64,000 nt of DNA, taken from positions 1 to 64,000 of the IMG/VR virus record IMGVR_UViG_3300029319_000016. The stretch is one strand, 5' to 3'. Both the position numbers and the translations under genes were made by a program. Under the pieces are notes generated by a model. The model was not told where the DNA came from. It did no database searches and saw nothing but the letters and a program-made list of their open reading frames with translations. This DNA comes from a virus. This document shows, one piece after another, positions 1 to 64,000 of this stretch. Within the stretch, counting starts at the first letter, position 1, and each line of letters opens with the position of its first letter.

Positions 1-1711
1 TCATTACGCCTTTACGTGGCACAAAGTCTTCGACACCGAAGATTGTAGGTGTTGTTTGTAGTGGAACGTAAGGAGCATAAACGTATCCTGATTCAAGGAA
101 TGAACCACCTTTACGTCCAACAAGAATAGCATTTCTTGGGAAGTAAGGATCAACGATTACGTCAAACTTACGAGAAAGAGAACCTGCTTTAACAGCGCCA
201 ATAGTTCCCTTGTCAGCATCAGCTGTAACGTTAGCACGGAATCCAGAAGTAAATTCTAAAATGTTAGCAACTTCAGGAGAACAAACAATATAGTTAGCCC
301 CGCCACGAAGTGTTTTTAAGTGGATTTGTGCAGAAACATCATTAATGGTTTCAATAAGAGTTTCATACCATTCTGAAACTGTTCCTGTAAAGTCAGGAGC
401 AGCCGAAGAAGCACCAAGCTCAGCACCATTAATTCTATTTACAAAAAGACCAGGTGAACGAGACCAGTAATATGTTGCAGCAGTTGCACCATTTACAAGA
501 TCCGCAAGAAGTTCACGGTCAATTTCTAAAGCAATTTGTTCAGAAAGAATAGAAGTCAATTCTACCTCGGCATCCAAGTTGTGATAAGCATTCAAATCTT
601 GACCCAACTCAGGTGTCCATTTAGCTTTAAGCTTTTTGGTTTGAGCTGTAATCGCGATTGAATCAACTTTGATGTCGATTTCTGGCATTGCGCCTTCTGC
701 TTCAAATGGGAAATTAAATGAATCAATTGTTCCGATTGTAGCATTTGTAGAAACTGAAATTCCATCTTGAACTGGGAATGTACCAATTTGAAGTTTTCCA
801 CTAATAGTATCAGTAGCAAGAGCACTATTTTCAGATACAAAAACAAATGAAACATGCTTATCTGCACCTGATCCAGATACTTGAGTCAAACGACGAACTT
901 GTTTCGTATTTACATCAGTATAAGTTCCAGCGGCTAGCAGACCAACAGTAACATTCAAAGCAGAACCAGAAATGCTAAAAGCAGCTAAGTTGTCATAGTC
1001 AGCATTTAAACCGTCATATACAACATTTGAAGCTTTTGTAGAAATTTTAATTACATGACTACTGGTTGCTGCCAATAAATCAGGATCATATTGAATAGCT
1101 TTCTTTTGAGCTTCTGTAGCAGATGCAATTGAAAATTGGCTCACAATTGAACAAGATGCGCCGTTAATAATAACAGAACCTGTTGGTGATCCATAAGCAT
1201 AACCAACTTGTTGACGAACACCTTGAAGGTTTTCACCAAGTCGACCAGTTATGTTAACACCACCGGTGATTTCAGCACCTGTACGGTCTGTACCATAAAT
1301 TGATTTGGATTTTGTATTACCAAAACGTTCTGTTGCACTACCTGCATCAGTTGCGTTATCATCACCAATTCTTGGTGAATAAACAAAATCAAGAAAGAAG
1401 ATCAATCCACTTGGAAGAGACATCGGTTGAACCGATACCAAATCGTTTGCGATCAATCCAGCAAAAACACGACGTACAATTGGAAACGCAACTGAAGCAA
1501 AACCTTCAATTTGTCCATTTGACATTGCATTAGATTCACGAAGAAGTTCCTTCGCTTGGTTTTCCAAAAGACGTGCCATATTGTGCTTGCCTTGTTGGGT
1601 ATCAATACCCTCAAGAAGTCCGGTAGCTTCCCACTTAGTGAGTAAAGCTTGCCCTTCTTTTTTCAAATCACGATTGACGATGCCTTCTGATAATTTTTGA
1701 ATTATAGACAT
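1..1711 (-). CDS. gp23: Major capsid protein, T4 gp23-like; 3' end runs off the window
   Basis: Absent from the ORF track because it has no stop in the window. Manual translation from ATG 1711 (SD AAGGAG upstream) gives MSIIQKLSEGIVNRDLKKEGQALLTKWEATGLLEG...FPIVRRVFAGLIANDLVSVQPMSLPSGLIFFLDF...KLKAKWTPELGQDLNAYHNLDAEVELTSILSEQIALEIDRE...GYVYAPYVPL...FVPRKGVM, which are gp23-family motifs. Confidence 0.96.
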   Translation of the reverse strand, partial: MSIIQKLSEGIVNRDLKKEGQALLTKWEATGLLEGIDTQQGKHNMARLLENQAKELLRESNAMSNGQIEGFASVAFPIVRRVFAGLIANDLVSVQPMSLPSGLIFFLDFVYSPRIGDDNATDAGSATERFGNTKSKSIYGTDRTGAEITGGVNITGRLGENLQGVRQQVGYAYGSPTGSVIINGASCSIVSQFSIASATEAQKKAIQYDPDLLAATSSHVIKISTKASNVVYDGLNADYDNLAAFSISGSALNVTVGLLAAGTYTDVNTKQVRRLTQVSGSGADKHVSFVFVSENSALATDTISGKLQIGTFPVQDGISVSTNATIGTIDSFNFPFEAEGAMPEIDIKVDSIAITAQTKKLKAKWTPELGQDLNAYHNLDAEVELTSILSEQIALEIDRELLADLVNGATAATYYWSRSPGLFVNRINGAELGASSAAPDFTGTVSEWYETLIETINDVSAQIHLKTLRGGANYIVCSPEVANILEFTSGFRANVTADADKGTIGAVKAGSLSRKFDVIVDPYFPRNAILVGRKGGSFLESGYVYAPYVPLQTTPTIFGVEDFVPRKGVM

Positions 1712-1729
1712 ATCATTTTCTCCTTTATA

Positions 1730-2782
1730 TTAGTCTATGCCAGCAAGTTTTTTCATTCGATTGGCAAATGAATGCTCTTCGATTGTATTCTCTTGCTTGC
1801 GTCTTGGCAGATGTGCGGAAAGAACTTGCTTTCTCTGTACCGACTCACTAAGTGATTTTGGTCCACTCTGTTTAGGTGTTCCCACTGTAGTTTCTTTAAG
1901 AGTTTGATAAAGAGTTTTAGCTTCTTTCAAAGTCTCTGCCTTAGCGATGGCTTCAACAATTTTAGATTTTTGTCGCTCATTCAAGGAGGCATCGCGTAAA
2001 ACTTTATTGCTATAAATTAATCTAGCATTTTGTGTAATCATTTCTTCTAACTTACCTTTCATGTCATCAAGAACAGTTCTCATTTTTTCTTGTTTGTCTT
2101 GATACATTAGGATGGAGTTACTAAGTTCCCCAACCTCTTTTTCTAATTCTTTTGCTTTTTCCTGAAACTCTGTTGACTGCTGTTTAGCCATTGCTAATTC
2201 TGCGTCATATTTTCTAGCTCCATTATCAGTAACAAAATGTCCGTGCTTAACTTCATCAACATCAACAGTTAGTGATTCATCTAGTACACCATCTTCCTCA
2301 TCTAACAAAGAAAGTAATTCATTTAATAAATCTTCATCTTCATTGTCAGATTCTTGTAAAAGGGCTCCTAAGTCTCCTCCAGCTCCTTCAGCAGGTTCAG
2401 CCCCAAGGTCACCTTCGGGACTCTCTAAGCCTATGTCAGAGGCCAAAGATTCGGTATCTTGAGGTTCTTCTCCGCCACTTTCTGGGTCTTCTTCCGCTTG
2501 TTGCTTGATTGATTCAAGATCAAGTTGAAAATCTTCTGGGTTAAATTCAAATTCTAATTCCATTTCAACTTCTTTATCATCTGCCATCGAAGGATCAGAT
2601 GCAAATGGTAATTCCATTTCTTCATTTATTATTTGTTCGGGTTCGTTATTTTCTAATAACTCATTCACAGCAGCTTTAATTTCAGACGAATACTTATCAA
2701 TTACAGCTTGTTCTGCATTTTTAAGTGCCGCTTCTTTTAGAGCTTTCGCATCAATAATTGCTTGTTCCAACATAGATGACAT
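1730..2782 (-). CDS. Prohead core scaffolding protein (gp22-like)
   Basis: Acidic coiled-coil protein of 350 aa immediately upstream of the capsid gene. It has many L-x-E sites and ends in RMKKLAGI. Confidence 0.75.
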   Translation of the reverse strand: MSSMLEQAIIDAKALKEAALKNAEQAVIDKYSSEIKAAVNELLENNEPEQIINEEMELPFASDPSMADDKEVEMELEFEFNPEDFQLDLESIKQQAEEDPESGGEEPQDTESLASDIGLESPEGDLGAEPAEGAGGDLGALLQESDNEDEDLLNELLSLLDEEDGVLDESLTVDVDEVKHGHFVTDNGARKYDAELAMAKQQSTEFQEKAKELEKEVGELSNSILMYQDKQEKMRTVLDDMKGKLEEMITQNARLIYSNKVLRDASLNERQKSKIVEAIAKAETLKEAKTLYQTLKETTVGTPKQSGPKSLSESVQRKQVLSAHLPRRKQENTIEEHSFANRMKKLAGID

Positions 2783-2817
2783 CTATACTCTCCTATTTAA
2801 TTAAACGTTTATCACAA

Positions 2818-2824
2818 TAAATAG
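2818..2824 (-). promoter_or_regulatory. Putative late promoter element CTATTTA for the scaffold and capsid genes
   Basis: AAACTATTTATT on the coding strand, about 35 nt upstream of ATG 2782. The same 7-mer recurs upstream of many genes. Confidence 0.6.
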
Positions 2825-2854
2825 TTTGATGATTAAGAAAAGAACTATACAATG

Positions 2855-3289
2855 TCAAGACAGAGCAATAGTACCTGTTTTAAGTTGCCCATCCGAATAT
2901 TTTACTCTAACTTTTAATTGATTGTTTCCTTCATCTAAATAAAAAGATATGCTTCCATTTTCTAAAGCACTACTAGCTGTTTCTGACCCAGCAACTTGCA
3001 TCATCTCTACATGACCTGAACCATCAAAAGAGATGGCAGGGTTCCCTGAGTTATCTCGTATGTCATTTCCTCTGACTCTGATGTCTCCTTGGATATCAAG
3101 TTTGTAAGAAGGTGATGCAACACCAATACCAACTTTGCCTTGCGAACCAGAAACAACCATTCTTACTGAACCGCTAGTTTCAAAACCAATGTAGTCTTCT
3201 TCAAAATCAATTTTTGTGTCTCTTTGTTCATCATCTGCTGCTTTGAGATCTCCGATGATTTGAGATCCTCTTGTAAATTTATATGACAT
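2855..3289 (-). CDS. Virion structural protein (fibre-like repeat)
   Basis: Start reassigned to MSYKFTRG at 3289, which has SD AGGAG and a CTATTTA element upstream. GKVGIGVASPSYKLDIQG resembles a tail-fibre repeat. Confidence 0.6.
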   Translation of the reverse strand: MSYKFTRGSQIIGDLKAADDEQRDTKIDFEEDYIGFETSGSVRMVVSGSQGKVGIGVASPSYKLDIQGDIRVRGNDIRDNSGNPAISFDGSGHVEMMQVAGSETASSALENGSISFYLDEGNNQLKVRVKYSDGQLKTGTIALS

Positions 3290-3305
3290 GTTTTTTCTCC
3301 TGCTA

Positions 3306-3312
3306 TAAATAG
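3306..3312 (-). promoter_or_regulatory. Putative late promoter element CTATTTA
   Basis: TTCTATTTATAGC lies directly after the terminator U-tract and about 17 nt upstream of ATG 3289. Confidence 0.55.
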
Positions 3313-3340
3313 AAAAAGACCGAGCAAAAACCCGGCCTTC
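3313..3340 (-). terminator. Rho-independent terminator
   Basis: Minus strand reads GGCCGGG-TTTTTG-CTCGGTC (7-bp stem with two G-U pairs) followed by TTTTTCTATTT, downstream of the 3375-4736 gene. Confidence 0.65.
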
Positions 3341-3374
3341 TTTTGAGAACATAAGATAATAATCTTTTTTTACA

Positions 3375-4736
3375 TTAGATAATTGACCAAAATAAAGAAG
3401 TTAATGAACCTTCAGTATTCTGTGCCCAATGTATAAGAGTAACAGCAGCGTCATTAGACTCTAATACAATAGCTGCTTCATCATCAGCATCAGTTCCTAA
3501 CTGAGCCATGTTTGAGCCTGAAGTATCTGATTGAATGTTTTCAATAGAGTGTGCGAAATCTCCATGTGATGAAGATTGAGCATAGATTGAAATTTTTCCA
3601 CCAGAAGCAAATGCAGGTGCTTTAATTCGAATTGTATCTCCAACAGACCATCCGGAACCAGAAAGTAAGTAAACACTTTCGTAAGCAAGTCCATTTTGAT
3701 CTAATTCAGCAGATGCATTATAGTAAAAACCACTACCACTTGTAGGACCAATAATACCATCAATAGTACCTGAGCCTGAAAGTTTATAAACATTTGTACC
3801 AGCAGCATACGTTTTGATATCAGATGCTAAAACTTTTTTACCAGTATTACTATCTGAAGCGTCAAACATAATGAATCCATCACCAGCAGCTATAGAAACA
3901 GAAGAACCTGCTCCAGCGTCAAGTAAATTTAATTCCGCAGCAGTAGCAGTGATAGAACTACCACCGATTTGAAGTGTTGTGGCGTTTACTTCACCACTTG
4001 AACCATAAATAACAGCTTTACTGTTAACAATAGTTCCAGCAGAAGAACCATCAACCAAATTAATTTCAGCAGCAGTTGAACTGATGTCAGCATCAATAGT
4101 AAAGTTACCAGCAACAGAAAGTTTTTTAGCAGCAGTGAACTCAAGCTCACCAGCAGCATCCATGTCGATGGTCAAAGTATTGTTGTTTGCAGGAGCTTGC
4201 AATTCAAACTCAGCTCTATCAGCAGAAGTTTTGATAAAACCTGTAGCAGATCCATCTTCTTCAAATTCAATACCAGCACCACCAGCAGAAGAGGCAGCAC
4301 CACCATCGTTAATAGTGATAAGCTTATCTTTAACAAGTAAGTTTGTTGTATCAACTGTTGTGGTTGTACCGTTTACAGTTAAGTTACCAGCAATAGTAAG
4401 ATTGTTAGATGCATCTAAAAGAGCACATCTAGCAGCATTAGTATTGTTTGATGTTGAAGCACCATCAAGAAAAGCAATTTCTGCGTTGGAAAGGTCGCAG
4501 AGAGTGTTTAATTTTGTAGCAGTAACATCAGCATCTGCTCCGTCAAGCTTGTTAAGCTCAGCAGCAGTAGCTGAAATCGCTGTTCCGTTAAAGTTAATAG
4601 CATCAACGTAAGCTGTACCGTCAATGTATAGATCTTTCCATTCTTTACCAGCTTCACCTAAATCTAACGCATCATCGTCAGTAGGAATAATAGAACCACT
4701 AAGTTTAGCAGTCCCTAATTGAAATTTGTAAGCCAT
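3375..4736 (-). CDS. Virion structural protein (fibre or decoration-like)
   Basis: 453 aa, rich in Ala/Gly/Ser/Thr. Three ATAAELNxLD-type repeats and a GNLTVNGTTTTVDTTNL motif typical of phage fibres. Strong SD GGAGG. Confidence 0.65.
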   Translation of the reverse strand: MAYKFQLGTAKLSGSIIPTDDDALDLGEAGKEWKDLYIDGTAYVDAINFNGTAISATAAELNKLDGADADVTATKLNTLCDLSNAEIAFLDGASTSNNTNAARCALLDASNNLTIAGNLTVNGTTTTVDTTNLLVKDKLITINDGGAASSAGGAGIEFEEDGSATGFIKTSADRAEFELQAPANNNTLTIDMDAAGELEFTAAKKLSVAGNFTIDADISSTAAEINLVDGSSAGTIVNSKAVIYGSSGEVNATTLQIGGSSITATAAELNLLDAGAGSSVSIAAGDGFIMFDASDSNTGKKVLASDIKTYAAGTNVYKLSGSGTIDGIIGPTSGSGFYYNASAELDQNGLAYESVYLLSGSGWSVGDTIRIKAPAFASGGKISIYAQSSSHGDFAHSIENIQSDTSGSNMAQLGTDADDEAAIVLESNDAAVTLIHWAQNTEGSLTSLFWSII

Positions 4737-4790
4737 ATTTTAATCCTCCATGAATAATATGTACATATGAGAGTTGTATCTCTCGGTTTT

Positions 4791-4797
4791 TAAATAG
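4791..4797 (-). promoter_or_regulatory. Putative late promoter element CTATTTA
   Basis: Intergenic, about 55 nt upstream of ATG 4736. Confidence 0.5.
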
Positions 4798-4817
4798 AAA
4801 CTAGTTTTACAATCGAC

Positions 4818-5936
4818 CTAATAAATAAAGAATTTTGACGTTCCATCGGAATATAAATTGACCGCCGCAAAGGGTGATTCTAATACTATTAAAGATTCAC
4901 CATCAATCGTTTGTGAACCAGATGCTAAAATAGTTATGTTTTTGGTGTCGGCTGCACCGCTTTCATCTTTTACCGTAAAGTATTGTCCTGCACTATAATC
5001 TGCTGCTGATGGAAGTCTTATGTTAATCGCTGATGTTCCTGAGACTGCAAGTATTGCTGATGAAACAGAAGCCGTAATTGTTGTGGTAACAGCTGTTCTA
5101 GAATAACTTATTCCTCCTGGTACTGTAACAGTAACGTCGTCACCAGAGTTTGTAGCTGTGACACCAGGACCAACAAAATCAAATGAGGAGGCCTGAGTGG
5201 TAAGAGCAGATCCACCTTCATTTTTAACAGTAATGTTTGTGGAAGTACTTGAAGAAATTTCAGTTAATTTTTGATCCAAGTATTTACCAACATAAAGATA
5301 AGCTGAAGCCGTTACAGGAATTTTTGTTGAATCGTAATCTTGAATAAAAATAATTCCTGAGTAGTAATCAAATTGCCAGTCTATTCCAGAAGTTGATGAG
5401 ATCTTATTAGCAGGGTTTGTAGGATCTCCAGTATATAGTTCAACATAATAGTAGTTGTTACCGCTTGCCCCAGGAAGACCAGCATCAGTAGCAAATGGTG
5501 GAACTAATTGTAAACCACCTTTAGATAAATAAAGTCTTTTACTATTGACGAAATTGCCAGAACCTTTGTTAGGGTTGGAGGAAGTTGTTTGATAATTTGA
5601 AGGTAGTTTTAAATAATAAGCGTGATTACCTGAAGTTTGTGATTCATCTCCACCATCAGATGCCGCAGCATCTGCATCATAAAAACCATCAGAAATAGCT
5701 ACACAATCAAAATAAACTCTTTCAACCGTCGCAGGAGCTCCAGCAGAAGCAGAATACAGTGTAAACATTTCCGTTCCTGGTTCTCTTGGAATTGTTTCTG
5801 AAAATACGCCTCCACCAACTACTGAAACATTTGAAGGATATGCTTCTTCGGCATCAGTCAAAGACGGTCTTGTCTGTGTCTTGCCTAGAAGTTTTTTAGC
5901 TGCGAAATTTGTCGATGTAACGTTTGTCTTTGCCAT
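4818..5936 (-). CDS. Virion structural protein
   Basis: 372 aa. Its segment ITVKNEG...SFDFVGPGVTATNSGDDVTVTV is shared with the neighbouring 1540-aa protein. The C-terminal LPSAA...VKDESG...IDGE...LYSDG domain is common in phage fibre proteins. Confidence 0.6.
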   Translation of the reverse strand: MAKTNVTSTNFAAKKLLGKTQTRPSLTDAEEAYPSNVSVVGGGVFSETIPREPGTEMFTLYSASAGAPATVERVYFDCVAISDGFYDADAAASDGGDESQTSGNHAYYLKLPSNYQTTSSNPNKGSGNFVNSKRLYLSKGGLQLVPPFATDAGLPGASGNNYYYVELYTGDPTNPANKISSTSGIDWQFDYYSGIIFIQDYDSTKIPVTASAYLYVGKYLDQKLTEISSSTSTNITVKNEGGSALTTQASSFDFVGPGVTATNSGDDVTVTVPGGISYSRTAVTTTITASVSSAILAVSGTSAINIRLPSAADYSAGQYFTVKDESGAADTKNITILASGSQTIDGESLIVLESPFAAVNLYSDGTSKFFIY

Positions 5937-5943
5937 TTTATTC

Positions 5944-8900
5944 CTAACTGTAAGCTATGGTTATTTGTGATAGATAACCTGTCCAATCTTTATGTGCGGA
6001 AACTTTTACCACAACATATTGGTTTTGTTTAATTCTTCTAGCACCAAGAGTAAGAGAAAGATCTAAGCCAGACGGAGAGTCTATAGTTTGATCTTCACCA
6101 GTCGTTTCACCAGATCTAATTCCTGCTCCATCATTAGAAGTGGTTGGTTGAGCTGAAGCATCAAAAATCTTTGCACAATCTGCCCAGCCAGTAGATTGAT
6201 CATCTGCACCGGAATAGTTTGCATCATAAGGTACTTTTAGTTCTATAAAAACATTTTTATTTGCTCCAAGTGCAGCTGCATAGGTACCTGTTTTGGCCAC
6301 TAAGTTTGCATCACCTTTTATGTTCATAGAAAAACTAGCAACAGTTGATGCAGATGTGTATTTAAAATACCTGTAAAAAGTTCTAACATTATTTGTTAAA
6401 GATGAATAGTCGGGATTTCCAGCTGGTGCTTGTAAAGAAGCATGGCCGGTGTTTCCAGCTACACCAATTTGAAATGGAGAGATTGCAAAACCAGCAGCTG
6501 TAACCATACCATCATCGTGTGATCCACCTCCATTCATTTGAGTCTGTGGGTTCCACGCGTTTGCGGATGAAGTAGTATCAGTTTGATTTGCATAATTACC
6601 AGAAACAATTCTGTAAGTTTCTGTATTAAAGTGTTCTTCTGTTTCAATTGTGGTGCTTCCAATCGAACCTGAATAAACCATTAAAGCAGTTTTAGAACCA
6701 ACAGAGGTGGTTTTATCTGATTTAAATGGATGTAAAATTCTACCTGTAACACTAACATCATTGGCTGTAAATAAACCAAGACCTCCACTAATTGATGGTG
6801 TACTACCATCATACTGAACCGTTCCTGTTATTTGAATTGTGGTTATTTCACAATCTGTTGAGTTATTTAAATTAGGCATTCCTGCTTGAGAAACAGCACT
6901 ATCAAAAGTAGTAATCCCAGATCCAACTGCTCTTATGTTAGTTACAGAACAGTTTGTTGTTGTTGGAAAAGAAATAGCCGCACTATCATTAGAATATACG
7001 TTAGAATAAAAATTAGAACCACTAAAATCAAAACTAGCTGTTGGGTTTGGAACAAAATAGCGAATACCTGATTGATAATATAAAGTTGTATGTCCAAAAT
7101 CAGAGATGGAAGGAGCAGAAACAGCAGTGTTGTCAGTAGATCCAGTAGTATCGACAATCCATTCAACATAATTGGTTTGCACTTTTGTCGTTGCTGTTAT
7201 ATTTAATTGTGTTGTACCACCCATGTTTGGATGAGATGTGCAGTAGGGATACAAAGTTACTGCTGCTTCTGGAATTATTTGTATGTAACCAGCACCACTA
7301 GTCACACCTGTTGTATAAGCAGAACCTCCACCATGTGATCCATCTGAAGTTGTGCTAAATGCTAATGGGTGCGATCCATTCGAAGAATCAGAAGTATCAA
7401 ATCTATAAGTATTTCCAATTTTTAAACTTAATGTTGTGTCTTTTACACCATCAAAGTAAAAGATACCACCAACTACTGTAACTACAATAGTCTGCATAGC
7501 TACTCTATCTAAATCATGAACAACTCTAGCATAGTTCCAACCTAGTCTTTGATCACTAGTTCCTATTTGATAAGTCCCAGTTCTATAAGGCTTGGTATAG
7601 TCAGGTATACCATCTGTAGTAGTACTAAACGAAAGAGCCGAAACACTAAAACCGGAATTGTTTCCATTGAAATCATTTGTTTTCGCTCCAATTGTATCAT
7701 AAAGTATTACTTCGTGTTTTTCTGAGCCATTAACTTCTATACTTAAAGCTCCTCTGTAAGAATCTTTAAAAGAATCAGCAGGATAGTTGGTTCCATTTGC
7801 AGAAACATTTTCATTTAAAGTACCACCCATGTTTTCAAATGCTTTAAACACACCTCTTTTTGTTGTACCTTGATCACTGTATAAAGCATTTGAATCGTAA
7901 TTAGCCATACTTCCAATTCCACTACCTTGAGCATTACTATATCCAACAACACCATTACTAGCACCAAATGATAGTTTTGCGTCTACACCAGCAGTATCGT
8001 CTAAATCAATGTCATCTAAAGCTAGAGATTCTGTTGCTGTGTTTGAAGTTGCTCCAACAGAAAAAGATAATTCAGTAAGGTATCCTGCCCAAGATTCATC
8101 TGCAAGGGCTTTTATCATAACATAGCCGCCGTTTGTTACCGATTGTGTTCCAAAAGAAATGCAATGAGTAGAATTTCCACTATCTGTACTAGCTGTATTG
8201 CTATTACTGGTAGCTCCATGTATTAGAGCTCCATGGCCATCAGAAGATGAACCATAATTAAAAGGTTGTGATATGTCCATCCATCCTGTCGATCCAGGTA
8301 TTTTAGCAAAAAAGTGTATGTTAGAAGCTCCTAAAGTAGAATCATTATATCTTGTACTATTTTTTGTAGAAACTATTTTCATGTCTCTTTTTGTAACACC
8401 ACTTGAATTTGTAATAATTCTATAAAATGTTCTTGTACCAACTATAGAAGAATAGTTTGGTTGTCCTGTTTCTACATTACTCATTCCTCCAAAATTACCA
8501 CCATTTGGTATGTCACCATCTACAGGACTATAAAGTCTTTGATTGTGATAAAGCAAACCATCAGTGTGACCTGATGCTCCACCACCTGTCATGTGGTTTT
8601 GAGAGTTCCAAACAGCTGATGCTGCTATAGTAGAACCTTGGGTATCGTAAGAACCAGAAGTTTTTCTATAAGTTTCATCATGAAATTTTTCTTCTAAATT
8701 AGTACTAGCCAAGGTTCTATTGTCTATTAAAAATCCATTTCCTGTTGTAGCTGAGCCTTGATTTGTTATAGTGTTTTTCAAAGGGTGTGTTACTGTAGTG
8801 TTGCAAGTAATTGCTCCATTAAACAAAGTAGATCCATTAAAATCTAACGCACCAGTTACCCCTAATACTTTTGTATTATCATCACTACCACCTAAATCTG

Positions 8901-10566
8901 GAACTGCTTGTGAAGATGGATTAGAGCTATTTGTAGCAGTAAAAGAAATAGGATTACCACTTGCAGCATAAATATTTCTGTATAAATTGTTTATGTCTGC
9001 CTTGTAATTTGCGGTTGCATCTGTATTATATTCAACACCTGATAAAAATTTGGAACCAACTAAAGCAATGTTTTCAATTCTTGCGTTTGTTACTGATAAA
9101 TCATTAACTGCCCCAGACGGATCATTTATCCATTCAATGTAATTTGTGTTGTTATCTGTAGATAAAGAATGAATAACTCTAAGATAATTCCATCCAACTT
9201 TTTGCTGATCTGTGTCTACTTTAAATTTAGCAGTCCTATGTTTAAAAATGTACCATTCTGAATTGTTGCCATCAAAAGATGAAGCCGTGACAGAAACATT
9301 AGTAAACCCAGATTGACTAGTTAGAGAATTAGCGGAACCTGTGTTAGGATTACCTGTTCCTGCTAAACCAGATAAAGCGACAGAATGGATCACTGTTCCA
9401 TTTAATTCTAATTTTAAAGTACCCTCGTTTGCATTTCCAAATGCATCATTTGAATAAGCTAAATAACCATTGGTAACTGATTCCACAACATGATGATTTA
9501 TTTCCCCTGTTATGTCCTGTGTTCCATCATAAATTCCCAATCTATAGTTTGAACCTAAAGTGCTAGAAGAATAGATACCTGTTGCATCAACAGCAGGAAA
9601 ACCAGCTGTCGTAGCAGAAGAAGTATAATCTGCCACAGTTTTGGATGACCCAAATGAAAGTTTTGCTGTTATTCCGTTACTCACAGATGATGTGATTGTA
9701 GAAACAGCTGGAGCTGGGGAAGGAGCAAGAATTTTTAAAACTTCATTAAATCTATCTACAGCTGTTCCTATTGCAGTTCCTGTTGTAAAATCTGTATAAA
9801 GACCGTCTGTGTAGTCTCCATCCTCTGCTGCGCCGATTGTTGAACTTCCACCACCAGCATTAACCGTAACAGTTACATCATCTCCTGAAGTCGAAGCAGT
9901 AATAAATGCGCCAACAAAATTAATACTTGCCGCACTTGTTGTAATGTTTGAACCTTCTTCTTTAATAATTAAAGGGCTACTAACATTTGTCAGATTAGAT
10001 CCGTCTCCGTAAAAGGCAGAAGCTGATAAATTTGCTGATGAAGAAAGCTCTCCATTAAGAAATACAGAACCAGTAAATTGATGAACATCATCAGAAGTGT
10101 CTCCAAAGATTGTTGAACCAGTTGCTGTTAAATTAATTACACTTCTATTTGTAACATTAACGTTATAAGCATTTGCATTTACAGTTCCAGATACATTAAG
10201 TGTACCTGTCAATACCATAGTGGTACCATCAAAAGTCAAATTACTCTCAGCTGTTAATGTATTGTCTCCATCAGATGTTAAGACTCTATTAGCACCATCA
10301 GATGAAATACTAAGACCAGAACCTATTCCACTTAAATTGGAGCCATCTCCATAATATGCAGATGCAGAAATCTCGGCTGAAGCCGAGACGTTTCCGTTTA
10401 CAAGAACAGATCCTGTTATTTTTAAATTGTCATTTGTATCAAAAACAAGAGCACTAGATCCACTAAGAGAAGTATCCCCTGCTTTTTTTAACTGGACTGA
10501 TCCGTCTATTCCTTGTGCAGCGGAAAGATTACTTCCACTAATATATGCCCAACCAAATTCACCCAT
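5944..10566 (-). CDS. Large virion structural protein with an internal duplication and a cupredoxin-like insertion
   Basis: 1540 aa. Two homologous halves (AKLSFG...GWNYxRVxH...TNYxEW...ETYR...W.GYL), a fibre-like N-terminus, and an inserted HPL...YCTSHPNMG domain. Confidence 0.7.
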   Translation of the reverse strand: MGEFGWAYISGSNLSAAQGIDGSVQLKKAGDTSLSGSSALVFDTNDNLKITGSVLVNGNVSASAEISASAYYGDGSNLSGIGSGLSISSDGANRVLTSDGDNTLTAESNLTFDGTTMVLTGTLNVSGTVNANAYNVNVTNRSVINLTATGSTIFGDTSDDVHQFTGSVFLNGELSSSANLSASAFYGDGSNLTNVSSPLIIKEEGSNITTSAASINFVGAFITASTSGDDVTVTVNAGGGSSTIGAAEDGDYTDGLYTDFTTGTAIGTAVDRFNEVLKILAPSPAPAVSTITSSVSNGITAKLSFGSSKTVADYTSSATTAGFPAVDATGIYSSSTLGSNYRLGIYDGTQDITGEINHHVVESVTNGYLAYSNDAFGNANEGTLKLELNGTVIHSVALSGLAGTGNPNTGSANSLTSQSGFTNVSVTASSFDGNNSEWYIFKHRTAKFKVDTDQQKVGWNYLRVIHSLSTDNNTNYIEWINDPSGAVNDLSVTNARIENIALVGSKFLSGVEYNTDATANYKADINNLYRNIYAASGNPISFTATNSSNPSSQAVPDLGGSDDNTKVLGVTGALDFNGSTLFNGAITCNTTVTHPLKNTITNQGSATTGNGFLIDNRTLASTNLEEKFHDETYRKTSGSYDTQGSTIAASAVWNSQNHMTGGGASGHTDGLLYHNQRLYSPVDGDIPNGGNFGGMSNVETGQPNYSSIVGTRTFYRIITNSSGVTKRDMKIVSTKNSTRYNDSTLGASNIHFFAKIPGSTGWMDISQPFNYGSSSDGHGALIHGATSNSNTASTDSGNSTHCISFGTQSVTNGGYVMIKALADESWAGYLTELSFSVGATSNTATESLALDDIDLDDTAGVDAKLSFGASNGVVGYSNAQGSGIGSMANYDSNALYSDQGTTKRGVFKAFENMGGTLNENVSANGTNYPADSFKDSYRGALSIEVNGSEKHEVILYDTIGAKTNDFNGNNSGFSVSALSFSTTTDGIPDYTKPYRTGTYQIGTSDQRLGWNYARVVHDLDRVAMQTIVVTVVGGIFYFDGVKDTTLSLKIGNTYRFDTSDSSNGSHPLAFSTTSDGSHGGGSAYTTGVTSGAGYIQIIPEAAVTLYPYCTSHPNMGGTTQLNITATTKVQTNYVEWIVDTTGSTDNTAVSAPSISDFGHTTLYYQSGIRYFVPNPTASFDFSGSNFYSNVYSNDSAAISFPTTTNCSVTNIRAVGSGITTFDSAVSQAGMPNLNNSTDCEITTIQITGTVQYDGSTPSISGGLGLFTANDVSVTGRILHPFKSDKTTSVGSKTALMVYSGSIGSTTIETEEHFNTETYRIVSGNYANQTDTTSSANAWNPQTQMNGGGSHDDGMVTAAGFAISPFQIGVAGNTGHASLQAPAGNPDYSSLTNNVRTFYRYFKYTSASTVASFSMNIKGDANLVAKTGTYAAALGANKNVFIELKVPYDANYSGADDQSTGWADCAKIFDASAQPTTSNDGAGIRSGETTGEDQTIDSPSGLDLSLTLGARRIKQNQYVVVKVSAHKDWTGYLSQITIAYS

Positions 10567-10575
10567 CTAAACCTC

Positions 10576-11025
10576 TTAAAATGTGCTACACGCAGCAAAA
10601 ATATTAACTTCAGAAGCATCAGCACACACAAAGGCAACTCTATCAATTCCAGCAATTTCATAACAACGATATTGTCGTTTATCTGGTGTTTGGGAAGCAG
10701 GTGCTGTACTAGAAGCATCCTCCCCAGCAATACTCACCTCTGTTGCACCGCCAATTGTTGTGCTCAATGGAAACCATCTTAGAAACGCGTGACAATATCC
10801 AAATACTGTTACTGTTTCTCCATCGTCTTCAGCACTGTCTTCTACTAAAACATGTAAAAATCTTTGGTTTTCAGTTGCATATCCTTGCACACCAGATGTT
10901 GCAGCAGTAACGCCGGCTAATGAGGATAAAGCCTCAACTGGTGTTACTGTTCCACCTTGAGATCCTGCTAAATTTTTGGGACTTCTTGTTCGTCCCCAAC
11001 TACTATGTCTATGTACTGCCATCAT
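10576..11025 (-). CDS. Hypothetical protein, probably virion-associated
   Basis: 149-aa ORF with SD AAGGAG and CTATTTA at 11046-11052. Confidence 0.6.
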   Translation of the reverse strand: MMAVHRHSSWGRTRSPKNLAGSQGGTVTPVEALSSLAGVTAATSGVQGYATENQRFLHVLVEDSAEDDGETVTVFGYCHAFLRWFPLSTTIGGATEVSIAGEDASSTAPASQTPDKRQYRCYEIAGIDRVAFVCADASEVNIFAACSTF

Positions 11026-11053
11026 TAACTCCTTAAAAACTATTGTAAATAGT

Positions 11054-11260
11054 CTATTTTCTTCGTTTTTTCTCTTCTTTTATTCTTCTACGAATTGCTC
11101 TTTCTTTAGCTCTTCGTCTTTTCTCCGAGGGTTTTGTATAATGTTGACGATCTTTTATTTCGTCAATAATCCCAAGTTTTTTACATTTTTTGATAAAGCG
11201 TTTTACCACTCTATCTAAATTGTCTTTTTTCTTAACACGATAAGTGTAATTATTTGCCAT
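11054..11260 (-). CDS. rpsU: Phage-encoded 30S ribosomal protein bS21
   Basis: 68 aa and very basic. V.KKDNLDRVVKRFIKKCKKLGIIDEIKDRQHYTKPSEKRRRAKERAIRR matches the bS21 pattern (R.F.K....G...E...R..Y.KPS..RR). Confidence 0.9.
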   Translation of the reverse strand: MANNYTYRVKKKDNLDRVVKRFIKKCKKLGIIDEIKDRQHYTKPSEKRRRAKERAIRRRIKEEKKRRK

Positions 11261-11669
11261 TTTTACCTGCCATTTTTTCCCAAATTAATGAAGATTTGCC
11301 CATAAATGAAGAAATGTCAACACCTGGGTCGTTAGGGTCAACATCAGATAAAGCACCTCTACCTGATTCTCGCGGAGCAGGAGCAGGTGTTGTTCCTTCA
11401 AAAAGGTTTACACCATTATATGCATCTTTTCCTACTGCTTCCATCATTTTTTTTCTTTGTTTGTCTAATCTTGCCTTTGCTTGATCGTCAGTTTCGTATT
11501 TAGGTTGTTGTTTTTTTGGATAACTTTGTCTATTTTCAACAATAGGCTGTCCAACACCTTTTACCACTTCACTTATAATTGACGAAAGAGTTCCATCTTC
11601 GAAAATTACTTCTTTAATGCACTCTTTTATTAATGGTTTAAGTATTTTTTTTAATTCTTGCTTTTTCAT
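11250..11669 (-). CDS. Hypothetical protein with a leader-like N-terminus (MKKQELKKILKPLIKECIKEVIFE)
   Basis: 139 aa, translationally coupled to the protease gene. CTATTTA at 11689-11695. Confidence 0.65.
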   Translation of the reverse strand: MKKQELKKILKPLIKECIKEVIFEDGTLSSIISEVVKGVGQPIVENRQSYPKKQQPKYETDDQAKARLDKQRKKMMEAVGKDAYNGVNLFEGTTPAPAPRESGRGALSDVDPNDPGVDISSFMGKSSLIWEKMAGKNGK

Positions 11670-12298
11670 TAGTCCCTCAAGATCTTATTAAATAGGTTAT
11701 CAATGTTATTTTCTTTACCCTCGGCGATTTTAAATTTAACTGCGCCTCTGTTTATTCCTGATCTGTTGTTTTTTGGATAAACATAAGCATCTGGTGTTGA
11801 GGGCTCTGCTACAATATCGAAGCAAATTAACTGAAAGTCCTCTTCTACAACCGTATCACCCATTGATTCTTTTACCGATCCTAGTCCACGTGAAGAAATA
11901 CCAAGCTTAACACCGGCGTTAATTAAGTCCTTAAGAATACGACCAGAAGGTGTATCAAGAACTTTAATTTTACCCATAACATCTTTACCTTCCCACCAAC
12001 AATCAGTAATCATGTGTGAAACATTTTTTAGATTAATTACTGAATCATCAGGATGATCTAATTCACCTGTGGCTCTTCCATCAGCAACAATTTTTTTGTA
12101 ATTGTCGACTTCTTTCTTGAGAACTTTCATTGGATAAACGCGACCATTGCCGTTCTTCTTATCAGCAGTTTGAATACGACCAACAAGATAAACAGCTCCC
12201 TCTTGGATTACCTCACGTTTTTGAGCTTCACTCAAACGATCAAGGCAACGCCCATCAGGACATAGTTCAAAAAATTCTGTTAATAATTGTTTACTCAT
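11669..12298 (-). CDS. gp21: Prohead core protein protease (T4 gp21-like)
   Basis: Motifs KNGNGRVYP, GELDHP, NVSH, KLGISSRGLGS and FDIVAEPSTPDA. Confidence 0.95.
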   Translation of the reverse strand: MSKQLLTEFFELCPDGRCLDRLSEAQKREVIQEGAVYLVGRIQTADKKNGNGRVYPMKVLKKEVDNYKKIVADGRATGELDHPDDSVINLKNVSHMITDCWWEGKDVMGKIKVLDTPSGRILKDLINAGVKLGISSRGLGSVKESMGDTVVEEDFQLICFDIVAEPSTPDAYVYPKNNRSGINRGAVKFKIAEGKENNIDNLFNKILRD

Positions 12299-12796
12299 TT
12301 ACTCTACCTCTTCCACTGTTCCTGTAACTGTTAATGGTTGTGGCAAAGGTTGAAAGTTCTCTTGTGGTATTTTATTAGAATTAAAAGGTTTTCCATCAAC
12401 AGGAATGGCTATTGTAATATGTGGAAACTTTACTTTTTTAGAAATCGGAGCAGGTGGTTCGACTTTAGCAGCCATTGCTTTATCATCAAAACCAATATGT
12501 GTTACTTGCAACAACACTTGTCCACCAACAGGATAATCAGCACTAAAGTCATGCTTTCCTTTTGGATGAACAATAGGCGAGAAAGGCACAATTGTCATAT
12601 GGTGTGGCAAAGGAGCACCAGCTTTTGTTTCGTGAACAAAACCTTCAGGTACGCCAAACTCAATAGCAGCTTGTTTTAAAGCTTCTACACTTTGAGGGTC
12701 AAGAACAACTCCGGAATAAGAAACTTTTCCTTCACTTAAAACAGCATCAAGTTCTTCTTTAATTATTCTTCTTAATTGTTGATTCGTTATTTGCAT
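12299..12796 (-). CDS. 2H phosphoesterase (cyclic phosphodiesterase-like) carrying the class I leader
   Basis: Start reassigned to ATG 12796 (SD GGAG), giving MQITNQQLRRIIKEELDAVLSE. Two H-x-T motifs, HHMTIV and PHITIAI, followed by KPFNSN. Confidence 0.75.
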   Translation of the reverse strand: MQITNQQLRRIIKEELDAVLSEGKVSYSGVVLDPQSVEALKQAAIEFGVPEGFVHETKAGAPLPHHMTIVPFSPIVHPKGKHDFSADYPVGGQVLLQVTHIGFDDKAMAAKVEPPAPISKKVKFPHITIAIPVDGKPFNSNKIPQENFQPLPQPLTVTGTVEEVE

Positions 12797-12813
12797 TATT
12801 TTCTCCATTAAAT

Positions 12814-12828
12814 GCGGGCGCAACCCGC
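12814..12828 (-). other. GC-rich RNA hairpin GCGGG-UUGCG-CCCGC just after the TGA
   Basis: Perfect 5-bp all-GC stem in an AT-rich context, starting 5 nt after the TGA. Only a weak U-tract (AUUU) follows. Confidence 0.55.
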
Positions 12829-12833
12829 GTGAG

Positions 12834-12887
12834 TCAGCTGCCTGAACAGCAACGACGAACTGGTTGTAGCATCCATTTTTTATTCAT
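12834..12887 (-). CDS. Small Cys-containing peptide MNKKWMLQPVRRCCSGS, ending in TGA
   Basis: ATG overlaps the end of the upstream gene and has SD GGAG. The ORF fills the intergenic gap and is below the ORF-track size cut-off. Confidence 0.5.
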   Translation of the reverse strand: MNKKWMLQPVRRCCSGS

Positions 12888-13194
12888 CTTTATCTCCAAT
12901 TTTTGAAATACGAAAGCCAAAATCATCAACCAACATAGAGATTAGATAAGATGTTCCAGCAGAAATCCAACCGCAAATAAAAAAATTAGCGATTGTATAA
13001 TCAAATGTAAATAGTTCCGTCCACTTGTTAATGCAAAATAAAAAACAACCAACCCAAAAGCCTATACACAAAGGACAATGAAAAAGTGTGTTCCATTTCT
13101 TTGTGTAATCTTTTTCAGGTCGAAAATCTTCAAATATTTTACCGTAAACAAGAATAAAAGTCAAACCATAAGCGGCAAGTATAAAATTTATCAT
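12880..13194 (-). CDS. Small membrane protein with CxxC (DUF1360-like)
   Basis: Three hydrophobic segments and the motif LFHCPLCIGFWVG. Confidence 0.6.
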   Translation of the reverse strand: MINFILAAYGLTFILVYGKIFEDFRPEKDYTKKWNTLFHCPLCIGFWVGCFLFCINKWTELFTFDYTIANFFICGWISAGTSYLISMLVDDFGFRISKIGDKDE

Positions 13195-13201
13195 CTAACA
13201 C

Positions 13202-14347
13202 CTATTTTAAAAATCCATATCTTTTGTCAACATAATTTATAATATTACTTTCAAATTTACTTATAAGATTTGAAGCTGTAGTCCAGCTTTCTTCAAGATT
13301 TACTTCATCAATGCCTAGGTTTGCTAATTTCATAAAAAGATCATCATTGTGATCATTCATCATATTTATGTAATCATCTAATCTAGATGAAAAATGTTTT
13401 TTAATTAGATCTTTTCTGTTTACTTTTTTTCCACTTTTTCTCAAAATAACTAGTTCTTTGTCTGCTAATAGTGTTGCTTTTCTAGTAAACCCAACTGCAT
13501 ATGCTTCTATCTCAACTGGCTGTAAGTAGTACAATACATACTTTTGTGCCTCAGTTGAAGCAGAATACGCTTTAAGTAATTTTTTAAAATCCTCTACACT
13601 TTCTTTTAAAATTTTATCATATTGTTCTTTATAGGATTCTTTCTCTTTCTTTGTAACTAAATTATAGAAAAAATCTGTAATTTTTTTTCCAATAGATTTT
13701 GTAGTGTTGTTTAGCATTTTCAATCTTTTTGACGGGTCTTTTTCTTTTATTATTTTATCATATAAGTCAATCGTTTTGTCAAAACCTGATCCTTTTATAT
13801 TTTGTAGTGAATGTTCTATTTCGTGTCTAACGTTTTCTTGTAATGTAATTTTAATCTTATTCAACACACCAAGATTGTTGTTAACTGATCTTTTGTTGTC
13901 ACTACCTTTAATTTGTTTTTCACTAGTTTTGTCCCAACCTATTGTATGTTCAAAGTCAATCTTCAAAGTTTGCTTACCAGGCATCCAGCCAGCACCAGGA
14001 GATTTTAAGACAAATTTATTTTTATTACCACCACTTAGTTCTTTAAAAGTTAATTTATAGTTTTTTATAAGTTTCAAATATTTTGAGTTTTTCAACTTTT
14101 TTAGACGACGTTTCATAAAATTGTTAAAGTTTTTTTCTGAATAGAAAGATGGTCCAAAATTTTCAGCAGTTAGCTCACCACCTGGATCGCCATCTGGGAC
14201 TTGATCTTTTCGGCTTATAATTTCTTTATGCTGAGCTTTTATCATAAGGGCCAAAAAGTCTATTACACTTTTAACAATGACACCAGCTTCTCTATCACCA
14301 GATCGAGCTTCATTTAATTTTAATTTTTTTATTATTTTTATTTTCAT
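13202..14347 (-). CDS. Putative zincin-like metallopeptidase
   Basis: HExxH (RHEIEH) with a downstream YYLQPVEIEAYA. Short basic N-terminus ending in L-N-E. Lys-rich. Confidence 0.5.
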   Translation of the reverse strand: MKIKIIKKLKLNEARSGDREAGVIVKSVIDFLALMIKAQHKEIISRKDQVPDGDPGGELTAENFGPSFYSEKNFNNFMKRRLKKLKNSKYLKLIKNYKLTFKELSGGNKNKFVLKSPGAGWMPGKQTLKIDFEHTIGWDKTSEKQIKGSDNKRSVNNNLGVLNKIKITLQENVRHEIEHSLQNIKGSGFDKTIDLYDKIIKEKDPSKRLKMLNNTTKSIGKKITDFFYNLVTKKEKESYKEQYDKILKESVEDFKKLLKAYSASTEAQKYVLYYLQPVEIEAYAVGFTRKATLLADKELVILRKSGKKVNRKDLIKKHFSSRLDDYINMMNDHNDDLFMKLANLGIDEVNLEESWTTASNLISKFESNIINYVDKRYGFLK

Positions 14348-15030
14348 TAATATGTATACCTTCCATAGAGGTATGGAGCAAACATATTGTGTTGCAAAAT
14401 TGAACCCTTTTCTTCAGAGTGTGGAACTTCACCTAGTTCTGTTGAGTTTTCATTATCAGGTTCTAGTTGAGCATCTTGCATTATATCATCATGGCCTTTT
14501 TTCATCTTTGATGATGGAATTTCTGATTTTATCCATTCTGACAATTGATAAACTGTGGATTTTATTGGATCTCTTTCTTTTGATTCGTGTATCTTGCCTT
14601 CAAGAGAACCATAAACATTACCACCTTGGATTGAATCGTATTCAATTACACCATTTTTTCTCATCCATTCCATTAAACGTGACTCCGCACCATAAACAAC
14701 TTCAGACATTAAGTCTTTTGGAAACGCAACAATCTTCTTTTTCTCAACCATTAGGACTATGTCAATGTCTGCATGATCAAAAATAAGTAAATCACCATTA
14801 AGAGCTTTACGTATGTTCATTTCAAATTTAGTTTTTCTTTCATTTGGATTGTTAATTTTAACACCGATTGGTCCTGGTGTAAAACGAACTTCGGTATCTC
14901 CTTTTATTTTAACATCCAAATCTCTTTCTTCTGGTTCTGTTTTCACATTGACACTAGTAGGAGTCCGAATGTCAATCCCAAGATCTTCTTCTAGCAGGTC
15001 TGAAATTATGTTTTGTGGTTTTTTATACAT
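14347..15030 (-). CDS. Hypothetical protein
   Basis: 227-aa ORF coupled to both neighbours; no recognisable motif. Confidence 0.65.
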   Translation of the reverse strand: MYKKPQNIISDLLEEDLGIDIRTPTSVNVKTEPEERDLDVKIKGDTEVRFTPGPIGVKINNPNERKTKFEMNIRKALNGDLLIFDHADIDIVLMVEKKKIVAFPKDLMSEVVYGAESRLMEWMRKNGVIEYDSIQGGNVYGSLEGKIHESKERDPIKSTVYQLSEWIKSEIPSSKMKKGHDDIMQDAQLEPDNENSTELGEVPHSEEKGSILQHNMFAPYLYGRYTY

Positions 15031-15825
15031 TTATTTAATCTCCGATAATAGTTGTTGAATGTGAAAGACATCTTTAACTACTTCCTCGGTTAAAGGTTTC
15101 TTTTTAAAGTTTTCAAGTTTTTCTTTAACTAGTTTTATCTTATCAGACCACTGCCCTTCGCTTAAATTTTCACATTGTTCTCTTAATCTTGCAATTTCTT
15201 CGTTCATAAACGTTTTAAGCCCAAGTCCATTATCAGAAAAAGACGTAATGTAGTTAGTCAAAAGATCTCTCTGTTCTTTTAAAAGAGACTCCTTATATGT
15301 ATCATTAAATTTATTAACAAAGGTACTATAAGTAAGACTATCTATTGTCTTCAATTTTTGCTCTTTAATCGCTTGAGGATGCGAAATAACAAGTGTTTTG
15401 ACCCTTTCCTCTATCAATAGACGGGTTTTTGCTTTAAGACCATTAGAATTGAAATACTGTCCAACTGTTGCTATTGATTTATAATTGGGAATAAAATTAC
15501 CAAATGCCTCTGGGATGTTGTGATTAAACTCTTTGATTAGACTGGTTTGTTCATTAAAAATTTCTTTTCTGTCTAAAGCTTCCCAGTCTTCTTTTACTTC
15601 TTTCATGTAACGAAGTCCAAGAGATTCTTCAAGTTTTTGAGGTTCCATTAACTGTTTATACAATTGGAGATCGTTGTAAAGAGGCTTTCCTTTTGAGAAA
15701 TATCTCTTAAGTGTCTCAACAATTTGTTGTTTCTTTTGAAGCTCTCCTCTTACAACAGCCTTGGTCATTTCTTTGATTAGGCATTCGTAAAGAAAAGCGG
15801 TATTTCTTTTCTTATTATGTTTCAT
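15031..15825 (-). CDS. Hypothetical protein of the head-assembly region
   Basis: 264 aa, helical, begins MKHNKKRNTAFLYE, SD AAGGAG. Confidence 0.7.
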   Translation of the reverse strand: MKHNKKRNTAFLYECLIKEMTKAVVRGELQKKQQIVETLKRYFSKGKPLYNDLQLYKQLMEPQKLEESLGLRYMKEVKEDWEALDRKEIFNEQTSLIKEFNHNIPEAFGNFIPNYKSIATVGQYFNSNGLKAKTRLLIEERVKTLVISHPQAIKEQKLKTIDSLTYSTFVNKFNDTYKESLLKEQRDLLTNYITSFSDNGLGLKTFMNEEIARLREQCENLSEGQWSDKIKLVKEKLENFKKKPLTEEVVKDVFHIQQLLSEIK

Positions 15826-15839
15826 TTGTTTCTCCTTTA

Positions 15840-16226
15840 TTACTTTCTATAAAAATCTTTTCTTCGTCTACTAAGACCATCATATCTGTATCCTACACCT
15901 ATCGCTTGAGCCACAGCTCTACGCATCATTGAGAGTTTACCTTGCATTTCTCTTCCATATTCCATTTCTTCACTACTAGTACCTCTGTGAAATACACCTG
16001 CTGATTTTATCCTGTTATTTAAGATTTTTAACAAATCCATTGCTTTAAAATGCTCTGGTGAGCCGTCAATTATATTAGGGTTGTCACTTAAAAATTGCAT
16101 ACAGTGTCTATACAAGTCTTCATTAGAAAATTCATGAGGAAGTCCTAATCCTACTTGCATTTCTTGAAGTGTTTTTTCTAACTCTTCTTTTATTACTTGT
16201 CTTAGTTGTTTATTGGTTATTTTCAT
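15840..16226 (-). CDS. Orphan protein with class I leader (putative internal head protein)
   Basis: Begins MKITNKQLRQVIKEELEKTLQE; SD AAGGA. Confidence 0.7.
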   Translation of the reverse strand: MKITNKQLRQVIKEELEKTLQEMQVGLGLPHEFSNEDLYRHCMQFLSDNPNIIDGSPEHFKAMDLLKILNNRIKSAGVFHRGTSSEEMEYGREMQGKLSMMRRAVAQAIGVGYRYDGLSRRRKDFYRK

Positions 16227-16240
16227 TATTTTTTGTCCTT

Positions 16241-16765
16241 TTATAGTATACCTGCTTTTTTTAAAATTGCTTGAATTCCCTGTTCAGGAATGCTTGGAAA
16301 TTCAGTTTTTAGTTTTTCTATTACTTCTTCTACTGGTGTTCCTCTAAAATGTAAATCCCAAGCATAAGCAGCAGCAGACTTTATTCTTATTACTCTCGGT
16401 CTGCTGAGGCCGGGCATTCCAAACTTCCTGTGTATTTTATCAACATAATCAAAAACCAATCGAGCTTCTTTAACTTTTTCAACATCGCTACCTCGATTAG
16501 TATAATCATCAACATAATAGTCCATGGCTCTTTGAGTCATGTTTTTTGCATTAACTTCATTAACATTCACAGTACTGCTTGTGTTCTTTATCATTTTTCC
16601 TCGAAACAAACCAACACCATAGCTACTCATCATCAGATGAACCCAACACCTACGCAAAGCTATGGCGGTTTCAGGAGTAATCCCTTCATCTTCTCCAATC
16701 TCTAAGAGTAAGTTTTCTACTTCTTCTTTAATAATTTGTTTTAATTGTTTATTAGTTATCTTCAT
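16241..16765 (-). CDS. Orphan protein with class I leader (putative internal head protein)
   Basis: Start reassigned to ATG 16765 (SD AGGAG), giving MKITNKQLKQIIKEEVENLLLE. Confidence 0.7.
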   Translation of the reverse strand: MKITNKQLKQIIKEEVENLLLEIGEDEGITPETAIALRRCWVHLMMSSYGVGLFRGKMIKNTSSTVNVNEVNAKNMTQRAMDYYVDDYTNRGSDVEKVKEARLVFDYVDKIHRKFGMPGLSRPRVIRIKSAAAYAWDLHFRGTPVEEVIEKLKTEFPSIPEQGIQAILKKAGIL

Positions 16766-16775
16766 TTTTTTTCTC

Positions 16776-17129
16776 CTAAGATCCGCCATAAGTTTTCATG
16801 GCATAAACAATCATTAATCGTTCTTTAATCTCACCATTTAACAACTGCATGTCAAGTTCACTTAATCCATATGAATTAATCTTTGCTTGTTCAGCTATTG
16901 TTGCAAAGATCAATCTTCTAAGTGAACCATCATTAGCACCTATCCTCATCGCGTAGTGACTTCTAAATGCATCATCATCTTTCATTAACTCTATGACATG
17001 AGGATGTGCCATCAAAGCCTCAACACAATCTCTAGTAAAAAGTTTTTCTGCCTCTGACAACTCTTCTTTGAGAACTTTTTGTAATTCTTCTTTAATTATT
17101 TGTTTTATTTGTTTCTTAGTTATCTTCAT
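16776..17129 (-). CDS. Orphan protein with class I leader (putative internal head protein)
   Basis: Begins MKITKKQIKQIIKEELQKVLKEE; ATGA overlap with the portal stop codon. Confidence 0.7.
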   Translation of the reverse strand: MKITKKQIKQIIKEELQKVLKEELSEAEKLFTRDCVEALMAHPHVIELMKDDDAFRSHYAMRIGANDGSLRRLIFATIAEQAKINSYGLSELDMQLLNGEIKERLMIVYAMKTYGGS

Positions 17130-19078
17130 TCTGTTTTTTCCTTTACGTTTAATGACTCGATAAGTATTTCCACTTCGCGAGACACAGTTTCTAATTTTTG
17201 TTCTTCTTCTAAATAACCACCAGCAGCTTGAGATAGTGAGTATTCATTTCCAACGTAGCCTTTATAAATGTTACGACCTGTGGATCTTGCTGTTTCAATT
17301 CCTGTGGAGCCGAGCATAGATTTTTTCATGCCGCCTTTATCATAAGATGATCTATGTCTCTTGTATGGGCCTCGTTTAGATGGAACATCAACATATCCTG
17401 GTGAGTCATCCCGCTTCGCAGAGGGTTCGGCGAGCAGATCAGTGTCACCCCCTTCGTCGCCGCCGACATCACCTCCGCCGGTGTCTCCACCGCCAAGATC
17501 TCCTCCAAGGTCTCCACCAAGCTCACCACCTAGATCTCCACCTGCTTCATCGCCACCACCTCCACCGAGGTCGCCAAGTCCACCAGCAAGGCCGCCGCCT
17601 CCACCAGCATCTTCACCAGCTTCTCCACCAGTTGCAGCGGCTTCAAGCTTGGCTCCAAATTTTTTGTCAAAGAACATTTCTCGTTGATTGCGAAGAAATT
17701 CATCTTCTGATAAGCCAAACATGTTTTCAGCGATCCAGCGTTTTGAAAAGTAACCTTCAGTTGCATTACCAGCAACAGAAAACTTTTTATCCCAATGTTC
17801 AAGTTCTTGTAGTTCAGCAATTTTAGATGGATTATTTAGCTGTAATTTAAATGTTAATAAATCATCGTTTCTATAACCAAGAGTATAAAGATGTATAATA
17901 CCAATTTTTTCTAGTTCAGAAATAGCAACACGTTGAAGTCTTTGTATAGTCCTAGCAAAACGAATATCTTTTTGTGCTAATGTAGTTTTATCTTCTGTTG
18001 CTCCTTCTCCCATAGTTAGGTATGATTGTGGTATTTTTAGAGCAGCAAACAATTTGTCTCTGAGATACTTGACATCATCGATACCACCATTATAAGAAGC
18101 TCCTGGGAGACTGCTTATGTCAGTAGCTGATTGTCCTCCACGAATTGGTACATAATAATCTTCTTCAATTGATAAAGGATTATAGCGTAAGTCAACCCGA
18201 CCTGTTTTTGGATCAACAATAGAGTGTCTTTTTAACTGTGTCATAACTTTTTGCATGTACTGTTCAACTTCCTGTGGAGGAATACCACCAACGTCAATTT
18301 TAAATAAACGACGCTCAGGAGCACGAACAATTCTGTATGCCATCATGGCATCTTCTAATAGTATAAGTTGACGGTGAATGCGTCTACAAGCTTCGAGAAC
18401 TGATGTTCCGTAAGGAGCATGCTTATCATTACCAAGGATTCTGAAGTGGGCAACTTGCCAATTCTCCAGAGTTAGTCCTGCTGTGTTCCACTGGTACTGG
18501 ACGTAATTAGGATTACTTTGGTCCTCTCCTTCTAGACGTTCGATCTCTCTAGTAGGTAGCCCTATTGCAGATCGAATTCCCATATCCTCATCAATGTCAA
18601 GATATAGAAAGAAATCACCGTACTTACACATTGTTCTTGCCCAACCAAAAAGATTGTGTTCGATGTTTAAAACATTGTGATACAAATTATGGAGGATATG
18701 TTTAATTTCTTCGTTCGCACACTTAATGTTAAGCATTGGACGAAGAGCTGTATGGGTTGTCATTTCATCTGCATAAATGTCTAAAGATGAAGCTATCTCT
18801 GGCATGTATTCCATTTCATCAAAATCAACATAACGTTCAGCTCTATTTCTATTTGAAATCATGTTGAGCGTTACAGAGTTTATTGGGTTATATTCCCATT
18901 TTTTAAATTGAGCACCTGTAGCTGATTTGAATTTTGTAGCATAATTATCTAATTGCCGTCTACGTAACATACGACCTGTTTGTGTCCTGCGTTGCGTAAT
19001 TGGACCTGAGAACAGTTTTGTTAAAGCCTTAAATAAATCCGATTGCGGGTTATAAGGCGACTTTTTATATTTTGCCAT
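17126..19078 (-). CDS. gp20: Portal vertex protein (T4 gp20-like)
   Basis: Motifs PEIASSLDIYADE, YGTSVLE, LLEDAMMAYRIVRAPERRLFKIDVG, EDYYVP, DDVKYLRDKLFAALKIP and DIRFARTIQRLQ. Gly/Asp-rich C-terminal tail. Confidence 0.95.
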   Translation of the reverse strand: MAKYKKSPYNPQSDLFKALTKLFSGPITQRRTQTGRMLRRRQLDNYATKFKSATGAQFKKWEYNPINSVTLNMISNRNRAERYVDFDEMEYMPEIASSLDIYADEMTTHTALRPMLNIKCANEEIKHILHNLYHNVLNIEHNLFGWARTMCKYGDFFLYLDIDEDMGIRSAIGLPTREIERLEGEDQSNPNYVQYQWNTAGLTLENWQVAHFRILGNDKHAPYGTSVLEACRRIHRQLILLEDAMMAYRIVRAPERRLFKIDVGGIPPQEVEQYMQKVMTQLKRHSIVDPKTGRVDLRYNPLSIEEDYYVPIRGGQSATDISSLPGASYNGGIDDVKYLRDKLFAALKIPQSYLTMGEGATEDKTTLAQKDIRFARTIQRLQRVAISELEKIGIIHLYTLGYRNDDLLTFKLQLNNPSKIAELQELEHWDKKFSVAGNATEGYFSKRWIAENMFGLSEDEFLRNQREMFFDKKFGAKLEAAATGGEAGEDAGGGGGLAGGLGDLGGGGGDEAGGDLGGELGGDLGGDLGGGDTGGGDVGGDEGGDTDLLAEPSAKRDDSPGYVDVPSKRGPYKRHRSSYDKGGMKKSMLGSTGIETARSTGRNIYKGYVGNEYSLSQAAGGYLEEEQKLETVSREVEILIESLNVKEKTE

Positions 19079-19096
19079 GGTTCATCCTTTTCGTAA

Positions 19097-19136
19097 TAAA
19101 TAGTTCTATTATAGCATAAAGTAAGTCATTTGTCAA
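19097..19136 (-). promoter_or_regulatory. Consensus sigma70 promoter plus CTATTTA element upstream of the portal gene
   Basis: TTGACA (19136-19131), 17-nt spacer, TATAAT (19113-19108) with an extended TG. CTATTTA at 19103-19097. Confidence 0.8.
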
Positions 19137-19137
19137 G

Positions 19138-20724
19138 CTAGCCTTTAAAAATCCAAGCAAAGTCTTTATATGTTTTTTCAAAATCTTCAAAAGCTTCTTG
19201 AGTTTTGTTTCCTACATACCCACGCATACCTTTTATTGATGTATTCATAGTCGTTTGAGAAGACTTAATAGAAGTAACCATAGCCTCTTGATACATCCGA
19301 TCTTTCTCAGATACTTCAAGAGCAGTGTCTCGAACCCAACAAGCAATCGCTAGAGACATTATTAAGTCATCATGATACGATCTCATAGCTTGAGGCTTTC
19401 CATTGTTCCAGATAAAAGTTTTTACTTCATGAAACAAACGAGAGGACTTTGGTTTGACCAATTTATTTCTTATATATTCTTCTAGTTTAGCAACTATAAG
19501 AGGTCTTGTCTTTGTTGATGTTGTAAATCCGATAACTGCTCTGTCATTGTATTCGCCTTCTAAAGAGTCAACATATTCATGTGTAGATTTGATTGAGTAA
19601 TAAAGATTTGGATACCCAAGATCTCTTACTTTCTCACAAGCTGCTATGCCTATACCTACATTTTCAATAACCATGAGACAGTTACCATATTCTTTACCAG
19701 CATCAAATAAAATTTTAGCAAAATGATCCATAGTTGGTTTACCTTGATATTCAGCTACTACACTCATTGTATCTGTTCTTAGTATGTGAAAGACAGATGA
19801 GTCAGCTCCATCGCCACGAGCCACATCAGCAACCATAAGATAGGGAACACCTTCTTGATATTTTTCCCAGATCCATAAATTTCTGTCCCAGCTTGTCTTG
19901 TATTCTGGTTCTTGTTGATTTTCAAACAACCAGTGTATATCATCAGGATGTATCACAGTTTCACCAGAAGTGTTAAAGTTACACTCAAGCTCTTGTGCTA
20001 TTTGTCTTCTCGACATATTCTTAGTTTCTTTAACAAACCAATCTTCATCACGTTCAGGGTGAACATCCCAAGGTAAAGACACAGGGTGAAACTCATTATC
20101 TCCATTCTCTGCATCAACATAAGTTCTATGAAACCAGTTTCCAACTCCCATGGGTGTTGATAAAGCTATACAACGACCCCCTGTTGATAGAGTGGGGTAA
20201 AGACCTGCCCACAGATCATCAAGACCGTCAACGTGTGCTGCCTCGTCTATAATCAATAAAGATAGGGCTTCCGAACGACCAGCATCTGCTGATGTTCCAA
20301 CAGCTTTGATTGTAGAACCATTGGATAATTCAAACGAAGTTCTGTTGTCAATAACGATACTGGCAACCTGCATCCATTTTGGCAAATTTTTCATTACCAT
20401 CTTTACTTTCTTTACTAAATTAGCTGCTGTTCCAAATTTGGTTGCCATGACCAAGATGTTCTTTTCTTTATGAAACAACATAAACCAAACAGCATAAGCT
20501 GCCGAAATAGTAGAAATACCAAGCTGCCTTGCTTTAAGAATAACTGTGAAGCGATAATCATTAAAGTCTTTGACTAATTGGTCTTGGTAAGGATAGGTGT
20601 TAAAAGGGATTAAACCCTTGAGTGGGTGAGAGATCCGACAATAATTATTTATAAAGTATAATGGATCTTTTCCGCACTTAAGGATTTCTTTTATTATTTC
20701 TTGCTTTGATAGCTTGAGGGTCAT
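19138..20724 (-). CDS. terL: Terminase large subunit (T4 gp17-like)
   Basis: Walker A LKARQLGIST, Walker B LLIIDEAAH, LSTPMG, and nuclease motifs ADVARGDGAD and HDDLIMSLAI. Confidence 0.95.
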   Translation of the reverse strand: MTLKLSKQEIIKEILKCGKDPLYFINNYCRISHPLKGLIPFNTYPYQDQLVKDFNDYRFTVILKARQLGISTISAAYAVWFMLFHKEKNILVMATKFGTAANLVKKVKMVMKNLPKWMQVASIVIDNRTSFELSNGSTIKAVGTSADAGRSEALSLLIIDEAAHVDGLDDLWAGLYPTLSTGGRCIALSTPMGVGNWFHRTYVDAENGDNEFHPVSLPWDVHPERDEDWFVKETKNMSRRQIAQELECNFNTSGETVIHPDDIHWLFENQQEPEYKTSWDRNLWIWEKYQEGVPYLMVADVARGDGADSSVFHILRTDTMSVVAEYQGKPTMDHFAKILFDAGKEYGNCLMVIENVGIGIAACEKVRDLGYPNLYYSIKSTHEYVDSLEGEYNDRAVIGFTTSTKTRPLIVAKLEEYIRNKLVKPKSSRLFHEVKTFIWNNGKPQAMRSYHDDLIMSLAIACWVRDTALEVSEKDRMYQEAMVTSIKSSQTTMNTSIKGMRGYVGNKTQEAFEDFEKTYKDFAWIFKG

Positions 20725-21290
20725 TATGCCTTCTTCTGGTTAGCACCTTTCTTTCGTGTATCGTTTTGTGGACGCTTTTTATTGTCTTTAAACTGTTCTA
20801 AAAACTTTCTTGTAACGTCTCTTGTTTGGTCAATTGAAGGTTCAAGGATAGGCATAGCTTCAATTCCACCAATTTTAAAATGCTGATTAGCTTCAACAAA
20901 AGAGCGAACTCTTGATGTTGATTGAACAAGAATGCTTGGTTCACCTTTAGAAGTAAGAGAGACAGATTTACCTGTAACTGCTCTGTATTCTTTTTGTAAA
21001 AAGTTTTTGATGTCGTTTAGCATGGACTCGATGTCTTGTTCAAATTTACCTGCATAAACTTCTTTAAGAAGAATATCTGATTGATAAGAAAGAATCATTG
21101 AATCCCCATAAAATCGAACTTTAAATCCATCCATAACACGTTTATCCATCAAGGGACAACCTTCCTCTCTTTTCAATCCCATGGTTCTTGATTCTCCATC
21201 ATAAGAGTATCTTTCATCATGAGCTCCGTCATAAACATTTGCGGCTGCTTGAGCAAGCCCTTGTATAATTTCTAGTGTTGTACTACTCAT
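20724..21290 (-). CDS. Hypothetical protein
   Basis: 188-aa ORF translationally coupled to the terminase gene. Confidence 0.7.
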   Translation of the reverse strand: MSSTTLEIIQGLAQAAANVYDGAHDERYSYDGESRTMGLKREEGCPLMDKRVMDGFKVRFYGDSMILSYQSDILLKEVYAGKFEQDIESMLNDIKNFLQKEYRAVTGKSVSLTSKGEPSILVQSTSRVRSFVEANQHFKIGGIEAMPILEPSIDQTRDVTRKFLEQFKDNKKRPQNDTRKKGANQKKA

Positions 21291-21657
21291 TTGGTCTCCA
21301 TCCTTTTAGCCATCGTTCTTCACGATCTTCTACCCATTGGATGTAACATTTTTCACAACAATCAAATTTTGCCATATAAACATCATCGTTTGATTTAAAT
21401 GAATAAGTATTACAAACAGGACAAGAACGTTTAGATTCTTTCGTAATTAGTTTCTCTGCAATAAAAACGCCACCAACATCAATTTGGAAGTCGTCTTTTT
21501 CATTTGAGGTTTTGTAAAGATCTTTTAATTGCTTTACATATTCTTTCTCTTTTTCATCGGTCCAATGTCGTTTCGGATTATCAATTGCTTCTTGACCGTA
21601 CTTTTCTGCAATTGCTTTTTCTACTTTTACAATATAGTTTGGATCATTCTTTTTCAT
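21283..21657 (-). CDS. Hypothetical Cys-motif protein, possibly Zn-binding
   Basis: Likely start MKKNDPNY at 21657 (AAAGGTGG upstream). Contains CPVC...CCEKCYIQWVE. Confidence 0.65.
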   Translation of the reverse strand: MKKNDPNYIVKVEKAIAEKYGQEAIDNPKRHWTDEKEKEYVKQLKDLYKTSNEKDDFQIDVGGVFIAEKLITKESKRSCPVCNTYSFKSNDDVYMAKFDCCEKCYIQWVEDREERWLKGWRPNE

Positions 21658-22288
21658 AATCCCACCTTTCTGAATTGCCATATTTCTCCTCATCAGTTTC
21701 GTGTGTTGTTCTCTCAGGTGAATCCATGTCTCTATAAACTTTCATCCAGTATGGAGTTTCTAAATTCTTTGGACTTAAAGAATTGTCTAAGAACCTCATC
21801 TTGTTGTTTGGACCACAGCACAACACACCATCATGATCGTCAAAAAAATAAGTTTTTGTTTTATGTTCGTGCCAACATTCAGATTGCCCATGATCATTTA
21901 CATCTCTTGGTCTCTGAGGGTCACAAGTCCAAAGATAAGTCCCTTCCCATTTGTGCCCTGCTCTGTTGAACATTTCTACATCTATTCCTCGAAGTCCTTG
22001 GATCTGTGTCATTTGCCAGTAGTCTGAAATACAATCCCACCAAGCCACATCAGGCATTTTAATTTCTTTATTTGGTGTTTCTTTTCTGTTAAAGATGGCA
22101 CACTGATCTACTTTATCATAGAAAGCTCCCATTGACGGAAGATAAACTAAATAAAGCGGTGCTCTACCTCTAATAAATCTTATTGCGTGTAAAACGCCAA
22201 AAATAGTTTCGTCTTTTCCATAATTTGGATCACCTGATAAAAAAGACTTTTTAACATAACATTCGGTATAAGGTGTTGATACGATCAC
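21644..22288 (-). CDS. Hypothetical protein
   Basis: 214 aa, GTG start with SD GGAG overlapping the upstream stop. Rich in Trp, Cys and His (WWDC, WHEHK, GPNN). Confidence 0.6.
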   Translation of the reverse strand: MIVSTPYTECYVKKSFLSGDPNYGKDETIFGVLHAIRFIRGRAPLYLVYLPSMGAFYDKVDQCAIFNRKETPNKEIKMPDVAWWDCISDYWQMTQIQGLRGIDVEMFNRAGHKWEGTYLWTCDPQRPRDVNDHGQSECWHEHKTKTYFFDDHDGVLCCGPNNKMRFLDNSLSPKNLETPYWMKVYRDMDSPERTTHETDEEKYGNSERWDYEKE

Positions 22289-23343
22289 GGATCACTCCTA
22301 GCTTTTCTTATTGCCCTACTGATATCTGTAGGATTTTTTATATCTTTTATTCCTAATTCTCTTTGTGCTCTAGAGACATTAATATTTGACGATAGGCTTG
22401 CTACTTCATCACTGGTAGTTATTATCTCTTTAACGTGCGAATACATATTAAAGAAAGCTGTTATTAACTGCCTAGTATCATCGATAGCTGTGTGTAGCTG
22501 AATGTAATCAGGTCCCGGACCATAAACATCCATCATTCTTTGTAGTTTTCCGTTAAAAGAAATAATTGTTTTTATTTCACCATTTACTTCTTTCTCTTTT
22601 TCGTCAAAAAATTTAACCAACCTTCTGTCGCCTTTACTTGCTTCATATTCTGCTATTCCTTTAAGAACTTGTCTTTGAAAATTAACTGTGTCGAAGATGT
22701 CGATTTGTTGAAAAGAAGTTGTGTCAATTCCAAGAGCTTCACCTTCTTTGATTATTTTATTTCTATCAAAAGTTTTTATATTGTGACCAACAGATACGAC
22801 ATTAGGACCTAGTGCTTCAACCCAAGCAAGAAACTCTTCCATGGCTTCATACTCATCTCTATCATCTTCTCTTGTTTGATAGTTTGTGTAACCAATCATA
22901 TCAGCAACAGTATAAGGTCTACCTTCTTCTTTTTCTTTTTGAACCTTTAATAAAAAATCAACCTCTCTTGTGACCTGACCTGTTCTTTCATACTCATCAA
23001 AAATCTCCTCGGCCCTATCAATCATGTCTTGCTGTGCAATATACTTTTCTAATGTTTCTTGATTTAAGGCAACATTGACATCAAACTCTGCTATTGGTTG
23101 TTCGGGAATAGGCCCATCGATATCATCAATTTTAAAAGCAATTGCTCCATACTGAGTTATTTGTCCATCAAAACCTATACTTTCCAAATCCCAAAAGAAC
23201 CATGTCTTTCCATTTAATTCTCTTCTCATGTATTCGAGTACATCGCCGGGGGTCATGTCTCTTAATAAAGATAAATCTTCCATAAGAACTTTTTTTAATT
23301 CTTCTTTTATCATTTTCATGACATCTTTTTTTGTTATTGCCAT
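22285..23343 (-). CDS. DEDDh 3'-5' exonuclease carrying the class I leader
   Basis: Start reassigned to ATG 23343, giving MAITKKDVMKMIKEELKKVLME. ExoI FFWDLESIG, ExoII GHNIKTFD, ExoIII HTAIDD. CTATTTA at 23387-23393. Confidence 0.8.
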   Translation of the reverse strand: MAITKKDVMKMIKEELKKVLMEDLSLLRDMTPGDVLEYMRRELNGKTWFFWDLESIGFDGQITQYGAIAFKIDDIDGPIPEQPIAEFDVNVALNQETLEKYIAQQDMIDRAEEIFDEYERTGQVTREVDFLLKVQKEKEEGRPYTVADMIGYTNYQTREDDRDEYEAMEEFLAWVEALGPNVVSVGHNIKTFDRNKIIKEGEALGIDTTSFQQIDIFDTVNFQRQVLKGIAEYEASKGDRRLVKFFDEKEKEVNGEIKTIISFNGKLQRMMDVYGPGPDYIQLHTAIDDTRQLITAFFNMYSHVKEIITTSDEVASLSSNINVSRAQRELGIKDIKNPTDISRAIRKARSDP

Positions 23344-23732
23344 CAATTCACCGCCTGTGCAATTGCTATTGTAATTCCTACTCCAGTAAATAGTCCAAAA
23401 GAAAACCAAAATTTCTTTTTTGGTGGTGTTTTTAACTGTTCTAAACCTTTTATTCTTTCTTCCAAAGCTTGAACTTCTGCTTCGAGTGTCCCTCTATCGA
23501 GTTTGTGTTGGGACTTAAGTTTGTTTATTTCTTGCTCTTTGTCTGCAAGAAGTATACCAATCTGATAATCCATTTCTATTTGACATCTGTCTGTTGCATC
23601 TGCTATTTGATCGGCTAATAGTTGTGATGCTGTGTCGTTAAACAAACGACCAGAAAACGGAGCTTCCATTCCTTTTTCAAGATAGGTATATTCAGGTGCG
23701 TCTGCAAATGCTAAAGATAGTAAAAAAATCAT
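23343..23732 (-). CDS. Exported or membrane coiled-coil protein, possibly spanin-like
   Basis: Short hydrophobic N-terminus ending AFA, central coiled coil, and a C-terminal transmembrane segment. Confidence 0.45.
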   Translation of the reverse strand: MIFLLSLAFADAPEYTYLEKGMEAPFSGRLFNDTASQLLADQIADATDRCQIEMDYQIGILLADKEQEINKLKSQHKLDRGTLEAEVQALEERIKGLEQLKTPPKKKFWFSFGLFTGVGITIAIAQAVN

Positions 23733-24355
23733 ATTGTTTTAATCCTTCCTTTTAAACAGGGTAATGTTGTAATATTTTTTTTGCGATACCCTTTAGTAAA
23801 CGGAGATCTAAGAAATGCAGGTTTCATTTTATCAGATTTTTCAAATTGATCTATTTCATATGGCCAGAGCTCTAAAGAATCAAAAAATGTATTTTGTTCT
23901 GCGTTGTCTATATTTGAAGGTGTTAATAAGTTACTTTCGGTATCAAGTTGGAATTGTTCATAATCATTAGAAGAAGCATAATATCTCCACTGACTTCTGG
24001 CTTCTTCGCTAACTTGGTTCCTATCACATGCTAGATAGCTATCGTGTTCTACTACTAGTTCTGTTGCAATGTCATATATTAAAGCCCCAAAACCAGTATC
24101 ACGATATTCTCCATCAATTTCAGTCCAACCAATAACAAAACAAGGATTATAGTCCCTAGTTGCATGTAGCTCTCCTACTAAAGAATTATCCCATTTTCTT
24201 ATAGCATAAATTTTTATTGTATCTCGCTCACTTTTAATTTCAAAAATAAGATCATTTTTTTCAACTACTTTTAATCCTTGATTTATCTTATCATTTGCTT
24301 CTTCACAATAAACTTCAAGAATGAGATTGTGTAACTTTTTTGATGTTAATTTCAT
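23729..24355 (-). CDS. GNAT-family acetyltransferase-like protein with a leader variant
   Basis: Acetyl-CoA motif A-like EIDGEYRDTGFGALIYD, followed by VSEEARSQW. N-terminus MKLTSKKLHNLILEV. Confidence 0.6.
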   Translation of the reverse strand: MKLTSKKLHNLILEVYCEEANDKINQGLKVVEKNDLIFEIKSERDTIKIYAIRKWDNSLVGELHATRDYNPCFVIGWTEIDGEYRDTGFGALIYDIATELVVEHDSYLACDRNQVSEEARSQWRYYASSNDYEQFQLDTESNLLTPSNIDNAEQNTFFDSLELWPYEIDQFEKSDKMKPAFLRSPFTKGYRKKNITTLPCLKGRIKTI

Positions 24356-24687
24356 TTCTTCGTTATTCCTAGATCTTTAAAGACATCATCAGGATTAGAT
24401 TGTTGTTTTTCTAATTTTTCTAATCTTTTTTCTTTTTCAGATTCAAGAGCAATCTTTACAGCTTTAGCTTTTTGTTCTGCTCGTTTATCTCTAACTTTTT
24501 TTGCTTTCTGTAGACGCTCAAGTTCTTCGTTCTCTTTCTTGTATTGATCTTTGGCTAAGTTAGCCATTTCCAAATAGTTTTGGTTTGAGCGTCTTCCAAG
24601 CACATAAGATAAAATAAATAAACCCATGAGAATTAACCAGTTCTTATGAGCTACAATCCAATTCTTTGCTTTGTATAACCAGATCAT
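24352..24687 (-). CDS. Membrane-anchored coiled-coil protein, possibly i-spanin-like
   Basis: N-terminal transmembrane segment WLILMGLFILSYVLG followed by a charged coiled coil. Start is either 24687 or 24708. Confidence 0.45.
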   Translation of the reverse strand: MIWLYKAKNWIVAHKNWLILMGLFILSYVLGRRSNQNYLEMANLAKDQYKKENEELERLQKAKKVRDKRAEQKAKAVKIALESEKEKRLEKLEKQQSNPDDVFKDLGITKK

Positions 24688-24689
24688 GA

Positions 24690-24965
24690 CTAACCACCGT
24701 GTCGCCACATTTTAGCAAAGTCAACAGCGGTTTGTCCACCGATGTACATCATAGCAATCATTCCCCAAGTTTCAGGGTCTAGTTGTGCATTCCACAATAA
24801 AGCTGTTGCTGATACAAACACAAGCAGCTTACGAGAGATCGCTTTCTCTTGTAAAGCATCAAGAATACCTTTTTGTTTGTTATCGAGATATAATTGTTGT
24901 TTTAATTTTTCTTTTTTTTCTTGTTCCATTTTTTCTCCTGCCTGTAAAAACTCTTCTCTGGTCAT
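24690..24965 (-). CDS. Small two-TM membrane protein, possibly a holin
   Basis: SRKLLVFVSATALLW and WGMIAMMYIGGQTAVD form two hydrophobic helices. Confidence 0.5.
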   Translation of the reverse strand: MTREEFLQAGEKMEQEKKEKLKQQLYLDNKQKGILDALQEKAISRKLLVFVSATALLWNAQLDPETWGMIAMMYIGGQTAVDFAKMWRHGG

Positions 24966-25285
24966 TAACTTTCCTTTAAGATTTGCATAACTCTTTCTGT
25001 AATATAATCTGCATGCTCAGGACTTTCTTCGGCAACATAGTGATAGATATCATTTTCAAACATATGTCCAAAGCCTTGCTTAATCATTGGTGCAAGGTGC
25101 ATAAATTTGCTGACGGTCTGCATAATAATTCCACCAACATAGTCATAGTCAGGATGATCAGGTCCCATTCCTACTGTCATTCCACTGAAGGAGTCCATAG
25201 GAGGTTCCATGCCCATCATTTCATTCATGACTTTGTTAAGCTCTTCTTTGATAATTTGTTTAATTTGTTTATTTGTTAATTTCAT
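24965..25285 (-). CDS. Orphan Met-rich protein with class I leader
   Basis: Begins MKLTNKQIKQIIKEELNKVMNE; SD GGAG; two CTATTTA copies upstream. Confidence 0.7.
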   Translation of the reverse strand: MKLTNKQIKQIIKEELNKVMNEMMGMEPPMDSFSGMTVGMGPDHPDYDYVGGIIMQTVSKFMHLAPMIKQGFGHMFENDIYHYVAEESPEHADYITERVMQILKES

Positions 25286-25304
25286 TTTTAATCTCCATAA
25301 AATG

Positions 25305-25338
25305 AAAGCCTAAATAGCTTTTACACTAAATAGGCTTT
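25305..25338 (-). promoter_or_regulatory. Hairpin (possible terminator) containing two CTATTTAG copies
   Basis: Minus strand AAAGCCTA-TTTAGTGTAAAAGCTATT-TAGGCTTT. Motif copies at 25327-25333 and 25311-25317. Confidence 0.55.
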
Positions 25339-25348
25339 TGAAAGAGAT

Positions 25349-28300
25349 TTAGCAGTTTACTTTTGCATAACCACCAACTTTCTGTATGTCGATGGTTCTA
25401 TCTACACAGTCTTTTAAAACATCGAGGTGAGAAATCAACAGAACGGTTTTAAACTTATCTTTTATCATGTCAATCAAACGAACAAAACCCTCCATGTGTT
25501 CCTGATCCAAAGCTGTGGCAGGTTCATCCATGATAAATAGAGTGGACTTAGGCAAGTTGGTTATCTCAATTAGAGCAAGACGTATAGCCATAGCTGCAAT
25601 AGTTTTCTCAGCACCTGATCCCATAGATATAGGTCGAGAGTCATACTTCGGATGCTTAATATTGATATCTAAATTACGACCATCTTCTTCAAACATAACT
25701 TGAAAATCAACAATGTTTGCAAGGCATTTTTGAATTTCCTCGTTTATAAGAGATAATTTTTGTTTGATTATTTCGTAAGCAATTCCATTTGGATGCATAC
25801 AACGCATGAATAACTCATAGGCTATAAAAGATTCTTCGAGTTCATCTTGCTCTCTCTTTTCAACATGAAGTCTCTTAATGGTACTCTTAACAGCACCAAG
25901 TTCAACAAGATAATCTTGGATCTTTTTATCACATTTTTCTTTTCTTTGTTTAGCTTCTGTCATTTTTGTTTTGACAGCGTTCTTGGATTTAATAAGAGAC
26001 GACAGATTCTCAATTGCTTGACGATTTGCATTGTATTCATCTCTTTGTTGTTCAAGAGAACCTTTTTGATTAGTCATGAGAGAGATCTTTGATATGATTG
26101 ATTCATTTGTTATTTCTAAATTATGATTTTTGGCTAAAAAACTTTTGCGCTTGTCAACATTCTTCTCCAGAACTTCTAGTTCTTTTTCAGCGACTTCTTT
26201 ATCTAATCCATAAATCTTTAATTTATATCCATCAATTATCTTTTCAACCTCTTCTATTTCTTCTTCAAGAGTCGGAAGATAATCTTTAGCTTTTGTAGCA
26301 TCTTTAACAAACTTATTATTAGAACAATATTCACAATCAGGATCATACTCATGGTCATGAAGCATGTTAATCTTTTTAATAGATTGTTTTTCTATTGTTT
26401 TAAGCTTCTTGAGCTCCTGTTGTGAGTCTTTTAAAGACTCTTCAAACACCTTACACTGTTCTATGATTTGCGTGAGTCTATGCTTGTTTATGGAGCTTAC
26501 AATGTCATCAGCTTGTTGGATGGCAAGTTCGTTTTGCTTTATCTGTTGTTTGTTTTCAGATACTTTTACACCAGCTTTGTGTATTTGTACGTCAAGCCGA
26601 TCAATCTCATCTTCTAATTCATCGATGTCAATAATATTTTGAGGAATAGAATTAATCTCTTCTTCTATCTTTAAAAACTCTTCAAGTAATTCTTCATAGC
26701 GATTGTTGTGTTTTTTGCACAAATCTGTTTGATGGTCTATATCATCGTTAATTTCTTCTATCTCTTCTTGTTTGGCTACTAATAGTTCTGCTATCTTTTT
26801 ACTTTTAAACCTTTTGATCAAAGTGGAGATTTCTGAGGAGTCTTTCTTTGCAAAGTTTAATTTTTGATCAAAGATGTCTAAGTCGAGAAACTTAGCTAGT
26901 TTATTCTTTCTTTTTGTTGAACCTTCTTTAATGAACGCAAGAGAATCTAACTGCGAAGCCATTGATGTGATCATAAAGTCTTCTATGTTTCCGAAGATCT
27001 TTCTTATGTTGGCCTCAGTATCTTTTACAGAATCGCCGTTACAAGAACTATTGGTAGTGAGATTGTGGAAATCAAGATCACCAGAGGCCACAGGGATGGA
27101 CTTTCCTCGTTGGGTTTTATAAGATTTATTGAGATTCCGAGTAATTTGATAGTCTTGACCGTCTGCTTCGACCACCATCTTGATAGAGGCTTTAGTTTTG
27201 TTTTGATTGACGAGGTGAACGTTTTTCTTCTCGGCTTTGCTGGTTCCGCCATAAATGCCATAAAGAGCAGAATCAATAACAGAAGACTTCCCACTGTAGT
27301 TTTTGCCAAAAATGCCAACGATTCCAGAAAGATTTGCAAAATCCAAAGAATTACTTTGTCCATAGTTAAATAAATTTGAGAACTGCATCTCTTTAATATT
27401 CCATTTGACGTTTCTTCGGACTTCTTCAACCTTCTCTACCTCTTTATTATACTTAGTATTGAGATCAAGCACTTGACTCATCAAGTCCTCATCTAGATCA
27501 TAATCTTTTAAATAATCACGAATATATCTTTCTTGAACAGAAACATCACGCATGTTTTCCATTTTGTGTTCTTGTCCGTCTGAGGATGTGAAATTAGACG
27601 TTCCTTTATTTAAGAAGGACAAAGACACCGGATTGTATTTAGAACGTGCTAAATCGGTAATCTTGCGTATGGAAGAGCTATCCATGTTAACAGTCGAGAT
27701 TAATCGAAGACGACAACCATGAGGAACATGATAATGTTGAGGTATCTTTCCTTTGTCATCTAAATTAATTGTAATAAAAGGTCGGGGATTGGTAAAGATA
27801 ACATGTTGAACATCAAAATCATCTTTAGATCTAATTGTCCAAAGCTTATAGCCTTTTCTTCCGTCCTCCGAAAAATTCTGCTGAATTGTAGAGCCAGCAT
27901 ATTGAGCACGACCTTCTTCATCTAAAATCTGTGGTTTGTGAATGTCACCAAGCATAACAAAATCGTGACCTTTAAAAATCTCTATGTCATCATCGCCATG
28001 TTCCATAGCCCAACCTGATCCTGTTTTAGAACCCATAATTGCACCATGATAAAGAGCAATGTTAATGTCACCAGTTTTTGGCCTCATCCAAGCTCCTCTA
28101 TCAAAGATTGATAAGACATTTAATGATAATCCTACTTGAGGAGATACACGACCAGAGTTTTTTAATAGATGCAAATCAGGATGGTTCAATGCGTTAACAA
28201 TAGGAGACACAGCATCTTCCCTATCTGAGTTCTTTAGATTACCGTCATGGTTTCCAAGAATGATATAAGTTGGCGCAATGTCTGCTAGGTTTTTTAAGAA

Positions 28301-28489
28301 CTCAGAAGCCAAAGCAAAATACTCTGGTGACAACTGAGTTTTTGTGTGAGCCAAATCACCACAATGAACAATATAGTCAGGTTTTTGGCTTAGTAATTTT
28401 TTATAAATCTGATTAAATACAAATCTGTATTCATCATGAAATTTAAGATTACGAATATGTGTATCCGCAAAGTGTGCGATCTTAATCAT
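25349..28489 (-). CDS. sbcCD: Fused Mre11/Rad50 (SbcD-SbcC, gp47-gp46) nuclease-ATPase
   Basis: Phosphoesterase motifs ADTH, GDLAH, GNHD, YHG and GDIH. Walker A GKNYSGKSS, coiled coil with zinc hook CEYC, signature GSGAE, Walker B FIMDEPATALD, H-loop ISH. Confidence 0.92.
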   Translation of the reverse strand: MIKIAHFADTHIRNLKFHDEYRFVFNQIYKKLLSQKPDYIVHCGDLAHTKTQLSPEYFALASEFLKNLADIAPTYIILGNHDGNLKNSDREDAVSPIVNALNHPDLHLLKNSGRVSPQVGLSLNVLSIFDRGAWMRPKTGDINIALYHGAIMGSKTGSGWAMEHGDDDIEIFKGHDFVMLGDIHKPQILDEEGRAQYAGSTIQQNFSEDGRKGYKLWTIRSKDDFDVQHVIFTNPRPFITINLDDKGKIPQHYHVPHGCRLRLISTVNMDSSSIRKITDLARSKYNPVSLSFLNKGTSNFTSSDGQEHKMENMRDVSVQERYIRDYLKDYDLDEDLMSQVLDLNTKYNKEVEKVEEVRRNVKWNIKEMQFSNLFNYGQSNSLDFANLSGIVGIFGKNYSGKSSVIDSALYGIYGGTSKAEKKNVHLVNQNKTKASIKMVVEADGQDYQITRNLNKSYKTQRGKSIPVASGDLDFHNLTTNSSCNGDSVKDTEANIRKIFGNIEDFMITSMASQLDSLAFIKEGSTKRKNKLAKFLDLDIFDQKLNFAKKDSSEISTLIKRFKSKKIAELLVAKQEEIEEINDDIDHQTDLCKKHNNRYEELLEEFLKIEEEINSIPQNIIDIDELEDEIDRLDVQIHKAGVKVSENKQQIKQNELAIQQADDIVSSINKHRLTQIIEQCKVFEESLKDSQQELKKLKTIEKQSIKKINMLHDHEYDPDCEYCSNNKFVKDATKAKDYLPTLEEEIEEVEKIIDGYKLKIYGLDKEVAEKELEVLEKNVDKRKSFLAKNHNLEITNESIISKISLMTNQKGSLEQQRDEYNANRQAIENLSSLIKSKNAVKTKMTEAKQRKEKCDKKIQDYLVELGAVKSTIKRLHVEKREQDELEESFIAYELFMRCMHPNGIAYEIIKQKLSLINEEIQKCLANIVDFQVMFEEDGRNLDINIKHPKYDSRPISMGSGAEKTIAAMAIRLALIEITNLPKSTLFIMDEPATALDQEHMEGFVRLIDMIKDKFKTVLLISHLDVLKDCVDRTIDIQKVGGYAKVNC

Positions 28490-28518
28490 AAATCCTCCGT
28501 AATTAATTAAGTATTTTT

Positions 28519-28547
28519 ATTATAACACATTACGAAAGATTTGTCAA
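28519..28547 (-). promoter_or_regulatory. Consensus sigma70 promoter for sbcCD
   Basis: TTGACA (28547-28542), 17-nt spacer, TATAAT (28524-28519) with an extended TG. Confidence 0.85.
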
Positions 28548-28548
28548 G

Positions 28549-28857
28549 TTATTTTTTTGGTACGTGTCTCATATCTCCGGAAGATTGCGCTCTTCTCAAA
28601 TAAGTTCTAACAAGATCAGCTTCTTGGTATCCATACTCTGTTTCAAACTTTTCAATGTTCTTGGGATTAAAAACATGTCTTCTCTGAAGTCTTCCAGTTT
28701 TTCCAAGATCAAGACCTGTTGAAGGAAATTGTAAAAAACCCATGTATTTTCTAAATGCTTGAAACATTCTTTCCTGATGATGAAGACCTTCTCTCATCTT
28801 GATTAAGCCCAACTCTTCTTTAATTATTCTTTTTAATTCTGTGTTTGTTATTTTCAT
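28549..28857 (-). CDS. Orphan protein with class I leader
   Basis: Begins MKITNTELKRIIKEELG; SD AAGGAG; tandem CTATTTA at 28878-28884 and 28886-28892. Confidence 0.7.
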   Translation of the reverse strand: MKITNTELKRIIKEELGLIKMREGLHHQERMFQAFRKYMGFLQFPSTGLDLGKTGRLQRRHVFNPKNIEKFETEYGYQEADLVRTYLRRAQSSGDMRHVPKK

Positions 28858-28884
28858 AGCAAAATCTCCTTTACAAATAAATAG

Positions 28885-29820
28885 TTAAATAGCGTTTAAT
28901 AATTTATCAAAGAAAAAATAATCGGGATCAATTGGTTGAGCCCTATCTTTTGCGTTCTCAAATTGTCGTGGGGTCATAGATCCAACATCTTCAACAGCAG
29001 AAGTGTCTATCTTATAGACCTCCATGTCGTATTCAATCATCTTCTTAATCATCCACGATGCTTTCTTCTCGGCATCTTGGTCAAGCCCTATGTAGACTGG
29101 TGTATCGTTTATTGCAAGAGCTTGAAATAAGCGAGACTGTGGCCTAAGGGTTGAGCCAAGAATAGGAATGCCTTGTGTTCCTGCAACGATAGCGTCAAAG
29201 GCACCTTCAACAATTGTTACAGGTTCATCCCAATCAATCATCAGTTCATTAAATATAATGTCTTTGGTTGCCCTAGGGTTCAAATATTTCATTCGGTGTC
29301 CAACATAAGAACGAGCAATAAAGAAGTTTGGATCTCCATTTAAATTAAATGACGGGATAATAATTCTACCTCCATATCTTCCCTCAGTACAATAACCAAT
29401 CTTCCATAGTTTAATTTGTTCATCATCAATTCCTCTACTATAAAGATAATCAAGTGCTTTTTGTGATGAGCGTGGGAGTCGTTTGTTGCAAAGAGAAATT
29501 AATTCTTTTGGCAACTCACAAGTTGGCTCCTCTTGAATTTCATTTATTTCTTTGTAGATTCTATCAAAGTCTGTTAAGTCAAGACGACCATCAAGTTCTA
29601 ACCAGCGTTGTCTTTGTTTATAGTTACCAAACTTTCTTACAATCCTGTAAATATTCTTTCCCCGAACATCACAAACCCAACATTTAAAGAATCCGTTTGC
29701 AAAATTTACAGACATTTTTTTCTTGTGGTGTTTACAGTAAGGACAATGATACAAGTGCTCATTGCCTTTACGATGATAAGAACCGAGAAGATCGGTTAGT
29801 ATCTTTCTTTTTTCCTCCAT
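28885..29820 (-). CDS. dnaG: DNA primase (Zn finger plus TOPRIM)
   Basis: Zinc finger CPYC...CWVC, RIIIP, KYLNP, and TOPRIM motifs IVEGAFDAI and GLDQDA. Confidence 0.9.
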   Translation of the reverse strand: MEEKRKILTDLLGSYHRKGNEHLYHCPYCKHHKKKMSVNFANGFFKCWVCDVRGKNIYRIVRKFGNYKQRQRWLELDGRLDLTDFDRIYKEINEIQEEPTCELPKELISLCNKRLPRSSQKALDYLYSRGIDDEQIKLWKIGYCTEGRYGGRIIIPSFNLNGDPNFFIARSYVGHRMKYLNPRATKDIIFNELMIDWDEPVTIVEGAFDAIVAGTQGIPILGSTLRPQSRLFQALAINDTPVYIGLDQDAEKKASWMIKKMIEYDMEVYKIDTSAVEDVGSMTPRQFENAKDRAQPIDPDYFFFDKLLNAI

Positions 29821-29838
29821 AATTTCCTCCGTGTTTTT

Positions 29839-29866
29839 ATTATAACACGTTTTAAAAATTTGTCAA
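29839..29866 (-). promoter_or_regulatory. Consensus sigma70 promoter for primase
   Basis: TTGACA (29866-29861), 16-nt spacer, TATAAT (29844-29839) with an extended TG. Confidence 0.8.
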
Positions 29867-29875
29867 GAAGTTTTT

Positions 29876-30775
29876 TTAAGAAAGATAATCATCAACGTTT
29901 GGAGTGCCTTTTACTCTCATTCCTGTACTTATCTTATTTCCATAAGTTATTATAACAGTATTATTATCATCAACGAGAGCTTTTTTGTTACTATCTTTTT
30001 TACTTGTTTTAATCTTTTCTTTGTTATTGGCAATTGTTTTATTTATAATGTTGCTATATTGATCAATAAGTTGACCATCAAAAACATCTACAAGTTTATC
30101 TAATCCAAGGTCATGGTGAAAATCCAAAAAAGTAAAAAACTCTGTTTCTGCAACATTTGCTATTTTTTGTTTTAACTTTACAAACGTGTCTTTAAGATTT
30201 TTATAATTTACTTTGTTTGAATTACCAATCATTTCGTTAGCAATTTTAGGTAACTCTTTATTATAAAACTGATTTTCTCTTGCTTTGTATTTTTTTAGGG
30301 TTTGAAAATCTTTGTTAGCAGCTAAGGTTTTATAATCAACACCATCTTTTTTCATTATTTCTAACCATTCATTTTTTAAATTTTCTAAAGATTCACCATA
30401 AGATTTATTCATTTTATAAGTTTTTACTTTTCCCTTAATGGGTATTCTAATATATATGTCTTTACCAGCATTATAAAGTTTTTCAATTTTTTGTTTAAAA
30501 CTTTTTATGTGATTGTCAATAGGTATTTCTTTGAATTCTCTTGCATGCTTAATAGCATGAGAAACAAGTCCGTGATTTTGTCCATCTGGTTTTGGATAAG
30601 GTTTATCAACAAGTTCAGGGTTTAAGATAAACAAAGTAAAGCTACCCATGCCTCCTTTCTTATCAATACCAAAATCACTATCCTTACCTTTATTCCAGTT
30701 TACTTCATCTGAGAAATCTTCTTGTAAAACTTTCTTTCTCCAAGACTCCATAATGAGCTTCATTTGATTAGACAT
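29876..30775 (-). CDS. Protein with class II leader, possibly an RNase/toxin-like domain
   Basis: Begins MSNQMKLIMESWRKKVLQE. Contains LVSHAIKHAREF and a C-terminal IITYGNKISTGMR. Confidence 0.6.
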   Translation of the reverse strand: MSNQMKLIMESWRKKVLQEDFSDEVNWNKGKDSDFGIDKKGGMGSFTLFILNPELVDKPYPKPDGQNHGLVSHAIKHAREFKEIPIDNHIKSFKQKIEKLYNAGKDIYIRIPIKGKVKTYKMNKSYGESLENLKNEWLEIMKKDGVDYKTLAANKDFQTLKKYKARENQFYNKELPKIANEMIGNSNKVNYKNLKDTFVKLKQKIANVAETEFFTFLDFHHDLGLDKLVDVFDGQLIDQYSNIINKTIANNKEKIKTSKKDSNKKALVDDNNTVIITYGNKISTGMRVKGTPNVDDYLS

Positions 30776-30804
30776 TTGATTTCCTCTTTATGTCTAAATA
30801 GTTT
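30735..30804. repeat. 70-bp direct repeat, copy 1 (promoter element, SD and leader codons)
   Basis: Identical to 31253-31322 except for one base (30778 g versus 31296 a). Confidence 0.95.
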
Positions 30805-31293
30805 CTAATATAACATTTGAAAGAACAGATCTTCTCCTTCTCTTCCCACATATCTATGTATAAATTCAGGTATTGTAAGTCTCTCCATCTTAACCTGAGG
30901 TTTCATAACGCCAAACAAAACATCATGAGTTTCTATATCTTGTGAAAGCCAAGTAGAATATTTTCTACACTTACTCCACATGTCGCACATTCCATTAAAT
31001 TGTTGAAAAGTTAGTTCATCCCAAGAAGATGAACCAAAAAACAGTTCGTTCGCATTAGAAACTTTGATCCAACCATCGGGTATTGTATTGTCTTTATATT
31101 CCTCGTCATGGTAAAACCACATGTGGTTTCTCATCCACACATTGTGTATTGGCACATCATCCTCGGTTATGTCATGGAAGGTGCCCTCAGGATCAATCCA
31201 ACCTAAAGAGTGTTTATTGCAACCCCAATCAGTAATTTCTTTTAATACTTTTTTTCTCCAAGACTCCATAATGAGCTTCATTTGATTAGACAT
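30805..31293 (-). CDS. Orphan protein with class II leader
   Basis: Begins MSNQMKLIMESWRKKVLKE. Contains GWIDPEGTFH...H...GWIKV. Confidence 0.65.
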   Translation of the reverse strand: MSNQMKLIMESWRKKVLKEITDWGCNKHSLGWIDPEGTFHDITEDDVPIHNVWMRNHMWFYHDEEYKDNTIPDGWIKVSNANELFFGSSSWDELTFQQFNGMCDMWSKCRKYSTWLSQDIETHDVLFGVMKPQVKMERLTIPEFIHRYVGREGEDLFFQMLY

Positions 31294-31322
31294 TTAATTT
31301 CCTCTTTATGTCTAAATAGTTT
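31253..31322. repeat. 70-bp direct repeat, copy 2
   Basis: 69 of 70 bases identical to 30735-30804. Overlaps the ruvC-like stop codon. Confidence 0.95.
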
Positions 31323-31836
31323 TTAATCCAGCATTTGCTATAACAACTGAGTCTGCTTTATCATCAGTTCCTGGTTTTGGATTTCCGTGTCTTGTATACT
31401 CTACGATGAATTCTTTTGGATACTTATTGCTAACCCACTCAATAACCTTGAGCTTCGTGTTATCACCCCTTTTGATTTTGAGATCAACGAGGCCCCTAGC
31501 TTTGTTTGCCTGAAGGAGTATCGCAGGGCTGCCAAATAAATTGTGAACCACATAGCTACACATACCATTAAAACGTTGTAGCTTGGCCATTGTCGCTGCT
31601 GTTGTCTTTCCTCCCGAGAATGCCATGAATGGTTGTTCGATGAAAACATAATCTACCTCCTGTTGTTGTAAAGACCTTTTTATACATTCCATTTCTTTTT
31701 TAAAAATGTCTGCTCGTTCTTCAAGAGATTGAGATGGTTTTAATTTTATCTCATCAACAAGAAGTAGGTCTTCGTTTTCGTTTATCAAGCAATAACCTAT
31801 TCTGCTTGAGCTTATATCTAATCCTAAAATAATCAT
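31312..31836 (-). CDS. ruvC: RuvC-like Holliday junction resolvase
   Basis: RNase H-fold acidic motifs ILGLDISS, VFIEQ and DDKADS. Confidence 0.8.
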   Translation of the reverse strand: MIILGLDISSSRIGYCLINENEDLLLVDEIKLKPSQSLEERADIFKKEMECIKRSLQQQEVDYVFIEQPFMAFSGGKTTAATMAKLQRFNGMCSYVVHNLFGSPAILLQANKARGLVDLKIKRGDNTKLKVIEWVSNKYPKEFIVEYTRHGNPKPGTDDKADSVVIANAGLKTI

Positions 31837-31844
31837 AATAATCT

Positions 31845-31873
31845 ATTATAACATATTGTTTTTGATTTGTCAA
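31845..31873 (-). promoter_or_regulatory. Consensus sigma70 promoter for the ruvC-like gene, near-leaderless
   Basis: TTGACA (31873-31868), 17-nt spacer, TATAAT (31850-31845). Only 8 nt separate it from ATG 31836 and there is no SD. Confidence 0.8.
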
Positions 31874-33280
31874 CTATAAATCTAATTTTAATTTAAAAGT
31901 ATATTGACGATCTTCTGTTTTTCGAACAGGGTTGGCTAAAGAAGCAACTCCAATTAAGTTTCTTTTATCATCATAGATTGCAACTTTTGAAATGTACGTT
32001 TCTCTTTTAAACTCAGGTTCGTATTGTTTTAATTCTGTGTGTGCTGTATTGTGTATGGTTTGTTGGTGTTGTTTGAAAGAACCAGGCGAAATAGAATAGT
32101 TATTAACATCAGAGGAACTGCTTAAATAAGTTGGATTGTTAGACCAATTTAATTTTCCATAATCTGCATTACACATCATCATTAAAGTTTGTTTTTGTGT
32201 TATTCCTTGATACTTTATTTCAAAAGCAACATTTTTTATTGCTGGAAAGGCAACAACATTCTTATGGAGTCCAGCACCAAAATGCATCCATTTGTTGATT
32301 CCTCCACCTGAGCCTGGTAGTGAATAGGAATCGTCTACTCCAAGTTGATAAGAACCAGTAAGTATAAAAATTCCTTCATTATATAAAACAATACCAGCTG
32401 TTGATCCACTATAATCAACAGGAGAAGATGACGTTGAATAAGTTTGCACCAATTCTCCATTGCCTTTTATGTCTTTAAGGGTGGCTATAAGCGAACCAGT
32501 AACATAATAGTTTAACTCAACAGTTCTTTTCTTAATCTTTTGCCCATAAAAAATAGACGGCACAACTATAACATTTGTCTCGGCAGTGTAAAAATCTCTT
32601 TCTGGAATTGGTGCTTGAGATGAGAAAACCATGTGTGGTGATTTGTATCGATACCTTTCCATAGCATTTTTTAACGAATAGGCAACTTCGTATGTTATTT
32701 CATCTGTTAGAGCTAAATCTTTTCTACCAACAGTGATCCTAGAAGGTCTATCATTAGCAATATTGTATGGATAATGATAGCGAGTGATAGAAGCACTTAG
32801 ATTATAATCACCTTCTACTATGTCTCCAAAATCAAATAACGTATTATATTGTGATTTTAAATTTACTTTTAAATTATTTCTAACACCATCTTTTACAACA
32901 AAAGGTCTTATCATCGAGCCTGTAGGATCTGTTTCTGATATTCTTGTAGAATTTATTTGAGGATGAGCATGTGGATCGTTGAGAGTGTCAGAATGTGAAG
33001 ACGATGTCTCGTTAATACCGTATATAACAGAACCAGATGGTCTGTTAATATTATATTCATACAAACTTATCCAACCAGTATTACCTCTTTGTGGGTGGTA
33101 TGTATGGTAAATAGGCCAGTTACCCACCTCTCCTTGTTGGTATATACCATGAGCAGAACCAGATAGATTAGGTCGTTGATCAATGAAAACAGTTCCACTT
33201 GTTATTAAAAAGTTGAACTCAGGATAAGATTCCAAAGTGTTTATAAAAACATTTTCATCTTCTAATTTAAAAATAGCCAT
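31874..33280 (-). CDS. Putative baseplate or tail structural protein
   Basis: C-terminus NWSNNPTY...TYISKVAIYDDKRNLIGVASLANPVRK...KLKLDL is paralogous to the adjacent gene. CTATTTA at 33297-33303. Confidence 0.6.
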   Translation of the reverse strand: MAIFKLEDENVFINTLESYPEFNFLITSGTVFIDQRPNLSGSAHGIYQQGEVGNWPIYHTYHPQRGNTGWISLYEYNINRPSGSVIYGINETSSSHSDTLNDPHAHPQINSTRISETDPTGSMIRPFVVKDGVRNNLKVNLKSQYNTLFDFGDIVEGDYNLSASITRYHYPYNIANDRPSRITVGRKDLALTDEITYEVAYSLKNAMERYRYKSPHMVFSSQAPIPERDFYTAETNVIVVPSIFYGQKIKKRTVELNYYVTGSLIATLKDIKGNGELVQTYSTSSSPVDYSGSTAGIVLYNEGIFILTGSYQLGVDDSYSLPGSGGGINKWMHFGAGLHKNVVAFPAIKNVAFEIKYQGITQKQTLMMMCNADYGKLNWSNNPTYLSSSSDVNNYSISPGSFKQHQQTIHNTAHTELKQYEPEFKRETYISKVAIYDDKRNLIGVASLANPVRKTEDRQYTFKLKLDL

Positions 33281-33305
33281 CTTAATACCTCTAGAATAAA
33301 TAGTA

Positions 33306-34406
33306 TTAGTAGTCTAATCTAACTCTCAAGGTAAATTCTTGTGATGGGGTTTTTTTCAAAGGTTCTGACAATTTTGCAACAGCCATCAACTCATTCGCAG
33401 CTGAATAAAGTCCTATTGTTGTTATGTAAGAAATAGGATCTTCTGAGGCTTTTGTTTTAATTCTTATCTTTGAGTTATTTAAATAAGTTGGATTTGCTGA
33501 ATAATTAAATTCATCATGGTTAACACGACAAAAGTAAATAGAAGAGTTGAGTTCTGTTGTGTTATTGAATGAAAGATTGTACAATCTTGTTCTAAAGTTA
33601 TCAACAGCTCCTGTGATTAGGGAACCTGTTAAAACAGCGTCTACATCTTCTGCTGTGCTTGAAGGCCCTTTCATTAAAACATGTCCAAAGCCATTATTGA
33701 GTAATCCACCCAAGGCAGCATCTCTAAAAATAGAAGCTGTGAGAACAGCTATTCCTGCTTGGTAATATAGCAATCCAGCTGGGTATCTTCTATTGGCTTT
33801 TAGAATGTTGTTATGTGTAGAAGCGGTTACATACAAGACACCATACTCTCCGGCTGGGGAATTGACAAAATATCCATCAGATCCACTAAAGTCTGTAATT
33901 AAAATTCTATTTGCAAATACGGTACCGTCTTCTGCATAAGCAGGCTTAACACCAAGTTCTAAATTAAAAGAACCTTTCTTTATTTCATCTTTCACTAGTA
34001 ACCTAGACAAAGGCATAATAAAAACGTCTTTAAGTTTACTACCACCAGCAAGTATGTTTCCATCTTCGTCAAAATCTAATACAGATCCTGTGACATCATA
34101 TCCAACAAGAACTTGTGCCATTTGTCCGTAAATGTTTTTCTTCTTTTTATATTGTGTATAAGTTGTGTTATATAATCCAGATGAAGCAGCAATACCAACA
34201 GTTAAATCAAAAATGTGGTTTGCTGAAGAAGATAGGTATGGATAGTCGTAAACAGTTTCAAACATACCATGAGAATGAAACTTGACGTTATTATCTGAAT
34301 AAGTACCAGATACTATAGTCCCTGTTAAAGGAATTGCTTCGTGTAAAAGCGTTCGTGTCGACACTATGTCGTTACCACCTAAATTTTTATATGAGCCATT
34401 TGCCAT
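33306..34406 (-). CDS. Putative baseplate or tail structural protein
   Basis: C-terminus EFNYSANPTY...YITTIGLYSAANELMAVAKLSEPLKK...RVRLDY. Confidence 0.65.
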   Translation of the reverse strand: MANGSYKNLGGNDIVSTRTLLHEAIPLTGTIVSGTYSDNNVKFHSHGMFETVYDYPYLSSSANHIFDLTVGIAASSGLYNTTYTQYKKKKNIYGQMAQVLVGYDVTGSVLDFDEDGNILAGGSKLKDVFIMPLSRLLVKDEIKKGSFNLELGVKPAYAEDGTVFANRILITDFSGSDGYFVNSPAGEYGVLYVTASTHNNILKANRRYPAGLLYYQAGIAVLTASIFRDAALGGLLNNGFGHVLMKGPSSTAEDVDAVLTGSLITGAVDNFRTRLYNLSFNNTTELNSSIYFCRVNHDEFNYSANPTYLNNSKIRIKTKASEDPISYITTIGLYSAANELMAVAKLSEPLKKTPSQEFTLRVRLDY

Positions 34407-34422
34407 TTTTTATCTCTCTTTT

Positions 34423-35379
34423 TTATGATTTATATTTAACAAAACGAACAGGCAAGTCTACTGTATAACCTGTTGTTATTCCTGTAACCCTTACAATACT
34501 ATCAATGTGATATACCTCAGATGAACCATTACCCCTATTGTCTAGTCTTGAAGTGCTTCCAAGTTCTGTAAATAAGTAGTTACTGGTATTTAAATCCAAA
34601 GATGCTCTAATTTTAAACTCTAAAATAGTTCCTCTAGGTCCGGCAATTACTTGACCAGATCCACTAGAACTAGCTGCATCAGTAGTATTAGAGTTGAGAC
34701 TAAACATTGTGCTTTGTACATCAGTAATAGTATAGAAAGCAATGTCGTCATCATCAACATAGTCAAAGGAAATGGCTGATCCGTTTTTATCAGCAATAGA
34801 TCCAAATCTGTTGTCAATTTGTATTGTATAACCGCTTTCAAACATGTCTTCAGGCAATCTAGTCGCATAACTTAGAGCAGTAGTATCTAAGCCCTGATCA
34901 AGTCTTATCATTCCACCATCAGATAATGATGCTCCAAAAAGAATACCATTAACTAAATTACCATTGGTAAAACCAATACCTACTTGTGTAGCATCTAAAG
35001 AATTATCATCTTCTGTTATTCTATCAACAGCAACAATAAAAGAGCCACTAGAGTGCATCTTTGTTGAATTGGAGCTTTCGTTTAACTTAATAACAGGTAG
35101 GTACAATAACCCCAAGTCATCATATGTCACTAGCTTAGATTTCATAGAAATAGCATTGTCTGTGAAGGCTTCTAAAATTGGTGTTTGTAAAATCTCCAAA
35201 TCATAATAAGCAGATCCATTTGCATTTGAGCTATCATATAAAGAGTAGTCTATTTCTTCATCTCCAAGTGCGAATTTTACTATCCTAAAAGTTCCATCAC
35301 CTCTAGATAAAACTTTTCTGCCGTGGTCAGTTAAAACAGCGTCTAAGATTATATCACCCGAATTATCTAAAAAACCCAT
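34423..35379 (-). CDS. Putative baseplate structural protein
   Basis: N-terminus MGFLDNSGDIILDAVLTDHGRKVLSRG...FALGDEEIDY is related to that of 40593-41699. Confidence 0.6.
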   Translation of the reverse strand: MGFLDNSGDIILDAVLTDHGRKVLSRGDGTFRIVKFALGDEEIDYSLYDSSNANGSAYYDLEILQTPILEAFTDNAISMKSKLVTYDDLGLLYLPVIKLNESSNSTKMHSSGSFIVAVDRITEDDNSLDATQVGIGFTNGNLVNGILFGASLSDGGMIRLDQGLDTTALSYATRLPEDMFESGYTIQIDNRFGSIADKNGSAISFDYVDDDDIAFYTITDVQSTMFSLNSNTTDAASSSGSGQVIAGPRGTILEFKIRASLDLNTSNYLFTELGSTSRLDNRGNGSSEVYHIDSIVRVTGITTGYTVDLPVRFVKYKS

Positions 35380-35417
35380 TTTTTATCTCCTAATTTGTAA
35401 ATAACTAGTTAATTACA

Positions 35418-37511
35418 TTAATTTTTCTTTAAAAGAAATCTTACATTTAAATCTAATTTCCTGCCTGTATCGTTAGATACAATTCTTATTTTAAATTTTT
35501 CACCTGTTTCTTTTATGGTTCCGTTCTCATTGATAACTGTCCAAATTTTATTTCCAACAGTATCTAGACCAAGAGTCGGTAATTCTTGATTTAAATAAGG
35601 AAACAATCCAGCAACATCAGAAACATCTCCAGTAAAAAGAGGTTGTGACAAATTTGGATTTTTATATTCCTCGGGTGTGTCATCAAAAAATATTACCTCG
35701 TCTTGATTGTATTCATCCTTATAGAAGCCAGTTGTGACATAAACACCATTATCATCTTTAAAACCAACAGTTGAGTACATTTTATCTTCAATAATCACGG
35801 TGATAGGTTCTTTTGTGTTAATTGTTGTTTCTAGCAAATTACTTGAATCGAAAGTAGTTTGATTACTTGAAGGTATTATTTGTAACATTCTCATCATTGA
35901 TTTGAAAGGTTTATATTTATCTTTAGCCAAGTTTGCAAAATTAACAATCTTCATGTTTAAAAAAACTTCATCAGCATCTTCAAACAACTCTACCTCATAA
36001 ATGTCTGTTGGGTTGGATGGGTACTCATAAAAATTAATCGCCCTAAAGACATAGTAATATTTTTTAAAAGGAATTAGCTCATCTATATGAACCAATTGAG
36101 TTCCAACAAATGAAGTTTTAACAACAGGAGAAACATTGATATCTTGATAGTTTCCTTGAGGTTGTGAAGACATTTTATAAATTTCAAATTTTCCTTTTTG
36201 ACTTTCATAAACAAAAGAAGGTTTGCTTTTCATAATGTCAAAACTGTTTTTTCTACTTAGCCACTCATCTTTTGTTTCATTATTAGTAGAACCATCTGCA
36301 TTCATTTGAACAAAATCTTGAAATCCATTGTAATAGTACTTTCCATTTTCTGAATTTTTGTTTAAATTTAATAAAATTTTTATTTTATATTTGTTTAAAT
36401 CATCCTTATAGGTTTCAAAACTAACATCTGGAACTGGTAAACTAGGTTGTGTAATTTTTAGCGTTTGTATAAAGATAGGCTCAGTGCTCTTAGAAATAAA
36501 AACTGAAAAGTTTTTACTAATGATTCTCCAACTGTAAATTTTATAAGTATATTGTTTTTCTACTTTTACTTGTGTATCATAAAAAGACCAGCTTGATGCC
36601 TCATCTGTTAAAAAAGAAGTATAAAATGTTTGTATTACATTATCATTCTGATCGCATTTTAAAATTTCAAAAAACAAATCTTCGTCTTTTTCTGTATTGA
36701 ATAGTGGGCTATTATTAGCATCAGCAATTATTGTATAAAGATCGTCTCCATCCCATAAGTCATCACCATTCACACCTTCAGGTCTATCTTGTATTGATAA
36801 AGGACAACAAGAGTTTATGGGATTATCATAAGCATCATCAAAAGTTTCATAAAACAAATCATCACTTGTTATTCTATTAAATGCAATGCTTTCTGATTCT
36901 ACACCACTTGGCAAACCATCGAATTTTTGGTTAATTTTATCGTATTTTTCAATAATACTTTTTACAAAAAAAGGAAACACACCCCTATTCTCAGGTCTTC
37001 CAAAATTATTTATTAGTTTTTTTAAATAACCTTGACTAAGAGGTTTAACAGTACTATTGAGTGTTATTTTAACTGCTTGAGGGTGATAACCAGAAATTTC
37101 ATCTGTTCCTTTCCCACCCCTAAAATACTTTTCTTGGGACATAACCGAATCATCAAAGTAAAAAATTGATTGCATTCTTGATTGTCCATCTTCGGGTCGA
37201 CTCACATAAGAGTTGTTTATAAAACTTGGTCTTTTTGATTTATCATCAGACTCTGGTGCGAACTCTTGTGTAAAGTTTTCAATTGTATCTGGAAACGCCT
37301 CTGCGCTTGATTCTGTGGAATCAGGATCTTCTCGTGATGCTCTGTCATATTCAACATAACCATTGACCATGTTTAATTCATTTCTTTGATTATATTCATC
37401 AGCTATGTAGTTAAAAAATGGATTTATTGAAACTGTGTATTTATATTCATCTGAGCCCTCAGTTCCCACTAGAACTGCTTTATCCCAAATGTTATGAAGT
37501 TTGGTTGACAT
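35418..37511 (-). CDS. Hypothetical protein, probably structural (beta-sandwich/FN3-like segments)
   Basis: 697 aa. Contains FYDTQVKVEKQYTYKI and KKYYYVFRAIN...SNPT. Confidence 0.55.
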   Translation of the reverse strand: MSTKLHNIWDKAVLVGTEGSDEYKYTVSINPFFNYIADEYNQRNELNMVNGYVEYDRASREDPDSTESSAEAFPDTIENFTQEFAPESDDKSKRPSFINNSYVSRPEDGQSRMQSIFYFDDSVMSQEKYFRGGKGTDEISGYHPQAVKITLNSTVKPLSQGYLKKLINNFGRPENRGVFPFFVKSIIEKYDKINQKFDGLPSGVESESIAFNRITSDDLFYETFDDAYDNPINSCCPLSIQDRPEGVNGDDLWDGDDLYTIIADANNSPLFNTEKDEDLFFEILKCDQNDNVIQTFYTSFLTDEASSWSFYDTQVKVEKQYTYKIYSWRIISKNFSVFISKSTEPIFIQTLKITQPSLPVPDVSFETYKDDLNKYKIKILLNLNKNSENGKYYYNGFQDFVQMNADGSTNNETKDEWLSRKNSFDIMKSKPSFVYESQKGKFEIYKMSSQPQGNYQDINVSPVVKTSFVGTQLVHIDELIPFKKYYYVFRAINFYEYPSNPTDIYEVELFEDADEVFLNMKIVNFANLAKDKYKPFKSMMRMLQIIPSSNQTTFDSSNLLETTINTKEPITVIIEDKMYSTVGFKDDNGVYVTTGFYKDEYNQDEVIFFDDTPEEYKNPNLSQPLFTGDVSDVAGLFPYLNQELPTLGLDTVGNKIWTVINENGTIKETGEKFKIRIVSNDTGRKLDLNVRFLLKKN

Positions 37512-40500
37512 TAATATCCTCCCCCTCTGCTAGGCCCTCGACCTCTTGAAGGACCTCTTGAGGGTCCTCTTCTAGGTCCTTGACCTCTTGAAGGTCCTCT
37601 TCTACCCCTGTTTCTAGAGGATCTTTCTCTATTATCAGAAGGTCTATTTGTACTTCTAGCATTACTAGGAGGTGGTCTTGATGGTGGTGGAACAGATGTT
37701 GTAGTAGCTTGTTCAATCTCATTATCTTGTTTCTTGTTTTGTATTTTTGAAAAGAATGTTGATTTAATGCTGCTAACTTTTTTTGGTTTTAGTTTAGAAA
37801 TATAAGCATTTTTATCTTTAATTGATTTTGGTGGCTTTGTTTTATTTAACATAACTTCTAAATTATTTTCAATTCTTCTATTTCTTCTATTTCTAGGATT
37901 CTTTCGTCTTCTTCTGTTTATTCTTCTGGCTCGCTTTTTTGCTACAGATGATCTACGACTCGTTGGTCTTTTTGATAATGCTTTTAAAACCATAGGTTGT
38001 CTATAACTATTTTCTACAAAAAACAAATTTTTAGCAAATTCGTATTCATAAAAATCTTGTATGTTATAGAGACGATAAAAAGAATTAAATGCTTGCATGT
38101 TCATAGGATTCGAATCAACTCTGTTACTAGAAGTTCGGTTATAATTATTAGGATAAATTACAAAATAAGAGTTGACAACGCCATAATCTTCAAATTGATT
38201 AGATGGCGAGTTGAAACTTGGATCATAATGTTCAAACATTCTACACACTATAGGGCTAGTTAGTTCTGCTAAAACATCAGTTGTTAAATCTTGATATTGT
38301 ACATTACCAATGCCTTGCTCTGTGTCTATTGTATAATATTTTACTCGTTGTAAATTAAAAAACATTGCATCTTTAGTATATTGTTTTTCATAAAAAAACT
38401 CTTGGAGTTCTCCAACAATAGGCAATGCAACATCAGGGTTTAATAGAAAAACATGTTGAATTGGTAACTCACTAAACTCTGATTCTGTTTTACTTTGTAA
38501 AACTGCACTGTTTCTATTTAGAATAGAAAATCTGTTGGAACCTCTAGATGCCACTAGTGCTTTTCTCATTGCCTTGGCGATAGGTACTGGTCTACTATCT
38601 TTATCTAAAGCTTTTTCTTCAGGTTCATCAAATATGTTTGTGTTCTCACCTAGCAAGTTATCTTCAAAATTATATTCTTCCCTAAATCTTTCAGCCCTAA
38701 TGTTTTCTCCAAATAACGCACTAAGTTCACTTTCTCCTAGCAAAAGAGAATCAGCAAATTTTCCTAGAGCTTCTTCGTTAATTTGTGATAAATTTTTTAA
38801 AATAAACTTGTCTCTTCCTTTTGTTATTTCGCTTGGGCTTAATGTTGCATGTTCTACAAACCTAGTATCATCATTCGTGTTTAAAAAGTTTTCATTAGAA
38901 AATCTTCTTTTTTCATTTTCTAAAATTCTAACAAACTGTGAAACGTTAAAAAAATTAGTATACATTTCGGCGCGATTGTTACTTTTTAAATAATTTTTAA
39001 ATTTTTTATTAATTTTTAAATTAACTCTATATCTTTTTCTAGATGATGGAAAACTAATTCTTGTTCTGTTTGTGTTTCTTCCATAAGAATAACTTCCTCT
39101 ACCTGTAGAAAGACCATACATTCTTGACATTTTTTTAATTATTTTCATACATAAAAACAATAAACCGTTTAAAGATTCAAACGTACAAGTCTTGGGAGAT
39201 CCCATCGCACTAAGGTTTCTTATTATTTCAACCTCATTGGCTGAGTCTTTTCCACAAACTACATGAATTCCTTCTATTAAAGTTTTAATACAAGTTGACC
39301 ATGGTGCTATTTTTGTTCGCTTGTCAAAACTAGATACTATTTTATCTCTATTATAGGTTCTTGTAGTTCTATCAAAATACTGATCGCTTAAAATAATAGA
39401 ACTTATTTTTTTTAAATAAGCGGCGGTTTGAGCTTTCATTCTAGTAACCAAATCATTTAAATATCTTTTTATGGGGTTATCTGTTTGCACTCTAATTTCC
39501 AAATCTCTCATTCTTCTATTTTCAAAAACACAATCAGCAGAATAAATAAATCTTTCGTTTGACATTTTTATGTTTTTAATTTTTGCAAATGCTGTTCTGT
39601 TGAAGTTAATTTTGTCTCCACTAGACCTAGTATAAATTATTGGTCTTCCGTTTGAAAAGACTTCTAATTTTTTTATTTGTACATCTTGGAATTTATCTAA
39701 AATTTCAGGATATATGGAATTTAGTATCAAAGCTTCTTTAGAATTTTGAATTAAAATTTCTCTAGCATTTATTGAAAAAATAGCTCCTATTTTTCCATTT
39801 TCTAATTGAGTTGTTTCTAAAGGTGAAAAGATCTTTCTATTATCTTTTGGAATTTGTTTTATTTGTTTTTGATTAAAGAGAAACTTAAACCTATAATCTT
39901 TTGTTTTTAAGTTGTAAACATTGGTAGTATCTAAAGCACCATGGCTAATGTTATTAAAATGAAAAGAATTTTCCATGTAACCTCTACGATGCTGATGGAC
40001 AGCACTTGGCCAAACTTCCTTAGTGTTTTTTTTCAAAAACAATGATGTGTTTAGAGGTATTTCATTATCTTTAAAGACCATTTCAACTATTGTTGGTCCA
40101 AATTTTTCTTTTGTATTAGATTGTTTTTTAGAAAGACAAGCAAATACAGCTAAGTGACCTTTTGTTGAAATTTTTTCAATTTTAATAAATTTATTAATTT
40201 TTTGCAAAGTGTTTAATTTCAAATATTTACCATGGTCTTCATCATTCAATGTTATTTCTATAAACTGATTATTGGAGTTTTGTAGTAATCTTTGTAGTCT
40301 AGGTTTGGTAAAAATTATATTATTTTGTCTCAAATTCTCAGTTGTTGCATGGTCAGTTGAAACAAAAATTTTTATTTGATTAACAGAATTTTTGTTATTA
40401 AAATAAGGTCTTCCTGAAAAATTTAAAGAATTAAAGATAGAAAAATTTATTAAAAGATTAACAGTTTCTTTATCTTGTAATCTAAGTGTTTGTGTTCTTG

Positions 40501-40579
40501 AAGCAGGAAAGACACCTATAGAAGTAATATAGAGGTTTGGTACATTTTCTCTTCCTATAATGTTTAAATCAAAAGCCAT
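37511..40579 (-). CDS. Large basic hypothetical protein with an Arg-rich, RGPS-repeat C-terminal tail
   Basis: 1022 aa. Tail reads RGRRGPSRGQGPRRGPSRGPSRGRGPSRGGGY. Confidence 0.65.
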   Translation of the reverse strand: MAFDLNIIGRENVPNLYITSIGVFPASRTQTLRLQDKETVNLLINFSIFNSLNFSGRPYFNNKNSVNQIKIFVSTDHATTENLRQNNIIFTKPRLQRLLQNSNNQFIEITLNDEDHGKYLKLNTLQKINKFIKIEKISTKGHLAVFACLSKKQSNTKEKFGPTIVEMVFKDNEIPLNTSLFLKKNTKEVWPSAVHQHRRGYMENSFHFNNISHGALDTTNVYNLKTKDYRFKFLFNQKQIKQIPKDNRKIFSPLETTQLENGKIGAIFSINAREILIQNSKEALILNSIYPEILDKFQDVQIKKLEVFSNGRPIIYTRSSGDKINFNRTAFAKIKNIKMSNERFIYSADCVFENRRMRDLEIRVQTDNPIKRYLNDLVTRMKAQTAAYLKKISSIILSDQYFDRTTRTYNRDKIVSSFDKRTKIAPWSTCIKTLIEGIHVVCGKDSANEVEIIRNLSAMGSPKTCTFESLNGLLFLCMKIIKKMSRMYGLSTGRGSYSYGRNTNRTRISFPSSRKRYRVNLKINKKFKNYLKSNNRAEMYTNFFNVSQFVRILENEKRRFSNENFLNTNDDTRFVEHATLSPSEITKGRDKFILKNLSQINEEALGKFADSLLLGESELSALFGENIRAERFREEYNFEDNLLGENTNIFDEPEEKALDKDSRPVPIAKAMRKALVASRGSNRFSILNRNSAVLQSKTESEFSELPIQHVFLLNPDVALPIVGELQEFFYEKQYTKDAMFFNLQRVKYYTIDTEQGIGNVQYQDLTTDVLAELTSPIVCRMFEHYDPSFNSPSNQFEDYGVVNSYFVIYPNNYNRTSSNRVDSNPMNMQAFNSFYRLYNIQDFYEYEFAKNLFFVENSYRQPMVLKALSKRPTSRRSSVAKKRARRINRRRRKNPRNRRNRRIENNLEVMLNKTKPPKSIKDKNAYISKLKPKKVSSIKSTFFSKIQNKKQDNEIEQATTTSVPPPSRPPPSNARSTNRPSDNRERSSRNRGRRGPSRGQGPRRGPSRGPSRGRGPSRGGGY

Positions 40580-40592
40580 TTTTTAGTCCTTA

Positions 40593-41699
40593 TTAACATT
40601 GTTCATCTGGGTCTTCACAAGCTTCACCACTTGGTAAAATTGTCTGTACTGCTGATTCTAGATCAACATCAGGACACTTAATTTTTAAATCATCTATCAG
40701 TTTGTTTGTTGAATCTAGTTTGCTCAATACTTTACAAATATCTTTTTCTGGTATTTCTTTATCAACTCTTAAGTCAAAATAATATTCCACTGTTGATGCG
40801 TCTGGTTCTAGAGTTGTAGAAAAAGGGTTTTCAAATAAAATGTCTTTTTCAATTTTATAAGCTGATACTTCTTCTACCACTTTGTTTAAAAACTTTAATG
40901 GTTTATAAGTATTTGTAAACCCACTTTCATTTTTATCATATTTAAAAACTTGTATTTGAAATGAATCTTTTTTTATAAACCCATTTTCTTCTAAAATTAA
41001 AGATAAAATTTGATCTTCGGTTATGTTTAGATAAGTATCATCTCCATAAACTATTATAGGTTCTAAGTTTGGACTGTAATTAGCAGTTTCAACATCTTGG
41101 TCGTAAGACTCTCCAACAATTTTTACTTGAGTTTCCCATTCTATATCAATTTCTAATTGCGGAATGTGTATAACAGATGCTGATGGTGATGGAGCATACA
41201 AATTATTAGATGGAATAGATGAAGTATAGTTTGTAGAAATTTCTGGTTTTATTTCAGCAGCAAACATTTTCAAGTCCCAACTTGGTGAATGCGATGATCC
41301 CACTTTTGATGACCCTAGAGTGTTTTGCAAAAACTTAGTATTCATGTCAGAAACAGGTCTATATTGGGTATCATAAACATTTTTGTAGGTTTCAGTAGTT
41401 TCAGCAGTTTCTTCTGTATTGTTTACCAATAAGATTGAAGAGTCGGCTAATTCGGTCTCAACTGATAACATTGTATACTGAGGTTTTAAAGAGGGAGTGT
41501 TGTTTATTATTCTATCTTTTATTTCAGAATTATACTCATCGTCTAAGTCTCCGACAGTTTGCTGTTTTATGTTGTAGACAACATCATCATCTAAAAAAGA
41601 ATAAAATTTAGGCATTAACTTGCCTCTGGACAGTAAATGTCTTCCATAGGGTGTAAGTTTTATATCTAAAACATCTTCTTTTTTATCAAAATAGCTCAT
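40593..41699 (-). CDS. Putative baseplate structural protein
   Basis: N-terminus MSYFDKKEDVLDIKLTPYGRHLLSRG...FLDDDVVY is related to 34423-35379. Confidence 0.6.
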   Translation of the reverse strand: MSYFDKKEDVLDIKLTPYGRHLLSRGKLMPKFYSFLDDDVVYNIKQQTVGDLDDEYNSEIKDRIINNTPSLKPQYTMLSVETELADSSILLVNNTEETAETTETYKNVYDTQYRPVSDMNTKFLQNTLGSSKVGSSHSPSWDLKMFAAEIKPEISTNYTSSIPSNNLYAPSPSASVIHIPQLEIDIEWETQVKIVGESYDQDVETANYSPNLEPIIVYGDDTYLNITEDQILSLILEENGFIKKDSFQIQVFKYDKNESGFTNTYKPLKFLNKVVEEVSAYKIEKDILFENPFSTTLEPDASTVEYYFDLRVDKEIPEKDICKVLSKLDSTNKLIDDLKIKCPDVDLESAVQTILPSGEACEDPDEQC

Positions 41700-44600
41700 T
41701 ACGATTTAACAATTGGTGGTGTAGGAAACAGGATAGTGTCATTTAGTCGTTGACTTTCGCCACTGTCTACGTTTCCAAATTCCACTTCTGCGTCTATTTT
41801 AATTAGTTCTATAAGAGAAAAGAAATCATAAGGCCAATTGTAAGCTAATTTTTGTTTTCGACCCGTGGCAGTAGCAACAATCTCATCACTAGAAACGTCC
41901 GCACCAGACTCATTTCTTTCAAACATTTTTTCAAAATAATTGTTTCTAGCTCTCTTTTTAACCTTAAATACCATCCATTGTAAATCTGTATTAATGTCAG
42001 ATAGTCTTGTTATTTTTTGTAAATCACCTTGATTATTCAAGATAGCTCCTCTTCCAAAAAATTCTTGAGAGAACAAATCGTGTGAAAATGTAGATGTAAC
42101 GACCTCTTGCTTGTTACCAATTGAAGGTGGTAAGTTTTGCCAGATATCTGCAAGGTCTTGTTTTGACAATTTATGAGAAAACTCAAATACATACATAACA
42201 ACAGGATCTACATCTTTAAAAGAGACAAAATCAAATTGTGGAGGGAAAACATATTTTCTTAATTGTTTAACTAAGTCTGAAATTGTATCGCCTACTTTAC
42301 TTTCTTGATTATTTAAAGCTGCTTCTACATCTTTTTTGTTAATTTTAAAAAATCTATTTTTACTACGGTCGGCTACAAAAGGAATCGCAACAACAGCTTC
42401 TTCAATTATTTTAGATTCTTTTATCTCTCCAACTCTAACTGGATCAGTAGAAAAACCACATAGATTCAATAATGATCCTGTTGCATCAAAATCTCTATTA
42501 AGAGCACCTTCAGTCCAATTTCTTGGTACTTCTTCTACTTGTATGAAGATACCTTCATCTGTACTTTGAGGAAGTCTACCGTATTGATGCCACATACCAA
42601 TTGGAACAGAACTTGTTGCAATGTTTGGCATGGTTATTGTATCATGTGAATGATGATTAAAATTCAATGTTGGGCATTCAAATTTTGACTGCATTATCCA
42701 TCTATATTTGTTTTCAAATTGGGTGTCAACTGTAACATTGCGAGCATTCGTTATGTCTTGTCTTAGAACACCTTTTGAGAATATATTCATAGATGAAGCA
42801 ATTTGCATAGCCATGTCATTATTTACAACAGTAGAGACATCAAACGGCTCAACACCGCTTATAATTCCTCCGACAGTTCTAGTACTATTTGCTCCGTCAA
42901 CACCTGTTGCTGCGTCTACTAGAGGACCAAAATCGTGAGTAAATCTAGCTGACTCGTCAGCTTCCATTACAACAAGAAAGTCTGGTGATACAGTTGTACT
43001 ATCAACAGTGGCAGAATATCCATCAACACTATTTAAAAGAGTTGCTAAGTTAGTTGCAAATAGTTCTTTAGTCAAGGTAGATGTCAAGCCAACATAAGCT
43101 TGCCCTGAAGTGAAAGTGGCTTGAGAAGTTATGGTATTAGAGCCGGTAACTCCTAGGAACAAAGATCCATTAGATGCCGTTATTCCTATTGTTTGTCCAT
43201 TAGTTATGACACCATCAATTTTAATTTTTAATTGCGCTTTGGTACTACTTGAAACAACAAACTGACTTGATCCTGAATTATAATATCTACAAAATTCAAC
43301 AGAAGAATTGTTTATAATTTCTGGTAGTGTATATTTTTTGGTTCCCTCGGGTGGAACAAAGGTGATGTCAGCCCATGCTTCTCCATGATAATAGGGAGGA
43401 GTAAATGGGTAATTGAACCCATTATTAGCACCAGAAGATGTAACATCAGTATAGGTTGAGCCGGTTTTATAAGAAAAATCCACAGAATTTTCTTTTTTAA
43501 AGACATTCCAGTTTTTAGTTTTAAAAAATGAACTGGAAAAGTGTGTAGGCGGTCCGAACGCAGAGGGTCTGGAATACATGGTAAATCCTTCACCCATGTT
43601 TCCTGTATCTTGTGGTACACCAAACTTTATACCATTATTAGCTTCTTGTGGTGATTTACTACCTGTAATTGTTCTATACATTTTTAGTCGTAACGAATAT
43701 ACTTTATCACCTTCAGCGTTTCCAAAGTTTGGATCACCTTGTGGTAGGGAAGTTATTGTAGTGTAGTTTTCATTTTCTAAAAAGAAATCTCCAACCTCAG
43801 CTAGAAAATTATTCATCTGTAATTTATAGTTATTATCACCTTGTCCATTCCATAAAACTTCTGTTTGTGTATTGCCTAAGGAATCTGGTTCATTTGAAAA
43901 TAATGAAATATTTGCCAAGTGTTTTTCTGGTTCTACTAAAGCCTCAAATGGTATTCTTTGGTCAAATCGATCGTTTATATAAAATTCAATGTTATCATCT
44001 GTAGCGGTTGTCATGGAAGAAGTAATTACTGGATAGTCACAAGCTATACCTGATTTTATTGTATTAAACAGAACGCCTGGTCCAAATAAAGGATTTAGTA
44101 AATACTGTGTTGGATAGTTGTTGCCTATAACGTATTGTCCCAAATAATCACCAGAACTCGTTATAGTTAGGTTAGAACCATAAGATGAATAAAATTGTTT
44201 AGCTATTTGAACTGTTCTTTGAGCAGGATAAAAACCGTCATAAGGTAAAAACTTTTTTATCGCTTTGCAGCTTAAAGTTATTCTATAAGGATCAAAAAGT
44301 TTACTATGGTCTCTTTTCACTACATCAAACATTTTTAAAAACTCAGTATTAGAATAAGTTTTATAAAAATTATCCTGAGAGCTGTTCTTAAGAGTCTCTA
44401 ACCCTCCAGATAACTCAATAAAATTGTTCTTAGCATCTAACGGACCGTGAGACAAAAAGAAATCTAAGTGGTCGTTAATCCTAAATTCTGGAACGATGGA
44501 ATAGTCTTTACCTACTCCTCTAACTTCTTCCATAAATTCACCATAAGTGTCATAGAAAGGTTTTTTAGAACTACTAACAAAGTTTCCATTTTCATCAAAA

Positions 44601-47600
44601 AACCCAGCTTGATCGCCTGCTTCCCATTTAGCTGTTCCAAGAAACTTGTGTCTACTTATTAAAGGATAAATTGTTCCACCAGACAAATTAGTAAAAAATG
44701 GATTAACTACAGTTGCAGCACCAGTTAAAGAATGTCTTCTAGAATAGAAACAAGATGCAGAAAACTGAGCATCGACAATTGTTGTTTTTGAAAAAGATCT
44801 TGCAAATTGAGAATATGAGTTTTGTAATATACCAGCTCCCTTGAAAGAATTAAAACCAGTTGATCCTCCAATAGGAGAAGCTGCCGCGTCTGGAGACGTA
44901 AAATTTTCTATTGTCTTAGGGGCAGCATCTACACTTTTACTTAAAGTTACCACATAAGTATTGAAATTTGAACCAGGTAAAATACTAAAATTTGCATACG
45001 AACCATTATCTAATCTTAAGCTTTCAGGTACACTATCTACATAGCCATAAATGTTGGCAAAACCTGTTGTATAGTCACCAGAAGAAGAGTAATCGTAATG
45101 AGTTCCATATTGCATGTTAGAAGAAGAAACACCAAATTTCACCGCGTTCTCGCCAAAATCTTCATTTAAGTGTGTTTTTTCAAAATCATACCACAAAATT
45201 GGTCCACTTAACTCAGTTAAGCTTTCGCAAACATTAGAATAGTTTTCAAATCTTAGACCAGTATTTCCATCAGTTTTAGATTCAGTTCCAGTTACGCCTC
45301 CACAAAATCTTTTAACTTTATTATTCATTTGCGTTGTTGACAAACTATTGTGATCAAAACATCCACTTACCACAGCAATGTCTGATATATAAAACTCATT
45401 TAAATATTGTTGAGTTAAATTATTACCAGAACTAAACCAAAAAACATCAGTTGGTATAGAGCCTGTGTCTGCTGCTGTCCATGATGATGCTGTGTATGCT
45501 TGATGTGCTCCGGGGGCAACGTGTCCAGGGCCATTAAAAAATCCCCACTGATCGTTTACAGCACTAGCGGACATAAATTCTCCATTTATAGCTAATTGAA
45601 CTGCTCCAGATGGATTTAAAGTAGCTGCTATCATAGATTGACTTAAAGATAAATAGAAATGCTGTTGTCTTCCCAAAATTGGTTGTAAATAATAAGTACC
45701 ACTACTTTGAGCCCCCACTGGATTATTATCCGTAAAAACATCATCAAAAAAGAATTCAACTGCTCCACTTCTAGGAACATTTCCATAGTGTACTGTTCCG
45801 TCGTTTTTAAACCATTTGGTACCAAGTCTAACCACTAATCTGGGTCTTCCAATGGTAGTGTAGCCAGAGTCAGAAAGCTTAACAGATGATGTGGTATAAT
45901 ATACCTGCCTCCTCAATGCCTTAATGGTGGACAGATTCCCAGAGTAACTAATAGTATCTTCAGATCTTATCCCTGAAAAATCCACGGACGAAGAAATGTC
46001 AAAAAATAGTGTGTGATAAGCATCTGTAGGATAGTTGGCTAAAGAATTCCAGTAGGTTAATCCACAATCCACAGAACATGAAAACCAATGTTGTCTGTAT
46101 GTTTCAGTTAGTCCTGTTGGGGCTGCTGTGTCTCTCCAAATGTTTTGAATTGTTGTAAATCTTCTTGCGTAGTTTGGTGATGGAAGATCTCCGAGATCGC
46201 TAAGATACAAGCCTTTCCTAGTTATTTTGGTTTCAGTAACTTCAACAGAGTCATATGAATATGTCTCTAGAAATGCTCCTTTTATCGCATCCCAATAGGC
46301 CTGAGCTCCTACTAATAAATGACTACCATGGGAACTGAGGATAATGTTACCAATGCTACCTCTCTCAGCAAAATCTACAAAGTTTGTGTCATAGCCTAAG
46401 TCTCCTATTTCTGTAACATTTCCTGCGCCATCTCTATAAGATAAGTAAATACCAGAAGCAGGATAAAAAGGAAAATGAAAACCAAAAGCATCAGCTTTCG
46501 TAGTAGATGCTGTTGCAAATGATGGTCCATAAATTTTAAAAGAACCAGGATTTCCTTGCAAACCTTGATTTTGGAAATCTTTATCTGTATCTAAAACCCA
46601 CATAGACTGTGATGGAATCAAATGTCCAAATCCATTGTTTTGATTTAACTCTACTCTTTCATTTCTATCATCTTTCCAATAACCAGAAATAAAATTTGGT
46701 CTTTGTCTAACATAATTTTTTGTGGCATATAAAGAAGTTGGAAAAATTGTTTGACATAATTTAACACTATCAATACTTTCTATAATTGAATTAGTTGGGT
46801 CTATAGCAGTGTAGAACCTTTTAATATCACTATAATTTTTGTGATTATTTCTCTCTATACCTAATTCTCTATTTAAAAAGTTATTGTGGAAATACTGTAT
46901 TTGACTTTGAAAAGGAGTGGATAAAACAATTTTATCGTCATATTCTTCTTCTCCATCTTTAATCAATATGTTAACAACAGCTTCGAAAGGTTTGTTTTTA
47001 AATGTTATTGGAACTTCATTATAATTTGTTAACTTTCCATATTTGTCAAAATGTGTTGATAAAATTCTTTCATTTCTAATCGTTCTTCTTGCTTGTCCAG
47101 TTTCTGAAACGTGAGAGAAAATACTGTTTTTATTATGAAATCTTGTAATTGGATTTTGATGTGTTCTTATTTGCTTAAATGTTGAATAGCCATAAAGACC
47201 GTTTCTGTGTATGTTTAAAGCTGAAAAATAATCATTGCTCGATATGGTTGCAATTTTTTTGTTTCTTTTTTCAACTAATTTATTTGTTTTTATTATAGAT
47301 GGTGGAAGTCGTGTACCTTCAGTTACTACAGAAACATTTCCAACGATTGCTTTTATTTCTGTCTGCTCTGGCAAATCTTCTCCATCTGATATAAAAGACA
47401 ACTCTTTTTCTGTTCCTAAAAGAAAATATAAAAAAATGTTTGAAGAAACTGAAGTATTTCTAACATCATTAATAAATCCATTTGAATAAATCTCTTGAAC
47501 CTCTTCGTATGAAAGTTTTTTACTAATAAAACACAAGTTTGATAACAATCCATGAAAGCCATTATATCCAGTAGGAATTGTTCCTATATTGATACTATCT

Positions 47601-48127
47601 TGTATTTGTCTAACATTTCCAGTATTTGGATCACTATCTGTTGAAAAGGTTGTTACTCTTTCTACTCCGTTTATATACAACAGAGCAGTATTTCCTTCAA
47701 AATTTCCATCCCAAGTAAAAAGAAAGTGCGAGAACTCTCTAATTTCTGCCTGTGAGAATTGAAATTTATAGTCTTTGGTGTTTCCACTATGGTCAGTAAC
47801 ATTGACAGTAAACCTAGGAGTACTCAACGATGGGTATAAACTAACACGTATTGATAGCGATCCTGATGATGAGCACTGAAAAACGTTATTGAGTCCTACC
47901 GCGGAAGGATCGGTTAATTTTGCCCAAAACGAGAAACTTATACCACCAGTTGTTGGAAATAAATCGGTTGGGATTGTACCTTTCAAAGTAGTTCCACTTG
48001 ATCCACCAGAGTCTATGAACGGAAATTGTATCATTCTAGTACTATTTTCGCCAATCGTATTGGTATCTGTATCTATCTTTTCATTTACCAGTGTGTTGAG
48101 ACCTACAAGGTCTAAGTATATTGACAT
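41699..48127 (-). CDS. Very large virion protein with LamG/concanavalin A-like domains
   Basis: 2142 aa. ISFSFWAK...FSHFLFTWDG...LYINGV...LSYEEVQEIYSNG is a LamG-type pattern. Confidence 0.7.
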   Translation of the reverse strand: MSIYLDLVGLNTLVNEKIDTDTNTIGENSTRMIQFPFIDSGGSSGTTLKGTIPTDLFPTTGGISFSFWAKLTDPSAVGLNNVFQCSSSGSLSIRVSLYPSLSTPRFTVNVTDHSGNTKDYKFQFSQAEIREFSHFLFTWDGNFEGNTALLYINGVERVTTFSTDSDPNTGNVRQIQDSINIGTIPTGYNGFHGLLSNLCFISKKLSYEEVQEIYSNGFINDVRNTSVSSNIFLYFLLGTEKELSFISDGEDLPEQTEIKAIVGNVSVVTEGTRLPPSIIKTNKLVEKRNKKIATISSNDYFSALNIHRNGLYGYSTFKQIRTHQNPITRFHNKNSIFSHVSETGQARRTIRNERILSTHFDKYGKLTNYNEVPITFKNKPFEAVVNILIKDGEEEYDDKIVLSTPFQSQIQYFHNNFLNRELGIERNNHKNYSDIKRFYTAIDPTNSIIESIDSVKLCQTIFPTSLYATKNYVRQRPNFISGYWKDDRNERVELNQNNGFGHLIPSQSMWVLDTDKDFQNQGLQGNPGSFKIYGPSFATASTTKADAFGFHFPFYPASGIYLSYRDGAGNVTEIGDLGYDTNFVDFAERGSIGNIILSSHGSHLLVGAQAYWDAIKGAFLETYSYDSVEVTETKITRKGLYLSDLGDLPSPNYARRFTTIQNIWRDTAAPTGLTETYRQHWFSCSVDCGLTYWNSLANYPTDAYHTLFFDISSSVDFSGIRSEDTISYSGNLSTIKALRRQVYYTTSSVKLSDSGYTTIGRPRLVVRLGTKWFKNDGTVHYGNVPRSGAVEFFFDDVFTDNNPVGAQSSGTYYLQPILGRQQHFYLSLSQSMIAATLNPSGAVQLAINGEFMSASAVNDQWGFFNGPGHVAPGAHQAYTASSWTAADTGSIPTDVFWFSSGNNLTQQYLNEFYISDIAVVSGCFDHNSLSTTQMNNKVKRFCGGVTGTESKTDGNTGLRFENYSNVCESLTELSGPILWYDFEKTHLNEDFGENAVKFGVSSSNMQYGTHYDYSSSGDYTTGFANIYGYVDSVPESLRLDNGSYANFSILPGSNFNTYVVTLSKSVDAAPKTIENFTSPDAAASPIGGSTGFNSFKGAGILQNSYSQFARSFSKTTIVDAQFSASCFYSRRHSLTGAATVVNPFFTNLSGGTIYPLISRHKFLGTAKWEAGDQAGFFDENGNFVSSSKKPFYDTYGEFMEEVRGVGKDYSIVPEFRINDHLDFFLSHGPLDAKNNFIELSGGLETLKNSSQDNFYKTYSNTEFLKMFDVVKRDHSKLFDPYRITLSCKAIKKFLPYDGFYPAQRTVQIAKQFYSSYGSNLTITSSGDYLGQYVIGNNYPTQYLLNPLFGPGVLFNTIKSGIACDYPVITSSMTTATDDNIEFYINDRFDQRIPFEALVEPEKHLANISLFSNEPDSLGNTQTEVLWNGQGDNNYKLQMNNFLAEVGDFFLENENYTTITSLPQGDPNFGNAEGDKVYSLRLKMYRTITGSKSPQEANNGIKFGVPQDTGNMGEGFTMYSRPSAFGPPTHFSSSFFKTKNWNVFKKENSVDFSYKTGSTYTDVTSSGANNGFNYPFTPPYYHGEAWADITFVPPEGTKKYTLPEIINNSSVEFCRYYNSGSSQFVVSSSTKAQLKIKIDGVITNGQTIGITASNGSLFLGVTGSNTITSQATFTSGQAYVGLTSTLTKELFATNLATLLNSVDGYSATVDSTTVSPDFLVVMEADESARFTHDFGPLVDAATGVDGANSTRTVGGIISGVEPFDVSTVVNNDMAMQIASSMNIFSKGVLRQDITNARNVTVDTQFENKYRWIMQSKFECPTLNFNHHSHDTITMPNIATSSVPIGMWHQYGRLPQSTDEGIFIQVEEVPRNWTEGALNRDFDATGSLLNLCGFSTDPVRVGEIKESKIIEEAVVAIPFVADRSKNRFFKINKKDVEAALNNQESKVGDTISDLVKQLRKYVFPPQFDFVSFKDVDPVVMYVFEFSHKLSKQDLADIWQNLPPSIGNKQEVVTSTFSHDLFSQEFFGRGAILNNQGDLQKITRLSDINTDLQWMVFKVKKRARNNYFEKMFERNESGADVSSDEIVATATGRKQKLAYNWPYDFFSLIELIKIDAEVEFGNVDSGESQRLNDTILFPTPPIVKS

Positions 48128-48128
48128 T

Positions 48129-51100
48129 TTATTCTCCGTATGTAGCGTATATTTCTGATGATGAAGGGAAGGTAATTGCTGATTCTATTTTATCATTGAT
48201 TTTATTTAGCCCATCTTTTGGCCAATAACCAAACATCTTTTGTACCCCACTTCTTACACTATAATTATTTCCAAGCGAAGAAGTTACCCAACTATAATTG
48301 TAATCAGAAGCAGGCAAAACAGAATTGTAATTATAATTATTGTTCTTTTCTCCTATTATAGAACCCGGTTGGTGTCTTGGTAGCTCAGCTGTCACCAACT
48401 GAAGTCTTTGAGGTTGAGTAGATCCTGTTATGTCATAGATGCTGTCTCGAGCAGAAATCCGAGCTCTGTTGGCATAATCTGCATCAACATTCCATACTTT
48501 TGCATATTCTACTTCTTTTCCTGCTCCGAAACTATAACCCTGTATAGACCCAGTTTTATAAAAATTACCGGGACTATCAAAATTACTCACAAATGTTCCT
48601 GGGTTTAATGGGTTTGGTTCTTTATATATGTTTTCACCCAATGTAAAATACGCTTGAATTTTATAGGACTCATTAATTGAAAGTACATCAGCATTTGGAT
48701 TTTTATATAAATACTCTATTGTTGAAGGTTCAGGCAAGTCCCACCAAATAAGAGTATCCGCTATCATGCCTGAAAATTCAGACTCAGTTGTATCAGCGTC
48801 TGCATCTGAAATACCAGATAAATTTCCTCCCCAAGTGGCGTAACTAATATTAGGATAGCTTCCACCCCCAGTATAGCCACCATTATCTGTAAATTTTCCA
48901 TTTTCAGTGCTCGAATCGTATCGCCAAGTGTATGGCTTTACTACATCTTTACTACTTACTCCATTTATGTAAATTATCGGCTCAGCATTAAGTTCTTTTC
49001 TGTAAAAGAATGCAATGTGATACCATTTGTTAAACTGTATTGGGGCATCTCCTTGTGGTATCGCATCTGGATCATTTGCACCTAAAAAGTTTTTTAAATT
49101 TATGTTCATTACATCGATGTCTCTTCTATTGACTTGTATACCCATCGAATAACCAACCTTCGGGTAAGTTGTTCTTTGAATATAAAGACCTGTGGTGACC
49201 ATCGAGTTATTAACACCGAAATAAAATGGATAAATTTCGTGTGTGCTGGTAGTATAGCTTTGTAATTTATCAAAGTTAACCCAATACGAAAATCCAACCC
49301 AACCTTCATTTCTTGCTTTCGTGGTTTTCCTCACAGCATCTATGTTTCCCCAATAATCATTGTAGGTCGAGACTTGTATAGCTGAATAAGTCTCAGCTGG
49401 ATCTGTGGGATGAAATCTAAAAACTTTTCTTTGAAAAGTATCATTATCTGTTGTAGCTATTGGGCGAACTAAAGTGTTTCTTGGAATTTTATGAAAAGAG
49501 GCACTATAAGCGTAATCTGATTGATCTGGTAATCCATAAACGCCATCAGTACCAGAACGACCCATAGGACGTTGATAAAGAGCTCTCAGACCATCTCTAG
49601 TGTTAATCTGGCTGTTCGCTCTTATCGTTCCAGATTCACCGCTTCCTGAGCCTCTAATAGATAAGTTTCTATAGTTTAAAGAGTTGTGAACAGAATATTC
49701 TCTTGCATATGCATCTAAGTATCCGTAAGATTGAACTTCAGGACCACCAGGTGCGGAAAATCTTGAAGCTATTACTGTTTTGTTTCTTTGAGATCCTGTT
49801 AAGAAGTCTGACTCTCTTTGAACTAAATTTAAAGGCCCTTCGATAGCAGTGGTATTAGACAATACCGTAAACGATGGATTAACATGATTACTGGCTGAAA
49901 TTGAAATTCTGGCTGTTGTTGAGTGATAATCTTTTCTGGGTTTTATTGTAAAAATTGCTCTTTCAGATCCAGAAACATAAGGAAATTCAAAATCTTTAAA
50001 TTGATGTTCTAATTTTCTTTGGGCTTGGTCCCAAATTTCTGTGTTTGTTAGATAGCCTAAGCCTTTCGTAAAGTAGAACCTATGGTCTTGGTCGTAAGGA
50101 ATGCGTAATGTATTGTTGTGTGTTCCAAAACTAGAGGAAAGAAATTTATCTCTATTATTATGGTGATTATGAAGTCCTCCTGATACCTCATAACCATAAT
50201 GATAAGTATCCCAATATGATTCGTCTCCATACTTCCACCAACTAAGAATGGTTGATGCCTTAGAATGTGTGGAAGGATCTTTCCAATTACCATTATTATA
50301 TAATTCAGCTATTTCACCAGAACCAGTTAACAAAGTTTTCCAAATTACAATGTCTTGGAGTGTTATTTTATCGTCATTGCGTATAATGAACTCATTGATT
50401 TGAGGAGTAGTCCCACCTACAGGACTGTAGGTAGTACCAGATGATGTCACAGGGTGTCCATTTTGATATAATCTAGGTACCTTAGTGGCACTAGATAGGT
50501 CATCTACTTCAAAAACGGCTACATAGTGTACCCATTGACTACCAGATACAGATCCATTATTTGTATCAAAAATTGTTTCATCTTTTGCATTTGCACTATT
50601 TTCAAAATAGATTTGTATGTCATTATCCAAGAAAATTTGATGCCTCCATGTATCTCCATCATCTTTAAATCCTATGTGAGCAGTGTTGGATAATTCATTC
50701 ACGGGAGTTTTCATCCACCAAGAAATTGAAAAGTTGTCTGTATTTAGGCCAGAAAGAGAACCTGTTGCGTCAGCTGTGAACGTGTTAGGACTTCTGAAAG
50801 TTTTTCTATATGTATAAAGGTTGAACAACTTGTTGAAATCTTGAGTTTTTGGATTTCCATCGGTATCAAGCCAAAGTGTTTTCTGGTATCCTCCTACTTG
50901 ATCAGCCAAAGGATGTACCACTTGACCAAAAACATTTCCAACTGATAATGTTAGATTTAAATAATGATTATCTGTTAGGGAAGAGGCAGTTGCAATCGTA
51001 AAGCGAGGATAGCTTATTCTTTTAGGCATTGCTCTACTAGTTATACCGCTACCAAAATAATTTCCAAAATCAGAGGTATTTGATCCTATAAGAGTTAAAG

Positions 51101-54100
51101 GATGGGTTGTCACCGGTAACGTTGTAGAAATATCTGTTGGTAAAAAGTTACCGCTTATCTGATAATTTGCATCTGAAGCGGCTTTTTTCAATCTATTGTT
51201 ATTCTCTAGTCTACCAACTGTATTGAAATATTCATACTTCTCTTTGTAGTTACCTTGAACTCTTTCTGAACCACTTATGTTTTGTATGTTATATGGGCGC
51301 TTAGCTCTAAATCCTCTATAATAGATTGCCCATTGTCTTGAAGGATCAGGATAGGGTCCACCATAGTCAGGACCAACAAGACCTAAAGCACCATCTTTTA
51401 CTGATTCGTCAGGGTGCTCACCAAACAAAATTCTATAAGCTTCAGGTCTAGAATATTGGTCATCTAAATTATTTAAAGTCGCTGCTCCACCTTCTGTTTT
51501 CAAATTAGTGTCATGTCTATTAACTGGTACGTGTCTAGACTGATGTCCACCAACCCAAGTTTCAGCAAAGGGTCCTTGCAATGGAATGTCATTTTGCAAA
51601 TAAGTTGTGTCTGAATGCAAGTTGGTTAAGACAACGGAAGCTGAGTAGTTATCAAAAACTTTCTTGTTGGCTCCTCTCGGTTCAGAACCAGAGATTAAAT
51701 TAAACGGAGCTGCGTAGTGGCCCTTAACTTTGTAAATGTAATCCAAAGAAGCTGTGGATGGAGCATTACCATCATTTGAAGAGTCTTTACCAACTGTTAT
51801 AACAAAATTATACTCATCAACTTGATTAGGATCTAAGACATCGTTTGAGATGTTTGTGTTAACTATGCCCTGTCCTGGACCAACACCAACAACAGCGACA
51901 TTGACTGGTACGCCTAAATTTGTTTTAGACCCATGAGGTCTAAGAACATCATAAACAAAATCTCTATTTTTATTTTGATTGTAGTTTATACCTGAATGTA
52001 TTGTACTTTGTACATCAAAAGACAGTTTATAAGGTCTAGAAAATCTTCTTAAAGTGTAAGTAGGTTTAAGATAAATTCCACCATCATTGTTTAGTAGATA
52101 TTTGTTGTAAGTTACGGTTTCAGTGGTAACGACTTCTTGAACTGTTTGGATTTCACTAGCCAAAGGACCAAGTCTCTCCGACCTTTCTTTTTGCCATAAA
52201 GAGTGATCGTTTTCTGATCCGTTTTTATATTCCGGAGAGTGACCAACTTTCCAGTTGTAAGTTAAGGGACCAATGCTTTGAATTGTACCAACAGTGGCTT
52301 GAACCTTATTAACAGTAGGAAATTTTCTATCATACTTTGGTCTTTCAAAAATGTGACTCTCAACAACATTAGAGACATTTTTTGTAAAAGTTACTGATGC
52401 TGGTTTCAGTTGTTCAATAAAGAAAGACAAAGACGAGTCTATCCACTTAAAGTAATCTGTGTATCTGTCTAAATCTGGATTGCCTGTAACTCTTTCAAAA
52501 AATAAACCTCGAGCAGTTCTTAATTTTTTGTATTCCATTCTATAATAGTCAACAGGTTTGGCAAACAGATTAGCTAACTCTTTCATCGAAGAAAAGGTTC
52601 TTAACATTTCATCTGAAATTGATTGGTACATACTTTTTTCTAGAGCAAAGATGTTGTCTGTTGTGTCCTCATCTTCTAGAAAATATTCCATCTCATTATC
52701 AAAGATAGAAATCCTATCGTTTGTAAAGGAAATTTCGGGTAGTTCTTTTCTTCTAGAGTAAATAAAATCTAGCTTTACAGGATTTGTGTCATTGCTTGGA
52801 AAACCCAAGGCTCTACCTAGATTCTCTCTTTCTATTATGTTTGAAACCCATCCATATTTATTACCAACAACTTTAACTGTTTTTCTACCACCTGTTAAAC
52901 CAGAAAAAACAATAGTATCGCTTGGTAAAGAACCAGGTGTAATTGCAATATTTCCCTGTGAGCCTTTTTTAATATGAATTAAATCTATAAAATTTTTATT
53001 AGGTGGATTTCTTTGTAAAACTTTTATTGTATTTGTACCATTAGTTCCATGCCCATTAGAGCTTTCTATAGCAATGGCGATTTGTGAAGCAATTAGAACA
53101 GCTTGAGTTATACCATTAATTTGTACAACTACACCATCAGAGGTGACTGTCCCGCTTGCTCCTTTTGTTCCAGTATTATCAAAAAAGTATTCTATTGCAT
53201 TCCCATCTGAATCAGTTATTGTAAACCCATCGGTAGTTGGGAGACTAGCGTGTTTTGCTAATCCACCACCAACATCTACTACTTCTATTATACCTGTTGC
53301 TTTTGAAATTATTTCCACTCCCGCAGAACCACTTGAAAAGTCTTGAACTGTAAACTCTCCCAGAGAGTTAGCTGATGAATTTTTATCAAAATTCCAATGT
53401 AGTATTAGTGAATCGTAGCCTGGAATCTCAACGCTACTAGAAATACCATAATTGAAGTTTGTTGTATTTGAATAAATTTTATCATGACCATAATTAAATG
53501 CGTCCAAATTGTGTGCTTTAATTGATTCGTTATTAAGCTCATCCATCCAAACTCTTAAAGAATCAACAATCACATCTGTTTCATCAATAACTGAACCTGT
53601 GTTGTTTTGTGCGTGTGCACCAAGATAAAAACGCTTTGAATTGCATAAAATTGCTGAGCCTGTTGTAAAGTTTGCACTAGCTGTTATTTCAAACTCGTGC
53701 TTTACATTTCCAAATGCATGTGTGACACCATAAAGTCTAGCAGTATATTTTGGTTGTGAACTTTGTAATACTCCAATAGTCGGATAACCTTGAGGTTTAA
53801 TAGACATTTGAAGGTTCCATCTTTCATCATTATATACATCTTCATAAAGACCAGTCTCAGCGTAAATACTATTGTCATAATTTTTTATAACAAACTTTAC
53901 ATTTGGTGATTCTACATGATCTTTTACAGCAAAAACTTGCAAGTTTGCAACATCGTTTGAATGCCAAGAGTAATCAGAAGAATCATCAGAATTGGCTTGG
54001 TGAAAACCAAATAAGGAAGCTGATACGGATTGCAATGTATAAAAACCAGATTTCCCAAATTCTAATTTTCTAGGAAAAATGAAACCACCTTCCATAGAGA

Positions 54101-56138
54101 AAGCAGAAAATCTTTCATTTTTTATTGTCTCGCCTGAACCGGAAATAAATGTAAAAGAATTGGCACTTGAAGAAGTTTGGATTACTCTTCCATAAGTTCT
54201 ATTTTTTTTGTTAAAGTTCAAAACTTTTGTTTTTACTGATGAGTCTTTGTATCTATCTTTTAGATAATGAGTACCATAGTCAGTATAAACATTTAATTTT
54301 ATTAGTTCGTCATCAACCCCATAACATCTTAAAAGGTTTCTAAAAGACTTTTCCGTTCCTTTTGTTTTGTAAATGTATTCTAAATTATTATAAATGTTAT
54401 TATAAATTAATCTCTTTGTTTTTTCTATGTTTTGTTCAAAATGTTCACCAGTTTTAGATCTATCCCAAAAATATTCTAAAACATCTCCCTCTATAAACGA
54501 ATTGGGTGTTATCAAACCTTGGTCATTTAACAAGCGATCAACAAAAAAGTAAGGTTCAGCAGAAGCTGTGTAATAATTTTTGTCCTTTAATTTTGGTAGC
54601 TCTCCTATTTGCACATAAAGAGTATCAAGATAGGATGAAAGTATTTGATGCAAATATTTTATGTTACTATTTTGCTCATCTTCTTCTCTCAACCATGATG
54701 GCACTGCATTATATAAGTTAGAACTATTGCTTTTATCATAAATAGAACCACTTCTAGCCATTTCGGTGACCAAGGACTTTACAGATGGATGATCAGACCT
54801 AATGATTGGGTCACCAGGCTCTTTCTGTGTAAATGCTGTGCCTGTCGATCTAGAATAAGTATCATAACCAACCCATCTACCATTCGATACTCTTCCTGAG
54901 TAATCTAAAACTACTGAATCGTAGGAAGAAGATCCGACGATACCTTCGTTAAATTTATAATATACACCTAGGTCTGTTCTGAAATCATCAGAATTTGATC
55001 CACCACCCACTGGATAATACCAAGTGTTGTAGATATATTCATCTGTTAAGTCTTTTTTCCAATACCTAAAATCATCTAAAGAAGCAGAAAGTTTTCCAGC
55101 TCCAAGCATGTTAGCAGCCGCATAAGTACTACCAGACGGACTTGTAGATAAAGCGCCGATGTAGCCGTCTATTTTTCCTGGTATCTCCTCTATGTTGGTT
55201 GCTGTGTCAAAAACAGAAGCACTGTTCAACAATCCATTTTGGAAATATCTAACAAAAAGTTTTTGTTGTTTGGATTTAATCGTAACTGTATGGTGTGTCC
55301 AAGTATTGTTTGCTAGTGAAGCAGCATTATAGGTAGACAAGCAAATTGGTTGATTAACTATACCTTTTGATCCAGATTGTAGGGTTAAGTACATGACTGA
55401 ATTTGGTGTTGAATTACTTAATCCACCAGATAGTTCTAAGGTTAATCTTCCATAATTATGGACTATAGCAGTAGAATCAACACCTGCTGGAACCGTATTG
55501 CCATTCCACAGATCTAGAATTACTTCTTTGTCTGTTTCAGTGGTACCGAAAGATTGTTTTTTCATCCAAAACTGTATTGTGATACCATTTAAAGGATTTA
55601 TTCTATAATTTATAGTTCTATTTTTATTTGGATCATAAACAGTACCTTTATCAAAAGCTTTTGATAAGGCAAGTGTGCCAATTCCTTGAGAAGATGTGTG
55701 TTGTTCTACAGAAGCTGTGTGTAGTCCACCAGCTGTATAAATGTATTCTTTGGATGAAGGAATACCATATTGGCCGACTGTAGTGCCAGATCCCCATCCA
55801 TTAGCTGAAAATAAAGCATAACCTGTTGATTTTGGATATTTGTTATCCAATAACCATTGATCTAAGTAGGTTGAGTTGTTTTTAAATTGTAGTTTCTCAG
55901 CTTCGGAACCATCGTATGGGTAAGAAGAATAGATTCTTTCTATAGAAGATCTATAATATTCCTCAGCTGAACCGAAGTGGACAAACGATTCTGGGTCGGA
56001 AAAATCTAAATTTGGATAAAAAGTTTTGTTTCTTTTTACAACTTCTTTTACCAACTCAGGTGATTCTACACTTTTGGTTAATTCTGTTACTGAGTTTTGT
56101 AATACATTTTTTTTATTAAAATAATCTCTAATAGACAT
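48129..56138 (-). CDS. Very large virion (baseplate or tail) protein with several LamG-like domains
   Basis: 2669 aa. Repeated LamG patterns (TIQFWMKK...LDDFRYW; FSISWWMK...WVHYVAV...LYQNG; FSYWVN...WYHIAF...IYING) and a YIYKTKGTEKSFRNLLRCYG motif like those of baseplate wedge/tail proteins. Confidence 0.7.
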   Translation of the reverse strand: MSIRDYFNKKNVLQNSVTELTKSVESPELVKEVVKRNKTFYPNLDFSDPESFVHFGSAEEYYRSSIERIYSSYPYDGSEAEKLQFKNNSTYLDQWLLDNKYPKSTGYALFSANGWGSGTTVGQYGIPSSKEYIYTAGGLHTASVEQHTSSQGIGTLALSKAFDKGTVYDPNKNRTINYRINPLNGITIQFWMKKQSFGTTETDKEVILDLWNGNTVPAGVDSTAIVHNYGRLTLELSGGLSNSTPNSVMYLTLQSGSKGIVNQPICLSTYNAASLANNTWTHHTVTIKSKQQKLFVRYFQNGLLNSASVFDTATNIEEIPGKIDGYIGALSTSPSGSTYAAANMLGAGKLSASLDDFRYWKKDLTDEYIYNTWYYPVGGGSNSDDFRTDLGVYYKFNEGIVGSSSYDSVVLDYSGRVSNGRWVGYDTYSRSTGTAFTQKEPGDPIIRSDHPSVKSLVTEMARSGSIYDKSNSSNLYNAVPSWLREEDEQNSNIKYLHQILSSYLDTLYVQIGELPKLKDKNYYTASAEPYFFVDRLLNDQGLITPNSFIEGDVLEYFWDRSKTGEHFEQNIEKTKRLIYNNIYNNLEYIYKTKGTEKSFRNLLRCYGVDDELIKLNVYTDYGTHYLKDRYKDSSVKTKVLNFNKKNRTYGRVIQTSSSANSFTFISGSGETIKNERFSAFSMEGGFIFPRKLEFGKSGFYTLQSVSASLFGFHQANSDDSSDYSWHSNDVANLQVFAVKDHVESPNVKFVIKNYDNSIYAETGLYEDVYNDERWNLQMSIKPQGYPTIGVLQSSQPKYTARLYGVTHAFGNVKHEFEITASANFTTGSAILCNSKRFYLGAHAQNNTGSVIDETDVIVDSLRVWMDELNNESIKAHNLDAFNYGHDKIYSNTTNFNYGISSSVEIPGYDSLILHWNFDKNSSANSLGEFTVQDFSSGSAGVEIISKATGIIEVVDVGGGLAKHASLPTTDGFTITDSDGNAIEYFFDNTGTKGASGTVTSDGVVVQINGITQAVLIASQIAIAIESSNGHGTNGTNTIKVLQRNPPNKNFIDLIHIKKGSQGNIAITPGSLPSDTIVFSGLTGGRKTVKVVGNKYGWVSNIIERENLGRALGFPSNDTNPVKLDFIYSRRKELPEISFTNDRISIFDNEMEYFLEDEDTTDNIFALEKSMYQSISDEMLRTFSSMKELANLFAKPVDYYRMEYKKLRTARGLFFERVTGNPDLDRYTDYFKWIDSSLSFFIEQLKPASVTFTKNVSNVVESHIFERPKYDRKFPTVNKVQATVGTIQSIGPLTYNWKVGHSPEYKNGSENDHSLWQKERSERLGPLASEIQTVQEVVTTETVTYNKYLLNNDGGIYLKPTYTLRRFSRPYKLSFDVQSTIHSGINYNQNKNRDFVYDVLRPHGSKTNLGVPVNVAVVGVGPGQGIVNTNISNDVLDPNQVDEYNFVITVGKDSSNDGNAPSTASLDYIYKVKGHYAAPFNLISGSEPRGANKKVFDNYSASVVLTNLHSDTTYLQNDIPLQGPFAETWVGGHQSRHVPVNRHDTNLKTEGGAATLNNLDDQYSRPEAYRILFGEHPDESVKDGALGLVGPDYGGPYPDPSRQWAIYYRGFRAKRPYNIQNISGSERVQGNYKEKYEYFNTVGRLENNNRLKKAASDANYQISGNFLPTDISTTLPVTTHPLTLIGSNTSDFGNYFGSGITSRAMPKRISYPRFTIATASSLTDNHYLNLTLSVGNVFGQVVHPLADQVGGYQKTLWLDTDGNPKTQDFNKLFNLYTYRKTFRSPNTFTADATGSLSGLNTDNFSISWWMKTPVNELSNTAHIGFKDDGDTWRHQIFLDNDIQIYFENSANAKDETIFDTNNGSVSGSQWVHYVAVFEVDDLSSATKVPRLYQNGHPVTSSGTTYSPVGGTTPQINEFIIRNDDKITLQDIVIWKTLLTGSGEIAELYNNGNWKDPSTHSKASTILSWWKYGDESYWDTYHYGYEVSGGLHNHHNNRDKFLSSSFGTHNNTLRIPYDQDHRFYFTKGLGYLTNTEIWDQAQRKLEHQFKDFEFPYVSGSERAIFTIKPRKDYHSTTARISISASNHVNPSFTVLSNTTAIEGPLNLVQRESDFLTGSQRNKTVIASRFSAPGGPEVQSYGYLDAYAREYSVHNSLNYRNLSIRGSGSGESGTIRANSQINTRDGLRALYQRPMGRSGTDGVYGLPDQSDYAYSASFHKIPRNTLVRPIATTDNDTFQRKVFRFHPTDPAETYSAIQVSTYNDYWGNIDAVRKTTKARNEGWVGFSYWVNFDKLQSYTTSTHEIYPFYFGVNNSMVTTGLYIQRTTYPKVGYSMGIQVNRRDIDVMNINLKNFLGANDPDAIPQGDAPIQFNKWYHIAFFYRKELNAEPIIYINGVSSKDVVKPYTWRYDSSTENGKFTDNGGYTGGGSYPNISYATWGGNLSGISDADADTTESEFSGMIADTLIWWDLPEPSTIEYLYKNPNADVLSINESYKIQAYFTLGENIYKEPNPLNPGTFVSNFDSPGNFYKTGSIQGYSFGAGKEVEYAKVWNVDADYANRARISARDSIYDITGSTQPQRLQLVTAELPRHQPGSIIGEKNNNYNYNSVLPASDYNYSWVTSSLGNNYSVRSGVQKMFGYWPKDGLNKINDKIESAITFPSSSEIYATYGE

Positions 56139-57558
56139 CGCTTCTCACTTTAAAGTTGAATTTATAAGATTGCTCGTTCCATGATCCAACCCCATCGTCA
56201 TAAAATGCAAATTTTATGGTATACATTTGATCTGCTTCAAATAGCGACATGTCTAGATCAAAGTAGTTACCAGAAACGTTATAAGATAACATAGTGTGGT
56301 TATCAGATCCGGTTCCAAAAGGTATTACTGGGAAATTATCAGATGCTCTGCATACTTCGTATGAAGCACTAGAAATAGTAGTTGTTTCTGGTGTATTTTT
56401 AGCTACTGTATAAATATTTGGTGACCAATTTCTAGGACGAGCATATAGTTTAAATCTAGCAGTTTCGTTTGTTCCATAATACTCTCTTAAATTAGAAATG
56501 TTGAGAACATAACGGTCTGATGGGTTGTAAATTCCAGTAGAAAAGGTGTTAACTGTTATCGAACCTGTTCGATATTCAACTCCTCCGGAGTGCCAAACGT
56601 CTACAAGCGATGTACTTGTTGTTGATGCGGTAACTTGACATTTATAAATTCCTGTTTTTACATGAGAACCAGTAAAATTGTGACCAACTTTTGAACCACC
56701 GGCAGAATCGTATAGAGTAACAAGAATAGGGTTTGTGCCAACAGCAGGTATGTCTCTTAAGCGCCCTCTAATGCTATTGTACAGGTATAAAGTGTTATAG
56801 TTATCAGGACCAGGGGCAAGAGAAGAAGACGCGAAAAAATAGGCTCTATCGTCCTTTATTGAGTTGTCCCATCTAGCTTCCAAAACTGGTCTCTTTAATT
56901 TGAATTCTGAGCTTCTTGCGAAGAATTTTTTTGTATAATAAGATTTTTTCTCTGCTTCAAAAGCATCTGTTAATCTTATTCCAAAACCATAATTTTCTTT
57001 TGTACCAGCTAGCCACTCTTCTACTAAAGGTGTGACATCGACTTCCAGATCTTCGTAACCCTCAACAAAGTTGTAATTAAACTTTGGACCAGAATGGTAA
57101 ACACCACCAGTAACATTCCATTCACCCATAGAACCTCTACGAACCCAATTAGATCCAGTTAAGCCATAAGTTTTATCTGTATAGTTGACCATGTCTAAGC
57201 CATTTCCTTCTTCCCATGATTGAGACACAGCTGAAATGGTCATTGAGTAATTTTCTGGTAATGTGGTTGCATGTCTGGCGTTGTATAACTTAAGATAAAA
57301 CGAAACAGAACCAGATGCTGGTATAGTTCCAGCTGATCTTTGAGTAGAGATCTCAGTAGTATTAAATTGTATGAGGACTCTGGCCAGTTCTGAAGACAGT
57401 CCTGCCGAAGATGAGTTTTGACCATATAGTTGAAAAACTTCAAGTATATCAGCCTCTCCCATGTTTGATCCTGTTGCTCTGTTGGAAGACAATAGAGATT
57501 GATCAAAAGCGTTGGAAATTGTATTATCTGCTGTTGCAAAGTATCTTTTTATAGTCAT
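56128..57558 (-). CDS. Virion structural protein (DNRLRE-like domain)
   Basis: Motifs ADNTI...ARVLIQF...SWEEGNG...DVTPLVEEWLAG...NYGFGI...RPVLEARWD. Confidence 0.6.
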   Translation of the reverse strand: MTIKRYFATADNTISNAFDQSLLSSNRATGSNMGEADILEVFQLYGQNSSSAGLSSELARVLIQFNTTEISTQRSAGTIPASGSVSFYLKLYNARHATTLPENYSMTISAVSQSWEEGNGLDMVNYTDKTYGLTGSNWVRRGSMGEWNVTGGVYHSGPKFNYNFVEGYEDLEVDVTPLVEEWLAGTKENYGFGIRLTDAFEAEKKSYYTKKFFARSSEFKLKRPVLEARWDNSIKDDRAYFFASSSLAPGPDNYNTLYLYNSIRGRLRDIPAVGTNPILVTLYDSAGGSKVGHNFTGSHVKTGIYKCQVTASTTSTSLVDVWHSGGVEYRTGSITVNTFSTGIYNPSDRYVLNISNLREYYGTNETARFKLYARPRNWSPNIYTVAKNTPETTTISSASYEVCRASDNFPVIPFGTGSDNHTMLSYNVSGNYFDLDMSLFEADQMYTIKFAFYDDGVGSWNEQSYKFNFKVRSDVY

Positions 57559-59363
57559 TATGTAGCTCTTCCTGTAATATCGTCATCTGGGTATTTTAAT
57601 TCAAAAACAACATTTTTTGGTGCTTTATAGTAAGTTGCATCATTGCTTAAAATTTCTGCCATTACAAAAGGTATTGAAGAATAACCAGAGCCATCATTAG
57701 ATGATTTGTTGTTAACCTTTACCTCAATTACATCTATCACACCTTCTGTTTTTGATAATATGTTATAAATGTCATTTATGTAAAGAGGTTCTCCAATATA
57801 AAATATTTCGGTATAATTATCCTTTAGTCTTTGAATTGCATCTGCTAGTACCATAGTTGTATCATATCTATTGTCTGTTTTTACTGCAAAGTCAATAGAA
57901 AAATTAATTATTTTAGCATGTTTAATTTTAATTATGTCGTTTATAGAACTGTATTGTTCTAGCCATGTTTTTAGATTACTGGCTGTTATTGAGTTTGTAG
58001 GCACAAGATGTCCTAACTCGTTTTGAGAAATAACATACATTACTAACTCTTTGTTTGTTGCAAATGGGTTATTTATTATGTTAACTCTCTTCAAGGAGCC
58101 AAATTTATTTGGCATGTTATATGCAATAGCTTCGTAGTCTTGCTTTGTAACTGCTCTGTTTTGAGTTGCGAAAAAGTTTTTAGACCTTACTTTCAACTCA
58201 TCTGTTGTTACGGTAAAACTAGGAGAAGTAAAAGACTTTTCGTTACTACATTCTAAAGATGTCTCAACTGCTTCAACTTTTGAATCAACCAAGCTTTGCC
58301 TGTTCATAAACTTAAAAATTGAATTATCAATGTTTCTTATTGTATTAACAGCAGCAGCTGGGTTAGCAGATACATTTTTCTTATATGTAACAGTTAGTAT
58401 TGTTCCTTGGGGAGAAATACCAAGCTTATCAGTAGCTAGTAATTTTGTTGGATCTATTGCTCTGTGGGTAATGTGATCTTTTGCATGCAAACTTATTGCA
58501 ACTTTTGAAGGATCAACAAGACCAGCATCGTCATCATCATCAGAACCAAAACCAAATTGTAAAAAAGTACCGGAATTATCTTGAAAAACTGTAAACCTTC
58601 GAGCCGTAACAAATGGTTTCATTATGGACCTAACGCCATCTGACATTGCACTTTGATTTGTTGTTTCGATAAATACAGTTTCTTGACTTAAATAATCTAC
58701 CTCGTAAAAAATGTTTCCCTCTGAATCTTCAACTTTTATTATTTCACTTACATTTCCATTATCAACTCTTACTTTTTTAAATTTTTCAAATGTATCACCG
58801 GTTAAATCAATTGTTGCAACATAAACCTTACCGGAACTTACCATACCAAAAGCTCGAACAGCAAAGAATGTTGTTCCACCATTTACATCAAACTCTATTG
58901 CTACTCTATCAAACTGGGGATCTGAGAAGTTAACATCTTCCAATAAGGTGTATACAGTGCCATTACTAGAAGAAAATTCTGATCCTTTTTTCAATATGGG
59001 AAAATAAAGAGAATCTGGTGTATTAACTTCAGCTGATGCTGGTATTCTTAGGTAAAAAGCCAAAATTCCTTCAGCAACTGGAATTCCTGCGAACTTATAT
59101 CCTAAATTCTTAGCATGTTTTTTTACATTATTAAATTCAATAGCTGTGTCTAGAAAACTTTCATTTACAGAATAATCTAGATAGTAAGATAGGACATCCC
59201 CAACGTATGCCACAGTATCAAACATAAGAGACCCAAAGGAGGATTCTGAGAAATCATTATAATCGTCTGGATAGTATCTCTTTGCATGTTCTATTAAATC
59301 TTTTTTTATTGATTCAAAATCTCTACTAGTGTATTTTATTGGTATGTTTTTTGATTTCGGCAT
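57558..59363 (-). CDS. gp6: Baseplate wedge protein (T4 gp6-like)
   Basis: Motifs YTSRDFESIKKDL, YNDFSESSFG, AYVGDVLSYYLD, ESFLDTA and QNRAVTKQDY. CTATTTA at 59384-59390. Confidence 0.9.
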   Translation of the reverse strand: MPKSKNIPIKYTSRDFESIKKDLIEHAKRYYPDDYNDFSESSFGSLMFDTVAYVGDVLSYYLDYSVNESFLDTAIEFNNVKKHAKNLGYKFAGIPVAEGILAFYLRIPASAEVNTPDSLYFPILKKGSEFSSSNGTVYTLLEDVNFSDPQFDRVAIEFDVNGGTTFFAVRAFGMVSSGKVYVATIDLTGDTFEKFKKVRVDNGNVSEIIKVEDSEGNIFYEVDYLSQETVFIETTNQSAMSDGVRSIMKPFVTARRFTVFQDNSGTFLQFGFGSDDDDDAGLVDPSKVAISLHAKDHITHRAIDPTKLLATDKLGISPQGTILTVTYKKNVSANPAAAVNTIRNIDNSIFKFMNRQSLVDSKVEAVETSLECSNEKSFTSPSFTVTTDELKVRSKNFFATQNRAVTKQDYEAIAYNMPNKFGSLKRVNIINNPFATNKELVMYVISQNELGHLVPTNSITASNLKTWLEQYSSINDIIKIKHAKIINFSIDFAVKTDNRYDTTMVLADAIQRLKDNYTEIFYIGEPLYINDIYNILSKTEGVIDVIEVKVNNKSSNDGSGYSSIPFVMAEILSNDATYYKAPKNVVFELKYPDDDITGRAT

Positions 59364-59406
59364 CGCATGTCCCTCTTACTAAATAAATAGCAAAACACAA
59401 ATTATT

Positions 59407-59826
59407 TTATAACTCATCAGCAGAAATGGACAATGAAAAGGTGTCTACTATTAATGGGTTGTTAATTTTGTATTTTATTTCTACATGCAAAGAGTCTCTG
59501 GCATTGTTTATGGTTACTTTTACATTGAACTTATTTAACCAAGGCAAATATCTACTTATTTGTTTTTTTATAACCTCTCTTAATAAAGAAACTTTTTTTG
59601 AATTAGACAATTCAAACAAATAAGTCTTTAAACCAACGCCAAAATTTTTATCGAACCTTTCCCCAGGTATAGTTAGCAAAACAGACTTTAAATTATGATT
59701 TATAACTTTTGTCATCTCTTTTTCATTTAAAGTTTTAAATCCTGGATTATCGCTATCTAGACTTAGTGGAATTTCAACAGTTATATCTTTTGTTATTGAA
59801 TTATTAAAAAATTTATCACTTGACAT
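59407..59826 (-). CDS. gp25: Baseplate wedge protein (T4 gp25-like)
   Basis: Motif NLKSVLLTIPGERFDKNFGVGLKTYLFE...ISRYLPW; adjacent to gp6. Confidence 0.85.
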   Translation of the reverse strand: MSSDKFFNNSITKDITVEIPLSLDSDNPGFKTLNEKEMTKVINHNLKSVLLTIPGERFDKNFGVGLKTYLFELSNSKKVSLLREVIKKQISRYLPWLNKFNVKVTINNARDSLHVEIKYKINNPLIVDTFSLSISADEL

Positions 59827-59840
59827 TATTTATCTCCTTG

Positions 59841-62800
59841 TTAGAAAAATCTTTTGAGGGGAGCTGAAGCGGCTCCAGAAATCATTTCTTCAACCACACT
59901 TTCAGAAATTTCTTCATTTATAGGAGCAGTTGCAGTGCCACCTTGATTACTACTTTCTGATCCGCTGGATGGATCTGGGATTACTTCACACAGGTCAGGT
60001 AAAACATAAGTTGTATAAGGAGTTTGAGATCCATCTACTATATTGTAGGAAGATCTTGAAAAACCTTCTTGTTCGGGATTGTTACTATTTAAAGTATTAT
60101 CAGGTGTTGATTGGTTTAAAGTTCCTAACGCACCATCGGTACAATACTGATCGTATTTATTGAAAGGTCTTTCTCCAAATTTTATTTTTCTTCTTTGCCA
60201 CCAACTTAAAGATCCAAAATCTAAATTAATATTAATGTCAGGTATGTTAAGTTTTAACCATTCCCATGAATGCTTTCTTCTATTTCCTTTTAATCTATCT
60301 AATTCTCGAGATCTATAGAAAGTACTAAAAGTATTTCTTAGTTCTTTTCGGGTATGACTCATTACTTTTTCTTTCCACTCTTCATCTTCGTCATCAACCC
60401 CCTCATACCTTTCGCCATCACCTTTTCCAACAGATCTCAAATAGCCATCAAATGCTGAAATGGAGCTTGCAGCTGTCACTCTTTTTATAGGCAAGCAAAA
60501 ATCTGTTAAGAATTTGAACTCTGGTTGTTCACACATTCTATCTATGTAACATTTTAAATCTTCACCTACATTTTCCCACATGCTTCTGTTCATTAAGAAT
60601 TCATACATCGTGTAATCAGGAAGATCTTGTTCGTAGTGAACTATTGGAATTGGATAAAAAGCCTTCTCAGGTACAATGTTGTTTCCTGGATTTGGAATCA
60701 TAATTCTATCAATTCGTTGTCTTTCTATTTCACTATATTGTTCTCTGTGTAGTACAAAATTTGAGTTAACAACATTAGAAATTATAGAGAGCCTAACTCC
60801 AAACTTTATACCTATTGTCCCAGAATAACCTCTTGGATCAGTATCATCTAATTCTGCATTTCCAAAAAAATCTGAGATACTAGTTGTATTATTTGCAGAA
60901 TAGTTTATTCCAGAGTTTCTCACTTCTTGTAGTCTTTCTTGAAACTCTTCTATAGAAATCATTTTATTGTTAATTGAGCCAAATTGAGTATTAAATGCAT
61001 CACCCGTAGCAGTATCACCCATTATGCTACCTTCCAATACAACACCATCTACCATTGTATAATTAACGTCTTTTACATCAGTAATGACATACTTTTCAAC
61101 AAAAAATGCAAAAGCAGGGTTTTCATATGAGACAAGATTATTTATTATTTCACGAGACTCTGGGGTATAAAAATTTAGGTCTTGTTGGGGTTTTCCAAAG
61201 TCATTAACATCTCCATATAGTTCAGCTGGTACTCCGCTTGTAAACCTCTCCACCTCAGTATCTCCAATTTTGTTTTTAGGTCCAATTGAAATATTAGAAC
61301 TTGAATTAAGAGCAAACTTATTTAGATTTGCAATCCTTGGAGCTCTTTTTGACCCAGATTCTATATCTTTCTTTTGTTGTTTTTTATGTTCTTTTAAATA
61401 AATTTCAACCTCATTCTTTATAAAATACATACTAATTTGTCTAGCTAAGGCATTGTTTCTATAAATTCTATAAACTTTATACAAAAGTTTTAATTTTGAC
61501 AAACCAATAATTGACGCATTAAATTTTTTAAAATTACCATTACATGCCACTTCTAGTGCTGATAGATAGTGCGGCCCTAAAGCAGAGAATAATACACTTT
61601 TAATTAAATTATGTAGATAAGTAACATAACTTTCTGGTAGCGATGACTCTACATCAACATCATCCTTATACCTAACTTCTAGATTAAATGCTTTATTGCT
61701 GCCATATCTATTTCCTTCTTCATCAAATTCTAAATTGTCATACTTTGATACATAAGTTCCCGATGTAATTCTGATTTCGGAAACTTTTCTTAACATTTGT
61801 AAGTCTGCAAAACTGGGTTGTCTAAAATTTTTTCTAACTTCAATTAATTGAGTAAAAAGTGCATCCAAATCATTATCTTTAATTATGTTTCCAAGTAAAA
61901 CTTCTCTTTCTGTTGATTGAACCATTTGTTCTAATACTAAATACCAATATTGTTCTCTATTGAACTTCATAAAAGTTAATTCATCAGGCTCTTCTTTTAT
62001 AGCTTTTAGCATTAAATTGTAAACCATCCCCGGTATAAAATTATCTACATTATCTTTAGATAGGAAAACTTTTTCAAAAACTGGTAAGCATTTTAAAAAT
62101 AGTTCAATTATGTAGGTTCTTACTATTAGTTTAGTTGAAACATGTAAATAAGCAAGGTCTGATTTACTAGCAATCAAATCAAAGGGTGGTTCCACAACAC
62201 AAGAAGGATCAGTATTATATCTTTTGTCTTGTTTTAGTTTGTTTTCTACTTTTCCAACTAATTCTGCCGCTTCGGACAAAAATAACATGTTTTGGTTTCT
62301 TGGTGAACAAGCGTCAATTTCTGGTACATATTTTTGAAAAACACCTAAAATACCACCATAATTAGCTGGTTTTATGTAAATTTTTGGATCTTCAGGATCA
62401 CCTCCATAGATTGTTGGATTTAAAAACACAACTCTTTCATTTTCTGTTGCTGATTTTCCCATTTGTCCAGGTGGTGGTTTTTGCCAAGTAGATCTCTTGT
62501 TTGGATTTGCATCTTCTTTAACATATAGAAGATCATCATAAGTTATAATTTCTTTTGGATCGTATCCGAAACTTCCAATACTACTGTAAGCGTCTTCAAC
62601 AACGTTCTTATCATAACCAAGTGAACTTGGGTCTCCCATTTTTTCTAATGTGTCAAGTATGTTTCTATTGATTATAGGGCTTCTATAGGAAGTTATTCCT
62701 TTTGGAAAGTTCTGCATTATAAGTTGACTAAAAGCCTCATGAAAATACCCTTGTATAACAGAAGTTGAAAAGTTGTCATTATCATTTATTCTAGTATTTG

Positions 62801-64000
62801 TTGGATTATAAATCGATAAAAAGTGTTCATCGTTTCCTGGTCTATATTCATTAATTCTATCTCTCAAAAACTTTCTTCCTGCATAAGCTTGAAGAGGTTC
62901 TGGTTTTGTTGTTGTAGTGTATCCATTTATACCACTATTTCCTAAATGTTCTGAGGCCCAGTTCTCTGTATATTTATCGTATAGTTCTTGATATTTGGAC
63001 ACATCTATTGGAACAGAAACTTTTATTACTTCTTTTTCATAAGTAATATTTCCAAACTGACCAGTGGGACCACTAGGGTTATAGCTCTCAGGTGGAGATT
63101 CGATTTGATTATAATAGTTCCCATCTTCATCAAACTCTTTTCCGTTATTTTCAACATATCCATCACTTTGCCAAATTGGTGTTGTTACTCTGTTTTCAAC
63201 AGACAAAGAAAGATAATAGTGAGGTCTTGTTATTGTTTCTGGTGCATCTTCATTGAGGTAATAATAATCAGAATAACCTAAAATTGATGTATAATTTATT
63301 TTTTCAATAAACATTTGAGTTTTAAAATCAGGTCGTTTAACAAAAGTTCTAGGAAAATCAAATGTAACCCGGCCCAAGTCTACTGCATCGAGATCCATTA
63401 TTGTTGTAGATGTTCCACCTGGATTATAATTAAAAGTTTTAAATTTTGACCTTACTGAGCTTTGGTTGCCAAAAAAAGCAGAACCAACAGTTACAGGAAA
63501 CAAGTTTGTTGGAGAGGGAAATTTTATTCTAAAAATTTGTAAAAATGATACTATAGGTCCAGAAATTAATAAATCAATTTTTCTTTTAATAAAGTTTCCT
63601 ATTTTTTTAAAAACTCTATTAATAACTCCAGAGCCTTCTCCCTCTATTGCATCGGCTTCATTATCATAAACTTCATTAACAGTGCTTCTAGTATCTACAT
63701 AAGATTGTGTTGCATGTGAAATTCTCATTAAAAGCTTCAAAGGAAACATAGCTCTTCGCCACTTGTTCTTATGTTCCTTCATACTGTTGTTGGCGTTTGG
63801 CCAAATGTATTTCATCTTAACTCGAGTTTGATGTGAGGGGTCAAAAATCCAACCCTTAATAAGTTTTTTACCATCCTTATCAGCCAAAAGATTATTGAAA
63901 AAACCCAATTGAGAAGTAGACATGTCGTTCAAATATGCTATTTCTAGGTTTTCAAAAATTGCACCTGATACGACATCATCCAAGTCTTTTAAGACTTGTG
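59841..64000 (-). CDS. Very large hypothetical protein; 5' end lies outside the window
   Basis: The reading frame stays open upstream of the TTG at 63983 to the window edge, so the protein is longer than 1380 aa. Confidence 0.7.
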   Translation of the reverse strand, partial: QVLKDLDDVVSGAIFENLEIAYLNDMSTSQLGFFNNLLADKDGKKLIKGWIFDPSHQTRVKMKYIWPNANNSMKEHKNKWRRAMFPLKLLMRISHATQSYVDTRSTVNEVYDNEADAIEGEGSGVINRVFKKIGNFIKRKIDLLISGPIVSFLQIFRIKFPSPTNLFPVTVGSAFFGNQSSVRSKFKTFNYNPGGTSTTIMDLDAVDLGRVTFDFPRTFVKRPDFKTQMFIEKINYTSILGYSDYYYLNEDAPETITRPHYYLSLSVENRVTTPIWQSDGYVENNGKEFDEDGNYYNQIESPPESYNPSGPTGQFGNITYEKEVIKVSVPIDVSKYQELYDKYTENWASEHLGNSGINGYTTTTKPEPLQAYAGRKFLRDRINEYRPGNDEHFLSIYNPTNTRINDNDNFSTSVIQGYFHEAFSQLIMQNFPKGITSYRSPIINRNILDTLEKMGDPSSLGYDKNVVEDAYSSIGSFGYDPKEIITYDDLLYVKEDANPNKRSTWQKPPPGQMGKSATENERVVFLNPTIYGGDPEDPKIYIKPANYGGILGVFQKYVPEIDACSPRNQNMLFLSEAAELVGKVENKLKQDKRYNTDPSCVVEPPFDLIASKSDLAYLHVSTKLIVRTYIIELFLKCLPVFEKVFLSKDNVDNFIPGMVYNLMLKAIKEEPDELTFMKFNREQYWYLVLEQMVQSTEREVLLGNIIKDNDLDALFTQLIEVRKNFRQPSFADLQMLRKVSEIRITSGTYVSKYDNLEFDEEGNRYGSNKAFNLEVRYKDDVDVESSLPESYVTYLHNLIKSVLFSALGPHYLSALEVACNGNFKKFNASIIGLSKLKLLYKVYRIYRNNALARQISMYFIKNEVEIYLKEHKKQQKKDIESGSKRAPRIANLNKFALNSSSNISIGPKNKIGDTEVERFTSGVPAELYGDVNDFGKPQQDLNFYTPESREIINNLVSYENPAFAFFVEKYVITDVKDVNYTMVDGVVLEGSIMGDTATGDAFNTQFGSINNKMISIEEFQERLQEVRNSGINYSANNTTSISDFFGNAELDDTDPRGYSGTIGIKFGVRLSIISNVVNSNFVLHREQYSEIERQRIDRIMIPNPGNNIVPEKAFYPIPIVHYEQDLPDYTMYEFLMNRSMWENVGEDLKCYIDRMCEQPEFKFLTDFCLPIKRVTAASSISAFDGYLRSVGKGDGERYEGVDDEDEEWKEKVMSHTRKELRNTFSTFYRSRELDRLKGNRRKHSWEWLKLNIPDININLDFGSLSWWQRRKIKFGERPFNKYDQYCTDGALGTLNQSTPDNTLNSNNPEQEGFSRSSYNIVDGSQTPYTTYVLPDLCEVIPDPSSGSESSNQGGTATAPINEEISESVVEEMISGAASAPLKRFF

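Follow-up and report, generated by a model that had tools for sequence, protein, structure and literature searches.

Introduction

The internal proteins of phage T4 are made with propeptides of 10-19 residues that target them to the prohead core and are removed by the protease gp21, and varied proteins with similar sequences are described in relatives of T4 (PMC9026906, PMC3012670). The tag that we describe here comes from an uncultured T4-like marine phage (IMG/VR record IMGVR_UViG_3300029319_000016, of which positions 1 to 64,000 are the stretch analysed, called the window below). Like T4, this phage has genes for a protease of the gp21 type, a T4-type portal and a capsid protein of the gp23 type, whose maturation site aligns with that of T4. 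Its tag resembles the T4 capsid-targeting sequence (CTS) of IPI, IPII, IPIII and Alt, as these are portrayed in the sources above, in being a short N-terminal (here putative) propeptide on unrelated, poorly conserved proteins, in ending at a Glu within a protease motif, for which the evidence here is sequence only, and in having a set of cargo that varies between relatives. It differs in that the main class (class I) is about twice as long (22 residues), in the presence of at least two interchangeable tag classes in one genome, and in its far larger scale, with as many as 27 tagged genes in a genome and 13,614 matching protein clusters (E<=0.001). The T4 internal proteins are described as basic whereas the cargo here is mostly acidic, some of it consists of enzymes of nucleic-acid metabolism, and the system is known from its sequence. 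Since neither the class I nor the class II profile finds a match in the T4 genome at E<=1, we treat the tag in working as CTS-like and not as a homologous member of that group.

Short helices followed by a linker also send unrelated cargo into protein shells in encapsulins (cargo-loading peptides) and bacterial microcompartments (encapsulation peptides); the HK97 fold is common to encapsulin shells and phage capsids. These peptides and the tag described here are alike as short helical addresses on unrelated cargo, but trimming and delivery are proposed here only; we know of no removal of the encapsulin or microcompartment peptides by a maturation protease, nor of delivery of their cargo to another cell.

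In the giant phages phiKZ, 201phi2-1 and SPN3US a homologous protease cuts the propeptides of many head proteins and of ejection proteins C-terminal to Glu (PMC5694885). As here, that account includes paralogs with identical motif-bearing N-terminal peptides, and one SPN3US propeptide is 20 residues long; however, the giant-phage motifs are A/S/G-x-E and the propeptides mostly exceed 100 residues, whereas the motif here is [LIVM]-x-E and, unlike the cases reported there, the same short tag recurs on hundreds of unrelated bodies. The chains of effector modules in the polyvalent proteins of phages and conjugative elements, as outlined in PMC5512222, resemble the rare proteins with two to four leaders found here, although the normal form here is one small gene per cargo. 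The papers that we found on capsid targeting or propeptides in uncultured or T4-like phages dealt only with T4, P1, SPN3US and engineering; the leader motif strings occurred in no paper found, and tables of marine viral metaproteomes might list tagged proteins. We regard it as probable, if far from assured, that the leaders are an expanded, sequence-unrelated analogue of the T4 CTS, predicted to act as head-loading propeptides that are trimmed.

The class I leader

Seven minus-strand genes with unrelated bodies (L1 to L7, starting at 12796, 16226, 16765, 17129, 23343, 25285 and 28857) begin with the same 22-residue leader, M-K-I-T-N-K-Q-L-K-Q-I-I-K-E-E-L…[LM]-x-E. An earlier sequence-only reading of this DNA had reported at least seven dispersed genes with nearly identical leaders, and its starts are confirmed: a profile of the seven leaders, run against a six-frame translation of the 88,050-bp contig, recovered exactly these seven at 36-48 bits, with the runner-up at 7.7 bits. 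That reading was also right that I-K-E is present in all seven (7/7), that most end in L-x-E (six have [LM]-x-E at residue 22 and the seventh M-R-E at residue 23), and that three are masked by over-long ORFs, with upstream in-frame starts at 12823 (TTG), 16789 (ATG, ahead of L3) and 23409 (TTG). The weaker variants that it placed at 24355, 11669 and 14347 gave no score in the leader-profile search. The gene at 11669 was considered as a carrier of a portable leader and rejected, because phmmer shows it to be an orthologous gene, conserved behind the protease across many related loci.

A coding pattern for I-K-E-E-[LV] occurs seven times in the window, each time in a leader, against 0.33 +/- 0.59 times in shuffles, of which 0/100 reached seven. 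Synonymous positions vary among the seven leader copies, and the conservation is therefore at the protein level. This bears on the view that the leaders share no function and that the common start was either inherited by gene duplication or selected as an A-rich, weakly structured site for starting translation. The leader coding sequence is indeed A/T-rich, and tandem arrays of tagged genes suggest duplication; nevertheless, residues are kept while synonymous sites vary, L8, I11 and I12 are conserved over the 13,614 clusters with unrelated bodies, and a different second tag replaces the first on the same cargo, so that we find this explanation highly improbable.

The charge of the leader is strongly bipolar, with residues 1-13 carrying +4.2 and residues 14-22 carrying -2.7. 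AlphaFold2 (AF2) predicts a leader helix at residues 5-21 in L1 and 5-19 in L5, in both cases as a detached, low-confidence helix ahead of a domain with pLDDT >90. The leader had been called an amphipathic helix, a description that we do not uphold, the 100-degree hydrophobic moment having a mean z of 0.47 against shuffles of each leader.

In a set of 157 leaders, collected by a scan that fixed residues 1-4 and 11-15 only, the I-I-K-E-E core is nearly invariant, L8 is kept in 155, and information content falls to background at residue 23. In 90 of the 157 the last residue of an [LIVM]-x-E motif is residue 21 or 22, and in 117 the motif lies anywhere in residues 16-25, against a background of 12 % of 10-residue body windows. 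In the capsid protein of this phage L57-R58-E59|S60 aligns by BLASTP with L-T-E65|A66 of T4 gp23, from which gp21 removes a 65-residue piece (PMC9958956). The leader appears to end at a motif like the one aligned with this T4 capsid maturation site. The I-I-K-E-E core is conserved beyond the needs of a cleavage site alone, an observation that counts against head loading.

Cargo of the tagged genes

L1 (12299-12796, minus strand) joins a class I leader (residues 1-22, coded by 12731-12796, 47.8-51.7 bits) to a 2H phosphoesterase body, a cargo assignment already made in the sequence-only reading and supported by two H-x-T motifs invariant in 24 homologs, by an AF2 model (pLDDT 90.7) in which helix 5-21 is followed by a linker and a domain from residue 27, and by Foldseek, whose top matches are to the CNPase catalytic domain (E 3.6e-4, TM 0.54). 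The DEDDh (DnaQ-like) exonuclease assigned to L5 (22285-23343, minus strand; leader 36-42 bits) is likewise confirmed: D52/E54, D193 and H284/D289 are invariant in 29 homologs, the AF2 model has a pLDDT of 90.1 with the leader at low confidence, and Foldseek matches include ExoI, DnaQ, TREX1/2 and RNase T. A GNAT cargo proposed at 23729-24355, by contrast with these two, found no Pfam or PHROG match.

The other five bodies are orphans, all on the minus strand. L2 (15840-16226; leader 42.6-45.9 bits) has a basic body (128 aa, pI 9.4) with no Pfam or PHROG family, and L3 (16241-16765; 174 aa), recognized by the leader profile, has no significant match to either. L4 (16776-17129; 117 aa), also found by the profile, lies directly behind the portal gene; its match to phrog_7338 covers the leader region alone (residues 2-35), a search of related loci with it gave matches to the leader only, and metagenomes contain homologs of its body at 74-100 % identity. 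The profile further identifies L6 (24965-25285), with an acidic body (106 aa), and L7 (28549-28857), with a basic one (102 aa), between primase and SbcCD-like genes. Three of the seven class I bodies in the window are thus basic (L2, L3 and L7).

Across the related loci examined, 331 tagged proteins, all complete and unique (median 106 aa), show the same diversity, their bodies being unrelated (mean column identity 5 %, alignment A3); the tag is portable. About 10 of 130 larger cargo proteins contain any Pfam domain, with 15 families matched, each in one or two members, and the enzymes and domains among related tagged proteins include a P-loop kinase, a GNAT and a pentapeptide-repeat protein. 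Bodies have a median pI of 4.8 (n=321), with 73 % below 6 and 14 % above 8.5. Proteins with two to four leader copies are rare (fused forms make up 10 of 443 frames in the related loci examined), and leader motifs are also found inside longer proteins.

Strict class I leaders are present in 66 of 92 homologs of the L5 exonuclease and class II leaders in none of the 92. We note that this retention of the leader by the exonuclease family also fits a leader that is integral to enzyme function, and to that extent counts against head loading.

A second, interchangeable leader

Two copies of a second leader (class II) are present in the window, with the form M-K-L-I-M-E-N-W-R-K-F-L-x-E and a length of 14-15 residues. 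One is carried by a 299 aa minus-strand gene (29876-30775) with no family match, in which M-K-L-I-M-E-S-W-R-K-K-V-L-Q-E begins at residue 5 (30719-30763; 30.2 bits with the class II profile), and the other by a 162 aa gene on the same strand (30805-31293; leader coded by 31237-31281, 28.3 bits). The regions upstream of the two genes, which start at 30775 and 31293, are near-identical. Among 30 class II leaders E14 is present in at least 90 %.

Class II can replace class I on orthologous cargo. By strict patterns, 14 of 76 homologs of the L1 cargo have the class I leader and 34 have class II, with about 14 more class II variants; a few have no leader, and some of these may be truncated gene calls. 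One L1-cargo cluster with 87 % body identity carries class II, and class II-tagged homologs are also known for six other class I cargo bodies.

Head genes and the prohead protease

The proposed leader-trimming enzyme is the gp21-type prohead protease (Peptidase_S77) encoded on the minus strand at 11669-12298 (PF03420, 6.9e-33; phrog_207, 8.1e-60), which bears out the claim of the sequence-only reading that a gp21 homolog is encoded here. Also on the minus strand are genes for a T4-type portal protein (17126-19078; PF07230, 3.5e-76), a relative of which occurs in at least 600 stretches in IMG/VR, and a gp23-type major capsid protein (2-1711; PF07068, 1.1e-55) that is truncated at the end of the contig. 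The gene immediately upstream of that for the capsid protein encodes an acidic 350 aa protein (1730-2782, minus strand), which has no PHROG match and which its position alone makes a scaffold candidate.

Four of the seven tagged genes in the window lie between the portal and protease genes. This order recalls that of T4, in which small core proteins are encoded between portal and protease. In T4, gp22, gp67 and gp68 are degraded by gp21, according to PMC9958956. The tagged proteins might then be disposable parts of the prohead core or scaffold, recruited by the leader and degraded by the protease with nothing functional delivered. L2 to L4 fill just this portal-protease slot, and most bodies are small (median 106 aa), acidic and without known domains. 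We judge this unlikely all the same, because the cargo includes well-folded enzymes with intact catalytic motifs (the 2H phosphoesterase, the DEDDh exonuclease, the P-loop kinase, the GNAT and the pentapeptide-repeat protein), and because it is very diverse and swappable, which is unexpected for structural filler.

The tag co-occurs with the gp21-type protease and is enriched physically near the protease gene. Carriers are T4-like, and of their large contigs 17 of 19 encode an S77 protease, including all three with a completeness of 90 % or more; among small carrier fragments (3-58 % complete) the count is 16 of 30, against about five predicted from summed completeness. Two jumbo genomes (G004 and G014) have their 24-27 tagged genes packed closely in arrays, with over 100 kb between these and the gene for the protease; both this distance and the mostly acidic nature of the cargo count against head loading. 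The conserved 139 aa gene located after the protease has counterparts in G001 and G006, with none found in the tag-rich jumbo genomes or in six tag-free T4-like phages.

An alternative that draws on several of these features is that the leader is a docking or oligomerization helix for a partner outside the prohead, a phage or host hub, and gathers small effectors in the infected cell. It would account for the near-invariance of L8 and the I-I-K-E-E core together with the bipolar charge, for arrays far from the head genes in jumbo genomes, for an exonuclease family that never loses its leader (the strict class I pattern in 66 of 92 homologs) and for leader motifs inside longer proteins. It leaves unexplained, however, why [LIV]-x-E stands right before the cargo in both unrelated tag classes, and why carriers are restricted to phages with an S77 protease and the tag is linked to the protease gene; moreover, no candidate partner was found, the 139 aa gene after the protease being undetected in the tag-rich jumbo genomes. 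We consider docking of this kind rather unlikely.

Upstream motifs and timing of expression

The motif CTATTTA, a candidate late promoter element, occurs for example at 19097-19103 (minus strand), with other copies starting at 31319, 30801, 28892, 28884, 25333, 25317, 23393, 11695, 11052, 4797 and 2824. There are 22 sites on the coding strand against seven on the opposite strand, and 15 of the 22 fall between -65 and -15 of a gene, in windows that cover 4 % of the genome. It precedes L5 (by 50 nt), L6 (two motifs, 32 and 48 nt upstream), L7 (two, 27 and 35 nt upstream), both class II genes (by 26 nt in that at 29876-30775), the portal gene, the gene after the protease and the scaffold-capsid gene pair; its distance from the scaffold candidate is 42 nt here and 41 nt for the counterpart in G001. 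A gp55-like late sigma factor is suggested by a weak match (phrog_234, 3e-4). Since the portal gene is preceded by a perfect sigma-70 promoter as well as by CTATTTA, the motif is only a candidate as a late element. It also counts against head loading that L6 and L7 have as neighbours replication genes preceded by perfect sigma-70 promoters. In the jumbo arrays (G004 and G014) no clear promoter motif was seen, and a sigma-70 scan of such arrays found 34 matches where 31.6 were expected from shuffles. The CTATTTA motif that tagged genes have in common with head genes may be a hint as to their timing.

Distribution of the tag

A scan of IMG/VR with the class I leader found at least 120 loci and at least 172 gene starts. 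The profile search proposed in the sequence-only reading, taken across the whole contig and related viruses, thus gives seven leaders here and a tag that is widespread in viruses. The possibility raised there that the motif is equally common outside phages does not hold, as a search of 596 Gb of cellular genomes matched only 19 stretches, all but one from MAGs; the class I tag is virus-specific. Among cultured phages, class I had no match in Mel-JY01, HTVC008M, Syn9 or S-PM2 and one weak match in immuto, and the class II profile had none in any of these five. A tblastn search of GenBank phages with a 26 aa leader found nothing at E<=10, for which the query length and the low-complexity filter are probably responsible. 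In searches against phages L5 had no match, and L1 matched three Bacteroides phages only, in the body.

Arrays of many small, unrelated proteins that share a conserved N-terminal peptide might also be expected if the leader were a recognition handle for a modifying enzyme, as in RiPP-type systems or the clients of radical-SAM enzymes. The distribution of PF04055, the family screened, led us to reject a radical-SAM client tag: it is present in one of five tag-rich genomes and absent from those with 24 and 27 tagged genes. The leader is also without a Cys-, Ser- or Thr-rich core, and a handle for any such enzyme strikes us as extremely improbable.

A proposed model for head loading

In the CTS-like reading that we prefer, tagged proteins would be made together with the head genes, and the leader helix would bind a component of the assembling prohead core so that the protein becomes enclosed. 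The gp21-type S77 protease would then cut behind the Glu that closes the [LIVM]-x-E motif (residue 22 in class I and residue 14 in class II), freeing mature cargo inside the head, and this cargo would exit together with the DNA when the phage next infects a cell. Of these steps, core binding, cleavage, packaging and delivery of the tagged proteins are those that we infer. A head-loading tag had been put forward in the sequence-only reading, and what stands of it agrees with the portability of the leader, its virus specificity, its link to the protease, its [LIVM]-x-E end, its replacement by a second tag that likewise ends in L-x-E, its prediction as a detached helix and the upstream motif common to three tagged genes and head genes, although the amphipathic helix and the GNAT cargo on which it also drew have fallen away. 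A counter-defence role for the cargo is conjecture.

A broader reading, which we offer tentatively and hold to be possible but short of probable, is that the tags define a huge pool of cargo (more than 13,000 mostly unknown families) that is loaded into heads and injected by uncultured marine T4-like phages, with the tag serving as a junction for the exchange of cargo genes among phages and for their fusion into chains that the head protease recuts. If this were true, one short motif could be used to pick virion-delivered effectors, including anti-defence enzymes, from metagenomes.

If the leaders are a head-loading signal, thousands of unknown viral proteins would gain both a location, the virion interior, and a time, the first seconds of infection, and it is there and then that proteins for counter-defence and takeover are expected to work. 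The signal would be modular, with interchangeable tags, and would supply new short peptides with which phage capsids could be loaded with foreign proteins. It would also extend a mechanism of T4 and its close relatives to an abundant clade of uncultured marine phages.

The phage and its head genes

The window makes up the initial 64 kb of one viral contig of 88,050 bp, which carries all of its long ORFs on the minus strand and is 48 % complete by the CheckV estimate. On that strand are encoded a gp23-type major capsid protein (2–1711; PF07068, 1.1e-55) that is interrupted by the contig end, a gp21-type prohead protease (11669–12298; Peptidase_S77, 6.9e-33; phrog_207, 8.1e-60), a T4-type portal (17126–19078; PF07230, 3.5e-76) and the large terminase (19138–20724). 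Since the closest cultured portals, those of Microcystis phage Mel-JY01 and Flavobacterium phage immuto, are just 42–43 % identical, and since at least 600 related portal stretches are present in IMG/VR (57–82 % identity among the best 80), this phage is, as judged by its portal, a member of an abundant, uncultured T4-like clade. The portal has a long, low-complexity C-terminal extension (17126–17700) that is rich in Gly, Asp and Glu, contains G-G-D-L-G-G repeats and is not covered by the T4 portal Pfam model, which spans residues 80–468. A basic 68-aa ORF (11054–11260, minus strand) lies between the protease region and the capsid genes, and its position matches that of a Mel-JY01 gene annotated as ribosomal protein S21. 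Much of the window is occupied by five very large minus-strand ORFs of 1022–2669 aa (5944–10566, 37511–40579, 41699–48127, 48129–56138 and 59841–63983), presumably encoding tail or fibre proteins.

Seven genes with a common leader

Seven genes, L1 to L7 (starts at 12796, 16226, 16765, 17129, 23343, 25285 and 28857, minus strand), begin with nearly identical stretches of 22 residues, the class I leader, so that the central observation of the sequence-only reading is confirmed and, as described below, extended. When the six-frame translation of the whole contig was searched with a profile of the seven leaders, precisely these seven were recovered at 36–48 bits and the next-best match scored 7.7 bits; a second profile search of the contig had the identical outcome. 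The window contains seven matches to the coding pattern for I-K-E-E-[LV], versus 0.33 ± 0.59 in shuffled sequences, none of 100 shuffles reaching seven. The DNA copies of the leaders differ at synonymous sites, and the conserved entity is therefore the peptide. Longer in-frame upstream starts are indeed present in three of the tagged genes, as had been claimed, but the 'weaker variants' proposed at 24355, 11669 and 14347 do not score with the leader profile. The gene at 11669 can be ruled out as carrying a portable tag, because this 139-aa gene is a conserved ortholog found behind the protease in many related loci and its conservation extends well beyond the N-terminus. Conserved counterparts of the 139-aa protein (11250–11669, minus strand) were seen in 30 or more related open frames of IMG/VR loci, and the protein has no family match; its N-terminal helix (E-L-K-K-I-L-K-P-L-I-K-E-C-I-K-E-V) bears a loose stylistic resemblance to the leader, and it could be a head-core protein.

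Distribution of the class I leader

A degenerate DNA pattern in which only M-K-I-T and I-I-K-E-E were fixed, at the correct spacing, matched at least 172 times in at least 120 IMG/VR loci. Among the matches listed, most begin a few codons past an in-frame stop, where an open frame starts, and the sequences downstream are diverse. Positions left free in the pattern are nevertheless conserved among the 157 unique leaders of these matches (K5 in 128, Q7 in 105, L8 in 155 and K/R9 in 140), and the matches thus represent one motif rather than chance. The same pattern was found in only 19 stretches of 596 Gb of cellular genomes (185,579 species), one of them in an isolate genome and 18 on MAG contigs; as several of these contigs hold two to seven copies, binned viral DNA is suggested. 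When 1.84 billion cluster representatives were searched with a 30-column profile of 117 leaders, 13,614 clusters matched at E≤0.001, of which 207 reached E≤1e-10. Leader matches were present in 34 of the best 80 of the at least 600 portal loci, every one on the strand of the portal. Four cultured marine T4-like phages (HTVC008M, Syn9, S-PM2 and Mel-JY01) gave no class I match and immuto a single weak one, the class I profile had no match in T4 at E≤1, and we found no paper containing the motif strings.

The seven class I genes here compare with 11 in a complete 190-kb genome, six in a 147-kb genome, and 24 and 27 in two genomes of roughly 290 kb. Both of the latter contain an array of about 20 small tagged genes arranged head to tail, at a distance of over 100 kb from the protease gene. 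These arrays are operon-like (G014, 46.5–58 kb, locus L146; G004, 51.5–61.5 kb, locus L149) and each of their genes begins M-K-I-T-K-R-Q-L-R-R-I-I-[KR]-E-E; several G004 members have a longer stretch in common, I-I-R-E-E-Y-S-R-L-K-R-Q-G-L-I-R-E. That the leader marks clients of a radical-SAM protein is not supported, as PF04055 is present in just one of five tag-rich genomes.

An S77 protease is encoded in 17 of the 19 large contigs that carry the leader, the two without it being 58 % and 28 % complete, and in all three carrier contigs with a completeness of 90 % or more. The protease gene was also found on 16 of 30 smaller fragments (3–58 % complete), where about five would be expected from their summed completeness if tagged genes were placed at random relative to a single-copy protease gene; hence tagged genes are placed preferentially close to the head module. 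In the window, L2–L4 are located behind the portal gene and L1 ahead of the protease gene, with no intergenic gap in either case.

The end of the leader

Among the 157 unique IMG/VR leaders of the matches listed, residue 23 is where the information content reaches background, and Glu is the commonest residue 22 (67/157). In this set [LIVM]-x-E ends at residue 21 or 22 in 90 leaders and is found inside residues 16–25 in 117, compared with 12 % of 10-residue windows in the protein bodies. All seven window leaders have a terminal [LIVM]-x-E, with the Glu at residue 22 in six and at residue 23 in one. The protease of T4 and those of related giant phages are described as all cutting after Glu (PMC5694885), and it is reasonable to suppose by analogy that the gp21-type protease of the window would share this T4-like specificity.

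In AlphaFold2 models of L1 and L5 a domain with pLDDT above 90 is preceded by a short linker and, ahead of that, by the leader, which is modelled as a helix with lower confidence (L1 blocks 80/68/77; L5 blocks 71/48). The helix was previously described as amphipathic, although no significant amphipathicity is seen at 100 degrees; its charge is strongly bipolar, +4.2 over residues 1–13 and −2.7 over residues 14–22.

Fusions of leaders are rare but real, since 10 of 443 leader-bearing frames (table 11, IMG/VR loci listed) carry two motifs in one open frame. The top-scoring clusters of the leader profile have two to four copies per protein, and some of the internal copies lack Met. Such fusions are compatible with a joint at which a protease could separate the parts, but also with a repeated docking helix.

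A second leader and exchange of leaders

Homologs of the L1 protein occur in three N-terminal states: with the class I leader, with a second, unrelated leader (class II), or with none. By strict patterns 14 of 76 homologs have class I and 34 class II, about 14 more have class II variants, and the few without a leader include some possibly truncated gene calls. The class II consensus is M-K-L-[LI]-x-E-N-W-[RN]-x-[FY]-[LIV]-x-E, 14–15 residues long, and in 90 % or more of 30 leaders residue 14 is Glu. A cluster whose body is 87 % identical to that of L1 in the window carries class II, and the switch point is the terminal Glu. For six more class I cargo bodies there are homologs that carry class II, with identities reaching 85 %. 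The L5 family, by contrast, consistently retains class I: 66 of 92 homologs have it by the strict pattern and none has class II, the others being variants or truncated or extended gene calls. That two unrelated peptides, each with [LIV]-x-E at its end, replace one another ahead of the same domains would be predicted of a combined address and cleavage signal, and is hard to explain if the peptide is part of the fold of each protein.

There are 55 class II-tagged frames among the IMG/VR loci listed; the tag was found neither in the five cultured marine T4-like phages nor in T4. Two class II genes are in the window (starts at 30775 and 31293, minus strand). Near-identical stretches at 30729–30804 and 31247–31322, containing a CTATTTA motif, the ribosome-binding site and the first codons, suggest a recent duplication or conversion of a promoter-plus-leader unit.

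The tagged proteins

The bodies of the seven tagged proteins are mutually unrelated and mostly orphans, with two that are identifiable. The predicted 2H phosphoesterase is L1 (12299–12796), whose two H-x-T motifs are invariant in 24 homologs; the best PDB matches of its model (pLDDT 90.7) are to the CNPase catalytic domain (E 3.6e-4, TM 0.54), with further 2H enzymes below and Acb1 at rank 49. The predicted DEDDh exonuclease is L5 (22285–23343), with the DEDDh motifs invariant in 29 homologs and a model (pLDDT 90.1) that matches ExoI, DnaQ, TREX1/2 and RNase T. The supposed GNAT (23729–24355) has neither family support nor a leader.

The 331 unique complete class I-tagged proteins among the IMG/VR loci listed have a median length of 106 aa (range 30–485), and cargo is mostly acidic (median pI 4.8). 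Pfam searches with 130 tagged proteins of at least 125 aa matched 15 families with one or two members each, including pentapeptide repeats, P-loop kinase, GNAT, FliG_C and EF-hand. A P-loop kinase-like cargo (…L-V-G-P-P-S-V-G-K…) has the class I leader in one and class II in two of the loci L080, L196 and L197; AAA_33 was matched by one of the 130 members scanned.

Promoters

The coding strand of the contig has 22 copies of the sequence CTATTTA and the other strand seven; 15 of the 22 fall in the intervals from −65 to −15 ahead of genes, which together cover 4 % of the genome. Among the tagged genes, L5, L6, L7 and the two of class II have it upstream. It also precedes the portal gene, the gene that follows the protease gene, the gene at 11025 (149 aa) and a number of large genes that are likely structural. 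A further site is found ahead of an acidic 350-aa gene (1730–2782), a scaffold candidate, which directly precedes the capsid gene and whose counterpart in genome G001 has CTATTTA 41 nt ahead. A 234-aa contig protein weakly matches phrog_234, 'late sigma transcription factor' (3e-4). Six perfect sigma-70 promoters (TTGACAAA, a 16–17-nt spacer with a TG end, then TATAAT) are also present on the coding strand, with none on the other: four in the window (19108–19136, 28519–28547, 29839–29866 and about 31845–31873, minus strand) and two past it (contig starts about 84186 and 85708). Five precede genes, namely portal, SbcCD-like, primase and those starting at 31836 and 85656, and the six look like a promoter class of their own, probably an early one. 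We only infer that CTATTTA may be a late element, because the portal gene has both CTATTTA and a sigma-70 promoter.

Comparison with phage T4

T4 internal proteins are described (PMC9026906, PMC3012670, PMC9958956) as carrying propeptides of 10–19 residues that serve as an address to the prohead core and that gp21 cleaves off, with a stretch of ten being enough for loading foreign proteins; diverse proteins with CTS-like sequences are also reported there for T4-related phages. The class I and II tags have no sequence homology to the T4 CTS, and the system differs from that of T4 in having at least two tag classes, a far larger scale and mostly acidic cargo. Nevertheless, in every respect that can be tested in sequence the tag appears to work alike. 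A portable tag that would load diverse proteins into the head and be trimmed there by the protease is thus the best available interpretation, one that we regard as plausible and as having slightly the better of the odds.
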